Below the pieces are notes generated by a model. It was given only the letters and a program-made list of their open reading frames with translations. It did no database searches and was not told where the DNA came from. 64,000 nucleotides of DNA from Okamejei kenojei (taxonomy: Eukaryota), in assembly GCA_035221665.1 (NCBI GenBank), contig CM069149.1, positions 44,826,001-44,890,000 of the forward strand, written 5' to 3'. Shown here in pieces: positions 1 through 64,000 of the stretch. The translations under genes and the position numbers were made by a program. The first letter of the stretch is position 1. The number at the start of each line of letters is the position of its first letter.

Positions 1-496
1 ATTTTGCTATAGAAGAGACTATTTAATATCTTGACATTGGTGGCTTTGCAGAGTTAGTCAGTAACGTTTGGCAATGATGTGGGAAAAGAAGCCTCACTGG
101 CGAAGCTCCTCCGGATACTTACAGAATTACTCATTAGATGGAGGTTGAAAATACATTATTTCCTGACTTACTTGAGGACTTCTGAAGATTCTCTGCAATA
201 ACTTTGAGGCGGGTGTGGGCCCAGTGTCAGTGAGGATGCTGAAATCCTTGAGTTTTCAGGCAGGTGTGGCTAGTGTAGATGGAGCATCTTGGTCATCATT
301 GACAAGTTGGGCCGAAGATCTGTATGACTCTATGACTCCAAGACTATTTGATTAATATGTATAGATATTTTTTCAAGATACTATATCAATAGATGATGGA
401 TATGTGAGTGATTTTCTAATGACATTTGATAAGAAGCTCGTTTTTAAAATGAAAAACGCAGCATATTATTTTGAAGCAAACACACAGAAAAGATAG

Positions 497-612
497 AATG
501 TGTAGGAAGCATATGGTCTGAAGAAGGGTCTCAACCCGAAACATCACCCATTCCTTCTCTCCAGAGAAGCTGCCTGACCCGCTGAGTTACTCCAGCGTTT
601 TGTGCGTTATGT
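497..612 (+). mobile_element. PLE terminal-repeat insertion with hammerhead motif (518-545)
   Basis: ctgaagaagggtctcaacccgaaacatc followed by the family body. 15-bp TSD acacagaaaagatag at 482-496 and 613-627. Confidence 0.8.
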
Positions 613-2254
613 ACACAGAAAAGATAGGTTAGGGTCATGAAAACCAAAAAATAGGTTGTTTTTTGGATTAGCTGAACTTGAACAGCAATAGAAGCAGCTG
701 TTCTTGGTGTGCAAAATAATTTGGGGTCAGATGCAAAGTACAACTATCAATAGGATATTGACTAAACAGTCATGTTCAGTCTTCTAGATTGTGGCTGAGT
801 AGGGAATGGGATTGGTGCAAAGGAACAAATATCGTGGTGGCAGTTAAAAGGGTAGATTCGGAGTTTCCTCACAATGTGAAACACTACCCAGAACACTACC
901 CACTCGCCAAGGACTGTCAATCCAAAATATGTCAATAAATGATTAACCCATGACCATTGATGTGGATATTGGAACAAATTCTCTTCAGCTGGGAAATTCC
1001 AAGTACTTTGGTTTTGCTCGTTTTTTAATCAATAATAATAGTCACTAGGAAAGCTGTTTAATGACCTATTGGTTGGTTGAGTTTTATGTGTTTTTTTCTG
1101 ATAGTCTGATATAAAATTTCAGTTGACCGAGGGGTGACTGCTCTGCTTCCAGTAATGAGGTCAGTGATTTCCTCAAAGTGCCATTGCAATGAGGCAGCAC
1201 AGGTGCTGGTCCTTGTAAATCGGATCCTTTACTGGGAGATCGATAAAGCCTTTACAGTTAATACACAGATATTCCATCTTATTTCCCATAATCTATCTTA
1301 TGCTGATGGATATTCAATTTCACATTTCCTGGAGTAAGCATATGGGGAAATGTACTTTGAAAGTAACACTACAGTAGTGCACTACTGGAAGACACCAACT
1401 TTGTAGTAGGAAATCTAAACAGAATTATACACTTGGTACTACATTCCTTGAATATCAGATGGAAGCAGGAAGGCAGTATATTTATCCCTATTTTAACCAA
1501 AGGAATACTAGAGTTAATTACAGTGTGCCAACTGTTGCCCCAATTGAGATCATTTAACTCTACTTCCTTTCTTGAAGATGGGAGTTATGATAACAGGCAT
1601 CTAATTAGAAAAATATTTGATTTTGTACTTATCCATTGGACGCATGGCTTATCTCATGTGCAACAGATTACACTTATCCATGGAGGAAATTCATATGGTG
1701 TTTGACAGTTGGCTTGCATTTCTTCTTAAAAACTCCGCCAGTTTTCAATATTGGTTTAGAATCTGAGTTTAAAAAATGCCCATTAACTGTATTGAAACTG
1801 GCATCAACCAAGTTGCAGTTTTTGGTGCCATGCTTTGGAAGCATCTTTTTTATAATTAGCATCTATTGATTTAATGGTCTCATGTAACGGTGCCTTTTAG
1901 TATCTACAAAACAGAAAGTTTTAGAAAATGAATGTATAGCTTTGAAAGCTAAAAATCATCTTGGGCAGGCAGGCTTTTCATGCCAGCTTAATTGTGTTGT
2001 GTCCAATCCTTCCACAGACAGGGCTGAAAAGGAGACAAGATTGCTCTTGTATAAAGCTGGTACATATTCAACAGGCCAAATGGCCTCTTCCTATGCTATA
2101 AGCATTCTGTAATTCAGGAAGCATTTAAAAGAACAAAACACTGTCTGTATCAATAGTTTTCATTTTTAAAAACCATCTTTCGAAACATTACAATCCCTAT
2201 AAAGTTAAAAACTGGTAGAAAAGTTAAATCTATAGCTGAGCTAATATTTTTAAA

Positions 2255-2445
2255 AAGGAGAGGTATTTGAGGCAGGTACGACTACAGCATTTAAAGACAT
2301 TTGCACAGGTGCATGGACAAGAAAGGTTCAGAATGATGTGGGCCAAACGTGAGAAAATGGGTCTATCTTTGATGGAGCATTTTGGTCGGCATGAATGAGT
2401 TGGGCCAAAGGGCCTGTTTCTGCATTGGATTACTCTGACTATGAT
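2255..2445 (+). mobile_element. CR1 3' end fragment
   Basis: gaggcaggtacgactacagcatttaaagaca...gggccaaagggcctgtttctg...ctctgactatg. Confidence 0.75.
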
Positions 2446-4627
2446 TAATGTCCATTTAGGTAGATAAATATCCAATACGTGTGTTCTTTTGATTTTAAAC
2501 CAATGTTGATTGACAAAGTACATTATGTTTGATTACACAGTTTCAATATCAAATTTGAGATAAAATTTGAGTTTGTATAAAATGAATTAAACGTGTGCTC
2601 AAGACAACAGCAAATTTATAAAGAAAGATCAGAAAGATGCACCTGTTGAAAAAAACACATCTTATTCTGGAACAGCTGTTAGATAAATTGAAGGAAGTTA
2701 AGTGAGTTAAATTCAATCAATTAAAAAGATCTACCATGGGTAAACTATGTGGCTATTGTTTTAAACATTTTTAATTTTCTCTCCTCTCCCATTGCTGGCA
2801 ATCTCTGTGCCGTGAACTATCGCTGCCAGGAAATTGAGCAAAGGATCTCCTTCTGGCACTGCACCATGTCTGGGAGAGCAGCCAGAACTGAGTTTTATAT
2901 TTCATCTCTGGCTTCAGCAGCCAGGAATAGAAAGAATGTCAGCTCTTGCTACGAGGAACCCCTGGAGTCACCGGGAGACACAGTTGCCGATGTTTGATGT
3001 GTGCTTTTTTAATCAGGAAATCTAAATTGGGTGATTTTCTTTTTGAAGTTCCTATTTCTATTTCACAAATTGAAATATCCATTTTCTTCAAATGTATTGC
3101 CTCCAATCTGTTACTGATTGATGAGCTGCCCAAGATTGTTGGTTGTCAGTCTGCAAAGCCAAACATTGCCATGAGCTTGTCCCATAATGGGAACTTCTCC
3201 AGGGTGCTGACTCCCCTGTGATAGATCAGGCTCTCCAACCTGATTAAAAGATCCATAATATTGCATTTGCAAATATTCAAAATATATCATAACTTAAACA
3301 TACTATTATAAATATTTAAATTTATTTTAAAATGTTTCACACACACCGTGACATGACTTCAAGGAGAATTGCTACAGTTGAGAAATCATCTGTGTTGGGG
3401 GTCCAGCGTTTACAGGTAAACCCCCACAACTGTCACATACCTTCTGGCATCATCCTTATAATGCTTTTGGGAGTGGTCGTTTTCCTGTGTTAAGGTTTAG
3501 CTTTCAGGAAATATTAGTAAGTCTGACCATTAGATATTCCCTCACTGAAGGGAAGATTGTAGATTGATGTTCGTAAAGTCGTGGTTGCGAAGGCAGGTAC
3601 TTCCACACGACAGTAAATGGAGGACTGAACTATTGTTCAGCTGGTTATTGGGAGCTTGCTTTAACTCTCCATTGGGAGAGGAGCTGCTCAGTTGTTGGTC
3701 TTTACTGTTCTATTGGCAAAGGCAACTGACTCAAGAAAATACTGCAAGTGGAGACGCAACAGTATAAGTTCATAATGTCTGGAACAAATTCCGTTGTTCC
3801 TGAAGAGGTTGTAAGAGGCGTGTGAAAATGAAAATGTCATATTAGAGCAGTGGGGAGAACTCAGTTCAGGTCAGTGGCTAAGATCCATTGCTAGTCCTAC
3901 ATGGAGAGTGTTTTCAGTTGCATATAAATGTTAAATTTCTGATTTGTTACAAATATTGAGCATTGGAATTTGATCAATTCTTGAGGTGCCCTTTTTTCTC
4001 ATCAACATGTAAAATTGATTAAGGGCCTGTGCAAGCTGTATTATCAGGAATCTTTTGTTCACTGAGATTTCTACAATTAGAACTATTTTAAGGGGACTGA
4101 TTTGCTTATTGTCTTCCGGACAAAAAGAATGATTTTGACTCTCCTTGAAATGAACAAAAAAGATGTTATGTTTTCTCTCAAGTCCTAAATTAAAAGAACT
4201 TGATCATCCAGTTGAGTTGTTGCTGGGGCAAAATAAATGACAGAAGCTAACAATACTCCCATTAAAATGAATTGATCCACGGATCATTACTGGACCCTTC
4301 TAATCAGCTCCTACTGGATACTCGTCAATTAAGTCTTGTGATTGAAAACATTTTTGTGACTCAAAATAGAAGGTTGGAGAGTAGTTTTTAAATGTGTAGA
4401 ACATATTCAATTTGTTTTTGTTCGACCAAATATCTCCCTCACAAAATCTGGAAAGCAAGGTTTGTTGGGGATTGTGATTATGATGTTTAATAAATGCTCA
4501 GACCACAATGGCATTGACGTCAAGATCCTTAGATCGAAATATTATGAAAATATATTGATTTAAAGATATGGTTTCCATAAGAAATTACTGGAATTTTACA
4601 GAGACGTTGAATGCTCAACAATTGGAC

Positions 4628-4754
4628 GGTCTGAAGAAGGGTCTCGACCCGAAAGGTCGCCTATCTCCTTCGCTCCTTAGATGCTGCTGCACCCGCTGAG
4701 TTTCTCCAGCCTTTTGTGTACCCTCGATTCTCCAGCATCTGCAGTTCCTTCTTT
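4628..4754 (+). mobile_element. PLE terminal-repeat insertion, young subfamily, hammerhead motif plus 3' tail
   Basis: Begins ggtctgaagaagggtctcgacccgaaaggtc. 11-bp TSD aacaattggac at 4617-4627 and 4755-4765. Confidence 0.85.
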
Positions 4755-4844
4755 AACAATTGGACAGATTGCTTTGTTCAAAATCAACTAGCTGAGAGAA
4801 ATATTTTCCTTTGTTATTCTGGTGGCACAGAAAATAATTGTTGG

Positions 4845-4935
4845 CTCTCCATAGATGCTGCCTCACCCACTGAGTTACTCCAGCATTTTGTGTCTACCTT
4901 TGATTTTACCAGCATCTGCAGTTCTATCTTACACA
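4845..4935 (+). mobile_element. 5'-truncated PLE terminal repeat
   Basis: ctccatagatgctgcctcaccc...ccagcatctgcagttc body and tail; aaataatt on both flanks. Confidence 0.75.
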
Positions 4936-7454
4936 AATAATTTTTGGAGTTAGGCTGTGATTTTTTTATTGATGGAAAAACATTCCGTGCATTCTGCTTC
5001 CATGTGAATGACACATTTAAAAAGAGAGTGGTTTGTAAAATCCTTGAAATAATATATGCAAGTTATGGATAGTTAAATGCCTTCTCTCTCCACCTAGCTA
5101 AATTTTTAACTATCTATCTGCTGCCTGCTTTCGCAGTACCAATTATTTTATTTCTATCTATTATACAAATATAATATATTACAATAGATCACAGCATAAG
5201 CTGTCTTGAATTTAGGGAACAAAGACTTTAAAAAAGAAACGGGGTCAGCTCACAAAAGGCACAGAGGCCCAGATATTCTGATCCAAGATGGGCCTTGCAG
5301 TTTTAGTAATGAATCTTTTACTGCAAACTTCATTTACACCTGAGGGCCAGACGACAAGTGTGAGAGACAAATGTTTGTTGTTCCAAACCTTGATTGAAAA
5401 TGTGCCCAGCCAGGATTAAAACTCCAGGTCAGGTTCAGGTGAGTTGGAATAGCCAGCAGCATAGTCTCTGTGCTGTGGCTATTTGCTGGAGGCAGAAGAG
5501 GGTAAAGAGATTAGGCAAGTATTATAAGGAAGAAACTGTGCTGAGCCTTGAATTAGGTCCAACTGGAGGTGGAATCACTCCTTTGCCTAGTGTATGGCTA
5601 TGACTGGACCAGTGCCCTGAGTTATGAGAGAGCTAATAGGTTTCATAGTGAGGGATTCGAGTGGGATTAAAGCCACCAAATATCGATAGTAGTATGAGGA
5701 GGTTTCAAGATTGAGCCATTTGTTGGAATTGGTGATAGGGAGATTAGAAATTGGCTCTGAGGATCGAGAGAGATTGAAACACTGGATGGTTGGGACCTGG
5801 TTTCACAGAAGGGGGACCAAAATCAATAAAGGGTTTACATTGTGGGGCTACCAGTCCAGATTTGTGCAGGCTATACCTAGTTGTCTGGTAGTGTTAAACA
5901 GCGGTACCTTCCAAGGTAACTTGGTCCAAGATTCCACCCACTTGCTGCAAGAAAATAGCACTGCAAGGAGAAAGATGGCCTTATGTGCGCCCTGATGCTG
6001 CAATCACAATGGCACAATGGTTACTCACACATGGTAGTTCTCAGTCAATTATCCAGTAGGACACATAACAGAAACCGACATTGTCACGATGGAGAAAACA
6101 GTTTTCAGTCACGTGGTGCTGATAAAACAGCTTTATGTGATTTAATTTCTGGTCAAGTATGTCTTTAGTGTCTTACTACATCAATCAATTGCTTTATATT
6201 CTCCTTACCCATTGTGAAATCATACAGTGTAACTTGAATTATGTTGTTTCTCCAAAAGATGATCTAATACTCTTTTTTTTTACTTCTCTGATTGTCCATA
6301 TTTTTCTTTTCTGCTCCTCACCTTCCAAACAGCCCCAGCAGCATCTGCCATGGAGCTGGTGAAGGGGTGGTGGAAGCGTTACTACTAAAATACTACCGAG
6401 CACAAACTGGTGACCTGTGTATCACCATAACACCCTATTTGTTGGCTTCTGGAAGCCTGTTAACTGCTAATGATGCCCGGACATGAAAAGCCGGCCCAGG
6501 GAGTGGCGCAGTTTTTTGCCATGATGTCTGTCAGCTTTTTCCTTTTCATATGGATGCAGTTAAGTGGGCCTCTTTGGAATGTAATTGGAGGGTGGTGGGG
6601 GTGGGAGGAAGACCGCCTAGGGCCATCCCCGAGGTACACCAGCAAAGCTGGACTCCAACATCCCAGGCACATTATTTATATGACCAGGAGCATGTGGCTT
6701 TGAGAATGAACATCAAAGTTTGTCTAGTACATCATAATTTACATCGGTGACAACTAAACCGGATAAAGGTCAGGAGGTGGCTGACTAACTGCTTTTTTTT
6801 TGAAGTATTGTTCCCCTCACAGATATTCCAAAAATCCTAATTGTTTCTTATTGAAACAAAGTGTATAACCTTGCCCTCAACATGAAAACAAATTACCCTG
6901 GGTAACATACAGATACAATGCACTAAAGATACAGCAGTGTCCACTGTTGAGTGAGAGGATACAGGTCCATTCCCTCCATTCTTCATGCAACCTCTTAATC
7001 TCAGCCATGCTGCTGTGATGGCGAGTGACCACGGTTATCTGGGAGGCAGGGTGTTGGTAAATTAAAAGAAAGAAAAATATTCCCTTTCTTAGATTTTAGT
7101 TTCGAATTGCACTCTACAACTTCCCCAATGTCTTTGTTGGAGAGGCAGCGGCTAATTTATCTGTCATTCATTCCCCTGTTTAAACTTCAAGCCAATATTT
7201 GCATTCGAGGGTTGCACGTGAAAAATAGCATGTTGGGTACGATACCAGCTGCCATTCCACACTTGTCAGTCAATAGTCTAACAGAATACAACATTTTAAG
7301 CGTGTAGAACCTATTTCCACACTGAAGTGCCCTTTTCAAAGTAAAAAATGCCAACCTGAATGGCGACAACTATCCTCTGCTCAACTAATCCTTCTCTCCT
7401 TCCTGCAGCCCCTTTAACAGTTAATCACCCCATTTTCTGCCAACACTTCTTTTT

Positions 7455-7770
7455 CCATTGTGCCACAAGGGTGGCAGAGCTGCTATGTCACTGGTTCAAT
7501 CGTGACTGCTTGGAGCTTGCACGCGCTCTATGTGACTGCATGGGCTTCCTCCAAGGGCTCCAGTTCCTTCACACATCCTGTGGGTGCACAGGTTAGTGGA
7601 TCAATTGGCCATGGTAAATTGCCCCTAGTGTGTAGAAGAGTGGTAGAATCTGGGGGAGGTTTTGAGAAAGTGCGGAGAATAAAGTGGGATTAATGTAGGA
7701 TCCGTGAGGATGCTTGATGGTAAGTGCAGATTTAATGGGCCAAAGTGATATTTTCTGTGCTCTATGACTG
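7455..7770 (+). mobile_element. Degenerate HE1-type (V-SINE) tRNA-derived SINE
   Basis: Decayed head ggttcaatc, central tggagcttgcacg...aaattgcccctagtgtg, CR1-like tail ctatgact. Confidence 0.65.
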
Positions 7771-8233
7771 AGTTTTAAAATGCTCCACTGTTTACAAAAA
7801 TGAAATAAGATTTTATGTGTGCTCCCGGGACTTCATCTTTCACATGCACTCCAGTGCTTCCAAATTATTGCTTCCATGCTCGTCAAAGACTCTGTTTCCT
7901 GACCACTGGCTCTGTCTCCCTCACTAGCTACTGCCTGAGGCACAGATTACTTACAAATGGTTTGGTCTTTTTCGCTTTGAACTGAGATTCCAACCCTTAT
8001 CCTCTCATTGGGACTGTCTTGATCCACCTCCAAACCAGTGCACAGCCAGACTCAGCTCATCTGTTGCTGATAGTTGTGTTACTACCAGACACAAGTATTC
8101 TAAAGCTCTCTTGGCTATCTTCCTGCATTCCAAAATCTATAATCCCATCCAAAGCTCTACTAACTGTATCCTAAATAGCATCAAGATTGTTCACCCAGAT
8201 TGGCATCATATCATCCTAAACCTTGTATTTACA

Positions 8234-8323
8234 GGGTACACAAAAAGCTGGAGAAACTCAGCGGGTGCAGCAGCATCTAAGGAGCGAAGGAGATAGGCGA
8301 CGTTTCGGGTCGAGACCCTTCTT
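8234..8323 (-). mobile_element. PLE terminal repeat, tail-less, truncated inside the hammerhead
   Basis: Reverse copy of the 4628 subfamily. TSD ccttg(t/a)atttaca at 8221-8233 and 8324-8336. Confidence 0.8.
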
Positions 8324-8496
8324 CCTTGAATTTACATCTGTCCATTGGTCATTGCATTTGAAAGGCCAATATGTCAGATACCAAGTTCAGGATTTCCTTC
8401 CCAAAACCCTCATACCCATCTTCTTGCCTATCACCAAAGCTTTTGATGCTGGACCTAATTTCTTCTTCTGGGAGCCGTTGTCAAATTTTGTCTGAT

Positions 8497-8803
8497 GATA
8501 GCGCAGTAACAGGCCCTTCGGCCCACCGAGTTCGCACCGACTAGTGATCCCCGCACATTGACATTATCCGACACATGCTAGGGACAATTCTTTTACATTT
8601 ATACGAGCCAAATAACCTACAAACCTGTATGTCTTTGGAGTGTGGGAGGAAACCGAAAATCACAGAGAAGCCGAAAATCCACGCGGTCACGGGGAGAACG
8701 TACAAACTGTACAGACTGCACCCGTAGTCGGGATCGAACCTGGGTCTCTGGCACTGTAAGCGCTGCACGGCAGCAACTCTACCGCTGTGTCACCGTGCCG
8801 CCC
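8497..8803 (-). mobile_element. HE1-type SINE, full length
   Basis: Minus strand starts gggcggcacggtg...ggtagagttgctgcc, B box ggttcgatccc, V-domain gtttgtacgttctccccgtgacc, tail gggccgaagggcctgtt. Confidence 0.9.
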
Positions 8804-8842
8804 GCTTTGTCTCTAAACTAAACTGTCTTATAATTCACATCT

Positions 8843-9090
8843 AGCTGGAGTAACTCAGTGGGACAGGGAGCATCTCTGGAGAGAAGGAATGGGTGACGTT
8901 TCGGGTCGAGACCCTTCTTCAGACTGGTTAAGGATAAGGGAAACGAGAGATATAGGCGATGATGTAGAGAAATAAATAACAGAAACGTCACCCATTCCTT
9001 CCCTCCAGAGATGCTGCCTGTCCGCTGAGTTTCTCCTGCTTTTTGTGTCTATCTTCGGTTTAAACCATCATCTGCAGTTCCTACCTACAC
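8843..9090. mobile_element. PLE inverted terminal-repeat pair
   Basis: Minus arm 8843-8980 includes the intact hammerhead; plus arm 8981-9090 carries the tail. TSD ataa(t/c)tcacat at 8830-8840 and 9091-9101. Confidence 0.8.
8891..8927 (-). ncRNA. Minimal type I hammerhead ribozyme motif with intact core, inside a PLE terminal repeat
   Basis: Minus strand reads ccagt-CTGAAGA-A-GGGTC-TC-GACCC-GAAA-CG-TC-accc: CUGANGA box, stem II hairpin, GAAA box, palindromic ACGU stem III and GUC cleavage triplet. Confidence 0.7.
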
Positions 9091-9851
9091 ATAACTCACA
9101 TTGTTGTGGTTGTTATAAAGAGAGGAGCAAAAAGGGGAATTCTGCCTCCCCACAAACCAGAATACATCTCAGAGAAGTAGGTAAAATAAATGCCTTGACA
9201 TCTCAGGTGGGGCATTACAGCTGGGCGAGTGCATTCTTTCTGCTAATGACATTAGATTTTTGAACAGAGAATAAAATTGATCTCCCTTTGGAGAAAAGAA
9301 ATTAAATTTCATTTTGAGGGACAGTGTAATTTTCTAACAACATAAAAGCAGAAACTAGGAACTGCATATGCTATAGAGTTTACTGTAGAGTTGCTTAGCA
9401 CTACTAACATAAAAGCAGGTTTTGTTGTATCAATCAAACTTTTCTTGTCACATTTATGATAGTTCCTGGATCTTGTTTGTTCAGCTGGAAATTCTCCCTA
9501 ATACCATTCTAACTAGTCTCTACGTGAAAGGGCATGGTGACAACCTTCACAGCCTCACTTGCCTGTAGACAACGGCATATCAAAGTCAGCAAATGATACA
9601 GAACTTTGCAAAGCAAGGGTAATGATTATTACCATTAAAACCTATTGAATTACCAGGTACAGAGAACTTGTGGGAAGAAGTGTAATTTGATGCCCTTAGA
9701 AAAGACTGATTTTGAAAAGCAATCTTCAATGAAAAATCACAATTATGTGTGAATGGCTCTTGGTATCCATTAACAAAATGTGGCACAGACTTTTAAAAAT
9801 GCAAACGAAGCTCAAAAAGAATAAATACAAAAGTACCCAATTGAGTACTAC

Positions 9852-9967
9852 AGGTAGATAAAAACGTCACCCATTCCTTCGCTCCATAGATGCTGCCTCA
9901 CCCGCCGGGTTTCTCCAGCATTTTCATCTACCTTCGATTTTTCCAGCATCTGCAGTTCCTTCTTAAA
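9852..9967 (+). mobile_element. PLE terminal repeat with short inverted stub
   Basis: aggtagataaaa stub, then acgtcacccattcc... body and tail. 14-bp TSD caattgagtactac at 9838-9851 and 9968-9981. Confidence 0.85.
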
Positions 9968-10271
9968 CAATTGAGTACTACTAATCAGTGGATATTCCTC
10001 ACTGGAAAACTGAAGTCACTGTCCTTCAGTTGGCTATTAAGTGCTTCGAAGGATTGCAGGCAATGCTCATTATGATATTACTAGGGATGTCGGGTGTTAT
10101 CTGTGAAAGAGGATGGGAAAGTTAAGATTGTTTCAGTGGGATAAGATTAAACTGTGAGCTAACAGAGATTTTCAACATAATGTGCAGTGTTCATAGATTG
10201 CAGAAAACTACTCCTCCCACGAGTGAGTTTGTGACCCAAGATTGTGCATTTATAATTAACAGTAAGAAATG

Positions 10272-10720
10272 TGTTTAGTTCAGAGATATAGCAATGGAAA
10301 CAGGCCCTTCAGCCCATGGAGTCCACATCGACCATTGATCCCCATACACCAGTTCTATGCTATCCCACTTTCACATCCTACCCACTGGGGGCAATTCATG
10401 TGGTGACTCTTTGCACACTTTGGGTGTACAAAACAAAGAATATCATTGTGACTGGTCACCTGTGACAATAAGGTATCATGCATTAATTCATTCAATGTTA
10501 TGCAACATTCTCATCCACTATCCACACACCAGGGGCCATTTACACAGGCCAATTAACCTGCAAACCTGCATGTCTTTGGAATGTGGGAGGAAACCAGAGC
10601 ACCCGGAGAAAACCCATGCAGTCACAAGGAGAATGTACAAACTCCACACAGACAGCACCCATAGTCAGGATCGCACCTGCGTCTTTGGCACTGTAAGGCA
10701 GCAACTCTGCCACTCTACGA
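10272..10720 (-). mobile_element. HE1-type SINE interrupted by a Rex1/Babar-type 3' tail (about 10405-10495)
   Basis: SINE tail, body and head are recognisable; the insert ends gtgacaataagg...cattcattcaat. Confidence 0.75.
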
Positions 10721-11551
10721 ATGTAAAGCAAGGATCTATTTTCATTTGCTTTTGGTCCCACGTGAACAGTTCTGTTAGCCAAGGCAATGAAAGGTGATGC
10801 CATAAATAAATTTAAACCAGAAATGGCCAGGTAGTCGATGATTGCAAGATTTACAAGTTGCAGTGGCAAAAGGACATCTGCTCATTCAAAGAGTCAGCAT
10901 GGACATGGAAATGCAGTAGGTTTCCTCAGTTGCTACTAGTTTCTATGATTCTTTGTTTCATTATTAATGATGGTCTCATTGTGTCTAATGCACTCCTGTT
11001 GCCCAAAGGGTGGACTGTTTGTAACATTCACAGCACACAACAGTTATACAACGGCTTCATAATCCATTCTAATTTACACCTATATGTTACTAGCAGAATA
11101 AAACAATACACTTCATGTATGCTATTAAGTTCAAGTAATCACATCCATTTCATGATAACCCAAAGATGAAACTCACTGCTGAGAAAAGGCTACTACAGAC
11201 TACTGTAAATCTTTTTGATGGAACTCACTCCCTGAAGAAGCTGAAAGGCTTCTGGCTTTTGTCAAATGCCGTTCCTCTGAGTAATAAATGTCATAGTGCA
11301 AAGAACAAAAGGAACAAAATGCATGCAGGTTTGTAACTTTCAAAAAATGATGTGTAAAAATTCATTGAAATAGTTCAAAAGCATTTCACCTCACTACCTC
11401 AAATGGACATTTACTTCCATGTTATTAAATAGTCCACATCATTGTTACCATTGTCCCATATTCTTTAATCTCCTTTTCCAGGCTTCACCCATCTAATCTA
11501 ATTTTGAATGTTGGCAAAGTGTTGTCCATAGCCACTGCACAGTCCCTCAAA

Positions 11552-11849
11552 GTTTAGTTTAGTTCGGAGGTACAGCATGGAAACAGGCCATTCGGCCCAC
11601 CAAGTCAACGTGGGCCATCGATTACCCATTCACAATAATTCAATGTTACACACTACCAGCTTTTTACAGAGCCGGATTAATCTACAAACTCTAATTTCTT
11701 GGGTGGAAACTGGAGCACCCAGAGGAAACCCATGCGGTCACAGGGAGAATATGCAAACTGCGCGCTGACAGAACCCGGGGTCAGGATCGAACCAGGGTCT
11801 CTAGCGCTGTGAGGCACAAGCTCTACCAGCAGCGCTACTGTGCCGCCCC
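11552..11849 (-). mobile_element. HE1-type SINE
   Basis: (tttag)n tail, gtcaggatcgaacc B box, ends gtgccgccc. Confidence 0.85.
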
Positions 11850-11859
11850 TGTGCACATA

Positions 11860-12108
11860 GATCCTGACTACAGGTGCTGTCTGTATGGAGTTTGTACGTT
11901 CTCCCCGTGACCTACGTGGGTTTTCTCCGAGATCTTCGGTTTCCTCCCACACTCCAAAGACGTACAGGTTTGTAGGTTAATTGGCTTGGTAAATGTAAAA
12001 ATTGTCTCTAGTGTGGGTAGGACAGTGTTAATATGCGGGGTTCGCTGGTTGGCACGGACTCGGTGGGCCGAAGGGCGCTGTATCTCTAAATAAAATAAAC
12101 TAAACAAA
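11860..12108 (+). mobile_element. 5'-truncated HE1-type SINE, opposite orientation to its neighbour
   Basis: gatcctgactacaggtgctgtctgtatggagtttgtacgttctccccgtgacc...ctctaaataaaataaactaaac. Confidence 0.9.
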
Positions 12109-13304
12109 ATAAATTCCATAACAATTTCCTATGAAGTTAATTCTCCTAATCCTTACATTTAACTTATATCAGCTCCCCTTCTAAGTACTCCCCCACAGCA
12201 CGGTCAAGATCTTCTGGTTTTGGAAATCATCTGCTTCTGATATTGCTGCCCAGTGTCTTCTAAATTTTAAACATTTCCTTACTATCTTTATTAATCTGCT
12301 GGGGGTTAAGGGGAGAAGGTAGGAGAGTGGGTTTGAGAGGGAAAGATAGATCAGCCATGATTGAATGGCAGAGTAATCTCAATGGGCCAAATGGCCTAAT
12401 TCTGCTCCTGTAATTTATGAACTTTTTCAAATCAAAATTGCGCTCAGTCATTGTCCAATGGCCGAGTTCTGTGTGACATTGTGTATCGGTATTATGCTAA
12501 GATCCTGTACCAGCACAAATACTTATTTGGTTATGTTTAAATGTCACCCTGTATGTATCCGAGACATGCAGAGAGGAACCTTCACCCTTAACCGAATGAC
12601 AATACTTCATCAGCTAATTTTTGCTTCTCATGTTTTTCCCAAGATGGTACTGGTGAGAAATTGATTTTCTTTGCAGGAAAAAGGAAAGAAAATACACCTG
12701 TTTTCAGAAAGAAAACAAATGTAAATCACTGGGGAAATGACTTTGTGACAGGATAAAAACTCCGCTCTCAATAATTAAATTTCTAAAAAACAACCAGAAA
12801 TGGAAGTTGGGACAGCCAGAGTTTTAATGCTGAATTTCAGAACTTTAAGAATTGTCTTAAGGATTGGCCAGTTGTATTTAGTGCTATGTTTCGATTTTCA
12901 TATTTTTATGAAGGAGTTCTTAAAAACTTGGGTGTATAGTGTGAATAGAACTGCAGCGACATGCACGAACAGTTGGTTGACAAGCTTAAAACAACATGTT
13001 TCAAAGATTAGTGAAAATTGGTCATTGAATTGGAAAGAGAGCAATGCTGGTTCTCCCTTTTTCAAAGTATATCAATGTCTTCAGCTTGGGCATAATTTAC
13101 TAGTTTTCTAAACAATACTTGGAGTTTCACAAACAACTTTGAGTATTTGGGAGACATTGGTATAGGCTGCTGGTGACGGCCTTTAAATAAAAACGAATTA
13201 TAGAAGGCAGTCAAGTAGTGTACTGGTAGTTTTGAAGAACATTTTCCACTGAGGACCAAGAAGAAGGGGATGATGAAGGAACAGGGAGTATTGGTAGGAG
13301 GAAA

Positions 13305-13430
13305 GTTCATAAGTGATAGGAGCAGAATTAGGCCATTTGGCCCATCAAGTCTACTCTACCATTCAATCATGGCTGATCTATCTTCCCATCTTAAATCCAT
13401 TCTCCTACCTTCTCCCCATAACCATTGACT
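13305..13430 (-). mobile_element. CR1 3' tail fragment
   Basis: ataggagcagaattaggccatttggcccatcaag...caatcatggctgatcta; a + strand counterpart lies at about 12300-12425. Confidence 0.75.
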
Positions 13431-14000
13431 AAATAACAGAAGAGCACAGTGTCCTATTGCCCACAGCCTGCAGCTCCTACACCATAGCCACGAGAAGGCA
13501 CAGGAAGGTAATTGCATCCGTAAAGGTGAGCAGGTTCTGTAGCAGCAGAGCAGCTGCAGAAAAGGCTGCCAACTGGCTGAGGGGAACATCATGGGACTCA
13601 CAAGGCCTTCAGTCTGGCCACACTGCCACATAAACTCCTCAATCCCCTTTTGTAATTACTGGCACAGATGGAGCTCTCTGTTCTGCCACTTTCCCTCAGT
13701 TCCAGGCAGACGTAGACCGCAGCAATGTGTATTGCGAGACCATGCTACAAGAAGTATGCAGAGCATTAAACTCTGACGGGCATGAGCAGGCAGCTGCACA
13801 TCACTGCAGCCTTAGGCACCCTTGCATTCATATCTGCACATGACAACTTGCTGCCTGTTTTGCTCCCTGTTTTTGTTGGGAGTCGTAAACAAAATTCTAA
13901 GTGTAATTATAAAAATGAATGCATCTCTGAGACAAATAATTTTAGTCCATCACCTCTGTGATTTTTCTGACAGCATTTGTACAAATTTGACAAGATTTGT

Positions 14001-14245
14001 GATAGAAACATAGAAAATATGTGCTGGAGTAGGCCATTCGGCCCTTCGAGCCTGCACCACCATTCAATATGATCATGGATGATCATCCAACTCAGTATCC
14101 TGTACCTGCCTTCTCTCCATACCCCCTGATCCCTTTAGCCACAAGGGCCACATCTAACTCCCTCTTAAATATGGCCAATTAAGTGGCCTCAACTACCTTC
14201 TGTGGCAGAGAATTCCAGAGATTTACCACTCTCTGTGATGAAGAA
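14001..14245 (-). mobile_element. CR1 3' end fragment
   Basis: (atagaaac)n tail, ggccattcggcccttcgagcctgcacc...ggcagagaattccaga. Confidence 0.85.
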
Positions 14246-16669
14246 TGATCTAGCCCAGGTAGTGATCTTTATATTAAGTTGTTTAACATTGATCAGTCTA
14301 ATAATAGAAGCTACTAAAATCCATTCAGTTGTTCGTCCAGTTATTAATATCTGATCCATGATGATCAATTTTAATGTGCGTGGATTACGCAGAAATAGAG
14401 GTTCATAGCAGTTACATGAAGTAGATAAGAACAAGTTGTGTTTTCCAGTCAACGTTCTCATCTTAAATTCCCAGCGCAGTACAGTTATTTGACCATTATT
14501 GTTTTTGATTCAACATAACTAACTGTATTTTTGAATTTCCTAAAACATTACTTTTAGTTTGTTCAAGGGTGCAGGACCATGACAACACTGTTTCCTATGG
14601 TTGGATGCATTTAAATATGAAAGGATGGCTGAGACCCAGAGTGCATACAGCATAGCTTAAATCCTGAAGCAGAAAGATTCCATCCAATTTGAGACAAAAA
14701 CTGCAAGCAATTGGGACATTCCCAGTAACTGACGTGGCAGCCATTTGTTCTCTTTGTAAGGAGGATTTAATCCTCTTCTATACATTGCACTTGTGGCTTA
14801 CAAATGGTACCAAAACCACTAAACACATGGTTTGACAATAGTGCACATCATCTAAATTGTAAGCAGGTTGTGTGTCATATTTTACTTGTATCCGCTGCCC
14901 AGATGTTGAGTTTAGTGGAATGACTGTTCACTGACCTTGCATTCGCAGGAGCACCAGACCTCGCTTCTCAGCATGAGCCCTGCTGAATGTTGTTGAGTTG
15001 TGTTGTTAATAAGCCAAATACTTTTCTAAGGGTTTGAGAATCTGTTCGCCGAGGCTGTTTTAACTAATCTGATTGTACACTGGTCGAGTGAACTATAAGA
15101 TTTATAAGTCATTTTTGATTCTGTTGCTAATCACCTTTGTTCTGCACTCCCTCATTGTTCACCCCTCCACCAATGTGAATGCTTTCTCTTCATCTGCTGT
15201 GTCTATATGCAAGTTTTTTAATTGTTCTATCTGATCCCAGCCCAACCTCTTCTATTTCAAGGGGAACAACCCTGGTTCTCCAATGTATCCTCAGAACAAA
15301 AAGATCTCATCCCTGGAATAATTATTGGAAATTTCCACAGCACCCTCTCTTGAACTCTCATACATTTTCCTAAAGTCCTTTCTCTTCACTGGAAAAAGTT
15401 TGGTATGTGCTTGGCTGGAAATTAATTAATGTTGCACAGAGGTAGTGAGAGTTATGTTGGTGAGTTTGGTCGTAAATTGTAGGAATGCCACCATGCTGTG
15501 CGATTAGTGTGAACCTGCAACTTTTGGGTGCACTTAGATGATGTCATATCTCATGCACTGCTCGTTTGCAGCTGAAAATGGGTTATGATTTCTGCTGAGG
15601 GGCACTTGGGGAATGAGGTATTCACGGTTACATTCATTTTATCGGAGCTATTTAAAGGTTACTCAGCAGAAATGTATGTGCCCATATGTAATAATAATGT
15701 TCTAAGGCTGTTCCACTTTAAGCATTGTATCGTGTAACCAACTGCTGCCTTATGAGGCAACACTGTTCAGAAATATAGGCAAGTTTTTGGCACTCTGAAG
15801 AAGAATGCCGTTCCCGACACTGAAAGCTTTTAATTCATAATATAATAATTTTAGCACTTTTTAGGAATCCAAATGAGAGATACTAAGATGTCAGCCATTT
15901 TAGCATTCCTGCTGATCAAGAGCCGTATATCCATGTCATTATCTCTTAGATACTGGAAGCAGATAAGTTAAACTGGCAAAATGTAAACTTTTATATTTAG
16001 TAAAACAGAGAATGCCAAAATGATTATTTTTGTGTGCTTCCTATTAGACATGCAACCAGTCAAATAATCCCAAAGTGACAAGTAACAATAAACACACAGG
16101 GAGCAGTTAGTCATGTGGTACATATCTTAAAGGAGTGTTTAACAAATATGGCGTAAACTGTCCTACATCATTGCTTTAATAACGAAAACAGAAAAAGTGA
16201 AACAAAAAAAGGCAATGTAAATGTCCGAGTAATTTGACATATCCTTCAGCGACTTTATCGTGGACCATTCTTCCATATTTGGACTTTCCTGTTTTGTGAT
16301 AGTTTTGAGCCTTCTCGCTAGGTTGCCTCACTCTCTCTCGTGTGGGGTTAGTGAAGTACCAAATCTGGGTCACACTGAGGAAATTGAGATTTGTCTTTTA
16401 AATCTATCAATAAGCTACCGAGTTCTGGGTTTCGCTGTACATGCACTTATATCTGAGACCTGTGGCCACTTAAACTGCTGATTGGAACTCCCAGTAAAAC
16501 TGAGCTCAGTCTTGTTGTCAACAAATGTTGATGTGTGGAAAACGCTTCCAGCTGTACATCCTGCTTGCAACGCAGAAATGATTGATGTTTGTGGGTGGTG
16601 ACTGAGTAGAATATACAAATAAAGTGAGTTCTGAATCGTTAAAACTGTCAAGTTATGGAGTAATAGACA

Positions 16670-16975
16670 AGTCATAGAGTTATGCACCACAGAAACAGAC
16701 CCTTCAGCCCAACTTGTCCATGCAAACCAAGATGCCCCATCTAAACCAGTTCCATTTGCCCACATTTGGTCCATATCCTTCTAAAAAAACTTTAAAAATC
16801 CATGTAATGGTTTAATGTCTTTTAAATGTTGTTATTGTACCTGTCGCAACTACCTTGTCAGGCAACTCATTCCATATACCCACCACCCTCTGAGTGAAAA
16901 AGTTGCCCCTCGGGTTCCTATTAAATCTATATCCTCTGATTCTTGATTCCCCTACCCTGGATATATGACTCTATG
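16670..16975 (-). mobile_element. CR1 3' end fragment
   Basis: agtcatagag tail, cccaacttgtccatg...ccaccctctgagtgaaaaagttgcccct. Confidence 0.8.
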
Positions 16976-17232
16976 AGGTCACCCTATTAATTCCCCAAAG
17001 CTCTATGAATTCTGGAATTTGTTCCTGTAGATTGAAATGTCCAAATGTAACCCCACAAATGAGGAAAGAAAGGAGTGGGAAAACAGGGCAGCTGTTAAAC
17101 CAATATCAGTATCTGGGGAAATACTATTACTTATAATGCAAGATCGATTATCAAAATATCTTGAATAGGGTAACAGGATTGAGAAGAATCAGCATGAACT
17201 TATGAAAGGAAAATCAGGTTTGAATAATCCAT

Positions 17233-17547
17233 TGGGTGGGACAGTGTGGCCATTGGTAGAGCTGCTGCCTCTCAGCACCAGAGTCCCAAAGACAATCCTG
17301 ACCTCGGATGCCGTCTGTGTGGAGTTTGCATGTTCTCCCCGTGACTATGTGGGTTTCCTCCGGGTGCTCCGGTTTCCTCACACATCCCAAAGACGTACGT
17401 ATTTGTAGATTAACTACCCTATGTTAATCTCCCAAGTGTGGAGGGAGTGGATGAGAAAGTGAGATAACATAAAACTAGTGTGAACAGGTGATCGATGGTT
17501 GTGGAGGACAAAGGGTCAGTTGCCATGTTGTATCTCTAAAACTAAAA
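17233..17547 (+). mobile_element. HE1-type SINE inserted in an old CR1 ORF2 remnant (about 17030-17965)
   Basis: Head ggtagagctgctgcctc, V-domain, tail tatctctaaaactaaa; decayed CR1 RT-like text on both sides. Confidence 0.8.
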
Positions 17548-18729
17548 CACTGGAATACTTTGGGGATGTAACAAACAGAAGAGATAAGGGGACTTCAAAT
17601 ATATTGGGTTTGCCTTACGAGAGGTTGAGTAGACTGCGTGTATATTCTGTAGAATTTAGATGAATGGAAGGTTTCATGAAACCTACAACATTTTTCTGAG
17701 GCTTGAAGGTTGGATACAGGAAGAATGTTTCCACTGGCAGAGTCAAGAAGCAGGAGAATTATTTTTACACATAGAGTGGTGAATCTACCAAATTCTCCAT
17801 CCAAGAGGGTTGTGCAGACTCAGTTGTTAAGATTGAAAGATTTCTTGAACGTTAAGGGAATCAGGCTACAGGAGGAAAGTGCAGGGACATAGTTGGCAGA
17901 AGAAGCTCAGCATTGATCTTAATGAATGGTGGAGCAGGATTCAACGGGCAAGCGGCCTGCTCCTGCTGTTTGTGTTGTTATATTCACAGTTGCAATTTGC
18001 CACAGTCACATTGTATTCTGTGAAATTGAAAAATATCAGGAGCAAAACCAACCCAACAGACAGAAAACATACTCTGAAATAAAACAAAAAATGTACAAAA
18101 TGCTCAGCAATATTTCTCCTAAGTATTCACCTATGGGAAATGTTGTCAACAGCGGTCAAGTAACACTTAACCAAAACCTGCTCACCGTTGCCAAGTTTGT
18201 TTTTTTCAAGACCACTTGGCTCCACATTTTATCACAGCCTTTGTCCAAATATGGTCCAAAGAGCTGAATTCAAAGATGAGGTGAGAGTGACTGCCCTTTA
18301 GATCAAGGCAACATTTGAAGTGTGCATGTGTGCATTCAAGGATCCCTCCGAGAAATCAAGGTGAAAATACTCTTGCGGCTAATTTTATTCTTTTATTATT
18401 GTGGTTATTGTGGGGGTGTGCAGGTAGTGAGCAGGGACCTGCCAGGACTTTTGCGAGTGTGCCTGTTTGGGGGGAGGTTGAGCCGTGATTTGTGTGCAGT
18501 GGGGTTGGGAGAGAGGCCAATGAATGAGGCCTCTCTGGCACCTTTGTGTGGCTACAGGGATGGGGAATGGTGTGGAGGATGAGGAGACTCACCTACACTT
18601 TTCAGGGATGGGGTAAAGGTAGTGATCAGAGGTTCTGTGTAATGGCGCAGGAACATGGGAGCATTCAGGGACTTGCCAACATCTTTGTAAGTGAAGAAAC
18701 GGAAATCAGTGAGAAAGATATTGGAGCGG

Positions 18730-18935
18730 ATACACGGAACTGCGAATGCTGGAATCTTGTGCAAAAAATAAAGTGCTGGAGTAACTCAGTGGGTCAGGTA
18801 GCATCTCTGGAGAACACGGATAGGCGATATTTTGGGTCTCTCTGAACAATGGTCCCGACCCAAAACGTCACCTATCCATTTTCTCCAGAGATGCTGCCTG
18901 ACCCGCTGAGTTACTCGAGCATTTTGTTTTTGCTC
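18730..18935. mobile_element. Older PLE inverted terminal-repeat pair
   Basis: Arms gctggagtaactcagtgggtcaggtagcatctctggagaa and ttctccagagatgctgcctgacccgctgagttactc; degenerate hammerhead near 18842. Confidence 0.75.
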
Positions 18936-20117
18936 AAGATATATAAAGAGCTGTCAGAATTGCTAAACAATTGGTTCAGCCTGAGAAAAGGCAATGGAAG
19001 GAGTCTAAAGTGAGGGCACAGTTGGAGTCGGCCTATTCCTCTGTGAGAGGAAATAACAGATCATTTAAGACTGGATGGCAGCTCAGTCATTTTACAGCAC
19101 AGAGGGGTTGGAAGGGTGGAGAGACATTAGCGTGGTCAGTGGGCATGTGGAACTCACTTGTGTCGGCAGATAATGTTCTTAAGAGGCTGCATGCAGATGA
19201 GGAAGGGGAAGAAATTACAGATAAATTGTTTCAATCATGCTTTTGTTTAAAGAAAAGCTATGAATCAAAACCAGGAAAGTCGGCAAAAGTTTCTAATTTG
19301 CTTTTAAAAAGACGACAGCAAACCTATCAAATCACTTCAGATACTTTGTGAAAATCCTAACTGTGATAGCATGCTCTCCACTCCAAACTGAACATATAAT
19401 ACAGAAGTACGCTTTGTAATATAGTAAAGGCATAAAAAAATTGCAAATGTTGAGAACATGATTAAACTTGCATATAGACTAACATTTCCTGTATTAGAGA
19501 TGCCTCTAAGCTCACCAGACACCAGAGCCTATGAATTTGTGATGGCCTCGAATTTTGTGCAGCTTCCCAGATGTATCACTGTCTGCTAGACAGACTGAAG
19601 TTGGCAGGCCACGGTTCCAGTTTTTCAGACTGCCAAATCCCAAGGTACTTCAGCACAGGTTGAATAAATATTTTTTGGAGCTAGCGAAGAGGAAAATATA
19701 TTTTTAAATATTACAAATCATTCTTTAGTTTTTGATTAGTGTGGGTAATCTTTCGAAATGAAGTTTCTCAACAAAAGGTAAAATGACACCCAGTGAGCGC
19801 TGGTATAGTCAGTTCTTTACATAGATTGGGAGGAGGAGAAAGTACAGTAATAATAATATTAGGACACTTACTTGGATGGGATTGCTAAATCAACAAGGAT
19901 AATAAAACTGGTTTCAGAATCCCTTAAATAATATGCTAGCTGGGACAAGTTCTTGAGAACATGAGTTCTTGAACAAGCATTTATAGAGATTTTGTGTTGT
20001 TAATTAAACTTTTTTATTTAACTGTGATTGCCAACTTTGTGGATGTCATCATGATTGATTATTGAAAGTTGTGAAGGAAACTATGTTACCTTCAAATACT
20101 GGAGACTGTAAGTTGAT

Positions 20118-20256
20118 GGTACACAAAAAGCTGGAGAAACTCAGCGGGTGCAGCAGCATCTAAGGAGCTCCTTAGATGCTGCTGCACCCGCTGAGTTTCT
20201 CCAGCTTTTTGTGTACCCTCGATTCTCCAGCATCTGCAGTTCCTTCTTTAAAAAAA
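20118..20256. mobile_element. PLE fold-back insertion: perfect 100-bp palindrome plus tail
   Basis: 20118-20167 is the exact reverse complement of 20168-20217. 16-bp TSD agactgtaagttgatg at 20103-20118 and 20257-20272. Confidence 0.9.
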
Positions 20257-23200
20257 AGACTGTAAGTTGATGTTTGTCACACCAATTCACCAAATGGCCA
20301 GGACAAGTATTCATCAAATTCAAAGAACAATTGCATGATTCATTTGATTCTTTGAACAAACTTTCCCAAATTGTTATTCAGTTTTATTTGATGTAAACCT
20401 ATGGAAGGCCGTTGAACATAAAACCCATTCCACAGTTGTGATTGCCAGTGTGATCAATAGCACAAATGGGAAGAATTGGTTTGATATGTCAGGCATTGTT
20501 CAGAACAGTGATCTTTTCACTTTGGGAATTTTGGATTAAAAGCTGACCTATTTAAAGGGAAAATAGTATTTTCCGCTAACTATAAATGTCTCCAGGAAAT
20601 GGGCTTGGGCAGGTATTGTGGGCACAAGACTGTACTTTAAAGCTGCCTGATAATTCAGAACAGATTAGTACCAAAATAGTAAAATCGCACAAATATGGGG
20701 AAATATAGGCAAAATATTTTCTTTGCTTCCGTTGTAGAAATTCTCCTGCTTTATAAATAGAACTGATTTGGCTTTAGAATTATCTGCCTGCTACAGGTTG
20801 CCAGCAAGTTTGATAGAAATATAAAGAAATTCCATTTCCAACCATGAGGTTCCTTGACTGGTGTTTTCTAATTGAAGAAGAGAGTTCAGATTTATATACA
20901 TATATTTCTACCTTACGATGATCACGCAATTTAAAAGCATCTTGTAAATCAAGGAGGAACTGTCAAATGAAGGAAGATGTTTTTTTAAATCATGGCAAAT
21001 CATTTCTAAACCTCGTAGGAGCTGGTTACATGCGAGGTTGCATAATCATGCATATTATATAATGTCACTTGAAATAACTTTTAAACTTAGATTGAATAAA
21101 ATAAATCAAGTTTGGAGATTTGACACCAGCCGTTAGACTGTCATCACCATAGTTTCATTGTTGGTTTAATGTTTCCTATATTATATGGATTATATTATAT
21201 GGATGTGAACTATAGAGCCCAGATTGGAACTGGCAAAGCCTTGCATTTTTGTAAAGGTTTTGGAAACATTTTTCAGATTCCAGAAAGTCCAACCCATAGT
21301 CACATGACAAAATACATCACAAATGAAGCACAAGGCTCACAGGGCCCACGATTCATGTTACTCTGAGATAGGCTTTGTTGAAAAGCCTTTGATACTGGTT
21401 GGGAATGCAGGTTTGTCTGGAAGAATTCATAATGTTGGTTAGGAGAAAGAAGTTGATTTTGGACTGTTGATTCTTTGGAACCAATTCAGATAAAGACCCT
21501 TGAAGAATTGAAGAGGGTCAATGCTTCTTTGTAACAAGAATTATTGTTACCTTTAATAATTTTTTAGACCATCGGAGTGTTTTTGTTCAAGCAATAGGTT
21601 GTAACTAGTTTAGTGTCTCAAAGTTCTTAAGGCACTGTTTACAACAAAACTAATTGTCTTTGTAACGGGCACATTTAGGATTAAGGGATATCTAACAGAT
21701 CCAAGGAGCGCACTTTCTCGTGGACTATCCTCTCATCCACACAACTCTTCAGTTACCCCCTGACCCATTTGTGAAGGAGTCTGCAGTTCATTCATTGGCT
21801 TCATCGGTCACTGTCAAACCCACAGAACCAGAATGGAAGCAAGTTATCCACAATCTAAGAAGGGAAGACTCTTGTGATGTAACTTGGTCAGGTTGACAGG
21901 TGTTATTTTTGATGCTCAAGTACAGTCCTCATCAAACCAGGCTTGAGTCCCTGGCTTGATGGTAATGTCAGAGTGATGGCAGCCCAAGAGGTTATAGATT
22001 GTGTTGAAAAGTGATTGTGATTCTGCCACTGCTGATAGACTACAGCACCTCTCAAAAGGATATTTTTGAACTGCTGTCTGATGATAGGAATACAAAGCAC
22101 CCAGACGGAGTGACCTCAGAATGAGGATAGGACGTTGACTCCACAAGGGCACTGGGTTAGACAGTCACTCCTTCCATTTCTATCGTGCATTGATGCAACT
22201 GCAATGCGAGATTCATGATGACTCACGAGGATGAGTCGTCCCTTGTGTGACACCATTTACCACCAACAAGCCTTGACATCTCTGAGGTTAAGGATTTGGC
22301 CAGATCAGAGCTATCTTCCACACTTGCTGATGGCTATTGGAGTCTCCTGCCCACATCACCCAATTTCAACTCTTGCTCCCAAATTCTACTGTAGAATCAT
22401 GACGCACAACATACCGCCTGCAGTCAACATGCACTCATGGGATGGATGTGTCATGCCCACACTTGCCACCTCCCAGAGTTTAAGTAACATCAGGCTTGGA
22501 TCCCTCTCCAAAGTAGGAAACTGATTGGGCCTGTGATGAGATGCTCAAGGATGGGAGTCTAAGTGACTATGTCAGGCCAGTCCAATCTTCCGGGCCCATC
22601 CAAATCCTGCTTTAGTCCCAGGTCCATCGATGTAGTAGGCATAGAATAGTCAGTGTAAAACTGTTGCAGTACTGGTTATTTCTGAACATTGTATAATTCT
22701 ATCCTGCTGTGCAGGAGGCATGTCCTTCATTATATAACATTGGGATATAGGCCTGGCGGGCAAGGTGGAAAGGGGACTGTGTAGTGATGAGTTGTATGGC
22801 AAGAGGCACTAAGTAAAGCAGTAAGGAGCCATGATGAGAGCAGCCCGGCAGCGATGCAAGAGTATTAATAATGATGGTATTTGTGCTTTTAACCATGACC
22901 AACATTTTCACCATCTGGTTATATATTTTCAAAATAAAACTGATTTCTCACGTATGGCCATTGTAAAAGGTATGATTTTCAATTTGGCCCGCAGAATAGG
23001 CTACGTATCTCATATGGAGGACATTTACAGGTCAGTTGGTCTATGTTTCTCTTTTGCAGTCCAGTCTAATTCTTGTTAAGAGAGTAAGTAGGTGTCTATT
23101 GCATTGCTGTGATTCCGGCTAAATATAGACCAGACCAGAGGAGTTTAGATCATCTTCCCTTAAGCCTATCAGAGCCCCAGGTGAGTCTTTTCCTCAGCCC

Positions 23201-23497
23201 ATTGGTTCCATACTAAACTTTATTCTAAAGGAACGTGATTAATTAAATTTAAAATTCGCCAGATGCTGTGGTTAGATTTGAACTTGTGTCCCTGACTCTG
23301 GATTTCTGCTCCAGTGATATAGCCACAGAGATTACATTTTCCTAATTCAACCAGAGTTCACTGTAAAAGGGCAGGTGAACCATGGTTACAGAGAGAGCAC
23401 TTTTACTGACTTGGCACAGGCATGAGGGCATATATTCTGACTTCCATGTTAGATTGCCCATCATTGCGCACAGGCTGATCCCATCTAATTGCTAGTT

Positions 23498-24380
23498 TTA
23501 GACAATAGGTGCAGGAGTAGGCCATTCGGCCCTTCTAGCCAGCACCTCCATTCACTGTGATCATGGCTGATCATCAACAATCAGTACCCCGTTCCTGCCT
23601 TTTCCCCATATCCCTTGACTCCGCTATCTTTAAGAGCCCTATCTAACTCTCTCTTGAAAGCATCCAGAGAATTGGCCTCCACTGCCTTCTGAGGCAGACA
23701 ATTTCACAGATTCACAACAGATTCACAATGGCCTACCACTTATTCTTAAACTGTGACCCCTGGTTCTGCACTCCCCTAACATCGGGAACATGTTTCCTGT
23801 CACTAGCGTGTCCAACCCCTTAATAATCTTATATGTTTCCATAAGATCCCCTCTCATCCTTCTAAATTCCTGTGTATACAAGCCCAGTCGCTCCATTCTT
23901 TCAACATATGGCAGCCCGCTATCCCGGGAATTAACCTTGTGAACCTACGCTGCACTCCCTCAATAGCAAGAATGTCCTTCCTCAAATTTGGAGACCAAAA
24001 CTGCACACAATACTCCAGGTGTGGACTCACCAGGGCCCTGTACAACTGCAGAAGGACCTCCTTGCTCCTATACTCAACTCCTCTTGTTATGAAGGCCAAC
24101 ATGCCATTAGATGTTTTCACTGCCTGCTGTACCTGCATGCTTACTTTCAGTGACTGATGTACAAGGACACCCAGATCTCGTTGTGCTTCCCATTTTCCTA
24201 ATTTGGTGGCAAGAACAGGAAGGCAGACCATTCAGGTAATAATCTGCCTTCCTGTTCTTGCCACCAAAGTGGATAACCTCACATTTATCCACATTAAACT
24301 GCATCTGCCATGCATCTGCCCACTCATCCAACCGGTCCAAGTCACCCTGCATCCTCATAGCATCCTCCTCACAGTTCACA
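23498..24380 (-). mobile_element. CR1/HER1 LINE 3' fragment (RT C-terminus and 3' UTR), disrupted
   Basis: ORFs 24107-24379 (LDRLDEWADAWQMQFNVDKCEVIHFG) and 23854-24231 (RDLGVLVH...LYRALVSPHLEYCVQFWSP) are typical CR1 ORF2. Confidence 0.92.
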
Positions 24381-24789
24381 GACTTTTCTCAAACGTTTCT
24401 CTGAACTTTAGAACGTGATCCTCTAATCTTTACCCATAGCTCATCCCTGTTGTATTTGGCATTATTTTTGTTATTATTCTTTCCAAATCCATTCCAATAT
24501 ACATATGTCCTTTCACTAGCCTAGTGACCTAAATTAAACACAGTATTCCAGATGTGGACTCAACAGCGCATTGCAACATCTTAAAATAACCTCCGACTGT
24601 ATTCTGTTGGTTAAGACACAATTAAGTGTCCCAATTTTAAGTAATAAATACAGAAAATACTGGATATATTCAGCATGTCCAGCAGCCTCTGTGGAGAGAG
24701 AAACAATTGACCTTCAAATGAACGATTATCTTTGATCTGAGACTGTTATATTTTCCCAGATGCTGTTGAACCGACAGAATATTTTCACT

Positions 24790-25293
24790 AGTTTAGTTTA
24801 GTTTGGAGATACAGCGTGGAAACAGGCCCTTTAGCCCACCGAATCCACACCAACCAGCGATCCCTGCACGCTAACACTATCCTACACACACTAGGGACAA
24901 TTTACATTTATACCAAGCCAATTAACCTGCAAAACCTGCATGTCTTTGGCGTGTGGGAGGAAACTGAAGGTCTTTTGTGGAATTCCCTGCCACAGAGGGT
25001 AGTGGAGGCCAAATCACTGGATGGATTTAAGAGAGAGTTAGTTAGAGCTCTAGGGGCTAGTGGATTCAAGGGATATGGGGAGAAGGCAGGCAAGGGTTAT
25101 TGATTGGGGACGATCAGCCATGATCTCATTGAATGGCGGTGCTGGCTCGAAGAGCCGAATGGCCTCCTCCTGCACCAATTTTCTATGTTTCTATCTCAGA
25201 GAGAACCCACGCAGTCATTGGGAGATCGTACAAACTCCGTATAGTCAGGATTGAACCCTGGTCTCCAGCGTTCTACCGCTGCGCCACCGTGCC
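24790..25293 (-). mobile_element. HE1-type SINE split by a + strand CR1 3' fragment (about 24968-25195)
   Basis: SINE halves are collinear; insert tgtggaattccctgccacagagggtagtggaggcc...ctatgtttctat. Confidence 0.85.
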
Positions 25294-25454
25294 TCCCTAT
25301 TTCCCTTTATTTATTTTCAACATCTGCATTTATTTTATTTTTGTCTTACATTTTATGTGTCAGCCCTAATTCAATGGTGATATCCACATCGCTAAGTCTG
25401 AAAGTCAAGATCCATCCAGAAACCAAAGCACATAATATAACTGCAGTTACAAAA

Positions 25455-25707
25455 ATGTATTTCAGGTGGGACACTCGACTGAGGTCTACAGCACTTCTAA
25501 GAAGAGAAGAAAACTGTTCCTGATGTCCTAGACAACATTTATCCCTCTACCAATACAGCAACTGTATGCCTTCAATTACCATGTAGCCCTTTAGAAAACT
25601 CAGCTGCTTTTGCCTATAAAAGAGCAGTGATTACACTTTAGAATTACTTCATTGGCTGTAAAATGCTTTGGAAAATCTTGAGGTCGTGAAAGGTGCGATA
25701 TAATGCC
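25455..25707 (+). mobile_element. DeuSINE (SacSINE1/AmnSINE1-like) remnant
   Basis: Deu-domain-like gtcctagacaacatttatccctctacca and L2-type tail tacttcattggctgtaaaatgctttgg...gaggtcgtgaaaggtgcgatataatgc, recognised from recalled consensus. Confidence 0.6.
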
Positions 25708-25750
25708 TGGAACCTTTTTCTTGTTTAACACTGAACAGGTTGTTCATGAT

Positions 25751-25903
25751 AGTAGACCAAAATGCCGGAGAAACTCAGCGGGTGAGGCAGCATCTATGGA
25801 GCGAAGGAATATTCCTTCGCTCCATAGATGCTACCTCACCCACTGAGATTCTCCGGCATTTTGGTCTACCTTCGATTTTTCCAGCATCTGCAGTTCTTTC
25901 TTA
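25751..25903. mobile_element. PLE fold-back insertion: 118-bp palindrome plus tail
   Basis: Arms 25752-25810 and 25811-25869 with 3 mismatches. 17-bp TSD aacaggttgttcatgat at 25734-25750 and 25904-25920. Confidence 0.9.
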
Positions 25904-26367
25904 AACAGGTTGTTCATGATGGTGGTGAGAATATGAAATATAAATCTCAAATCAGGAATAATCAGAAATAAAACCCGGACATGAATGTAAGATGTCAAAG
26001 AAAGGAGATCCATCTGCTTCAAATCATTGCACTTACGCTGTTTTGAAATAATAGTGATTTTCTTTTCCTGCTGCCTTGATTTTATGGCCCTTGTGTGTTG
26101 GGAAGCACTGTTATTGTTGTTGTGAGTTTCAGATTCTTCCTTATTTGTTTGTATGATTTAGTTGTCAGTAACTCATTATTTTGTGTTCATTTTTATTTTT
26201 ATTTCTCTGGCTGCGCTGCAGATATGTCCCTCCAGCTCCTCTGCTTATCTTGGTGATCAACTTTGTGGTGGCAGTGGCTTCTGCTTGTTCTGGTGGTAAT
26301 GGCCGTATTTGCAATGGCAACACACGCTGATGTTTAATAGGCTGCCCCCTGTGCTTTCTTCCCACAG

Positions 26368-26559
26368 ATCGTCCAGTCACTATTAGAACTGAACCAGAAT
26401 CGCAGTAAACTGAAGCTGTACATAGGACACCTCATGGCTTTGTGTCAGGACCGTGACTCACAGATTCTTCAAGGATTGACACCACCTCCAGCGTATGGTG
26501 GCATTGACAACAACAGGGCAATGTGGGAGGAAGCACTGCAGAAGATGACCTCAGAGCAG
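26368..26559 (+). CDS. ERC1: Penultimate coding exon of ERC1 (ELKS/RAB6-interacting/CAST family member 1), long non-IWA isoform
   Basis: Pyrimidine tract plus cccacag acceptor and CAG|gtacga donor. 192 nt, phase 0/0, open frame IVQSLLELNQNRSKLKLYIGHLMALCQDRDSQILQGLTPPPAYGGIDNNRAMWEEALQKMTSEQ. This closely matches recalled vertebrate ERC1 (LLELDQNRSKLKLYIGHL...GLTPPASY...WENELQKMT). Missing from the supplied ORF track. ERC2 paralogy is not formally excluded. Confidence 0.92.
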
Positions 26560-29377
26560 GTACGAGAAAAGTATGGATAGTTATTGGTCAGATGTGATTT
26601 TCTTTCTTTTGCAATGCAGACAGCTCAGTGAAATTTGCCACACTCCTCTTGTACACCCACTCTCTGATGTGTTGTCAAGTATCTTCCCACAGCTGTCAAA
26701 ATAGTCTAATAATTCAAAACCTTTTGAACTAATAAGCCCATGAGTTCACAATTTATAGATAATTCATTTCTGCTGCTAGAATACTTTATTGGAGCGACAT
26801 ATATCATTCTATGGTTATAGCTACATTATTCATATTGTATAGAAAGTTCCAATGTGTTTTTTTCCTTGTACCAAAGATGTATCAATGTTGCAATGTCACA
26901 ATAATTAATTTACCTTCTCATTTCCAAGGCCTGGTAAGGGCTTTGTAGCAGGGAAAAGAAAGGTGTGAATCAAGTTGAGATGTTCAGGTATATATTGCTG
27001 GTTTCCTGAGGGCAGAATGGTGTTTTGTGTCAGAGATTCTTAAAGAAAACTGGAAATCTTCATGTAATACATTTGCTGGACCTGGTTGTCATAGAAATGT
27101 GAATGGAATCGTGGAGGACAAAATGAAATGTGATCACCAATAATAGTCAGATTTATTGAAAAGAGGATTTATTTGACTGCTGTTATTTTACTGACGTGTA
27201 TAAACAAAAGGATGAAGAATAGTCCATGAGAGTACATACAATAGCTCAAAGATTTAAAATCTAAGGGGAAGGAACGTTACTTTGTTCAGGCAATTGAAAT
27301 GGTGTCAAAAGGAGAACTTTCTGCCTTAATTCCGTAAAACAGGAAGGTTTACCACTGCAATAAAAGTCTTCATTATATTTGCTAACTAATTTTAATCTTT
27401 CTTAATATACCCAACAAATTATCCGCTAAAAAGGTGTTGTTATTTTGGGTTGTCATTATCCAGCACGTTTTCACTTCTCATGTTTTAGTGTTCTGCAGGA
27501 TTGTTTATTAAGACAGTCAGACAAACGTGAATATAGGAATTTGTGCATAAACGGTGACGTTTCATATTTTTTAATGTAGCCTATAATTGCGCATGAGGTA
27601 AACTGGCAAGCAGAATATATGTCATCATTTTATTTTAATATAAGTACAAAGGAGTTATTAGTACACTCTAAATTATACATTGTTTAGCAAATTAGACAGA
27701 GTTTGAAGTGAAGGAATGTCTTATTTATAATGAAATTAAAATTGACCATGGTGCAGTATTTATGTTATCACAGTGAGGGCTGTTAATGATGCAAATAGAA
27801 TTCTTACAATTTCAGCCAGCCACTCAAACACTCTCGAGTCCAGTGTTCCCCAGCTAAATGTGGGATAAAGTTCCCTCTGCCTTGCCCCAATAATATGCTT
27901 TGAGCCAAAGCTCAGAAAGACTCTGAAACGACACTAATATGGGTAAAAGATTTAAAACTATTTTTCACATCAGTCATCTTGTGGCCTCAGTTGATTTGCC
28001 AATTTAATATAAACCAGCAGCTGTTTTGTACTTGAATTGGAGGCACATTAGAATTAGGAAACTATGCAAAATACTTTGTATGGAAAACAATACAATTTAC
28101 AGAGTAAATTTTTCGTCATCCATCTAGAATGTGTTGAATGTGGGACCAAGATGTGAATCCAGTGAATGTTCACTCAAACGCACATTTAACGTCACATTAT
28201 ATTTGCAATATATTGCAACATTTCAGGTTCTTTCCTCTCCCGATGCTTTCAATGTGATGCTCTAGTTAATAAAGATATTGTGCCTTTAGTTCACCTATAT
28301 AAATTGAATTTAAAATAAGGGAATAAAAGACAATCCAATGGCATCTGAAATTCTGTACATGCCTCATTTTTGTTATCAGTAGCTACACGAGGAGACATCA
28401 AGCACTTCTTAGTGAAAGAGCCACATTGGATTGTTACCAGACACTCAGTATAGTGCACTTTGATGGCAGAGGAGCTAATAGATCGTTGCTTAGATCTATC
28501 AAATCCTAGATAAAGCAACGTAAGCGCATATGTACTTACTCTACATGAAAGGTTTTGTGGTTAAGAACAGTTATTGTCTTGTGCTCCTTGTAGCGATGTA
28601 ATCTACTTATTATTAATAAAAATGTACAAAATAATTATTATCCAAAAATATAATGTGTAACCTTCATGAGAACTCACGGAAACCACAACTGAAAATGTGT
28701 GTTGGTCTCTCTAGCTGCTTGTACATGCCTCTGCAGCGTAGTAAATGGCACAAGCCTTTGAATGCTCCAATAATTGAAGCCAACCTACACATTCTTCCCA
28801 TGATTTATCACAAGACAGAAGGTATTCCACACAGCAGTCAAAGCACAGCAAATATTAACTAACAAGAAATTAGTTTTCACCTCAGAGGTTAGCAGTCAGC
28901 TTGGTGAAATGTCTGTGTCGGTGGAAATTTCCATTTATGAACAAAGACAAACCTAGTTGATAAAAATGTTGATGAAATAACATCAACTGGCATTTTATCG
29001 AATCCATCTTTAATTGCTGTGACTCTGTACAAGGCTTTGGTTATAAATTGTAAGTGTCTTCTTGTGCACTGAGCCTTTCCAGGGATAAAAAATGTTCACT
29101 GATACACGGGCCAGTGCTTGAAGTCATACTCATTTATCTTGTGAATGTGTTTCCAAAACTGTGTCAATTTGAGGGCAGCAACAAAATGTCAGAATGTGCA
29201 GATGTATTTTCAGTAGCATCTTCAGTATCAGTGGCAGATTCTGAGGCAGTGTAATTAATGGTGCAATTTAATATTCCCTTGGCTCCTGTGACATTATGAA
29301 CAAATTCCACTGCTGACTGATGAATCATAAACCCGACCAACAAATAGTACAAAGCATCATTGCAATTGAGAAGTGAA

Positions 29378-29440
29378 GAAAAAGTGCTGGAGGAACAGCT
29401 GGTCAGGCAGCATCTCTGGAGGACATGGATAGGTGGCACT
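29378..29440 (-). mobile_element. Degenerate PLE terminal-repeat fragment
   Basis: aaagtgctggaggaacagctggtcaggcagcatctctggag; ttgagaagt repeated on both flanks. Confidence 0.6.
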
Positions 29441-30436
29441 TTGAGAAGTAAAATTACATTTGTTAGAATTGTGACTCCAGCATATTTCCGTTGTGATTTA
29501 GGTAGGGATTAAGTGCATTTTGAAGGAGTCCTGATTGCAGCAGAATAACAAGCAGCTGATCTTCCCGGTATCTTTGTTTTGTATGCGTTTCATTGATTTA
29601 CTTCCATTCACACTGCAGATTTGCACCAGGTTTAGTGTCAGTAACTTTTCTGTTCTGAGATAAATATTCCAATGAATCTTGGATATCCAGAAGATATCTT
29701 GCTAGCTTTTAATCTTGAATGAAATGTCCCAATATCGGTGGAGAAATCCCTAGATTGAAGGACACCTTGCTTTTAGACAATCAAAACCCATTCACTATTT
29801 GATGCAGGAAATAATCTTCAGGTGGTTGATCTTGAGTTTATTCAATCCTGTGAGAATTAATGGATCGTTCCAACTGCAAATGGGAAATCGCCATTGACAG
29901 TAAATCATTCTTCCACCATCTGAGCAGCTGTCTTTTGTGTGAGTGGCATCCTTAGATTACGTAATTGTACAGAAATGGACGGAGGGAAATTTAAATAATC
30001 TAAGGTTTTTTTTATCATGTTTTTTTTTTTTTTAATCGCTCATAAGTGTTAACACTATACTTGCTGTTTTATTAATAACTGCACTGCACTTACCTTCTGA
30101 AACCCAGAAGTTTACCTCTTCTGCCATTCATCCAACTGGGTCAAAATCCTGAGGTTTCCTACAATTGAGCATTGTCGAGAATCATCACTAACAGATCATT
30201 ATTACTGTAAGAAAACGCACTCCATCTCTTCAGGAACAAAGAATGAGCAGCAACTGCTGCCTTACTAGTATACCCATGTCTTGAGAAATAAAGAAAGATC
30301 TCACTTGATCAATGTTTGAGACACTTTACAATGGAATGGGCACAGCAGAAGATGGTGAGTTTGATCATGTGCCAGTTTTATCCTTTGTCAGTCAGATGTA
30401 AGATTTTACTATTTGGATGGGTGAAGGGTAGGAATG

Positions 30437-30595
30437 ATTTAGGTTTAGGCTTGTTATTGTCATGTGTACCAAGATACAGTGAAAAGCTTGGTTTTGCATG
30501 CTATCCAATAAAATCAGATAATATACAAAACGGCAACAAGTCAAACTTAAGTTCATTAGGTAGAGCAAACGGAAAGATACAGAGTGCAGAGTAGA
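30437..30595 (-). mobile_element. Rex1/Babar-type LINE 3' tail fragment
   Basis: (tttagg)n then ttattgtcatgtgtaccaagatacagtgaaaagc, i.e. tgacaataa on the minus strand; a similar piece lies at about 42045-42180. Confidence 0.5.
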
Positions 30596-33124
30596 GGGAT
30601 AACATCACGTTAGATTTGGTTTGGAATGTTACTTCTGGTAATCATTCATTGAGAGAACTGCAAGAGATTTTCAGATGATCCCATCATTTTTTTTTAATTA
30701 TGCAGGGATAAAATGAGATAGTCTAAGAAAAACTATGGGAGAGTAATGGGCAGAAATATAACTAAAACCCAAAGAGATTATCTGTAAAGTTGTGACCGAG
30801 ACAGATGTGTGTGCTTACCCATATCTATGCAAGTGCAGAGGGTTAAGTAAGATGTAAAACCTCCAGAGTAATAGGTAATTGACTTTGTCAGCTGCCTGGC
30901 ATGGAACACATGGGAATCATTAATACAAGTGCACAGAAGGAGAAGCTATTTGGCTGCAGAAGGTTAAGTTTAACAGGAAGCGACCATCCACTAACATTTT
31001 TACAGGGCACTTGGCTCTTGTAAATGTCCTCGATTTATAAGAAACGGTTTCACATTTAAAACAAAATATTGAAGCAGTCATCTATCAGTCAAAGAAAATA
31101 ATTTTCTGTAATGAAACAATTTGAGCGTTATTTATTTGTCCATTGGTCCCACGTGTAAATAATTCATTTTTGCATCTTTGGAATTCGAAGTTTAAATTAA
31201 ATGCGGAGAATGACAAAAAATATCAAAAGTATCAAATGTTTATAAAGCAAGGAAAATAATAAATCAGTTTTACAGGATGTTCATACTTTTCTAGAAAAAC
31301 ATTTTTAGAGTTTTGTTGTATTCTTTGAGACTATTTTCACTTGTCCATTCTTTCACAATGGGACACACAATTGATGACTTCACTATAAAACATTGGATAC
31401 CAGAAATGAGAAATAAGCTTATAGTTGGATTTTTCTTTAATGCAGAAATATCTGACCCAGTCTTGAGAAATGTAATATGTTTTGAATTTTTGCTGGTTTC
31501 AGTGTAACAGTGTGTGTGTCCTCGCCTGCATGCATCTGTTTATTTGTTTATTTTGAAAGCAGTTCCTTTGAGAAGTCAGCTTGTTCCAAGTAATATAAAC
31601 TGACCTTCTGGAAGGATAGTCTATAATAAAATGCCAAAAACACAAATTGTTATCGTTCTGATTTGAGAGGAAATTTTGCGTAGGATCCAAACGAATATCG
31701 TTCTAAGATATTAATTGATTTCTTAAATAAACAGAAGACAGTTTTAAGACGGACCACACAGTTTGTTAGCCACAAGATATCGTTTTGTAAAGCTTTTTTT
31801 TAATGAGTTAATACAACCACGCCAAGTAGCAGAAGTTGTGAATGAGATTGGTATACATAGGTTGGGTTAAAAGGCATGTAAATAAGTAAATAAACCCATA
31901 GAATTGGTTGGTATTTGAGAGTACTGTGGAAAGCTAGGCAATAGATTTATGAGGCAATGAAATCATTTCAATGGATACACTAGACACCAGCAGATTAGAA
32001 ACAGGCTAATGTGATTCCTATCTTTAAAAAGGGTGATAAAAATACATGGGCAGCAACAGACCAATTAGTCTGCAATCATATTTCAAATTATACAGACATA
32101 GAATTTTACAAAATCACAAAGAACCGGGTGGCTTATTCACTGCGTTCTGACTGACCAAACGAAAGGCCATCCACACAATTCCAGCTCCAAGCCTGGATAT
32201 AGCCTTGTACATTAGGGCATTTCACATTAATGTCCAAATCCTCTACCCCCTTCCAGGCAATTAGATTCGGATCACTAATAGCCTGTGGGAGAACTTCCCT
32301 TACCTGATCGTTATAATCTTGGAATGCTGGGTTCTCTGTTGTGGGATATGGATCCTTCTTGTACTCTCTGGACCCCCCTCCCATATTTTTAAATTCCCCA
32401 ACTAAATATGCCATCAAGCATCTCTATTCCAGTGAAAACAACTTCAACCTACCCACTCTTCTTATAATTGAGAAACGGCTTTCAACATCCTAGTAAATCT
32501 ACTTAGTATTTCTGCAAATACATCCTGTCTGTCATGTGGAGAGCACCAAATGATTGCAGTACCTTAGTTGTCAGTTTTCTTGTGATTATGCAGTTCCAGC
32601 ATAACCACCCTTGTCTTACACTTTATGCCTGAACTAATAAAGTATCCTGTACAACCTTAATCAGTTTATAAAATCTTAAGAAATATCTAGTTGTGGGCCA
32701 CATGGCCATTCAACTAGAACTGCTATTTAAGTAGAATCAATCTTCATCAATTTTCCGAACTGATTATTGTTTACCCTGATTCTTCTGTGTTCCAGGTATC
32801 TATGGATATATTGAATGACAGAGCATCCACTGCTCTCTAGATAGAGAATTCCAGCTATCCCTTTCCTGTTAAGTAAAGAAATTCCTCATTGCATAGCTAC
32901 ATATTCATCTATATATTGTGAGACAGTCCCGAACTCCCAGCCGGAGGAACCAAACTCTCAGCACACAACCTGTCAAATCTCTTCAGAATCTAATCTTATT
33001 CGCTCTTATTATTTTCAACTCCAGTTGAAAATATCCAACTTACTATTTCCTTATAGGAAGATCTTCCATCATTTCCTTTCTTGCTTCTATGAAATACATT
33101 TCACCCCGGTCTGAAATTGTACGT

Positions 33125-33320
33125 AAAGCACAAACTCACAGGTCAGACAGCATCTGTGGAGAAAATGGACAGGCGAATGGGTTTTGGGTTGAATAACGGT
33201 CCTGACCCGAAATGTCATCTGTCCATTCATTGCCTCCAAGATGCTTCCTGACCCGCTGAGTACCTCCAGTACTTTGTGTTATGCTCGAGATTCCAGCATC
33301 TGTAATCCATTATTTCTCCT
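33125..33320. mobile_element. Degenerate PLE inverted terminal-repeat pair
   Basis: cagcatctgtggagaaaatggacagg...gacccgaaatgtcatctgtccatt...gatgcttcctgacccgctgagtacctccag. Confidence 0.7.
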
Positions 33321-34452
33321 GGTGATGTATCTACTTTTTAACCCCAATAATATCCCCTTATTATATTCTCCCTAATTAAATTTAAGTCATTCAATACTTC
33401 AAAATCCCCCTCCTTAATTACAGTATCAGTATTGCCCCCATAGTTTGTAAAGATAGACACAACTACTCATGATGAATCATGCCCAAAACTTCCACCTGAC
33501 AACACAGATTAGATTTCAGCCTCTAAGAGGCCCAGTCTTTCTTTAACTTTGCTCTTACTCTTCATATACTGCTGGGAAAAAAAAGGATTTCCTTTATTTT
33601 CACATTTCAATGCTTTCATGCCCTCTTGTTGCTTTCCCAGTGAGGTCCTTACTTTGACGTCTGCACTCTCACTGCACTGCTAGTCTTTCTGCAGTATATT
33701 TAGATCTTGCTATCTGATATAAGTTCCTTTTTTTTTCCCTAACTGTCCCTGTACGCACTTTGACATTCGGGGGTTCTCAAATTGGGAATCCCATTTATTT
33801 TTAGGGAACCTATTTGCTCTGAACCCTCACTGTCACCTTGAATGCCTCACAGTGCTCTGGCATTAATTTACCTTTGAGCAGCTGTTTCCAATTTTTGTTT
33901 GCTAAATTATATCTCAGCCAAGTTAAGCTTCCCTTCCCCCAATTCCGAACTTTACCCTGATCTATCTTTGGACCTTTCTGTGACCATGCTAAATTTAGCT
34001 AAATATAATCACCAACACCAAACTGCTGTCCCAGTTACCTCTTCCACCGCTCAAATTCATTCTTGAAAACCTGCCACTCATGTTGGTCTCATTACATATA
34101 TGCTGAAACAGTCCCCATGAATTCATTGCCATGCAAACCTTTTAAACTGATTTTATACCAGTTAATGTTGAAATGTGTCCATCTATTTGCCCTCTACAGG
34201 GTCGATAAAAACATACCCGCATATTATGATAATGGAGTTATACTCATTTCCGTTCCTCTGTGGGATCCTTCCAGCGAGTGATCTCTCACACGACTTTTTA
34301 AGCAATGCTATTGACCACCCACTCCCCTCTATTTTTTTGTTTTCCCTACCTTGGACTGAAAAACATATACTAGTAATATTGATCTGCCATCCACATCCTT
34401 TAAGCTGTGTGGCGATATCTGCTACATTCTCAAATTTCCAAATGTATAGCTG

Positions 34453-34785
34453 TGTCAGAGTGAGGCTCCGCACAAATTGGAGGAACAGCCCCTCATATTT
34501 CGCTTGATGCACCCCAATGGTATGAACGTTGACTTCTCTAACTTCAGGTCGCCCTTGCTTTCTCCCTCCATCCCCTCCCCCTTCCCAGTTCTCCCACTAG
34601 TCTTACAGCCTCCGCGTATATTCTTTCCTTGTCCCGCCCCCTCCCCTGACATCAGTCTGAAGAAGGGTCTCGACTCGAGACGTGGCCAGTTCCTTCTCTC
34701 CATTGATGCTGCCTCACCCGCTGAGTGACTCCAGCATTTTGTGTCTACCTTCGATTTACGAGCATCTGCAGTTCTTTCTTAAACA
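34453..34785 (+). mobile_element. 3' end of a Penelope-like retroelement: GIY-YIG endonuclease C-terminus, pyrimidine-rich UTR, hammerhead-type terminal repeat and tail
   Basis: 34453-34548 translates to CQSEAPHKLEEQPLIFRLMHPNGMNVDFSNFR, resembling the E..(W/L)I..L....P.G(L/M)N motif that ends PLE GIY-YIG domains. ctgaagaagggtctcgac follows at 34657, then the family body. Confidence 0.8.
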
Positions 34786-35199
34786 TATCACCTCATCGGC
34801 CTTATTCTCACAATGACTTGCATTCATGTACACACTTTTAAACATTGCCGATCTCATCTCTGTCTATTTTCTGGTCTCTGTTTCCTCTGTCTTACAAACT
34901 TGTTTACCGTTTGTCTGTCTGCCATTTCTAGTGTTTTACCTCAGCCTTCTACATGTACAATCTGTTTCTCACTCCCTTACCAGGCTGGTTTTAACTCTTG
35001 CCAGGAACCCAAGCAGAAATCCTCATCATTCTCTTTATTTGTCCAATCCATTTGGCTTTCAAAGGTCCCACATCCCCCAAAGACGTCTCAGTGCTGCTGT
35101 GATCCGAATGACTTTGTGTATCATCTCTAACCGCTTGATTGCCTCTTTTTTCTGTTGATACAATGTTATGGCACTGGGGGTTTCTGGTAATGACAAACA

Positions 35200-35288
35200 T
35201 TAAGAAGGAACTGCAGATGCTGGAAAATCGAAGGTAGACAAAAATGCTGGAATCCTCACCCGCTGAATTTCTCCAGCATTTTTGTCTA
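35200..35288 (-). mobile_element. PLE tail plus short fold-back
   Basis: aagaaggaactgcagatgctggaaaatcgaaggtagacaaaaatgctgg then ccagcatttttgtcta; flanks aacatt(a/g)aga. Confidence 0.75.
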
Positions 35289-35737
35289 ACATTGAGACCT
35301 GCATTGATTCCTCTTCTCCTGAGATCCCTCAAATCTTTCTCACTCCTTTTTATATCCATGTCATTGCTATTGATTTTGGACCGCAACTGCGTCTCCTCCT
35401 TCAAATGATCAGCTCTTGCGAAACCTTACAGAGCAGATGGAGGGTGATGTTTAATTTGGATGAATAGTGCCACAGCAGAGGTCACAGCCTCAAAAGAAGA
35501 GGAGAGATTTTGTAATCAGTGGGTGGTGAATTCTTGGAAATCTATACCAAAGAGAGTTGTGGCGAATGAATCACGAATACATTCAAGAGAGAAATAATGA
35601 ATTGAGGGCATGTTAAGGGCATCGAGATATGGGATTAGCGAAGGAAAATGGGACTGCGGTAAAAAATTTGCTCAGATTTTATTCCATAGGAGAGTAGGCA
35701 CAAAAGGCTCAATGGTTCTGCTCCTGTGTACAGCGGT

Positions 35738-36280
35738 AGAGTCATACAGTAGGAACACAAGCCCCTTGGCCCAACTTGTCCATGACAACCAAGACGCCCC
35801 AGCTAAATTAGTCCCATTTGGCTCATATCCCTTTTCCTGTCTGTGTACCTGTCCAAATGTCTATTAAATGCTGTTATGCTGCTTGCTCCATATACCCACC
35901 ACTAGAGAGTTGTGCATCTTTGGAATTCTTTGCTCAGAAAGCAATTCTCTGCCTCAGAAGCCAATTCACTGAATGCTTTCAAGAAAGAGTTAGATAGAGC
36001 TCTTAAAGATAGCGGAGTCAAGGGATATGGTGAGAAGGCAGGAATGGGGTACTGATTGTGGATGATCAGCCATGATCACATTGAATGGTGGTGCTGGCTC
36101 GAAGGGTCAAATGGCCTACTCCTGCACCTATTGTCTATTGTCTAAGTGGAAAAAGTTGCCCCTCAGATTCCCATTACATCTTTCCACTCTCACCTTAAAC
36201 TTATGTCCTTAATCTTCCCCTCTCACCTTATACTTATGTCCTCTGGTTCTTGATTCCTCAACTTGGGTCAAGGACTCTGC
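35738..36280 (-). mobile_element. CR1 3' fragment with a nested + strand CR1 3' fragment (about 35903-36143)
   Basis: Outer halves rejoin as tatacccaccac|...|gtggaaaaagttgcccct; the inner copy ends (ctattgt)n. Confidence 0.75.
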
Positions 36281-36978
36281 AATTCTTTCTTATATTCATG
36301 TTATTTAATGCTCAAAATGGTTTGCAGCTGCTCAGTGAAAATCTACTTTGTCACCTGGAGGCAACATTCCATCCAGAAATCTTGTAGCTGTAAAGGTAGC
36401 TCTCACCTTTGAATTCCCATTGTTGTTGCTTCCCTCGTGCACCCTCCTTTCCCACTTTCCCCATCTCCACCCCACCAACCCCACCACGTCTAATCCCAGC
36501 TGATCTCTGCAGCTGTATCGCCCACGGCACATGAATGAGCAGTTGTCTTTTACTGAGAAATCATCATCCTAAGCAGTTTTCTTATCTAAACATTGTCTAG
36601 ATGTTGAAATACACTCTACTAGATGATTCATGGGGATTTTTTTTAGGCTTAGAAATTTACATTGGCATGTACTTTCAGAATTAATGTCGCGTAGTCATCG
36701 GTTTATTCTTGCAACAATCCAATCTTCCTACTGAGCAGAGGCATTTCATTTCCAATGTAGTTTCGGAAAGGGAAACCTACCTTGTCCTTTCATCTGGAAA
36801 TGGACAACGCAAATGCACAATGCCAGATAATGACATAACGTGACAATTTCATATGAAACATTATTCATAAAGTTCAAAGCTGTGGAGATTTGGATGATTT
36901 TTAAGAATTTCAGAAAGTGCAGGAATAAATAGTAGAAAATAACAGGTACTTATAAAATTTATATCATGGTTGGGATAA

Positions 36979-37471
36979 AGGGGCTGTCCCACTTGGGCGA
37001 CCTAATTGGCGAGATTAGAAGAGTTTGAATAAATGACATGTTGTAGACCTCCTTCGACTATGTTGAAGACCAGCTGCGACTAACTATGACTAACTTCGGG
37101 AAAATTGGACACCGATAGTGGAGAGTGAAGGCGACCTCCTTCGATCTCCTTCGACTTACCTTCGACAATGATGAAGACTATCTACAACTACCTTCGATTA
37201 CCTACAACTAACATGTCGACCTACTACGACTAAACCTATGAGTAATAAAAGTATCGACTTTTTTTCCATGGCGACCTTTTTTTACTAACGAGCATTTTTC
37301 AACATATTGGAAAAAACGCCGCAACCTAGCTGAGGCCTCGAGTACGCGGAGACCACTCTCGAGCATGAAAGAGAGTTACAAAGACCTCATACGACCTTGT
37401 GTCGACCTTGATGAGTCGAGGGCAAACTCGCCAGAATTCGCGGATTAGGTCACCCAAGTGAGAAAGGCCCT
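36979..37471. mobile_element. PIF/Harbinger-type MITE (493 bp)
   Basis: Imperfect TIRs aggggctgtcccacttgggcgacctaat and attaggtcacccaagtgagaaaggccct. TAA TSD at 36976-36978 and 37472-37474. No ORF. Confidence 0.8.
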
Positions 37472-37589
37472 TAAGGGAAATTCCTAATTTGGAAGCTTGG
37501 AATTGGATCACTGGTACTGTTTCAATAAGTTCAATAGAAATTGTTCACACTTGCAGCCATAAACTAATCTACATGGGCAGTGGATTTGG

Positions 37590-38052
37590 AGAAATTGGTT
37601 CTGTTATGACTATCATTACCCAGTATCTTCTAGCAATCCACACCCTGAGTTCATCTGGTTTAGCTGTTAGGCTTATTGCATTACAATAAACATTTTTAAT
37701 TCTATCAGACCTTTCCTCGCTCCCTGGCTGGCCCCTCCCTATCTTTTCTACTGACGTGACTTGCATTAACATCTATATGAGATGTTTTTTCTGCATCTGC
37801 CTCACTATTGCTTTCGGTCCCATCTCCCCACTCTGCCACTTTAGTTAAACCCTTCCGTTTAGCACTAGTAAATCTCCCACCAGGATAATGGTGCCTCTCC
37901 AACCCATCCCTCTTGGACACCTCCTACTTTTCCTTGATGGGGGGGGCCTAATAATTCATATACCTGGATCACTCCCCTCTCACCAGCTCCTTAGCCACAT
38001 ATTTATCCATACCTTCATCCAGTTCCTTGCATCATGGCACAGTAATCCTGAG
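37590..38052 (-). mobile_element. Old CR1 remnant including the start of the AP-endonuclease; continues at 39410-39840
   Basis: ORF 37569-37772 contains YCNAISLTAKPDELRVWI...IVITE, resembling the APE N-terminus NARS...K.DEL......ITETW. Confidence 0.65.
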
Positions 38053-38054
38053 AT

Positions 38055-39410
38055 TAGTTTAGCTTAGTTTAGAGATACAGCATGGAAAAAAAATCCTTCA
38101 GCCCACCAAGTGCACGCCAACCAGCGATCACCCATACACTAGTTCTATACTAAGGTCATAAGGAATAGTAGAAACAGGCCAATTGGCCCATCAAGTCCAC
38201 TCCGCCATTCAATCATGGCTGATCTGTCTCATGGAATCATGGAAATCATGGAATCATGGAAAACTTTATTGTCATTCAGACCTTGCGATCTGAACGAAAT
38301 TTCGTTGCCTGCAGTCATACATATAGTAAATAACAAAACACACAATAAACACATATTTAACATCCACCACAGTGAGTTCACCAGACACCTCCTCACTGTG
38401 ATGGAAGGCAAAAATCCTGTCTTTGTGTCTTCCCTTCTTGTTCTTCCTCTTCCTCTGCGCTGAGGCGACCCGGGCCTCCGATGTTGTGACCGCACCGGGT
38501 GATGTAAATAGGTCCCGCGGGTGAACCGCGCTCCGCGAGCGGGCCGGTCGAAGCTGCCGCCCTCCAGTCCAGCGGACGCAGCTGTTGCCGCGGGAGCTCC
38601 GGAAAAACAGGTCACCAACCTGTGACCTGCGAGCTCCCGACGATGTCGTCCACTGGGCCCGCGGCCGGGCCTCCGAAGTCGCTGCCGCCGCCACCGCCAC
38701 CGGAAAGCCGCCACAGCTCCGAGTCGGGCCGCCTGAACCCGCCACGGCCCCGAAATTGGCCAGCCCCGCGCTGGTAAGTCCTGGCTGGCTCTGCCTCCGG
38801 AACCTCGAGGTCGGTCGCAGTTGGAGGCTGTCAGCTCCGCCATTGGGCCTCAGCGGAGACGGAGACGAGGGATATGACAAGAAAAGTCGCGTCCCCCCCA
38901 TAAGGAAGAGACTAAAAACGTTTCTCCCACCCCTCCCACATACATACACTACATAATAACTCAAATTAATGCTGAAACAAGACAAGAAAACAACAAAAAA
39001 AAAGAAAAACAGACGGACTGCAGGCGAGCTGCTGCTGCCATCCACTCCCAATGGAGGGCAGCGGCGTCTCTCCCTCCTAACCCCATTCTCCTGCCTTCTC
39101 CACATAGGTTCTGACCCCTGTACCAATCAAGAATCTATCTATGTCTGCCTTGGCCTCCACAGCCTTCTGTGGCAAAGAATTCCACAGATTCACCATCTCT
39201 GACTATAGGGTGACTAAAGTACTATTCACTGGGCACAAATTACCAAACCAAATTAAACTACAAATCTACACATCTTTGGAGTGTGGGTTGAAACCGTAGC
39301 ACTCGGAGAAAATCCACGTGATCACAAGGAGAACGTACAAACTCCATACAGTCAGCACCTGTGGTCAGGATCGAATCCTGGTCCCTGGCGCTGTAAGGCA
39401 GCAACTGTAC
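38055..39410 (-). mobile_element. HE1-type SINE split by a CR1 3' fragment (38157-38230 and 39066-39205), itself split by a GC-rich element
   Basis: SINE tail 38055-38150 and body/head 39230-39410. The CR1 halves rejoin as gatctgtctc|tccctcctaaccccattc. Confidence 0.8.
38231..39065 (-). mobile_element. 835-bp CpG-rich non-autonomous retroelement with Rex1/Babar-type 3' end
   Basis: Minus-strand end aaatttcgttcagatcgcaaggtctgaatgacaataaag plus (catgattc)n tail. TSD gtctc at 38226-38230 and 39066-39070. CpG-rich core about 38455-38900. Confidence 0.65.
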
Positions 39411-40944
39411 TACCCTCTAACTCTACTTTGAGGTCTTTGTTTTCAACCTGCTACCTAACTCCCTAAATTATCTTTGCAGGACCTCATCTGTCTTCCTAGC
39501 CATGACCTCTGGCAGCTCATGTTCCCCCTAAATAATGTCATCTCCCCGCACCGAGATGACCTTCACTGAGGCCCTGGGGAGGCAACTCACCTTACTGGAG
39601 TCTCACTTGTGGCCCAGGACCGCCTGTCTCTGTCTCTGACTATAGAGTCTCCCATCACTAGTGCTGACATTGTCTTTGGCCTGCCCAGCTTGACACCAGA
39701 GCCAGGCATGTTGCCAGTGATCTGGCTGCTGCTATTTTCCTCTGAGAGTTCATCCCCCAATAGGATCTAAACTGGAGTGTTTGCTTGAGAGGGAGATAGC
39801 AGTCACCCAACAACCTGTGATGTGACCGCTCCCTGAAACTATTTGTTGAGAATCATCGAGACCAGCAGACAATTGTTCCTGCACTTATGTCCCAAATGAT
39901 AAATATATTGTTTATTTGTTTTAATGAAGGAAAAGTTATGCTCTTGTGCAGAACAGCATTATGGTTGTCTTTAGTGCTATTTGACGAAATTATAAATTTC
40001 AGTAGGTTTTCAACGAAACATTTAAATGAAAAAGTATTAACTTCACTTTTTGCTGCATGAAGTGTCAGGTTGAGAGAAACAGTGTCCCATTGTCTACAGT
40101 TAATCATGATGTGAGAATTGTTTATACAGCTGCTGTAAGTGAATGAAACGCTAATTATTAGCTGTTGAGTGGAAAATGCCACCAACTGTTTAAGGGTTTT
40201 TGTATGTGATCTGATAATATATAACATCTTGTTGTCTGATTTTTATCCAAAATTCTCTGCCCTCAATTTCTCAAATAAATAATGTTTTGAGTTAATTTCT
40301 ATATAATTGTGAGTGAAAAGAAAGGTACTCATTTTGTTTGCTGGCCTTGTTCCCTCTGGCACTGTAGATGTGAATTTGCTCATTGCATTTTACAGTCCTT
40401 AATTGGTATTTTATCATAATGTTGTTTTAGTAAGATTTTATTTTTATGGTTGCTCTAATTTCTATTTCAGAGTGAAAGAGCTCCAGAATAGAATATGTAT
40501 ACTTATTTATCTATTAATGAAATATATATTTGTTCAACAAAAAACACATTCCTCCAGGACTTAATTCCAAGTAGTTGCGATGATGAATTGGAAATGTAGG
40601 GATTAGTTCTTGCAGACATAGAAATCTATCGGTAAGTCAAGCTCCATATACTGTGCCTCACTTCCCAAACCTAAGGCTCCCCTTTTGTTGGGCTGCATGG
40701 GATAACTCTCCTACTCCCCCCTTCCCAATGGGCTTTGAATCCCAGTCCTGCCTCTGTGTAAAGCCCCAGGACCTCATTCCTAACTGCCAAATACTTCCAA
40801 TAGGGTTGAACTTTCAAAGGAGGAGCAAGGACATTTTTAGGTGATGTTCTCAGGGATCACTGCAGGCACCAGCACTATTCCTGAAGTACTTTAATGGCTC
40901 GGACTGGGGTGCACAATGAGCAGATGATACAATATCTTGGGGAA

Positions 40945-41078
40945 ACAAGGAACCACAGATGTTGGTTTCCCAAGGTCAGTCTGAAGAAGGGTCCTGACCC
41001 ATAATGTCACCTCTCCATGATTCTCCAGGGATGCTACCGGACCTGCTGAATTACTCCAGCATTTTGTGTCTTTCCTTG
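40945..41078 (+). mobile_element. Degenerate PLE terminal repeat with decayed hammerhead
   Basis: cagtctgaagaagggtcctgacccataatgtcacc...ttactccagcattttgtgtc. Confidence 0.7.
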
Positions 41079-41699
41079 ACACACATCATGGCTTACATTC
41101 ATCGATAGCCTGGTGCAATGGTCACACAATCAGCTTCTGAATGTGAATACAGGAAAGCAGATCCATGTGGGAAGAACAAAAAAGATGCAATAATTAAAGG
41201 GTTCATTTCCAAAGGGAATGCAGGAGATGAGGAATCTGGAGGTATATGCACATAAATATGTGAAGGCGATAGGATAAAGCATTTGGCACAAAATAAAGGT
41301 GATAATGGACAAACTTATGATGAGCTCTAGAATTTAGTACATCTAGAACTTAATTATTTCACTCATTTCTACTCGCTGAAATTTGAGAAGGATCATGAAA
41401 ATCTGGGAAGATGAAGAGAAATATTGAGCAGTTGTATCCTGGGGAAATTGTTCTCCTTGGATTTTGATTTTATTGACATTTTATTTTTCATGGGATTGCG
41501 CCGTGTAATCATGGTACAAGATTATCTAATTTTAGAGGCATAATTTTCCATTCTCTATTAGATTGCTTCTTTATTCCGTACTCTCTTCTCTAATTCCCTT
41601 GATTACAGTTTAGTGACTTTGTTCTACACCATCTTTACAACTTTGTCCTCTGATGTAGAAGATCCAAATCAAGCCACTATATTCTAATGTCATTTATTT

Positions 41700-41757
41700 A
41701 TTTATCCTTTTCTCCAGAGATGCTGCCTGGTCTGCTGAGTTACTCCAGCATTTAGTG
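41700..41757 (+). mobile_element. PLE terminal-repeat fragment
   Basis: ttctccagagatgctgcctggtctgctgagttactccagcattt between duplicated tgtcatttatt flanks. Confidence 0.7.
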
Positions 41758-43269
41758 TCATTTATTTATTCTTTGTCTTAAAATCTGTGAACTGGTATGG
41801 CCTTTTGCAATTAGCAGTTTCCCTTCTTACTTCTGAAGATTTGATTCCCTGCAATTTTTGCTTTTTTCTTTCTTTCTTAGGGTTAGGGGTATGTGTTCAC
41901 TCATTCTTTCTGCGACGCAAGAACCTCACCCTTTATTTGAGGATAATAATCCCTGAATGCTGAACAACGGGAGAATGCTCCCATTTACATTCTCCACTCA
42001 ACACATTCCATACTTCCCATGCTGGTTGTTGTTGTTCACCCAAGAGTCAAGAGAAAGTCAAAAGTGTTTAATTATCATAGGTACCGAAAATGGAACAATG
42101 GCATTCTTATTTGTAGCAACATAACAAGTCTATAAAAACAATGCTCATAGATAACACAATTAATGGGAGAAAATACAATATTTTTAAAAAAATCACATCT
42201 TCACTAGCATGCTCAGTTTAACCTTAAGCTTCCTACAGTAATTCCATAAACATCTTTTGCAAATGCAATTACACAAGGAATCACAACATAAGTTGGCAAA
42301 TTGAGTGATCTGTTGTTGCAATACTGTGTTAGTATTTAAGAATGGATCCCAATTTCATGCGGAATCAGTCTTTCCTTCTATCCCGCTTCTCCATACATTG
42401 GTTATTAATTACTTTGTGATGTTCAGGTGCTTTAGACAGATTTGCAAAGCCATTTTTAATGGTCAGAGACCAAACAAGTAGGGGGTGCCTATTTTGGATG
42501 ATTGTTCAGAAATGAAGGTGGCTATTTAAGACATGGGGTGACAATCAGAAAAAGAAAAAGGAGATTGTGAAGATGATCAAGTCAGAAGTGGATAAATGTT
42601 TAAAGAATTCAAACGCTATGAGATAGGGTTGAGAATCAGACTGAATGAACAGCTGAATCAGAGAACTGATAGACTGGTGAGGAAAGATATTTTATAATTC
42701 CTAAAGATAGTATAGAGTAGATTTCTATCCAATGGCACCCTGGTGTACAGAATCACATCTGCCTCCAGTCAACCGAAAAGAGGGAAAAGTGAAGAAAGCA
42801 CGTGAAATTGATTACAATTAAAAGCCTTGCGTTTCTGTATATTTTTTTAATTCTATGTTATTGTTGTCAATGTTGGCAATTATCATTGAAATTTAGGATG
42901 TACAATCTGGGAATGTTTATCTTGCCATCCCAGGTAAATGAATTGAAAGGAAGTTTACTGCATCAAAGGAGAATGTTTACTGATTTTCATACAGATTAGA
43001 ACCATATGGGAATGGGGGATACTTATGTGGTGCTGGATGTTTCCTCAAGTCTTGATTTTGGCAAATAGACATATTTTGCTGTTCCAACATTACCAGACAG
43101 AGTTGACAAACCTAACTCGCTAAATGGATGATAATCAATGATTAGCAGTGCAGTTGCTGTTTACAACAGCGACAGAGAGAGAAGTCGTACATACGATTCC
43201 TGTAGCCCTCCCACACTCGCCCTTCTTCTGTGGGGCAGGGTCTAGCTCCCAGTAATTTGGACATCTAGC

Positions 43270-43620
43270 ACATTGGCCTAGATAGGATAGACAGTCAAAA
43301 TCTTTTTTCCAGGATGCAAATATCAAATACTGGAGAGCGTAGCTTTAAGGTGAGAGAGGCAAAGTTTAAAGGAGATGTGCCGGGCAAGTCTTCTTACACA
43401 GAGGGTGGTGTGTGTCTGGAACACACTGCCAGGGGTTGGTGATGGAGGCAGATTCGATCCCAGCATTTAAGAGACTTTTGGATAGGGACATGGATAGGCA
43501 GGGAAAGGAGAGATATGGGTTATGCGCAGGCAGATAAGTGTTGACCTCGGCATCATGTTTGGCATTGATATTGCGGGCTGAAGGGCCTGTTCCTTTGCTG
43601 CACTCTTCCATTTTCTATGT
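43270..43620 (+). mobile_element. CR1 3' end fragment
   Basis: tttaaggtgagagaggcaaagtttaaagga...cagagggtggtg...gggctgaagggcctgttcc. Confidence 0.8.
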
Positions 43621-44921
43621 AGTCCTTATAATATGGCTAAGTTATGCAGGGGTCAGAGGGCTCATAACATTGCTGGACACACATAATGGAAAAACGTACC
43701 CAGTCCCTCCTGACATGTCAAAGTGATACTAATCCCTGTGAGATCATGTTGCTCTGGTCAATGACTAACTGAAAGAGGAAGATGTACTTCAAAGCAGCTG
43801 GTGTCATCATAGTGGGATCATAACCATGGGAAAAGGAATTCAGTCTCGCAAGGCAACTGCTGATATAATCTTCTTCCTAATAAACTTCAAGAAGAGGCAG
43901 AATTTAATGGATGAACACGGAAATTAACATTCAGGATCCATTGCATGTTGTTCCAATCTGCATATTCCTGGAGCAGAAGCTGTTTCTGTTGAGAAAATCG
44001 GTTCCATGAATGGTCATTGGTCTCTCAGTGTCCCCCCCTGTGTTACAGCCAAGCCCTCACAGTGCCTGCACTTATGCAGCTACACTGAGTGCCGTCCACT
44101 TCTGGTGGGACAGCCAGGCCAGCAGAGAAGTGAGGAAGGCTTTTGATTTATAGAGATTGTAAGGTCATGTGCAGCTAATGATGTACCCTTCAAACTGCAG
44201 TTAGTGTTGCAATATAGAATGGAAGTCCATTTCTGCAACATCATAGTGACCAGATTTATCCGTTCTTGTGATTTCAATTGAAAGATAAGTATTAACTGGC
44301 GGACTAGGTCATCGCAGATGCTTATCTTTCCAACAGACCACAAGATCTATTACATCTTTATGGGTGGTGGTGGCAATGCTCAGCTCAATGCCTTGTTTGG
44401 ACGAATGAACTCATTAAATGGATAACCAGCCTGGAATTTTGTGCCCAAGGATTTGGCGTGGGACTTAAGCCCACAATCATCTGCGTCAGCGATGACAGCA
44501 CTATTTACCGACCCTCAAATGCCACAAGGAAGTTTTGCTTTCCAGTTGCACTTTGTTCTCGGTAGGGACCTTAATTCTGAAACTGCTTTGGATTTATTTT
44601 GTTGCCCTGAGTCATGCTTTCTGTTGCCCATTGTCTTCCCCACCCTGTTTCTGGAATGTAGCTGACCAGAGAACTAATACAGGACGGATTTTGCAATTAA
44701 TTCTGATGCCGTAATCCAAAGAAAAAAGATCAATATGAAATACCATCAGTTATCCTGCCTTCACCGCAGTTGACTCAAGATGAATGTATGGCTGATGCAA
44801 GGATAGCATTCCAATGTAAAAAATCACTTCCTCTGTATTGCTGTTCTATATAGTGCCTAATACAGACATTGCCCTTAAAATATAGACTTGCTCTGAGCAA
44901 AACGGCTGCCCCTAACTATCT

Positions 44922-45195
44922 AAGCTGGAGTAACTCAGCGGGACAGGCAACATCACTGGAGAGAAGGACATTTTTTTTTCAAAATATACTTAATTCGAGA
45001 AATAAATATATACAATCTACGTTCCTTACAAAACGCCATCCGACATTCTCGGAGGCTATACATACATTGTATGTCAATAGTCAATAGTCTATTTCTTGTG
45101 ATGGAGACTGTGAGATCAAGAAAGGGGAAGGAGGTGTCGGAGATGGTCCGAGTTAATTTGAGTGCAGGATGAAAATTAGTGGTGAAGTTGATAAC
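44922..45195 (-). mobile_element. Deleted PLE copy: reverse-transcriptase fragment joined to terminal repeat, interrupted by a poly(A)-tailed insertion (about 44970-45086)
   Basis: 45087-45192 on the minus strand translates to INFTTNFHPALKLTRTISDTSFPFLDLTVSITRNR, resembling the PLE RT HP.LKFT...(L/F)PFLD region. Repeat arm at 44922-44967; taactatct on both flanks. Confidence 0.7.
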
Positions 45196-45509
45196 TAACT
45201 AACTATCTGCCTTAATTGCTTAGCTTAGTTGAAGTGTCAGTGTTGCATGTTGATCACTTTATATGCTTGCCATCCCTTTATGATTTTTTATTTTATTTTT
45301 TAAAACAGAAGGAAAGTTCTATGATTTAAAAGTCAGTTAAAGTATTGCTGAAAGTGGGGAGGTACAAATTTTACAATTTCTGCAGTCGTCCGTCATTATA
45401 ACATACTGATCTAAAACATAATTTCTGTAGCTAAATAGGTATACATGAATCGCAATTCGTGTGTAGCTTCAAAAAACCTGACTGAATTTGGTTTTCTGAG
45501 TCCTTGGAT

Positions 45510-45902
45510 AGAGTCATAACGACATAGAGCGCGGAAAATGCACTTTGGCCCAACTTGTCCATGGTGATCAAGATGCCCCTTCTATGCTAGTCCCATTTGC
45601 CCACATTTTTCCATATTTCTAAACCTTTTTATTCCATGTAGCTGTCCAAGTGTCTTTTAAATACTGTTGTATCTGCCTCAATTATCTCTTCTGGCAGTTC
45701 ATTCCATATACCCACCACCCACTGTGTGAAAAAGTTGCCCCTCTGACCTATTAAATCTTTCCCCTCTCACCTTAAACCTATGTCCTCTGGTTCCTGACTT
45801 GCCTACCCTGGGGCAGTCTTTGTGCATTCACCCTATCAATTACCATCGTGATTTTATACACCTCCATAAGATAACCCCTTTGCCTCATGTGCTGCAAGGA
45901 AT
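45510..45902 (-). mobile_element. CR1 3' end fragment
   Basis: Same subfamily as 16670-16975. Confidence 0.8.
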
Positions 45903-46439
45903 AATCAGACAATAATTCTATCTAATGATAGCCATTGTCTGATTATTATTGTCCCATATCAAGCTGTGAAGTAGTGAAATGTTGAGGAGATATTATTGGC
46001 CTTGAGTGTGTACGGGTATGAAGTTTAACAATAAAGGTCCCCACAGTTCTACTCCTTTCCACACTATTTTTGTATCTTGCATGTACTTTGTTTCTGTTTT
46101 ATTTCGCTTAAAGCCATTAACAGCTGCAGTAACCAGAGCCTAAATATTTATTCCCATGGGATTCCTAAGGCACATTACTGAAATTCTATTTATTAAACTG
46201 TTTAATAGTTTGTATCCTTTTAATACAAATAATTATCCGTTAATCATTGTTGCAACAAAACAGAGGAGAAGATGAGATCTGGCGATATTTTAATCTGTGG
46301 CAGCAAAATGCAAATTGGATATCTGCAGTTAATTGTATTTACAGATATACATTCTATGTTCCTGTACACCTTGTGTATTAATTCATTATTAATGATGGGG
46401 TTTAATCACCTCACCTGAAATGCTCTCACGTTGAAATAC

Positions 46440-48320
46440 CTGTCACCTGAGCAGACTCATTTCCCAATGCAAGGTCCAATATAATCCCTCCTCTGTTTGT
46501 ACGATCAAGAAACCCTTTCAAGGAAACTTGCAATGAAGTAAACTTACTTTCTGCCCACCAGTCTGATCATGTTCATCAAACTGTCCCTGTCTAACCTTCC
46601 TTTTAGACTTGCTCCTCATAACCTCGATCTTGTCATCAGTCTCTCCACATGCTACTACTCAGGTTTCCACCCCGCAGTCACTAGTTTAAACCCTTCCGGC
46701 GAGCAGGAATGAGCCTCTCTGCCAGGACATTAATTCCCCCGCTGTTCGGATACAACACATCCCTCTTGCACAGGTCTCCCCTGCCCAGGAAGAGATCCTA
46801 GTGATCCATGGTTAAGAAGGTTCAATCTTTGGGTGTTAATGGCGGAGTAGCAAGATGGATTCAACAGTGGCTGAATGGGAGATGTCAGAGAGTAATGGTG
46901 GATGGCTGTTTGTCAGGTTGGAAGCCGGTGACCAGTGGGGTGCCTCAGGGATCTGTGTTGGGTCCACTGTTGTTTGTCATGTACATCAATGATCTGGATG
47001 ATGGGGTGGAAAATTGGATAAGTAAGTATGCAGATGATACTAAGATAGGTGATGTTGTAGATAATGAAGTAGATTTTTAAAGTCTACAGAGAGATTTGGG
47101 CCATTTGGAAAAGTGGGCTGAAAGATGGCAGATGGAGTTTAATGCTGTTAAGTGTGAAGTGCTACATCTTGGCAGGACAAATCAAAATAGGACGTACATG
47201 GTAAATGGTAGGGAATTGAGGAATGCTGTGGAACAGAGGGATCTAGGAATAACTGTGCATAGTTCCCTGAAGGTGGAATCGCATGTAGATAGGGTGGTAA
47301 AGAAAGCCTTTGGTGTGGTGGCCTTTATAAATCAGATCTTTGAATATAGGAGTAGGGAAGTAATGTTAAAATTGTACAAGGCATTGGTAAGACCAATTCT
47401 GGAGTATGGTGTACAATTTTGGTCGCCTAGTTATAGGAAGGATGTCAACAAAATAGAGAGAGTACAGAGGAGATTTACTAGAATGTTGCCAGGGTTCCAG
47501 CAACTCTGTTACAGAGAAAGGTTGAACAAGTTAGGTCTTTATTCTTTGGAGCGCAGAAGGTTAAGGGGGGACTTGATTGAGGTCTTTAAAATGATGAAAG
47601 GGATAGACAGAGTTGACGTGGATACGTTTTTCCCATTGAGGGTAGGGAAGAATCAAACAAGAGGGCATGACATGAGAATTAAGGGACAGAAGTTTAGGGG
47701 TAACGTGAGGGGGAACTTCTTTATTCAGAGGGTGGTGGCTGTGTGGAATGAGCTTCCAGCAGAAGTGGTGGAGGCAGGATCGATTTTAACATTTAAAAGT
47801 AAAGTGGATAGGTATATGGACGTGAAGGGAATGGAGGGGTATGGAGGGAATGGAGCAGGTAGATGGGACTAGGGGAAAACAAATGGTCGGCACGGACTGG
47901 AAGGGCCGAGAGGGCCTGTTTCCGTGCTGTAATTGTTATATGGTTATATGTTATATGGTTATATACGAAGCCCACCCTCCTGCATTAGCTCCTTAGCTAC
48001 GTATTGAACTGCACTATCTTTCTGCTTCTTGCCTCACAAGCTAGTAGCACTAGCTCATTACAACCCTGGAGGGTCCAGTTTTTTAACCTGTTACCAAACA
48101 GCCTAAATACTCCTTGCAGGACCCCATCTCCCTTCTCCTTATGCCATTGGTAGCAATATGGACCACATTCTCTGCTTGCTCCCTCTCCCCACTCAGAATA
48201 GTCCATGTCCCCACAGAGTTATCCTTGACGCTGGCACCAGGAAGAGAACACACCTTCCTGGAGTCTCATTTTCTGCCACAGAGACTTCTATATGTACCCC
48301 TGATGTAGAGGTTTCTATCA
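46440..48320 (-). mobile_element. Old CR1 5'-region remnant, split by the young CR1 at 46807-47965
   Basis: Flanks 46620-46806 and 47966-48320 are collinear with the similar remnant at 37600-38050 and 39410-39840. Confidence 0.55.
46807..47965 (+). mobile_element. Young 5'-truncated CR1/HER1 LINE (RT domain to 3' tail) with one in-frame stop
   Basis: [14 protein letters not shown]...YADDTK in ORF 46808-47080, TAA at 47078-47080, same frame continues in ORF 47096-47872; (ttatatgg)n tail. Confidence 0.95.
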
Positions 48321-48562
48321 GTATTAACCCCTTGTACGATCATCATAGTTTATTGATTTCCTATCTTGAAAATAGTTGCATTGAATTTCAAATAACTCAG
48401 ACATGGTAAATGCTGTCCAATCATTTCTACATCCCTGGCCCAGATAAACATGATTAGCCTAGATTGTCACTAAAATTCTGTTCATAGAAATATGTATAAA
48501 TACAATGTTTTTTTGGTAAATCTGTGGGTAAACCTGCTAAGAGGTGGAATTATTGACTCAAA

Positions 48563-48872
48563 GGTAGACAAAAATGCTGGAGAAACCCAGCGGGTGAGGC
48601 AGCATCTGTGGAGCGAAGGAATAGGTGACGATTGAATAATCAGCCATGATCATATTGAATGGCGGTGCAGGCTCGTAGGGCCGAATGGCCTACTCCTGCA
48701 CCTATTTTCTATGTTTCTATGTTTCTATGAGACCCTTCTTCAGATTGAAGAAGGGTCTCGACCCGAAACGTCACCTATTCCTTCGCTTCACGGATGCTGC
48801 CTCACTCGCTGAGTTTCTCCAGCATTTTTGTCTACCTGCGAATTTTCCAGCATCTGCAGTTCTTTCTTAAAT
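48563..48872. mobile_element. PLE fold-back pair with head-to-head hammerhead cores; left arm interrupted by a CR1 3' tail (48631-48728)
   Basis: Centre reads gagacccttcttcag-a-ttgaagaagggtctc. 16-bp TSD gaat(t/c)attgactcaaa at 48547-48562 and 48873-48888. Confidence 0.85.
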
Positions 48873-50404
48873 GAATCATTGACTCAAACCTGCGTAAGTA
48901 CATCACTCGTCAAACAAAAAGAAAAACCGTTTGAATGGGAAAGACCCACTAAGGGAGTGAGCGTGGGGTGTAGAAATCTGTAACCACCACCAAGGGAATT
49001 GTTTCTCATTATAACCTCTGGCGGAAAGGACTGTAAATTGTTCTGAGAGGCAGTCATTTGTTGTAGATTAGACTGTACAAATATTTTGACACTTTGGCAC
49101 GGCGGTGTTACAAATCACGGAGATGTTGGGCAAATCTGCCATCAATTCAAATCCATTCACTTGACAATACAGGTCAATGGGAGCGAGCTGCAGATAAATG
49201 TTTCTTTTAAGATTACGATTTCTTAATTTTCCAAACAGCATCGTGTTATCCACCACCCCAAGTCTTTTACCCAGAATCAGAGAACATAGGTTTAATGTAA
49301 AAGGGGTACAGTTTAATATGAACCTGACGGGTAATTTTTTCACACAGATATTTATACTGCGTTATCTGCGTTTAGAATTATGCACTATTGTCCAACAAGA
49401 GCATAGAAAATGGTGTGTGAAATATATAGAATGAGAGTAAAATATGCACATAATGTAGCAGAAACACTGCCATTTTGCTGTGACTATCTCATTCTTCATA
49501 ATGTATTTCTGTTTATACAAAACAAATCCATTACAGGGACATTTATTCTCCTGAAACATCCTAAATTCTACCCACCCTGTATTTAGTGCAGACGATGGTA
49601 CAGATGATACTCGTGGTGTAGGATGGGGCTGGGTATCCAATGGGGAGTTTGCAGAAAGCACACTGTTGGTAAATCATTGATTGCATTCCCATCCTCTGAG
49701 GGAACATTCCAAGTTGGAAGCATTGAATTGTGAAATCACTATGTTCTTTACAGCATCAATATAATAATAATCAGTCTTATCGGTACAGTTTTATAATGCA
49801 ATAGAAACTGTTTAGTTTCACTACTTTATAATCCAATTGTTGATCACACTGCCCTTGTGATTCTAGAAAGAATACCCCAAATCTACTTTCTTATTTTTGC
49901 AATGTCGAATTCCATTCGTTTAATTATAATTTATCTTTACAATCTCCGTACAACATGGAAACACAAATGTGAGGAAATGTGTGTTATTGCGTGTCATGAA
50001 ACATGAATATATTCAATCGATTAGATTCATATCAAATGAAGTTTCACTCAGGGTGCCATGGAAATGGAATGAGTTGCCGGAGGAAGTGGTAGAGGCAGTT
50101 TCAATGATGACATTAAGTGGGGCGAGCTCAGTTAGCCCACTTGTTTGGTATGGACGAGTTGGGCCAGAGTGCCTGTTTCCATGCCGCTATAACTTCATGA
50201 CTCTTAAGTATAACTAATCAGGTTACTCATTAACCAATTAAGTTATACATTCTTTTCAAAGTCATAATAAGTGCGAGATTCACTTAAGGAGGAAATATTA
50301 ATCCTTCAATAACCAAATAGCCAACAGTCCATTGTTTTTAATAATAAACACTTAAAATTGAAAATTGAGAGACAACACAGAACAGGTCTTTCAGCCACTA
50401 AGTC

Positions 50405-51437
50405 TAGCAATGTTACAACATTTTGAGATTAAAAAAATCAAGTCTGCAATTTATCCTATCAGATAAAGCATAAAATTAAGTTTAATTTGACACCTAATTC
50501 ACTTTCATATCTTCAGTATTAAAAAAGTTATGGCCATTTTCATACTCGGAAATTAGCATCTTGCTCCCCATTGCCTTTCCATTGGCTTAACACAAAAGCT
50601 GTGATCTAGGACAGTCAAAAGCCGATAACTTTCTTAAAAATTAAGAGAACTCAATTAAATTTTCAGTTATTATAGATTGAAGCATTCTGAAACAAATATG
50701 AAACAATATTACTTGGATGACCTGAAATTAAAGCATATAATTAGTTAGTTACCTAATTGTAGCTAATTACAAAATTCAATTACTAGATCTAACCATCTAT
50801 CCATTTCTTAAGAAAAGATAAACTTTTTTTAATTGCCTAAGTGTCCAAATAACATTCACACAATAATTCACAATATAACATGATTTTTAAATCTCATTTT
50901 CATGAATTTATAGGCCAAATGGAAGGAATTTAGTGTTTAATTCCTGTAAATTAATGGCCATTTAAATCAACTTGCGAGTGGGTTTTAGTGGAACGCGGTG
51001 GATTGGAACGTTGCGGTTTGCGGTGAAGTCGGCAGGAAAAACACTGCCGGTTCATACTTTTTTTTTGTCCCCATTTCGCAACATGAAAATGTGATTAAAG
51101 GCTTCCGAAAAACCAAGTTTTAATGTAAAAATAAACGGTGTACTTTATTTTCTCCCCTACGTAAAATCCTTCCCGTTGTCGGTGCTCACGGCTTTAGAAG
51201 ATGATTTTTAAATTACCCTAGTTAATAAATAATCTAGCATAATTTAAAAATACCTTCATGAATGAAATGTCAGAGCGATTTTTCTTCAGCAACGAAATCC
51301 CCCGACATGGATCGATTTGCCCTGTCTGTGGAAAAACAGCACTTTAAACATGCCCCCCTCTGAAAGGCGCCAAAATCACGCACACGGGGAGCGGCAGAAC
51401 TGCAGCGCTGCTCAAGGTATGTTTTGTAACATACCTT
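50405..51437. mobile_element. Unclassified 1033-bp non-autonomous DNA transposon
   Basis: Imperfect short TIRs tagcaatgttacaa and ttgtaacatacctt. 7-bp TSD ctaagtc at 50398-50404 and 51438-51444. Splits a decayed HE1-type SINE (50368-50404 and 51445-51600). Confidence 0.7.
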
Positions 51438-52384
51438 CTAAGTCCTCAACAACCATCAACCACCTCAAACTGTACATCAATCCTATCAATTTACCAACAC
51501 GATAGAGGCAAATTATTATGACCAGAGCCTACCAACCCACACATCTTTGTGGAATCCCACATGGTCAAAGGGAGAACAAGCAAACTCCACCTAGACAGCA
51601 ATGGTGGCAATGGATGAGCAGGATGGAGGTGGAATGATTGGTGACATAAAAGGAGAAGGTTGCTACACACAATAAACTACAAACTTTAGGTGCAATAATG
51701 TATGGGTATGCAGTGTGAGTGTACAGGAATACACTGCTACAGATTGCTGGAAATGTGTACCTTTGAGACCATTTCCTTTGTAAAATTGCCATTTCTAAAA
51801 TGTCACTGTGTCTGACACATGGCAGCAGAGGAACTTGGAGGAATAGTGACTCTTGTGGCTGAGAGCAACTTCCCATTCCCTTCCACATGTCTTCGTATTT
51901 GGCACCGTTGCTGGAAAGTTGGTCAGCTGCCTGCCTTCTTGGCAGCAGTGGATATTTAATGTGTGGCTGTACAGACTAACTTACACCGAATATAACATTT
52001 TGGATGAGATTCATATATCAGAGAATAGTCTCCATAAAATGCTATAAAAATGACAATTGTAAATCAAATACCATTTGCTGAAACTGGCAATTCACTTCAC
52101 CAATGTCTTCAAGCCATTGTGCGTGAAGGAAATAATGGATATTGTTGGATGGATGGATGCCCCTTGAATTCTTATTTAAACTCAGTACCAAACATTAAGT
52201 CCTTGGCTGAAGCATTTTTTTTAAGGAGCATTTAACATTTACAAAAGCTGTCGTGGGCAGAATTCTAGCCATTTTTTTCTGTCACTGAATATACATGGAG
52301 TTCCCTTTGTCACTGCGTCTGAAAGAGTGGAAATAGGTGAAGCGATATCTACAAAGTGTTTACAACACAAGATTACGTTGTTTT

Positions 52385-52690
52385 TTAGTTTTGGAGATAC
52401 AGTGCGGAAACAGGCTCTTCAGCCCACCGAGTCCACTCCGACCAGCAATCCCTGCACACTAACACTATACTACACACACTAGGGGCAATTTACATTAATA
52501 GCAAGTTAATTAGCCTAAAAACCTGTACGCCTTTGTAGTGTGGGAGGAAACCGGAGCGCCCAGAGAAAATCCACGCAGGACACGGGGAGAACGTACAAAC
52601 TCTGTATAGACAAGCACCCGTGGTCAGGATCGAACCCGGGTCTCTGTCACTGTAAGGCAGCAACTCTACCGCTGCGCCACCATGCCACCC
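52385..52690 (-). mobile_element. HE1-type SINE, full length, about 80 nt upstream of the last ERC1 exon
   Basis: Tail, V-domain, ggtcaggatcgaacccggg B box and head all present. Confidence 0.9.
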
Positions 52691-52771
52691 TCCAGTCTTC
52701 TCACAGCCTTCTAACTTTATTTAGTAGCCTGCAAAATGGATAAATCTGTTGTGTCAACTTTTGTTTTGCAG

Positions 52772-52909
52772 CTGAACGCTGAGCTTGAACAGTGTGAGAA
52801 AGAAAGTTCACAACTTCAGGACTACGCCAACACCATCCTCCAGCAGATTGCCGACCACTGCCCTGACATCCTTGAACTGGTAGTCAATGCCTTGGAAGAA
52901 TCTTCGTGA
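52772..52909 (+). CDS. ERC1: Terminal coding exon of ERC1 (FIP-RBD-like C-terminus) with stop codon
   Basis: ttttgttttgcag acceptor. Phase-0 frame LNAELEQCEKESSQLQDYANTILQQIADHCPDILELVVNALEESS*, TGA at 52907-52909. Matches the recalled ERC1 end (LQEFANAILQQIADHCPDILEQVVNALEESS) and is in frame with the 26368-26559 exon across a 26.2 kb intron. Confidence 0.93.
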   Translation: MNAELEQCEKESSQLQDYANTILQQIADHCPDILELVVNALEESS

Positions 52910-53032
52910 GTCCCCGTGATTGGACATCAGTGCTGAGCTAAGAAAGAAAAATGTTGCTGTCGGTTTTTTAGAATTTGTATTTTTTTCTTTAAAATTTCTT
53001 ACGGTCACGTGACATTGATCACACTTACTGCA

Positions 53033-53038
53033 AATAAA
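53033..53038 (+). terminator. Candidate proximal polyadenylation signal
   Basis: First AATAAA after the stop codon, about 120 nt downstream. Confidence 0.35.
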
Positions 53039-55191
53039 TGTTCTATGCAAATTTTGATAAAAACAAAAGGCAAGGCACCAAGTTACAGCTGTTTCTGTTG
53101 TGCCCTTTAGATCCTAAAATAACTGTAAACCCCCTTAGTGTTAAATCCACAAAGGGGTGTGAGGATATGGAATTTCATAACTCTCTTACAATTGCTTGAG
53201 TTTTGTATTATTACTACTAAGTTCTCTGTCTTAGGCACACGAACTGCAATTATTCCAATGACACTTACATTGGCTCATTGTTACAGTAGCCCTCTGGAAA
53301 ATGGACGTGTTCCATTCTATATCTTATCGCACATGGTTCTCCATGGTTTCTGGCTTTAGTTTAAAAAAGTGCAAAGAAACAGAACAAAAGGACCCAATGG
53401 GTCTTGTTATATAGCAGTGATTCGATGACTTGCTCAGACTAACAGTGATCTACAGTTTCATACTTAATATCAAAAATGCTGTCCAATTCTGTGGAGCAGT
53501 GATTAAAACAGACTATTAATCTTTTCAAATGGTGTGCCTGAGCTGGATTCCCAAGAGAACAGATTATTCTTTCTTATTTTTACTGGGTTCCTCAAAGGGC
53601 CTTGATACTTGAAAATATTTCATGTCATTTATTTTAGGTTCTAAAGGGTTGTCGCAATGCACTAACAGAATCTTCCAGGCCCACTCCAGCTCTGGGTGGT
53701 ATCAGCACTGTTAATTCCTATGGTGCATAAGTACAGCAAACTACGGCTATACATTCTAAAGTAAAATTGTTGTTTAGCAACGACATGGAACCTCCATTCT
53801 CTGCCACAGAGTGCAATGGAAATTGGCAGACAAGCGAAAACCACCAAATTTTGGCTTTAGCCGTATAATGTGAAAACACATTCAGGCTGAGGCATAAAGA
53901 CAGCACATATGTAAATAATATGAATTGCAAGGACTGTCTTTATGATGTGTGATTTATGCTATTCATTAGGAGAGTATATTTAGTGGGCTGCAATACAAGT
54001 TTATCTCTCCTGCAACCAATTGGGCCCTGGCAAATTCTAACACATAATTAGGAAGACAATTGTTTAATAGGAGTGTAGATAACAGAGGTCACATCGTGTG
54101 CATAAAGACACTTGTAACTTAACTCCGCACAAAGCAAATACTTAAAGCACAGCACTGCCAAAACTGTACTTGTCAGGCCATCTAAAGGAACTTTGCATTT
54201 GTGGACAACATCCCCCTCTCCAACAGTACACTCTTAAAATATTTGTCTCCTTTGCAACACTATATTGTGATTTACTAATGCAATTGATGCCACTTTTTAT
54301 TGCATGGTTTTAGTTGTTCCACAGTGCCACCAGGGCATTGAGAAGGTTGGGATTTTGAATTGTCGTAGTCTTTTAAAACTAGACAAGTGTTGTCCAAAAG
54401 AGGGCAGATCCGTCACCAATTTCTGATAAGACTCCTTTGAGAGGAATGAGCAGCAGAGGACACTGTCATTGTAGTGGAGTTCAACTAGCTGTGAATGAAA
54501 TCCATTCTGAGAAAATGCTGTGGTAATCTGCTTTGTGTTTGATCAATTTTATACATACATTATTCCAAATATTCTTGTTAGATCAATGGTCTGAATGCTG
54601 TAGAACAACATTGTGTTTTGATATTTACATTGTTACAATGACTAGGTCACTTTAATTCAATGCCTTCAACATTAAACATTCAAGCTATGTACTGGGCATT
54701 TCCTCTTCAGGTAATATTTAGTATTAATTAGTAACCCTGAAGTTTAGGTGATATGCTGTTGTTTGCTCATGTAAAAATATAGCAATTCAGAATCAGAGTC
54801 CACTGATATTAAACTCCCCAAGTGTCTGAATGAGCGACAGATGACTGACACAGCAAACAACAGTGTTTTGAATTATACTTAAGAAATAAATAGGAATAGT
54901 TTTGTGCAGAAGACAGTCGTTAAAATAGCTATTGAATCATAGTCAATTAAGTTTGAAGCTGAAATTAGAGAGTTGAAGAATTCAAACCACTAATAAGGAA
55001 TCAAAGACATAGGGTTATACTGCATGGAAAAGGAGCCCTCTGCTTCATTGAAACCATACTAACCATCAGACATCCATGAGGCAGAAGCACATTTAGTTAC
55101 ATCTGTATCAAGGCTGTTATTATCCAACATTTTATGAATGTCACTTTCAGTATTTCATTTGAACATTTCTATGCAAACAAATACTAGACTT

Positions 55192-55275
55192 GGGTCTCGG
55201 CCCGAAACGTCGCCTATCTCCTTCGCTCCTTAGATGCTGCAGCACCCGCTGAGTTTCTCCAGCTTTTTGTGTACC
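55192..55275 (+). mobile_element. Young tail-less PLE terminal repeat in the putative 3' UTR
   Basis: gggtctcggcccgaaacgtcgcctatctcc...gtgtacc. TSD ctagactt at 55184-55191 and 55276-55283. Confidence 0.8.
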
Positions 55276-55569
55276 CTAGACTTAGTCTCTGATGTTTTTG
55301 TTAACTGATCAAAATAAATTATAACATTGCTCTAAAATATGCCTATATGTCTCACAAATCCGTGTGCTAGATTTGCATTAATAATTGACTGCTAAATGAG
55401 GACTTATTTTTAAACAGTTCTAGCCACATAATAATATAAAATTCTGTAAATTGAGAAAAAATATTTCTTATTTGATCTAATTCCTGCTCAGCATATATCC
55501 ATGAACATTCTTGGGGAAAGGTGGTGCACAGTTATATACAGTTATTCAATGTGTCTAGAATTAGTATGT

Positions 55570-55835
55570 TCAGGTATATTGGATCATAGTAGAATGTACA
55601 AATACACTAAACTTTGTTCGAGTATACAGATGCACTGGATAATGGTGCGGTCTACAGATACATTGGATCATGCTGGAGTAGGCTGGACTGTGGTAGGATA
55701 GACAAATATGCTTGGCTGTAGTAGGGTGGACAGATACACTTGGCCATGGTAGGGTCTATAGACATGGATGCCCATGGCTGGTTGTACAGATATGCTGGAC
55801 TATGAAGCTCGGTTTAAGATGCACTGATACATGGA
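55570..55835 (+). repeat. Degenerate minisatellite, unit about 28 bp, roughly 9 units
   Basis: Recurring tacagatRcaYtggaYcatggtagggtc-like units. Confidence 0.6.
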
Positions 55836-56917
55836 GTGCTGCTTTCTATTACGAGATGGAATATCTGATTTATTAGCAAGAATTTTACAGCACAGATGGC
55901 ATATGACAATAGCTGATTGAGAATTAAAGCAGAAATAAAATGAAATTGCTCAGAATTTCAGTACTTCAGTAAATAACCATTTGGGTGTTACAAGGCAGTA
56001 ATTGTATTGAGCTGGGCTTTGTAACATGAGAGCAAATCTCAAATTATTTCCGAAGATCAACACATTGAACTACTGTCTAAATTCATTGCCCGGCAATATT
56101 GGTGATAGTTTTGTTTATAATGTTGACTTTGTTGTATTGAGAGTGACTGTCGGTTTTATGCCTGAACGAAAATATTAGTGGTGCTTATTTAGGAGCTAAA
56201 AGTATGCATCATTGGCTGGTGCCGCAGAATATCAGGTTTTTAGGAATGAGGAGATTACTGGGAAACAAACCAAATAATATGCTGTTGAACAAACTGTCTG
56301 CAGCTCCTTAAATGTAAAACGTAAAACACTAAGCAACAAAGTACTAGGCTGTACATAGTCTAAGGATTTAGGATTGAATTTCAGTTCCTGCTACATCTGA
56401 GGTCCTCACAACTGGGTCCAACTCAGCAACATTCTCGGCAGCTCTGAAGGATAATCAGCCAAGATTTCCACTTCTGTTTGGTATTCAATGACTGCTAATG
56501 GAAAATATAAAACGTTATACTGGTTTGGACCAGGAATCTCCTTACCCCGTGTTTGTGATGTTAGCTATACCGAGGTAAAGAGGTGTTTGGCATTTCCTTT
56601 TCCGTACAATAAAGAGAACTCTCATAAGGCTAATTTCAAAGTGATAATATTAGGATCCAGGGAAAGAACAGAAACTATTAATGTAATTGAAGCAGTCAGC
56701 TCCATTCCTGAGAGGAAATTGTACTCTATGCAATTTAATCATATAATAACTTTTTAATTAAAGCACATTTCCCTTGGAAAATATATTCATATTTTATGAC
56801 AGAAATTTTTCCTAATAACAAAAAAAACAATGATTAAGAGTTTTCAGCCACTCTGTTCTGTAATATCTGGTGAATCAATCAACATTCCTCCAGTCCCAAT
56901 ACTACACTTGCATGCAG

Positions 56918-56963
56918 CGCACACACGCACAACACACACACACACACACACACCACACACAAC
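56918..56963. repeat. Imperfect (CA)n microsatellite
   Basis: Seen directly. Confidence 0.9.
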
Positions 56964-57214
56964 GCATGCAGACTATCTGTTATGCACTGAAGTAACAGGA
57001 TGTCGTCAAGGCATTAAGTAAATATGTCACAAAGTAGCTAACATCCCTGCTGCGTGCAACACTTCCAATGTCTCAGCTGGATTGTTGCCAGAACTCCCCT
57101 CTGTGTCCTTGTTCTCTTGTATTAACGCTCTCAACAACAAAAAAATTGAACCAAGAACAAAAACTGATGATTTGTTATCACCCACTCTAGACGGCTGAGC
57201 AGGGCAATTTTTAA

Positions 57215-57328
57215 TTCTGATGAAAGGTCGTTGACAAAAAAGGTTGCTTCGCCCACAGATGCCAACTAACCAACTGAGTATCTCCAACGTTTTCTGATTT
57301 TATTTCATGTTTCCAACGTCTGGTGTTT
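57215..57328 (+). mobile_element. Old diverged PLE-type terminal repeat
   Basis: ctgatgaaaggtc...cccacagatgccaactaaccaactgagtatctccaacgttttctg. Confidence 0.5.
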
Positions 57329-57696
57329 TAGAATGACATAATTCTTTGTCATTGCCATGTGCCTCACTTTGAACAAATGGATTATAGCCAGGGTTCTCCT
57401 CAAAATTCTTTCCTTTTTCTCTTGGGCATGGATTTCATTAACTCTTCCTCCACTTCAACTTTAATTAAAAGATACGTGTCCTCCCTGGTTTACAGCAGGA
57501 TTCTGTTCCTGAGAACTGTTCATAAACCAAACATTTTGTTAGAAATGGGGTCGCAAACCTAGTCCTTGCTCTGCAGAAGATGTCGGGGAGGTGGGTCGTC
57601 CCACAGGGGGGGACATTTCAAATCTCATTTTGCCATTCTTGATATGATATGATATTAGCAATGTTAATAGGTTCCAGCTAATAATAATATTTTAAA

Positions 57697-57995
57697 AGGA
57701 CAGCACTGTGGCACAGCTGGTAGAACTGCTGCATTACACCACCAGAGACCCGGGTTGGATCCTGACTTCAAGTGCTGTCTGTGTGGAGTTTGCACATTCT
57801 CCCCGTGACCATGTGGTTTTCTTCCGGGTGCTCTGGATTTCTCCCACATCCCAAAGACATGTGGGTTTCTAGGTCGATTGGCCTCTGTAAATTGCCCCTA
57901 GTGCGTAAAGAGGGGTGGATGATAAAGTGGGATAACATCAAACTAATGGACTCGATGAGCCAAAGGACCTGTTTCCAGGTTGTGTCTTTCAACAA
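57697..57995 (+). mobile_element. HE1-type SINE
   Basis: gcactgtggcacagctggtaga...gacccgggttggatcctgac...gtgtggagtttgcacattctccccgtgacc. Confidence 0.85.
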
Positions 57996-58399
57996 TTTAA
58001 AAAAAATTGCTGTTCAATGCTATTAACAGATTTTGAAAAAGACACTGCTGCTGACCCAGATTGCGTGTCTCCCAAAGAATTCATAAAATGGACAAGAATG
58101 TGTAAACTAGAATTTATTGTTCCTGGGTTCAATGTGCTAGAGCCCTGCAGCAGCGTGTGTACCCATCCCGCCTGTCGCCCAAATGCTTGTTAAAAGGTAC
58201 AGGCTGTACATGAGTCTGGCATTCGGAAACTGGGGAGAAGCTGTACACTGCCACATCTTTCTCCAGACATTATTTCCATTGCTAAAATGCTGTTGATAAA
58301 GCCTTTATCAGTTGATATCATCTTACATCTGTCAGACCAAAGATAATACATATATAGGTGAACTAATTTGTACAGAACTAGTACCTCATGTTGGAGACC

Positions 58400-58470
58400 C
58401 AGGAAACTGCAGATGCAAACCACAAAGTGCTGGAGGAACTCAACAGCTCAGACACCATCTGCGGTGGGAA
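58400..58470 (-). mobile_element. Degenerate PLE terminal-repeat fragment
   Basis: aactgcagatgc...caaagtgctggaggaactcaacagctcagacaccatctg. Confidence 0.55.
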
Positions 58471-60432
58471 TGTAAAAGCAGTGTTTTTGACAGCTTATTA
58501 ATCTTTTAAATCAATTTCTATCAGTTAAATGTGTGTTCTACATTAATATTTTAAACATCTATTTTACCAGCAGAAAAGGCTTTTGAAACTTATGTTGGTC
58601 TCTGTGGTGGGGAGTAGTTTTGGGAAATTTTAGCCAGCTCTGGAATCTGAGAGTTTTATGTTTGTTTTGTAGGGGTGTATTGAGAAAGAGTACTTACTTG
58701 CAGTTGGGGAGTTCAGCCTGGGTGCATGAAACACCATCAATTTAAAATTGGCATAAAGAGTTTAGGAGAAATGGCCTTTTGGCAGAAATTTGTCCGACTC
58801 ACATCTTTTAAGGATAGCTGAATTTGAGTCCAAGTGGCCACTGTGTGATTTTATTTCATCCCTTGATCATAAGTTTAGGTCTGTGCAATAACTGTGCTAC
58901 TGTAGAAGGCTATTGAACCGTGATCTGAACGCTTCATCACAATTAAATATCACGAGCCAACAGGGGTCAATTCATCTCTTAGCTTTGTCAAAATCCCAAG
59001 TTATTCCTGAATTCATGGCCATTAGCTGTATATTCACCCAGGAAGTATTTGAAGCAAGTTTAAGCTTTTTTAATAGAGGAGCTTTGACACAGTTTTTCAT
59101 TTCTAGTTTATTTTCCAACAAATTGCCTTTACAATATTTTCAGTCCCGTTGTTTTATGGAATAATTACCTCAAATAGATAGGACGTGTTTAAGGATTTGT
59201 CATGTTCCCATACAGTCAAGAGAACATCTGTGGCAAGAATAATTATACAACATGGGGTTTCTAGACCAAACACTGTACTCAAATATTGTGCAACTAGAAT
59301 CTGGTCTACAAATTGTCTGAATTTACTCTTGTACTTTAGAGAACAAGTATATGCATTTTTTTCTCAATACCTCACCATAATTATTCTCTGCAGGAATCTA
59401 AGACTGCTGAGAGCAAAAAAAATTTACTGAACCAGTCAGGACACTGTGAACTCCACAGTCACAAGCTGTGTTACCGATCGTAATCAACATATATGGGCAA
59501 AGACCGTACCATAATGATGCATTATAAAATTATGATCCAAGTGGTTAGGGCAGAGTAATCTCTGATTCTCAGACACTGAATGTAGTCTCTCCCACTGACA
59601 TATTTAGGCAAAATAAAATCAAGCTGAGACATAGAAAATTGATTATTCTTTAATGATGTGGAATTTTTTGATTGATGACCACAAGAATGTTTGAGATACC
59701 CATAAAAGCCCCACCAGAATGTACATTGCTCAATTTGCAACCGCATGTGTTCAACGATGACAAATGTCTACTGGTAAAATGACAATATTCTTGACTACAT
59801 TTGATATTCTTTATGATTTATATGTACGTGACCACATAATAAATAGAATATTCAATGGTTGAGTCAAACGTCTTTAATCCACTCTTTCTGTTAACAAAGT
59901 AATTGCCTAGTCAATAAACAGCAAGCTACAGTCTGTTGTTTCACTAACAGTTTGGCCAAATGTAGTACTTATTTCGAAATTAGGTCCCATATAAATACTG
60001 GTGTAGAGTTACAGTTAAGGGCCAAATGGTAATCTGAATTCACGCACATCAGGTTCCCAAAATGAAGCTCTTGTTCAGGGTTCTGCTAAACACTTCTGCA
60101 TAATCACAAACATAAAACCTTCTCTGAACCATGCAATCAGGATGCATAATACAGCATAATAGTGATTTTTCCTTTCATTTAGAATATATTTATTCATATA
60201 ATTAAGAGAGCTCTTGCAGTTTTATTAATACAGCTGTAAGAGGTTTAACACAATATGTTAGCATTTTAGTGTTATTTTAGTAATTTAATTAGCAGTTTAA
60301 TCCATCACATATATAACCTTGTTAATTACTAGACATTAATAAATTATATAAAATATTTATTAGTTTCATTATTTTAAACTGGTTTTCTACTAAATGATGT
60401 TTTATTATTTAAAAAAAAAGATATTTACTCTA

Positions 60433-60490
60433 AATAAAGCTTAACATGAAGAATTTATTCAAATAGTCGTCAGAAACCTGGTGTGTTTGT
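60433..60490 (+). terminator. Candidate distal polyadenylation signal with downstream GU-rich element
   Basis: AATAAA at 60433-60438 after a very AU-rich stretch, with ggtgtgtttgt at 60480-60490. Confidence 0.4.
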
Positions 60491-60691
60491 AACCAGTCTG
60501 CAATGTGACTGGGCTGTTTCCAGTACATTATTTAAAAATTAAAGATTACAAAATCTTAATTTACACTCAATATATTTTGTGCTTAAAATTCTTCAGTCTT
60601 TTATACCAGATCACCCAATTTCTAGCAAAACTGAAGTTGGGTAACTAGTATAACTAGTGGATATATTTTGCCATTGAAAATTAGTAGGAAA

Positions 60692-60905
60692 GAAAGGTAG
60701 ACACAAAATGCTGGAGTAACTCAGCGGGACACACAGCATCTCTGGAGAGAAGAAATGGGTGACATTTCGAGTGGATGACAATGAATGGGTGACCCGAAAC
60801 GTCACCCATTCCTTCTCTCCAGAGATGCTGCCTGTCCCGCTGAGTTACTCCAGCATTTTGTGTCTACCTTCGATTTAAGCCAGCATCTGCAGTTCTTTCC
60901 TACAC
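60692..60905. mobile_element. PLE inverted terminal-repeat pair plus tail
   Basis: Arms about 60694-60765 and 60790-60872. TSD agtaggaaa at 60683-60691 and 60906-60914. Confidence 0.85.
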
Positions 60906-61193
60906 AGTAGGAAATAAAGTTTCCATTTGTATTTGAAATGTCAGAATCGTGAAACTAGACATCTTCACTTAATTTCTGTTTTATGATTTTTTTTTCGCTC
61001 TCATCATAGATACTCACAAAGTACCAATGCAAGACTCACTGTCCTTTTTAAATCAGTCCGATTTTAAACTCGATGCGCTTTCTGCAAAATCGCTCATTGT
61101 GAAACATGTTCCATTAAAACAAATTGAATTTATAATCTGGTAATATAATTTTTTTATTTGATGTTTCAGTGCTCTGATTACAAAATAGTTCTA

Positions 61194-61197
<4 letters not shown>

Positions 61198-61271
<74 letters not shown>
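61198..61271. repeat. Compound (TC)n(TA)n microsatellite
   Basis: Seen directly. Confidence 0.95.
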
Positions 61272-61276
<5 letters not shown>

Positions 61277-61369
61277 GTTGTAGTAAAGAAAGGATACATA
61301 TATATATTTATTAATAACTATATATAGATATATATCCTTTCTTCTGTTTTATAATCGTTTCTATTATAC

Positions 61370-61407
61370 AATATAGAAATAGAAACAATTGTTTCTATTT
61401 CTATATT
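61370..61407. repeat. Perfect 38-bp AT-rich palindrome
   Basis: aatatagaaatagaaacaa|ttgtttctatttctatatt. Confidence 0.9.
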
Positions 61408-61425
61408 TTTACATCATATTCACGT

Positions 61426-61753
61426 CTAGTTTAGAGATACAGCATGGAAATGGACCCTTCGGACCAGCAAGTCCACGTTAACCATCAGTCACACGGTCTA
61501 TTTATCCCACTTTTGCATCCATTCCCTACGCATATTACAGAGACCAATTAACCTACAGTATTACAGAGACCAATTAACCTACATACCTGCACATCCTTTG
61601 TATGAAGGGGGAAACCTTGAGCATCTGGAGGAAACTCGCACAATCACAGGTAGAACGTGTAAACTCCAGACAGAGAGCAGCTGAGGTTAGGATTGAACCA
61701 AGGTCTCTGGCGCTGTAAGGCGTAGCTCCACAAGCTGCGCCACTGTGCCACCT
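61426..61753 (-). mobile_element. HE1-type SINE with internal tandem duplication
   Basis: SINE motifs present; tattacagagaccaattaacctaca occurs twice at about 61533-61583. Confidence 0.8.
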
Positions 61754-61954
61754 CTCAGGGTGACAATTGTTTTAAAATGGGGTTAGAGAATTATGTTGTG
61801 CATTTCAAATCTGAAGATCACAACAACAGTAGTAACATTATAAGTTGCTTTGAAGGCAGCACATAATTTATCCACAGCAGGGAACCAGAACGAGAAAGTG
61901 GGATGAGTGGTCAATTAAGCTATTTTTTAAAAATGTTTTGCTAACCTCGAAAAA

Positions 61955-62240
61955 AAAAGACACAAAGTGTTAGAAAAACTCAGCGGGTCAGGTAGCTGGA
62001 CAATGGGTTAGGGCCCTTCTTCAGACTGATTGTGGTGGATGAGGTGAGGAGAAAGTGGGAAGAGAGGTGAGGGCAGGGCACAATCCGGTCAATGATAGTG
62101 AGGTGGTGGGGGGTTGATAGGAAGATGGTCGGACGAATGCCAGAAATGAAAGACAGAAGATGAGAGACAAAAGGATTGAAATGTTGCAATTTGTGACACC
62201 AGAAGATGGAAGGGGACGGAGGAGGGGAGAAATAGGTGTA
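61955..62240 (-). mobile_element. Degenerate PLE 3' end (terminal repeat plus purine-rich flank)
   Basis: gacacaaagtgttagaaaaactcagcgggtcagg...cccttcttcagactgat followed by a G/A-rich stretch, as in the 34550-34650 region reversed. Confidence 0.65.
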
Positions 62241-62799
62241 AAACCAAGGGTGCCACAGGGGAGGAAAAAGCCCCATTTATATTTTGACAACACTTTCCCA
62301 AAGCTCATAATCACAACTGTCTCTGCCAATCTAGTTGTCTGAAATCCATTACTCGATGAGCAGTCATTTTTCTCCACTTAAATTACGGAACGACCAAAAC
62401 TTTTATCTTTGTCCAGCTGCAGCCCTGGCCCCTGTACTGACCGCTCCCACCACCCTGCTGGCTCTCGTGCTGAACCACACTGTTCACTACCTCAGCATCT
62501 TTCTTGCCTTTGAGCTGCACCCACGTGGTATAATCTTGACTAAAACTGACACTCAGCCAAAGAGAACGATGCCCAGTTAGAATGTGCCTGAAACCTTAAT
62601 CATAAGTAAGTTATTAAAGAGCATTGATAGGAACAGAGGGAGGCAGTGACGTTTTGGGAGAGGGCTCCTAGAGCTTAGACAGCAAATAAAAGTCACAGAA
62701 ATACACACAGACCCTTGTGTCCACCCTGTCCATTCTGACAAGCACTCGTTTATACTTATCATGCAGTAATCTAATCCATCTTTATTATTTCCACATTGT

Positions 62800-63035
62800 C
62801 ATCAGCTATCCCCAGATTCTACCACTCACCTACACATAAGGGGCATTCTGCAGAGGCCAATTAACCTACCAACCCACACGTCTTTGGGATTTGGAGGGGA
62901 AAGCAGAGCACCTAGAGGAAACCCACAGGGAGAACATGTAAGTTCCACGCAGACAGCACCTGAGGTCAAGGTTTTGATCTTGGGGTCCCTGACACTGAGG
63001 CAGCGCTCAACAAACTGCGCCTCTCTGCCACCATG
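62800..63035 (-). mobile_element. Degenerate HE1-type SINE
   Basis: ggccaattaacctaccaacccacacgtctttggga...cagacagcacctgaggtcaag. Confidence 0.7.
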
Positions 63036-64000
63036 TGTGGTCATACAAAAAGCCCTTATTGAAATTCATTGCCCTGTATATTTATAAGTCTGGGAAAGAT
63101 TACAGGCATAGGGAGAAGTGAGGCTCAAGGGTGATGTGAAGTACTGTGGGTACTGCATGTTAACGTCAGCAAAGTCCCTTAGTGGCTTTGCCGACATGAA
63201 AGCAATGTCCCAGTTTCGCTCTGAAGAAACAGAATTTGATATTAGAATACTTTTAGCAATAGGAAGCTTAAAACAACATCATGTGCACAATTGTTTTAAA
63301 GCTGCTGATTTGGCCATTTTTCAAATTAGTACCTTTCCTCTCATGAAATGATCTGTCAAACATTTAGTAGCAGATTTGTTTTGTTGCTTATAATGTAGTC
63401 CACCAGAGGCCATTATTCTTGGCAAATCTTTGTTCCTGATCCTTTCACATAGCAGTTACATTGCTATCTGAGCGAACACTGCCAACAGAGGTTTGGCATA
63501 TTACCATCAAGGGCACCTAGAGAAAACATTTAATGTAGCCAAATGTATATCAGCCAAGCAACACAGGAAGGAAGGTCTTAAGTTCAACTCTTGGTCTGTA
63601 TTAAGGAGGCCAGGAAGGCAATAAGGCATCTTAATTAACAGTGATATCCCTACATTAATGTTCCTACTGCTGATTGTTCTCCAGTGAACCCTGCTGGAAA
63701 TTGCACTTTTGGGAAATCAAGTGAGTACAGGGGTCAACTAGCCTCCATGGTCAACTAATCTGTCAACATTCCCTTAGTTCACAGTGTAAACTGGGTGTAG
63801 TAGAGGGGGCTGTGGCCTCTATGAAACTACTTTACAGCAAAAGTCAGTGTCTTCAGGAGAGGAATAGACAGCAGTGCTGTATAAATAATAGGGCTGCATG
63901 CTCCAAACGAGGGACCTTTTTGCATTTTAATTTAACACCAAATGTCCGCAAGGTCTTTATAATAGATATTATTTGTTTCACTCAGCCGAGGTTATGAAGT

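Follow-up and report, generated by a model that had tools for sequence, protein, structure and literature searches.

Whether the short repeats scattered over this DNA of Okamejei kenojei are truncation products of a Penelope element (PLE) or independently spreading retrozyme-like units, and whether the hammerhead motif found in some of them belongs to working ribozymes, are the questions raised by this locus. In the window, namely the whole stretch of 64,000 nucleotides analysed, nhmmer detected 31 segments at E < 0.001 that merge into 23 insertion sites, from 497 to about 62240 (Table 1), in agreement with the about 20 copies per 64 kb of the original prediction. The profile was built from the window itself, and its best match on a reversed-window decoy had an E value of 1.1. 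Inserts between duplications measure 50 to 310 bp; the copy at 34447 is 332 bp long, and no duplication was found there. Target-site duplications (TSDs) scoring at least 9 flank 12 of the 23 sites, whereas the rate among 300 random sites is 3%; of these 12, one (33148/33294) is an internal repeat, leaving 11 sites with clear duplications of 10-18 bp, so that the TSDs claimed for many copies are recovered. Candidates at 8830/9091, 35196/35288 and 55184/55276 have scores of 7-8, which the null sites also reach. TSDs contain 70% A+T versus 60% in the window (189 bases, P = 0.002), and no microsatellite targeting was seen at the insertion sites. The SINE and CR1 tails neighbouring the repeats are presumably in agreement with an elasmobranch origin.

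Head-to-head inverted structures, which the original prediction had passed over, account for 10/23 sites, comprising eight two-armed sites, with inverted 5'-truncated copies and a palindromic junction, and two with inverted tail fragments. The 3' ends are bimodal, 15 of the 31 segments ending at consensus positions 73-101 and the other 16 at 116-124 or beyond. An optional tail of ~35 nt is found on exactly one arm in all eight sites with two full arms (0.5^8 = 0.004), and the two sites with tail-only inverted fragments display the same pattern. Inverted copies with a one-sided tail have been described for PLEs (PMC3846280 and PMC8557442).

One copy runs on upstream into putative coding sequence, the translation of 34450-34551 being 68% identical over 34 aa to a relative, P0002, for which the nearest atlas clusters with a family suggest GIY-YIG, as no more than a lead (score 0.89, 15% of members). 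Pfam returned no match for the 34-aa piece or for P0002, homologue searches retrieved no full-length relative, and neither a telomerase-like RT nor a full PLE ORF is present among the 63 ORFs of at least 90 aa in the window. Arkhipova is said to have treated the Neptune clade of EN+ PLEs in 2006. Before the stop stands the pattern E..I.RL....P.G.N, which is like the Neptune rows and unlike the Penelope and Poseidon rows of PMC8557442 Fig S2; this clade call consists of 34 residues compared by eye, with neither the RT nor the Cys linker between RT and EN being seen. Neptune elements in that source share with the repeats a C-terminal GIY-YIG domain (putative here) with a Neptune-type end upstream of the pLTR, extensive 5' truncation, an inverted 5'-truncated copy and a 30-40 bp tail at one end. 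Considering (i) the putative Neptune-like endonuclease C-terminus upstream in one copy, (ii) the head-to-head arms, and (iii) the one-arm tail, the PLE origin of the original prediction is supported. Its truncation alternative is supported as well. The repeats would be 5'-truncated, often inverted pLTR copies of a Neptune-like Penelope element, with a probability of about 70%; as judged from its sequence, the family would be a known sort of PLE end with a minimal hammerhead attached.

Table 1. Positions of the insertions, hammerhead motifs and putative endonuclease piece in the window (strand ".", both orientations).
Feature	Position	Strand	Remarks
Only intact minimal type I hammerhead	8895..8922	-	C3-A9, extra A, 4-bp stem II and tetraloop, GAAA, palindromic ACGU, C17
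Inverted insertion with intact motif	8841..9090	.	Minus arm about 8965-8841 without tail; plus arm 8982-9090 with tail
Probable TSD of 8841..9090	8830-8840 / 9091-9101		Score 8, within null range
Putative PLE GIY-YIG endonuclease (Neptune-like), last ~33 codons	34450..34551	+	Two-codon deletion; directly 5' of terminal repeat
Pyrimidine-rich spacer	34552..34655	+	Final CAG abuts hammerhead; splice-acceptor-like and initiator-like
Longest copy: hammerhead (3 changes, dead), 3' body, tail	34656..34786	+	
Insertion	497..612	+	Hammerhead with 2 changes preceded by a probable inverted tail fragment; tail absent; TSD 482-496 / 613-627
Insertion, young subfamily A	4628..4752	+	Hammerhead with one stem III change; tail; TSD 4615-4627 / 4753-4765
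Insertion, start downstream of hammerhead	4845..4934	+	Tail; TSD 4832-4844 / 4935-4947
Insertion, subfamily A	8234..8324	-	Cut at G5 (lacks C3, U4); no tail; TSD 8221-8233 / 8324-8336
Insertion, start at GAAA	9852..9967	+	Tail; TSD 9838-9851 / 9968-9981
Inverted insertion	18734..18941	.	Minus arm tailed; plus arm from 18841, decayed hammerhead, no tail; no clear TSD
Inverted insertion, subfamily A	20116..20256	.	No hammerhead; palindromic junction 20167-20168; plus arm tailed; TSD 20103-20115 / 20257-20269
Old, diverged segment without hammerhead	24648..24711	-	
Inverted insertion without hammerhead	25751..25903	.	Junction 25810; plus arm tailed; 17-bp TSD 25734-25750 / 25904-25920
Short insertion without hammerhead or tail	29378..29440	-	TSD 29366-29377 / 29441-29452
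Old inverted insertion	33132..33311	.	Plus arm with decayed hammerhead and tail; TSD not found
Very short inverted insertion without hammerhead	35206..35287	.	Minus arm tailed; possible TSD 35196-35205 / 35288-35297
Inverted tail fragment, then decayed hammerhead arm without tail	40940..41075	+	
50-bp insertion without hammerhead	41703..41752	+	TSD 41685-41702 / 41753-41770
Short segment without hammerhead	44923..44970	-	No TSD
Inverted insertion, junction at hammerhead 5' edge	48563..48872	.	TSD 48547-48562 / 48873-48888
Arms of 48563..48872			Minus: ~98 bp of another repeat inside; plus: lacks C3 and helix I, tailed
Insertion, subfamily A, start at stem II (no CUGANGA)	55192..55275	+	No tail; possible TSD 55184-55193 / 55276-55285
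Oldest copy spanning heavily decayed hammerhead	57216..57327	+	63% identity to profile consensus
Old segment without hammerhead	58403..58476	-	Partial tail
Inverted insertion, both arms from inside stem II	60697..60905	.	Plus arm tailed; TSD 60683-60696 / 60906-60919
Copy with about 200 bp pyrimidine-rich upstream part	61957..62240	-	Hammerhead with internal deletion; upstream limit uncertain

The hammerhead had been presented as the 5' part of some 20 copies; the motif from C3 to C17 is physically spanned by only 10/31 segments, equivalent to 10/23 sites, and two further copies end inside it. One of the ten spanning arms is intact, three show 1-2 changes in 29 nt, and six have at least three changes or a deletion. 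A strict minimal-hammerhead descriptor matched once in the window (8922-8895, minus strand) and never in 100 dinucleotide shuffles; core strings alone gave 6 matches versus a shuffled mean of 3.9, which is not above chance. The Rfam scan originally proposed yielded no hammerhead at gathering scores in the whole window and none at E <= 10 on 8800-9000, where five unrelated chance matches appeared.

The intact motif has the CUGANGA ... GAAA ... NUH core, in which an extra base separates 9 from 10.1, together with a stem III that is palindromic and loopless (A-C-G-U at 15.1-16.1) and a helix I of 2 bp (8924-8923 with 8894-8893). The minimal type I layout, the ACGU stem and the extra base are, as originally proposed, all in the consensus of PMC4209133, and a cut 3' of GUC, predicted between 8895 and 8894, fits this arrangement. 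Stem II, including G10.1-C11.1, has four pairs, 91% of cells being paired in 11 copies and only 15-43% when the whole structure slides by 1-3 columns. Two-sided changes in stem II number zero among these 11 closely related copies, with little master-level variation.

Private changes affect 8/119 core, 5/83 stem II and 80/1204 downstream positions (Fisher P = 1.0), and the copies look like ordinary genomic fossils, not working ribozymes. The picture of many live ribozymes is not supported, given one intact motif in 23 sites and a core that decays neutrally. Between four subfamily consensuses, the core and stem II vary at only 1/19 positions, namely a CpG, as compared with 2/4 loop and 14/57 downstream positions (P about 0.03 for at most 1/19, calculated by hand). 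Since the core decays neutrally in copies yet is nearly identical between subfamilies, constraint was confined to the active parents. The youngest group, subfamily A, consists of 4 sites 98-100% alike. Extrapolated from 64 kb, one intact motif corresponds to about 16,000 per Gb (95% range 400 to 87,000), so that the predicted tens of thousands per genome are possible, if loosely bounded by one window; coelacanth and Xenopus genomes hold about 4,000 and 9,000 minimal hammerheads, respectively (PMC4209133).

The PLE minimal hammerheads of Cervera and de la Pena (2014, PMC4209133) share with the motif here CUGANGA, the extra base, the G-C closing pair of stem II, GAAA, the palindromic 15.2-16.2, NUH, a short helix I and a U-rich upstream region, and are, as here, mostly dispersed single motifs from truncated PLEs, with pairs on opposite strands. 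Stem II is shorter here (4 bp versus 5-8 bp in most of those motifs), helix I has 2 bp, and Table S1 and Fig S3 of that source include no cartilaginous fish. Poseidon_Ac (PAc) of Anolis carolinensis (Frangieh et al. 2024, PMC11167929) has the same layout, ending GAAA-CG-UC, and is further alike in two internal RT starts that set the tail, in both target strands being cut and extended, in AT-rich targets, in an uncleaved RNA template and in a tail end about 120-130 nt past the ribozyme (own mapping). PAc belongs, however, to the Poseidon clade with its ORF start in stem II, whereas here the motif contains no ATG and the endonuclease end looks Neptune-like. For the published PLE minimal hammerheads, monomers fail to cleave and dimers do so poorly (PMC4209133); the anole motif needs PLE protein in order to cleave, uncleaved RNA being the template (PMC11167929). 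Given this behaviour, a lack of cleavage without protein would not speak against membership, and the cleavage test originally proposed is a weak refutation.

Under the truncated-PLE reading, an active PLE would be transcribed and its RNA, still uncut by the ribozyme, bound by PLE protein, as in PMC11167929. An uncleaved template is in line with the copies, which read through the cut site: 16/23 sites extend 5' beyond it, none ends there, and 0/31 segments have 5' ends at positions 29-31. The GIY-YIG endonuclease would nick AT-rich DNA on both strands at a spacing of 10-18 bp, the distance recorded by the TSDs, and RT would start within the RNA at either of two sites ~35 nt apart, giving, by analogy with the anole element, the two 3' ends seen here, with or without tail. 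Synthesis would mostly halt within 50-130 nt. Extension of both nicks, one per start site, and joining of the short cDNAs head to head at a micro-palindrome would produce an inverted insertion with the tail on a single arm. The hammerhead, ~60-90 nt upstream of the first start, would be a passenger copied at 10/23 sites. The parent's would be a real, dimer-type, probably protein-assisted ribozyme, its copies dead on arrival or decaying neutrally.

Spread as an independent retrozyme, by which tandem units self-cleave, circularise and return to the genome by reverse transcription, is very improbable. The type I hammerhead, TSDs and small size would agree with it, as would vertebrate retrozymes deriving from pLTRs and occurring in one chondrichthyan genome (bioRxiv 10.64898/2026.07.22.740005). 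Non-LTR retrozymes (PMC7229834 and that preprint) share a type I hammerhead and a short non-coding pLTR-related repeat with the family, but form head-to-tail arrays with canonical hammerheads and are expressed as circles; here the motif is minimal, the tandem-repeat scan shows no head-to-tail array in its 24 rows, and there is no fixed monomer. Moreover, no segment starts at the cleavage site, inverted arms and tails are marks of PLE insertion, and one copy runs on into the putative endonuclease. With neither an array nor a monomer bounded by the cleavage site, the retrozyme-like unit put forward originally is largely refuted in this window.

Host retention of some copies as intronic ribozymes that cut or regulate pre-mRNA is extremely improbable, even if most sites lie inside a plus-strand gene (exons 26368-26559 and 52772-52909) and intronic hammerheads are known in amniotes (PMC7229834). 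All seven core-spanning sense-strand arms in the gene are damaged, core decay is neutral, and the sole intact motif is antisense to the gene and has no same-strand dimer partner nearby except a truncated copy 600 bp away; its own inverted arm is predicted to pair with it and lock it (-122 kcal/mol, z -9.7). It is scarcely credible that the hammerhead likeness is due to chance or to a relic non-catalytic even in the parent, as might be argued from the missing Rfam match, the lack of covariation, the 2-bp helix I and folding of naked RNA, which predicts the core buried in a competing helix with downstream CCUUC. Against this, the full descriptor is absent from all shuffles, the layout is that of the tested anole motif and of fish motifs (PMC4209133 Fig S3), subfamily changes avoid core and stem, and a 2-bp helix I also occurs in D. 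virilis (PMC4209133).

The 5' ends are not random, which runs against plain truncation: 7-8/11 sites reaching the ribozyme 5' edge stop at most 9 nt from it, and only 3/23 extend well upstream. Subfamily lengths downstream of a shared ATG differ by non-multiples of three, at odds with the favoured explanation in that the pLTR ends of PMC11167929 and PMC3846280 are coding. As regards a spliceosomal intron of the pLTR kept in copies, a mark of EN+ PLEs, a pyrimidine tract and CAG precede the motif in 3/3 long upstream arms, 43/2507 CAG sites of the window being as pyrimidine-rich. The clustering at the ribozyme edge may mark a short run-off template. Most short copies would then be full-length products of an RNA starting at an initiator-like YCAGTCT at this edge, whose end RT from the internal starts of the 5' pLTR would meet after 90-130 nt, with possible pLTR-SINE spread in trans; as a whole, this is rather unlikely. 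In its favour, of the 11 sites reaching +4, 8 have their 5' end at -4 to +4 (uncorrected P about 1e-5), YCAG|TCTGA is found in all four upstream-extending arms, 0/4 subfamily A sites reach upstream of position 0, non-triplet lengths fit non-coding masters, and two copies of different subfamilies (516, 4629) begin with an extra G pair, as expected of cap copying. Nevertheless, the corrected P depends on curation and on the background rate, the range being 0.001 to non-significance, TSD microhomology and an inverted tail could explain the G pairs, and CAG-T-CTG, a micro-palindrome with its centre at position 1, could itself draw fold-back junctions. Furthermore, 12/23 sites end further 3', making truncation common anyway, the initiator pattern is expected once per 80 nt by chance, and the D. 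virilis Penelope start site lies 46 nt upstream of the intron, not at the ribozyme (PMC2377424).

Truncation of a Neptune-like PLE end remains the preferred reading. It is distinctly doubtful, if conceivable, that the short copies record two-nick, two-start insertion of a very short RNA begun at the ribozyme 5' edge, a PLE protein dimer extending each nick from a different internal start until run-off after 90-130 nt. If true, this would account for the 5'-end cluster, the one-arm tail and the motif being kept though insertion needs no cleavage; the role of the palindromic stem III could lie in the pairing of two template RNAs and not mainly in cleavage, and the family, with some 10^5 sites per Gb, would be a pLTR-SINE headed by the ribozyme and having master lineages of its own.

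A profile seeded with four window copies and refined in one round detected, at E<0.001, 31 segments of the repeat family, which probably derives from terminal repeats (pLTRs) of Penelope-like elements (PLEs), the best match in the reversed window showing an E value of 1.1. After joining head-to-head neighbours, these segments make up 23 insertion sites, from 497 to ~62240. Flanking direct repeats scored at least 9 at 12 of these sites versus 3% of 300 random sites; clear target-site duplications (TSDs) of 10-18 bp are found at 11 sites, the twelfth high-scoring repeat being internal, and three further sites display plausible TSDs with scores within the null range. The 14 curated TSDs are 70% A+T versus 60% for the window, in agreement with the preference for AT-rich targets that excerpts of PMC11167929 report for the anole endonuclease. 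Since the profile matches are backed by the decoy and random-site controls, the family is genuine, as are its density and TSDs, confirming the original prediction in this regard. Scaled from this one window, the density corresponds to 230,000-540,000 sites per Gb.

That prediction also regarded the copies as hammerheads, which holds for the motif but not for its abundance. The C3-to-C17 motif is physically spanned by 10 of the 31 segments, with two additional segments being cut inside it, and the sole intact motif is found at 8922-8895 on the minus strand, with a helix I of 2 bp and a stem II of 4 bp closed by a tetraloop. A descriptor modelled on Cervera and de la Pena's minimal hammerhead matched only this intact copy in the window and nothing in 100 dinucleotide shuffles, and the layout of the motif is shared with the published minimal-hammerhead consensus and with the tested anole motif, as presented in excerpts of PMC4209133 and PMC11167929, respectively. 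Bare core strings do not exceed the number expected by chance (6 in the window versus 3.9 when shuffled), and their count was consequently dropped as proof of hammerheads. No Rfam hammerhead model detects the motif, either at gathering or at E-value thresholds. Outside the family, hammerhead core strings with a stem II unable to pair occur at 15795-15832 (+), within chance expectation.

Changes in each copy were then scored relative to the consensus of its own subfamily, CpG excluded, for the 24 of 31 segments falling in four subfamilies, while 7 unassigned or old segments were left out. Non-CpG changes affect 8/119 positions in the core, 5/83 in stem II and 80/1204 in the downstream body (P=1.0). 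Because these rates are alike, the copies decay neutrally, the motif being abandoned after insertion. Subfamily consensuses, for their part, differ at one of 19 core and stem positions (G12, a CpG), at 2 of 4 loop positions and at 14 of 57 downstream ones; a P of ~0.03, calculated by hand, was obtained for at most one variable position among those 19, which modestly favours preservation of the motif in the active parents. Two-sided covariation was not detected among 11 aligned copies by RNAalifold or pair counting. A first test of core conservation (P=0.043) was dropped, as trimmed alignment ends biased it and it mixed subfamily with private changes.

The intact copy lies antisense to a host gene that we take to be of the ERC1/ELKS type, the exon carrying its FIP domain presumably being the end of the long isoform. 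Exons on the plus strand, with canonical splice flanks, are located at 26368-26559, which appears to be the exon before the last one, and at 52772-52909, the last one, which closes with a stop codon and encodes the FIP domain (PF09457 in Pfam, E 6e-12). All seven sense-strand arms that span the core within this gene are damaged; purging of intact sense-strand ribozymes from the host intron was nonetheless rejected as an explanation, since neutral decay is expected to leave none of seven intact often enough by chance.

Folding predictions for the naked RNA 8860-8960 pair the core with a downstream CCUUC stretch, leaving stem II and helix I with a probability near zero, and, in the genomic context, the inverted arm 8982-9090 is predicted to form a helix covering GAAA, stem III as well as the cut site (-122 kcal/mol, z -9.7). 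In the consensus, positions 1-13, in the 5' ribozyme core, are imperfectly complementary to positions 30-51, in the post-cut sequence (e.g. 8923-8873, minus). This complementarity, present in most subfamilies, would predict an off-state helix, which RNAalifold did not recover as a common structure.

Upstream of the longest copy there is a 104-bp pyrimidine-rich spacer and, beyond it, a piece of 34 codons at 34450-34551. When compared with 1.84 billion representatives, this piece retrieved two proteins, P0002, which is 68% identical over the piece, and P0001, set aside as a repetitive peptide. Pfam gave no match for the piece or P0002, homologue searches aimed at a complete PLE protein found nothing beyond P0002, and the PLE-protein search produced no match among solved structures; in the protein atlas, P0002 is weakly linked to GIY-YIG (0.89; 15% of cluster members). 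Compared by eye with the alignment in Fig S2 of PMC8557442, both the piece and P0002 look like the Neptune endonuclease rows, and unlike the Penelope and Poseidon ones, and the sequence is suggestive of a Neptune-like endonuclease. A possible splice donor at 34546-34552, a weak match, coincides in part with the position of the endonuclease stop; together with an acceptor-like site at 34655, it would bound a candidate intron of ~105 nt in the pLTR.

Structural marks are stronger evidence of a PLE than this endonuclease piece. Eight sites are two-armed and head-to-head, the arms mostly meeting at a palindrome or a microhomology. An inverted fragment of the tail, an optional 3' extension, is found at 2 further sites. 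The 3' ends are bimodal, 15 segments ending within consensus positions 73-101 and the other 16 at 116-124 or further, and the tail is limited to one arm in 8/8 two-armed sites. Inverted arms, 3' ends in two groups and one-arm tails are all described for PLEs in excerpts of PMC3846280 and PMC8557442. In the minus arm of one inverted insertion, ~98 bp from the 3' end of another repeat (48633-48730) replace stem II and GAAA; devoid of its own TSD, this fragment may stem from template switching between two retroelements or, alternatively, from a subsequent insertion accompanied by a deletion.

The copies are best explained (probability of about 0.7) by target-primed reverse transcription in which a Neptune-like PLE protein uses two internal starts, stops early and, often, works from both nicks. 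Reverse transcription would begin internally, 3' of the ribozyme, at one or the other of two sites and halt early, and frequent extension from both target nicks would yield inverted arms with a single tail; the ribozyme would get copied because a distance of 60-90 nt separates it from the first of these sites. The two 3' ends, one-arm tails, TSDs, cut-site read-through and neutral decay are direct observations; we infer the enzyme, the priming from both nicks and a protein-assisted cleavage of dimers in the parent; dimer cleavage of PLE hammerheads is attributed to Lunse et al. in an excerpt of PMC6765202. An independently spreading, retrozyme-like unit, which had also been proposed, finds no support here. 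According to excerpts of PMC7229834 and bioRxiv 10.64898/2026.07.22.740005, retrozymes are tandem units, the latter describing them in one chondrichthyan genome; the tandem-repeat scan of the window (24 rows) revealed no array of the repeat unit, and none of the 31 5' ends, curated by hand, falls at the cleavage site, so that membership among retrozymes fails. Since this site is read through at 16 of the 23 sites and no 5' end lies there, the template was uncleaved RNA, as for the anole element in vitro, whose ribozyme mutants insert normally (excerpts of PMC11167929).

A lead of low probability is that the 5' edge of the ribozyme is the start of the RNA, short copies being run-off products that may have their own masters. 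Of the 11 sites reaching this edge, 8 have their 5' end at -4 to +4 (P ~1e-5, the background rate being taken from the remaining 5' ends), but the corrected P goes from 0.001 to not significant when one uncertain end is moved, the oldest copy is dropped or the background rate is raised. The four arms extending past the edge all read YCAG/TCTGA (slash at the edge), preceded in the three long ones by a pyrimidine tract; equally pyrimidine-rich CAG sites are 43 of 2507 in the window. Such an edge can be read as a splice acceptor, an initiator or a micro-palindrome favouring fold-back. Excerpts of PMC4209133 and PMC2377424 describe a D. virilis intron ending just before its ribozyme, and no spliced copies, with the endonuclease end fused to the ribozyme, were seen among the 8 sites of the 5' cluster. 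The use of two different template RNAs for the arms of an inversion is not apparent: in 7 of 8 pairs the arms share 86-100% of their sequence and can be placed in a single subfamily, the old pair 33191/33190 (65% alike) being uninformative on template number.

Other mobile elements are collected in the table below. The LINE fragment, presumably CR1/L2-like, is interrupted by one stop, includes a stretch that stays open over 263 codons and has a short tandem tail, and pieces similar to it are found at 23499-24390 (minus). The SINE-like family comprises the D4, D8, D9, D12, D16 and D18 repeats and is, we presume, possibly HE1/V-SINE of sharks and rays; several of its copies are nested in one another or broken by LINE tails. 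The GC-rich segment has a short tandem, TCATGGAA, at one boundary and an A-rich end at the other; it resembles the terminal part of a further mobile element.

Other elements identified in the window
Feature	Position	Strand	Characteristics
LINE 3' fragment, ~1.1 kb	46805-47960	+	RT piece PF00078, E 3e-10
Second abundant SINE-like family, ~300 bp	8484-8800, 10275-10714, 11551-11850, 17234-17560, 24790-25290, 39237-39414, 52378-52690, 57700-57990, 61418-61750		
GC-rich segment, ~750 bp	38229-38990		long open frames, both strands
MITE-like element, ~500 bp	36979-37475		imperfect terminal inverted repeats, internal short CGAC-rich repeats
Different MITE-like segment	~50400-51440		

A report of 2014 described dispersed minimal hammerheads of truncated PLEs in fish, coelacanth, frog and reptiles, and a Penelope-like expansion is described in whale shark introns (excerpts of PMC4209133 and 10.1101/443036, respectively). 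The class of the window repeats is thus already known, and the window probably adds to it a cartilaginous-fish member; the literature that was searched yielded neither a shark or ray PLE hammerhead nor this family described as a ribozyme. Intact motifs, scaled from one window, amount to 400-87,000 per Gb, and a large pool of active genomic ribozymes is not indicated, given one intact motif and the neutral decay of copies. With 23 sites in 64 kb, the window is a natural sample of PLE insertion junctions of very high density. Were this density to hold throughout the genome, junctions would number in the hundreds of thousands and could serve for purely computational tests of PLE transposition, bearing on the starting point of the RNA, the way in which inverted arms are formed and any use of the ribozyme.
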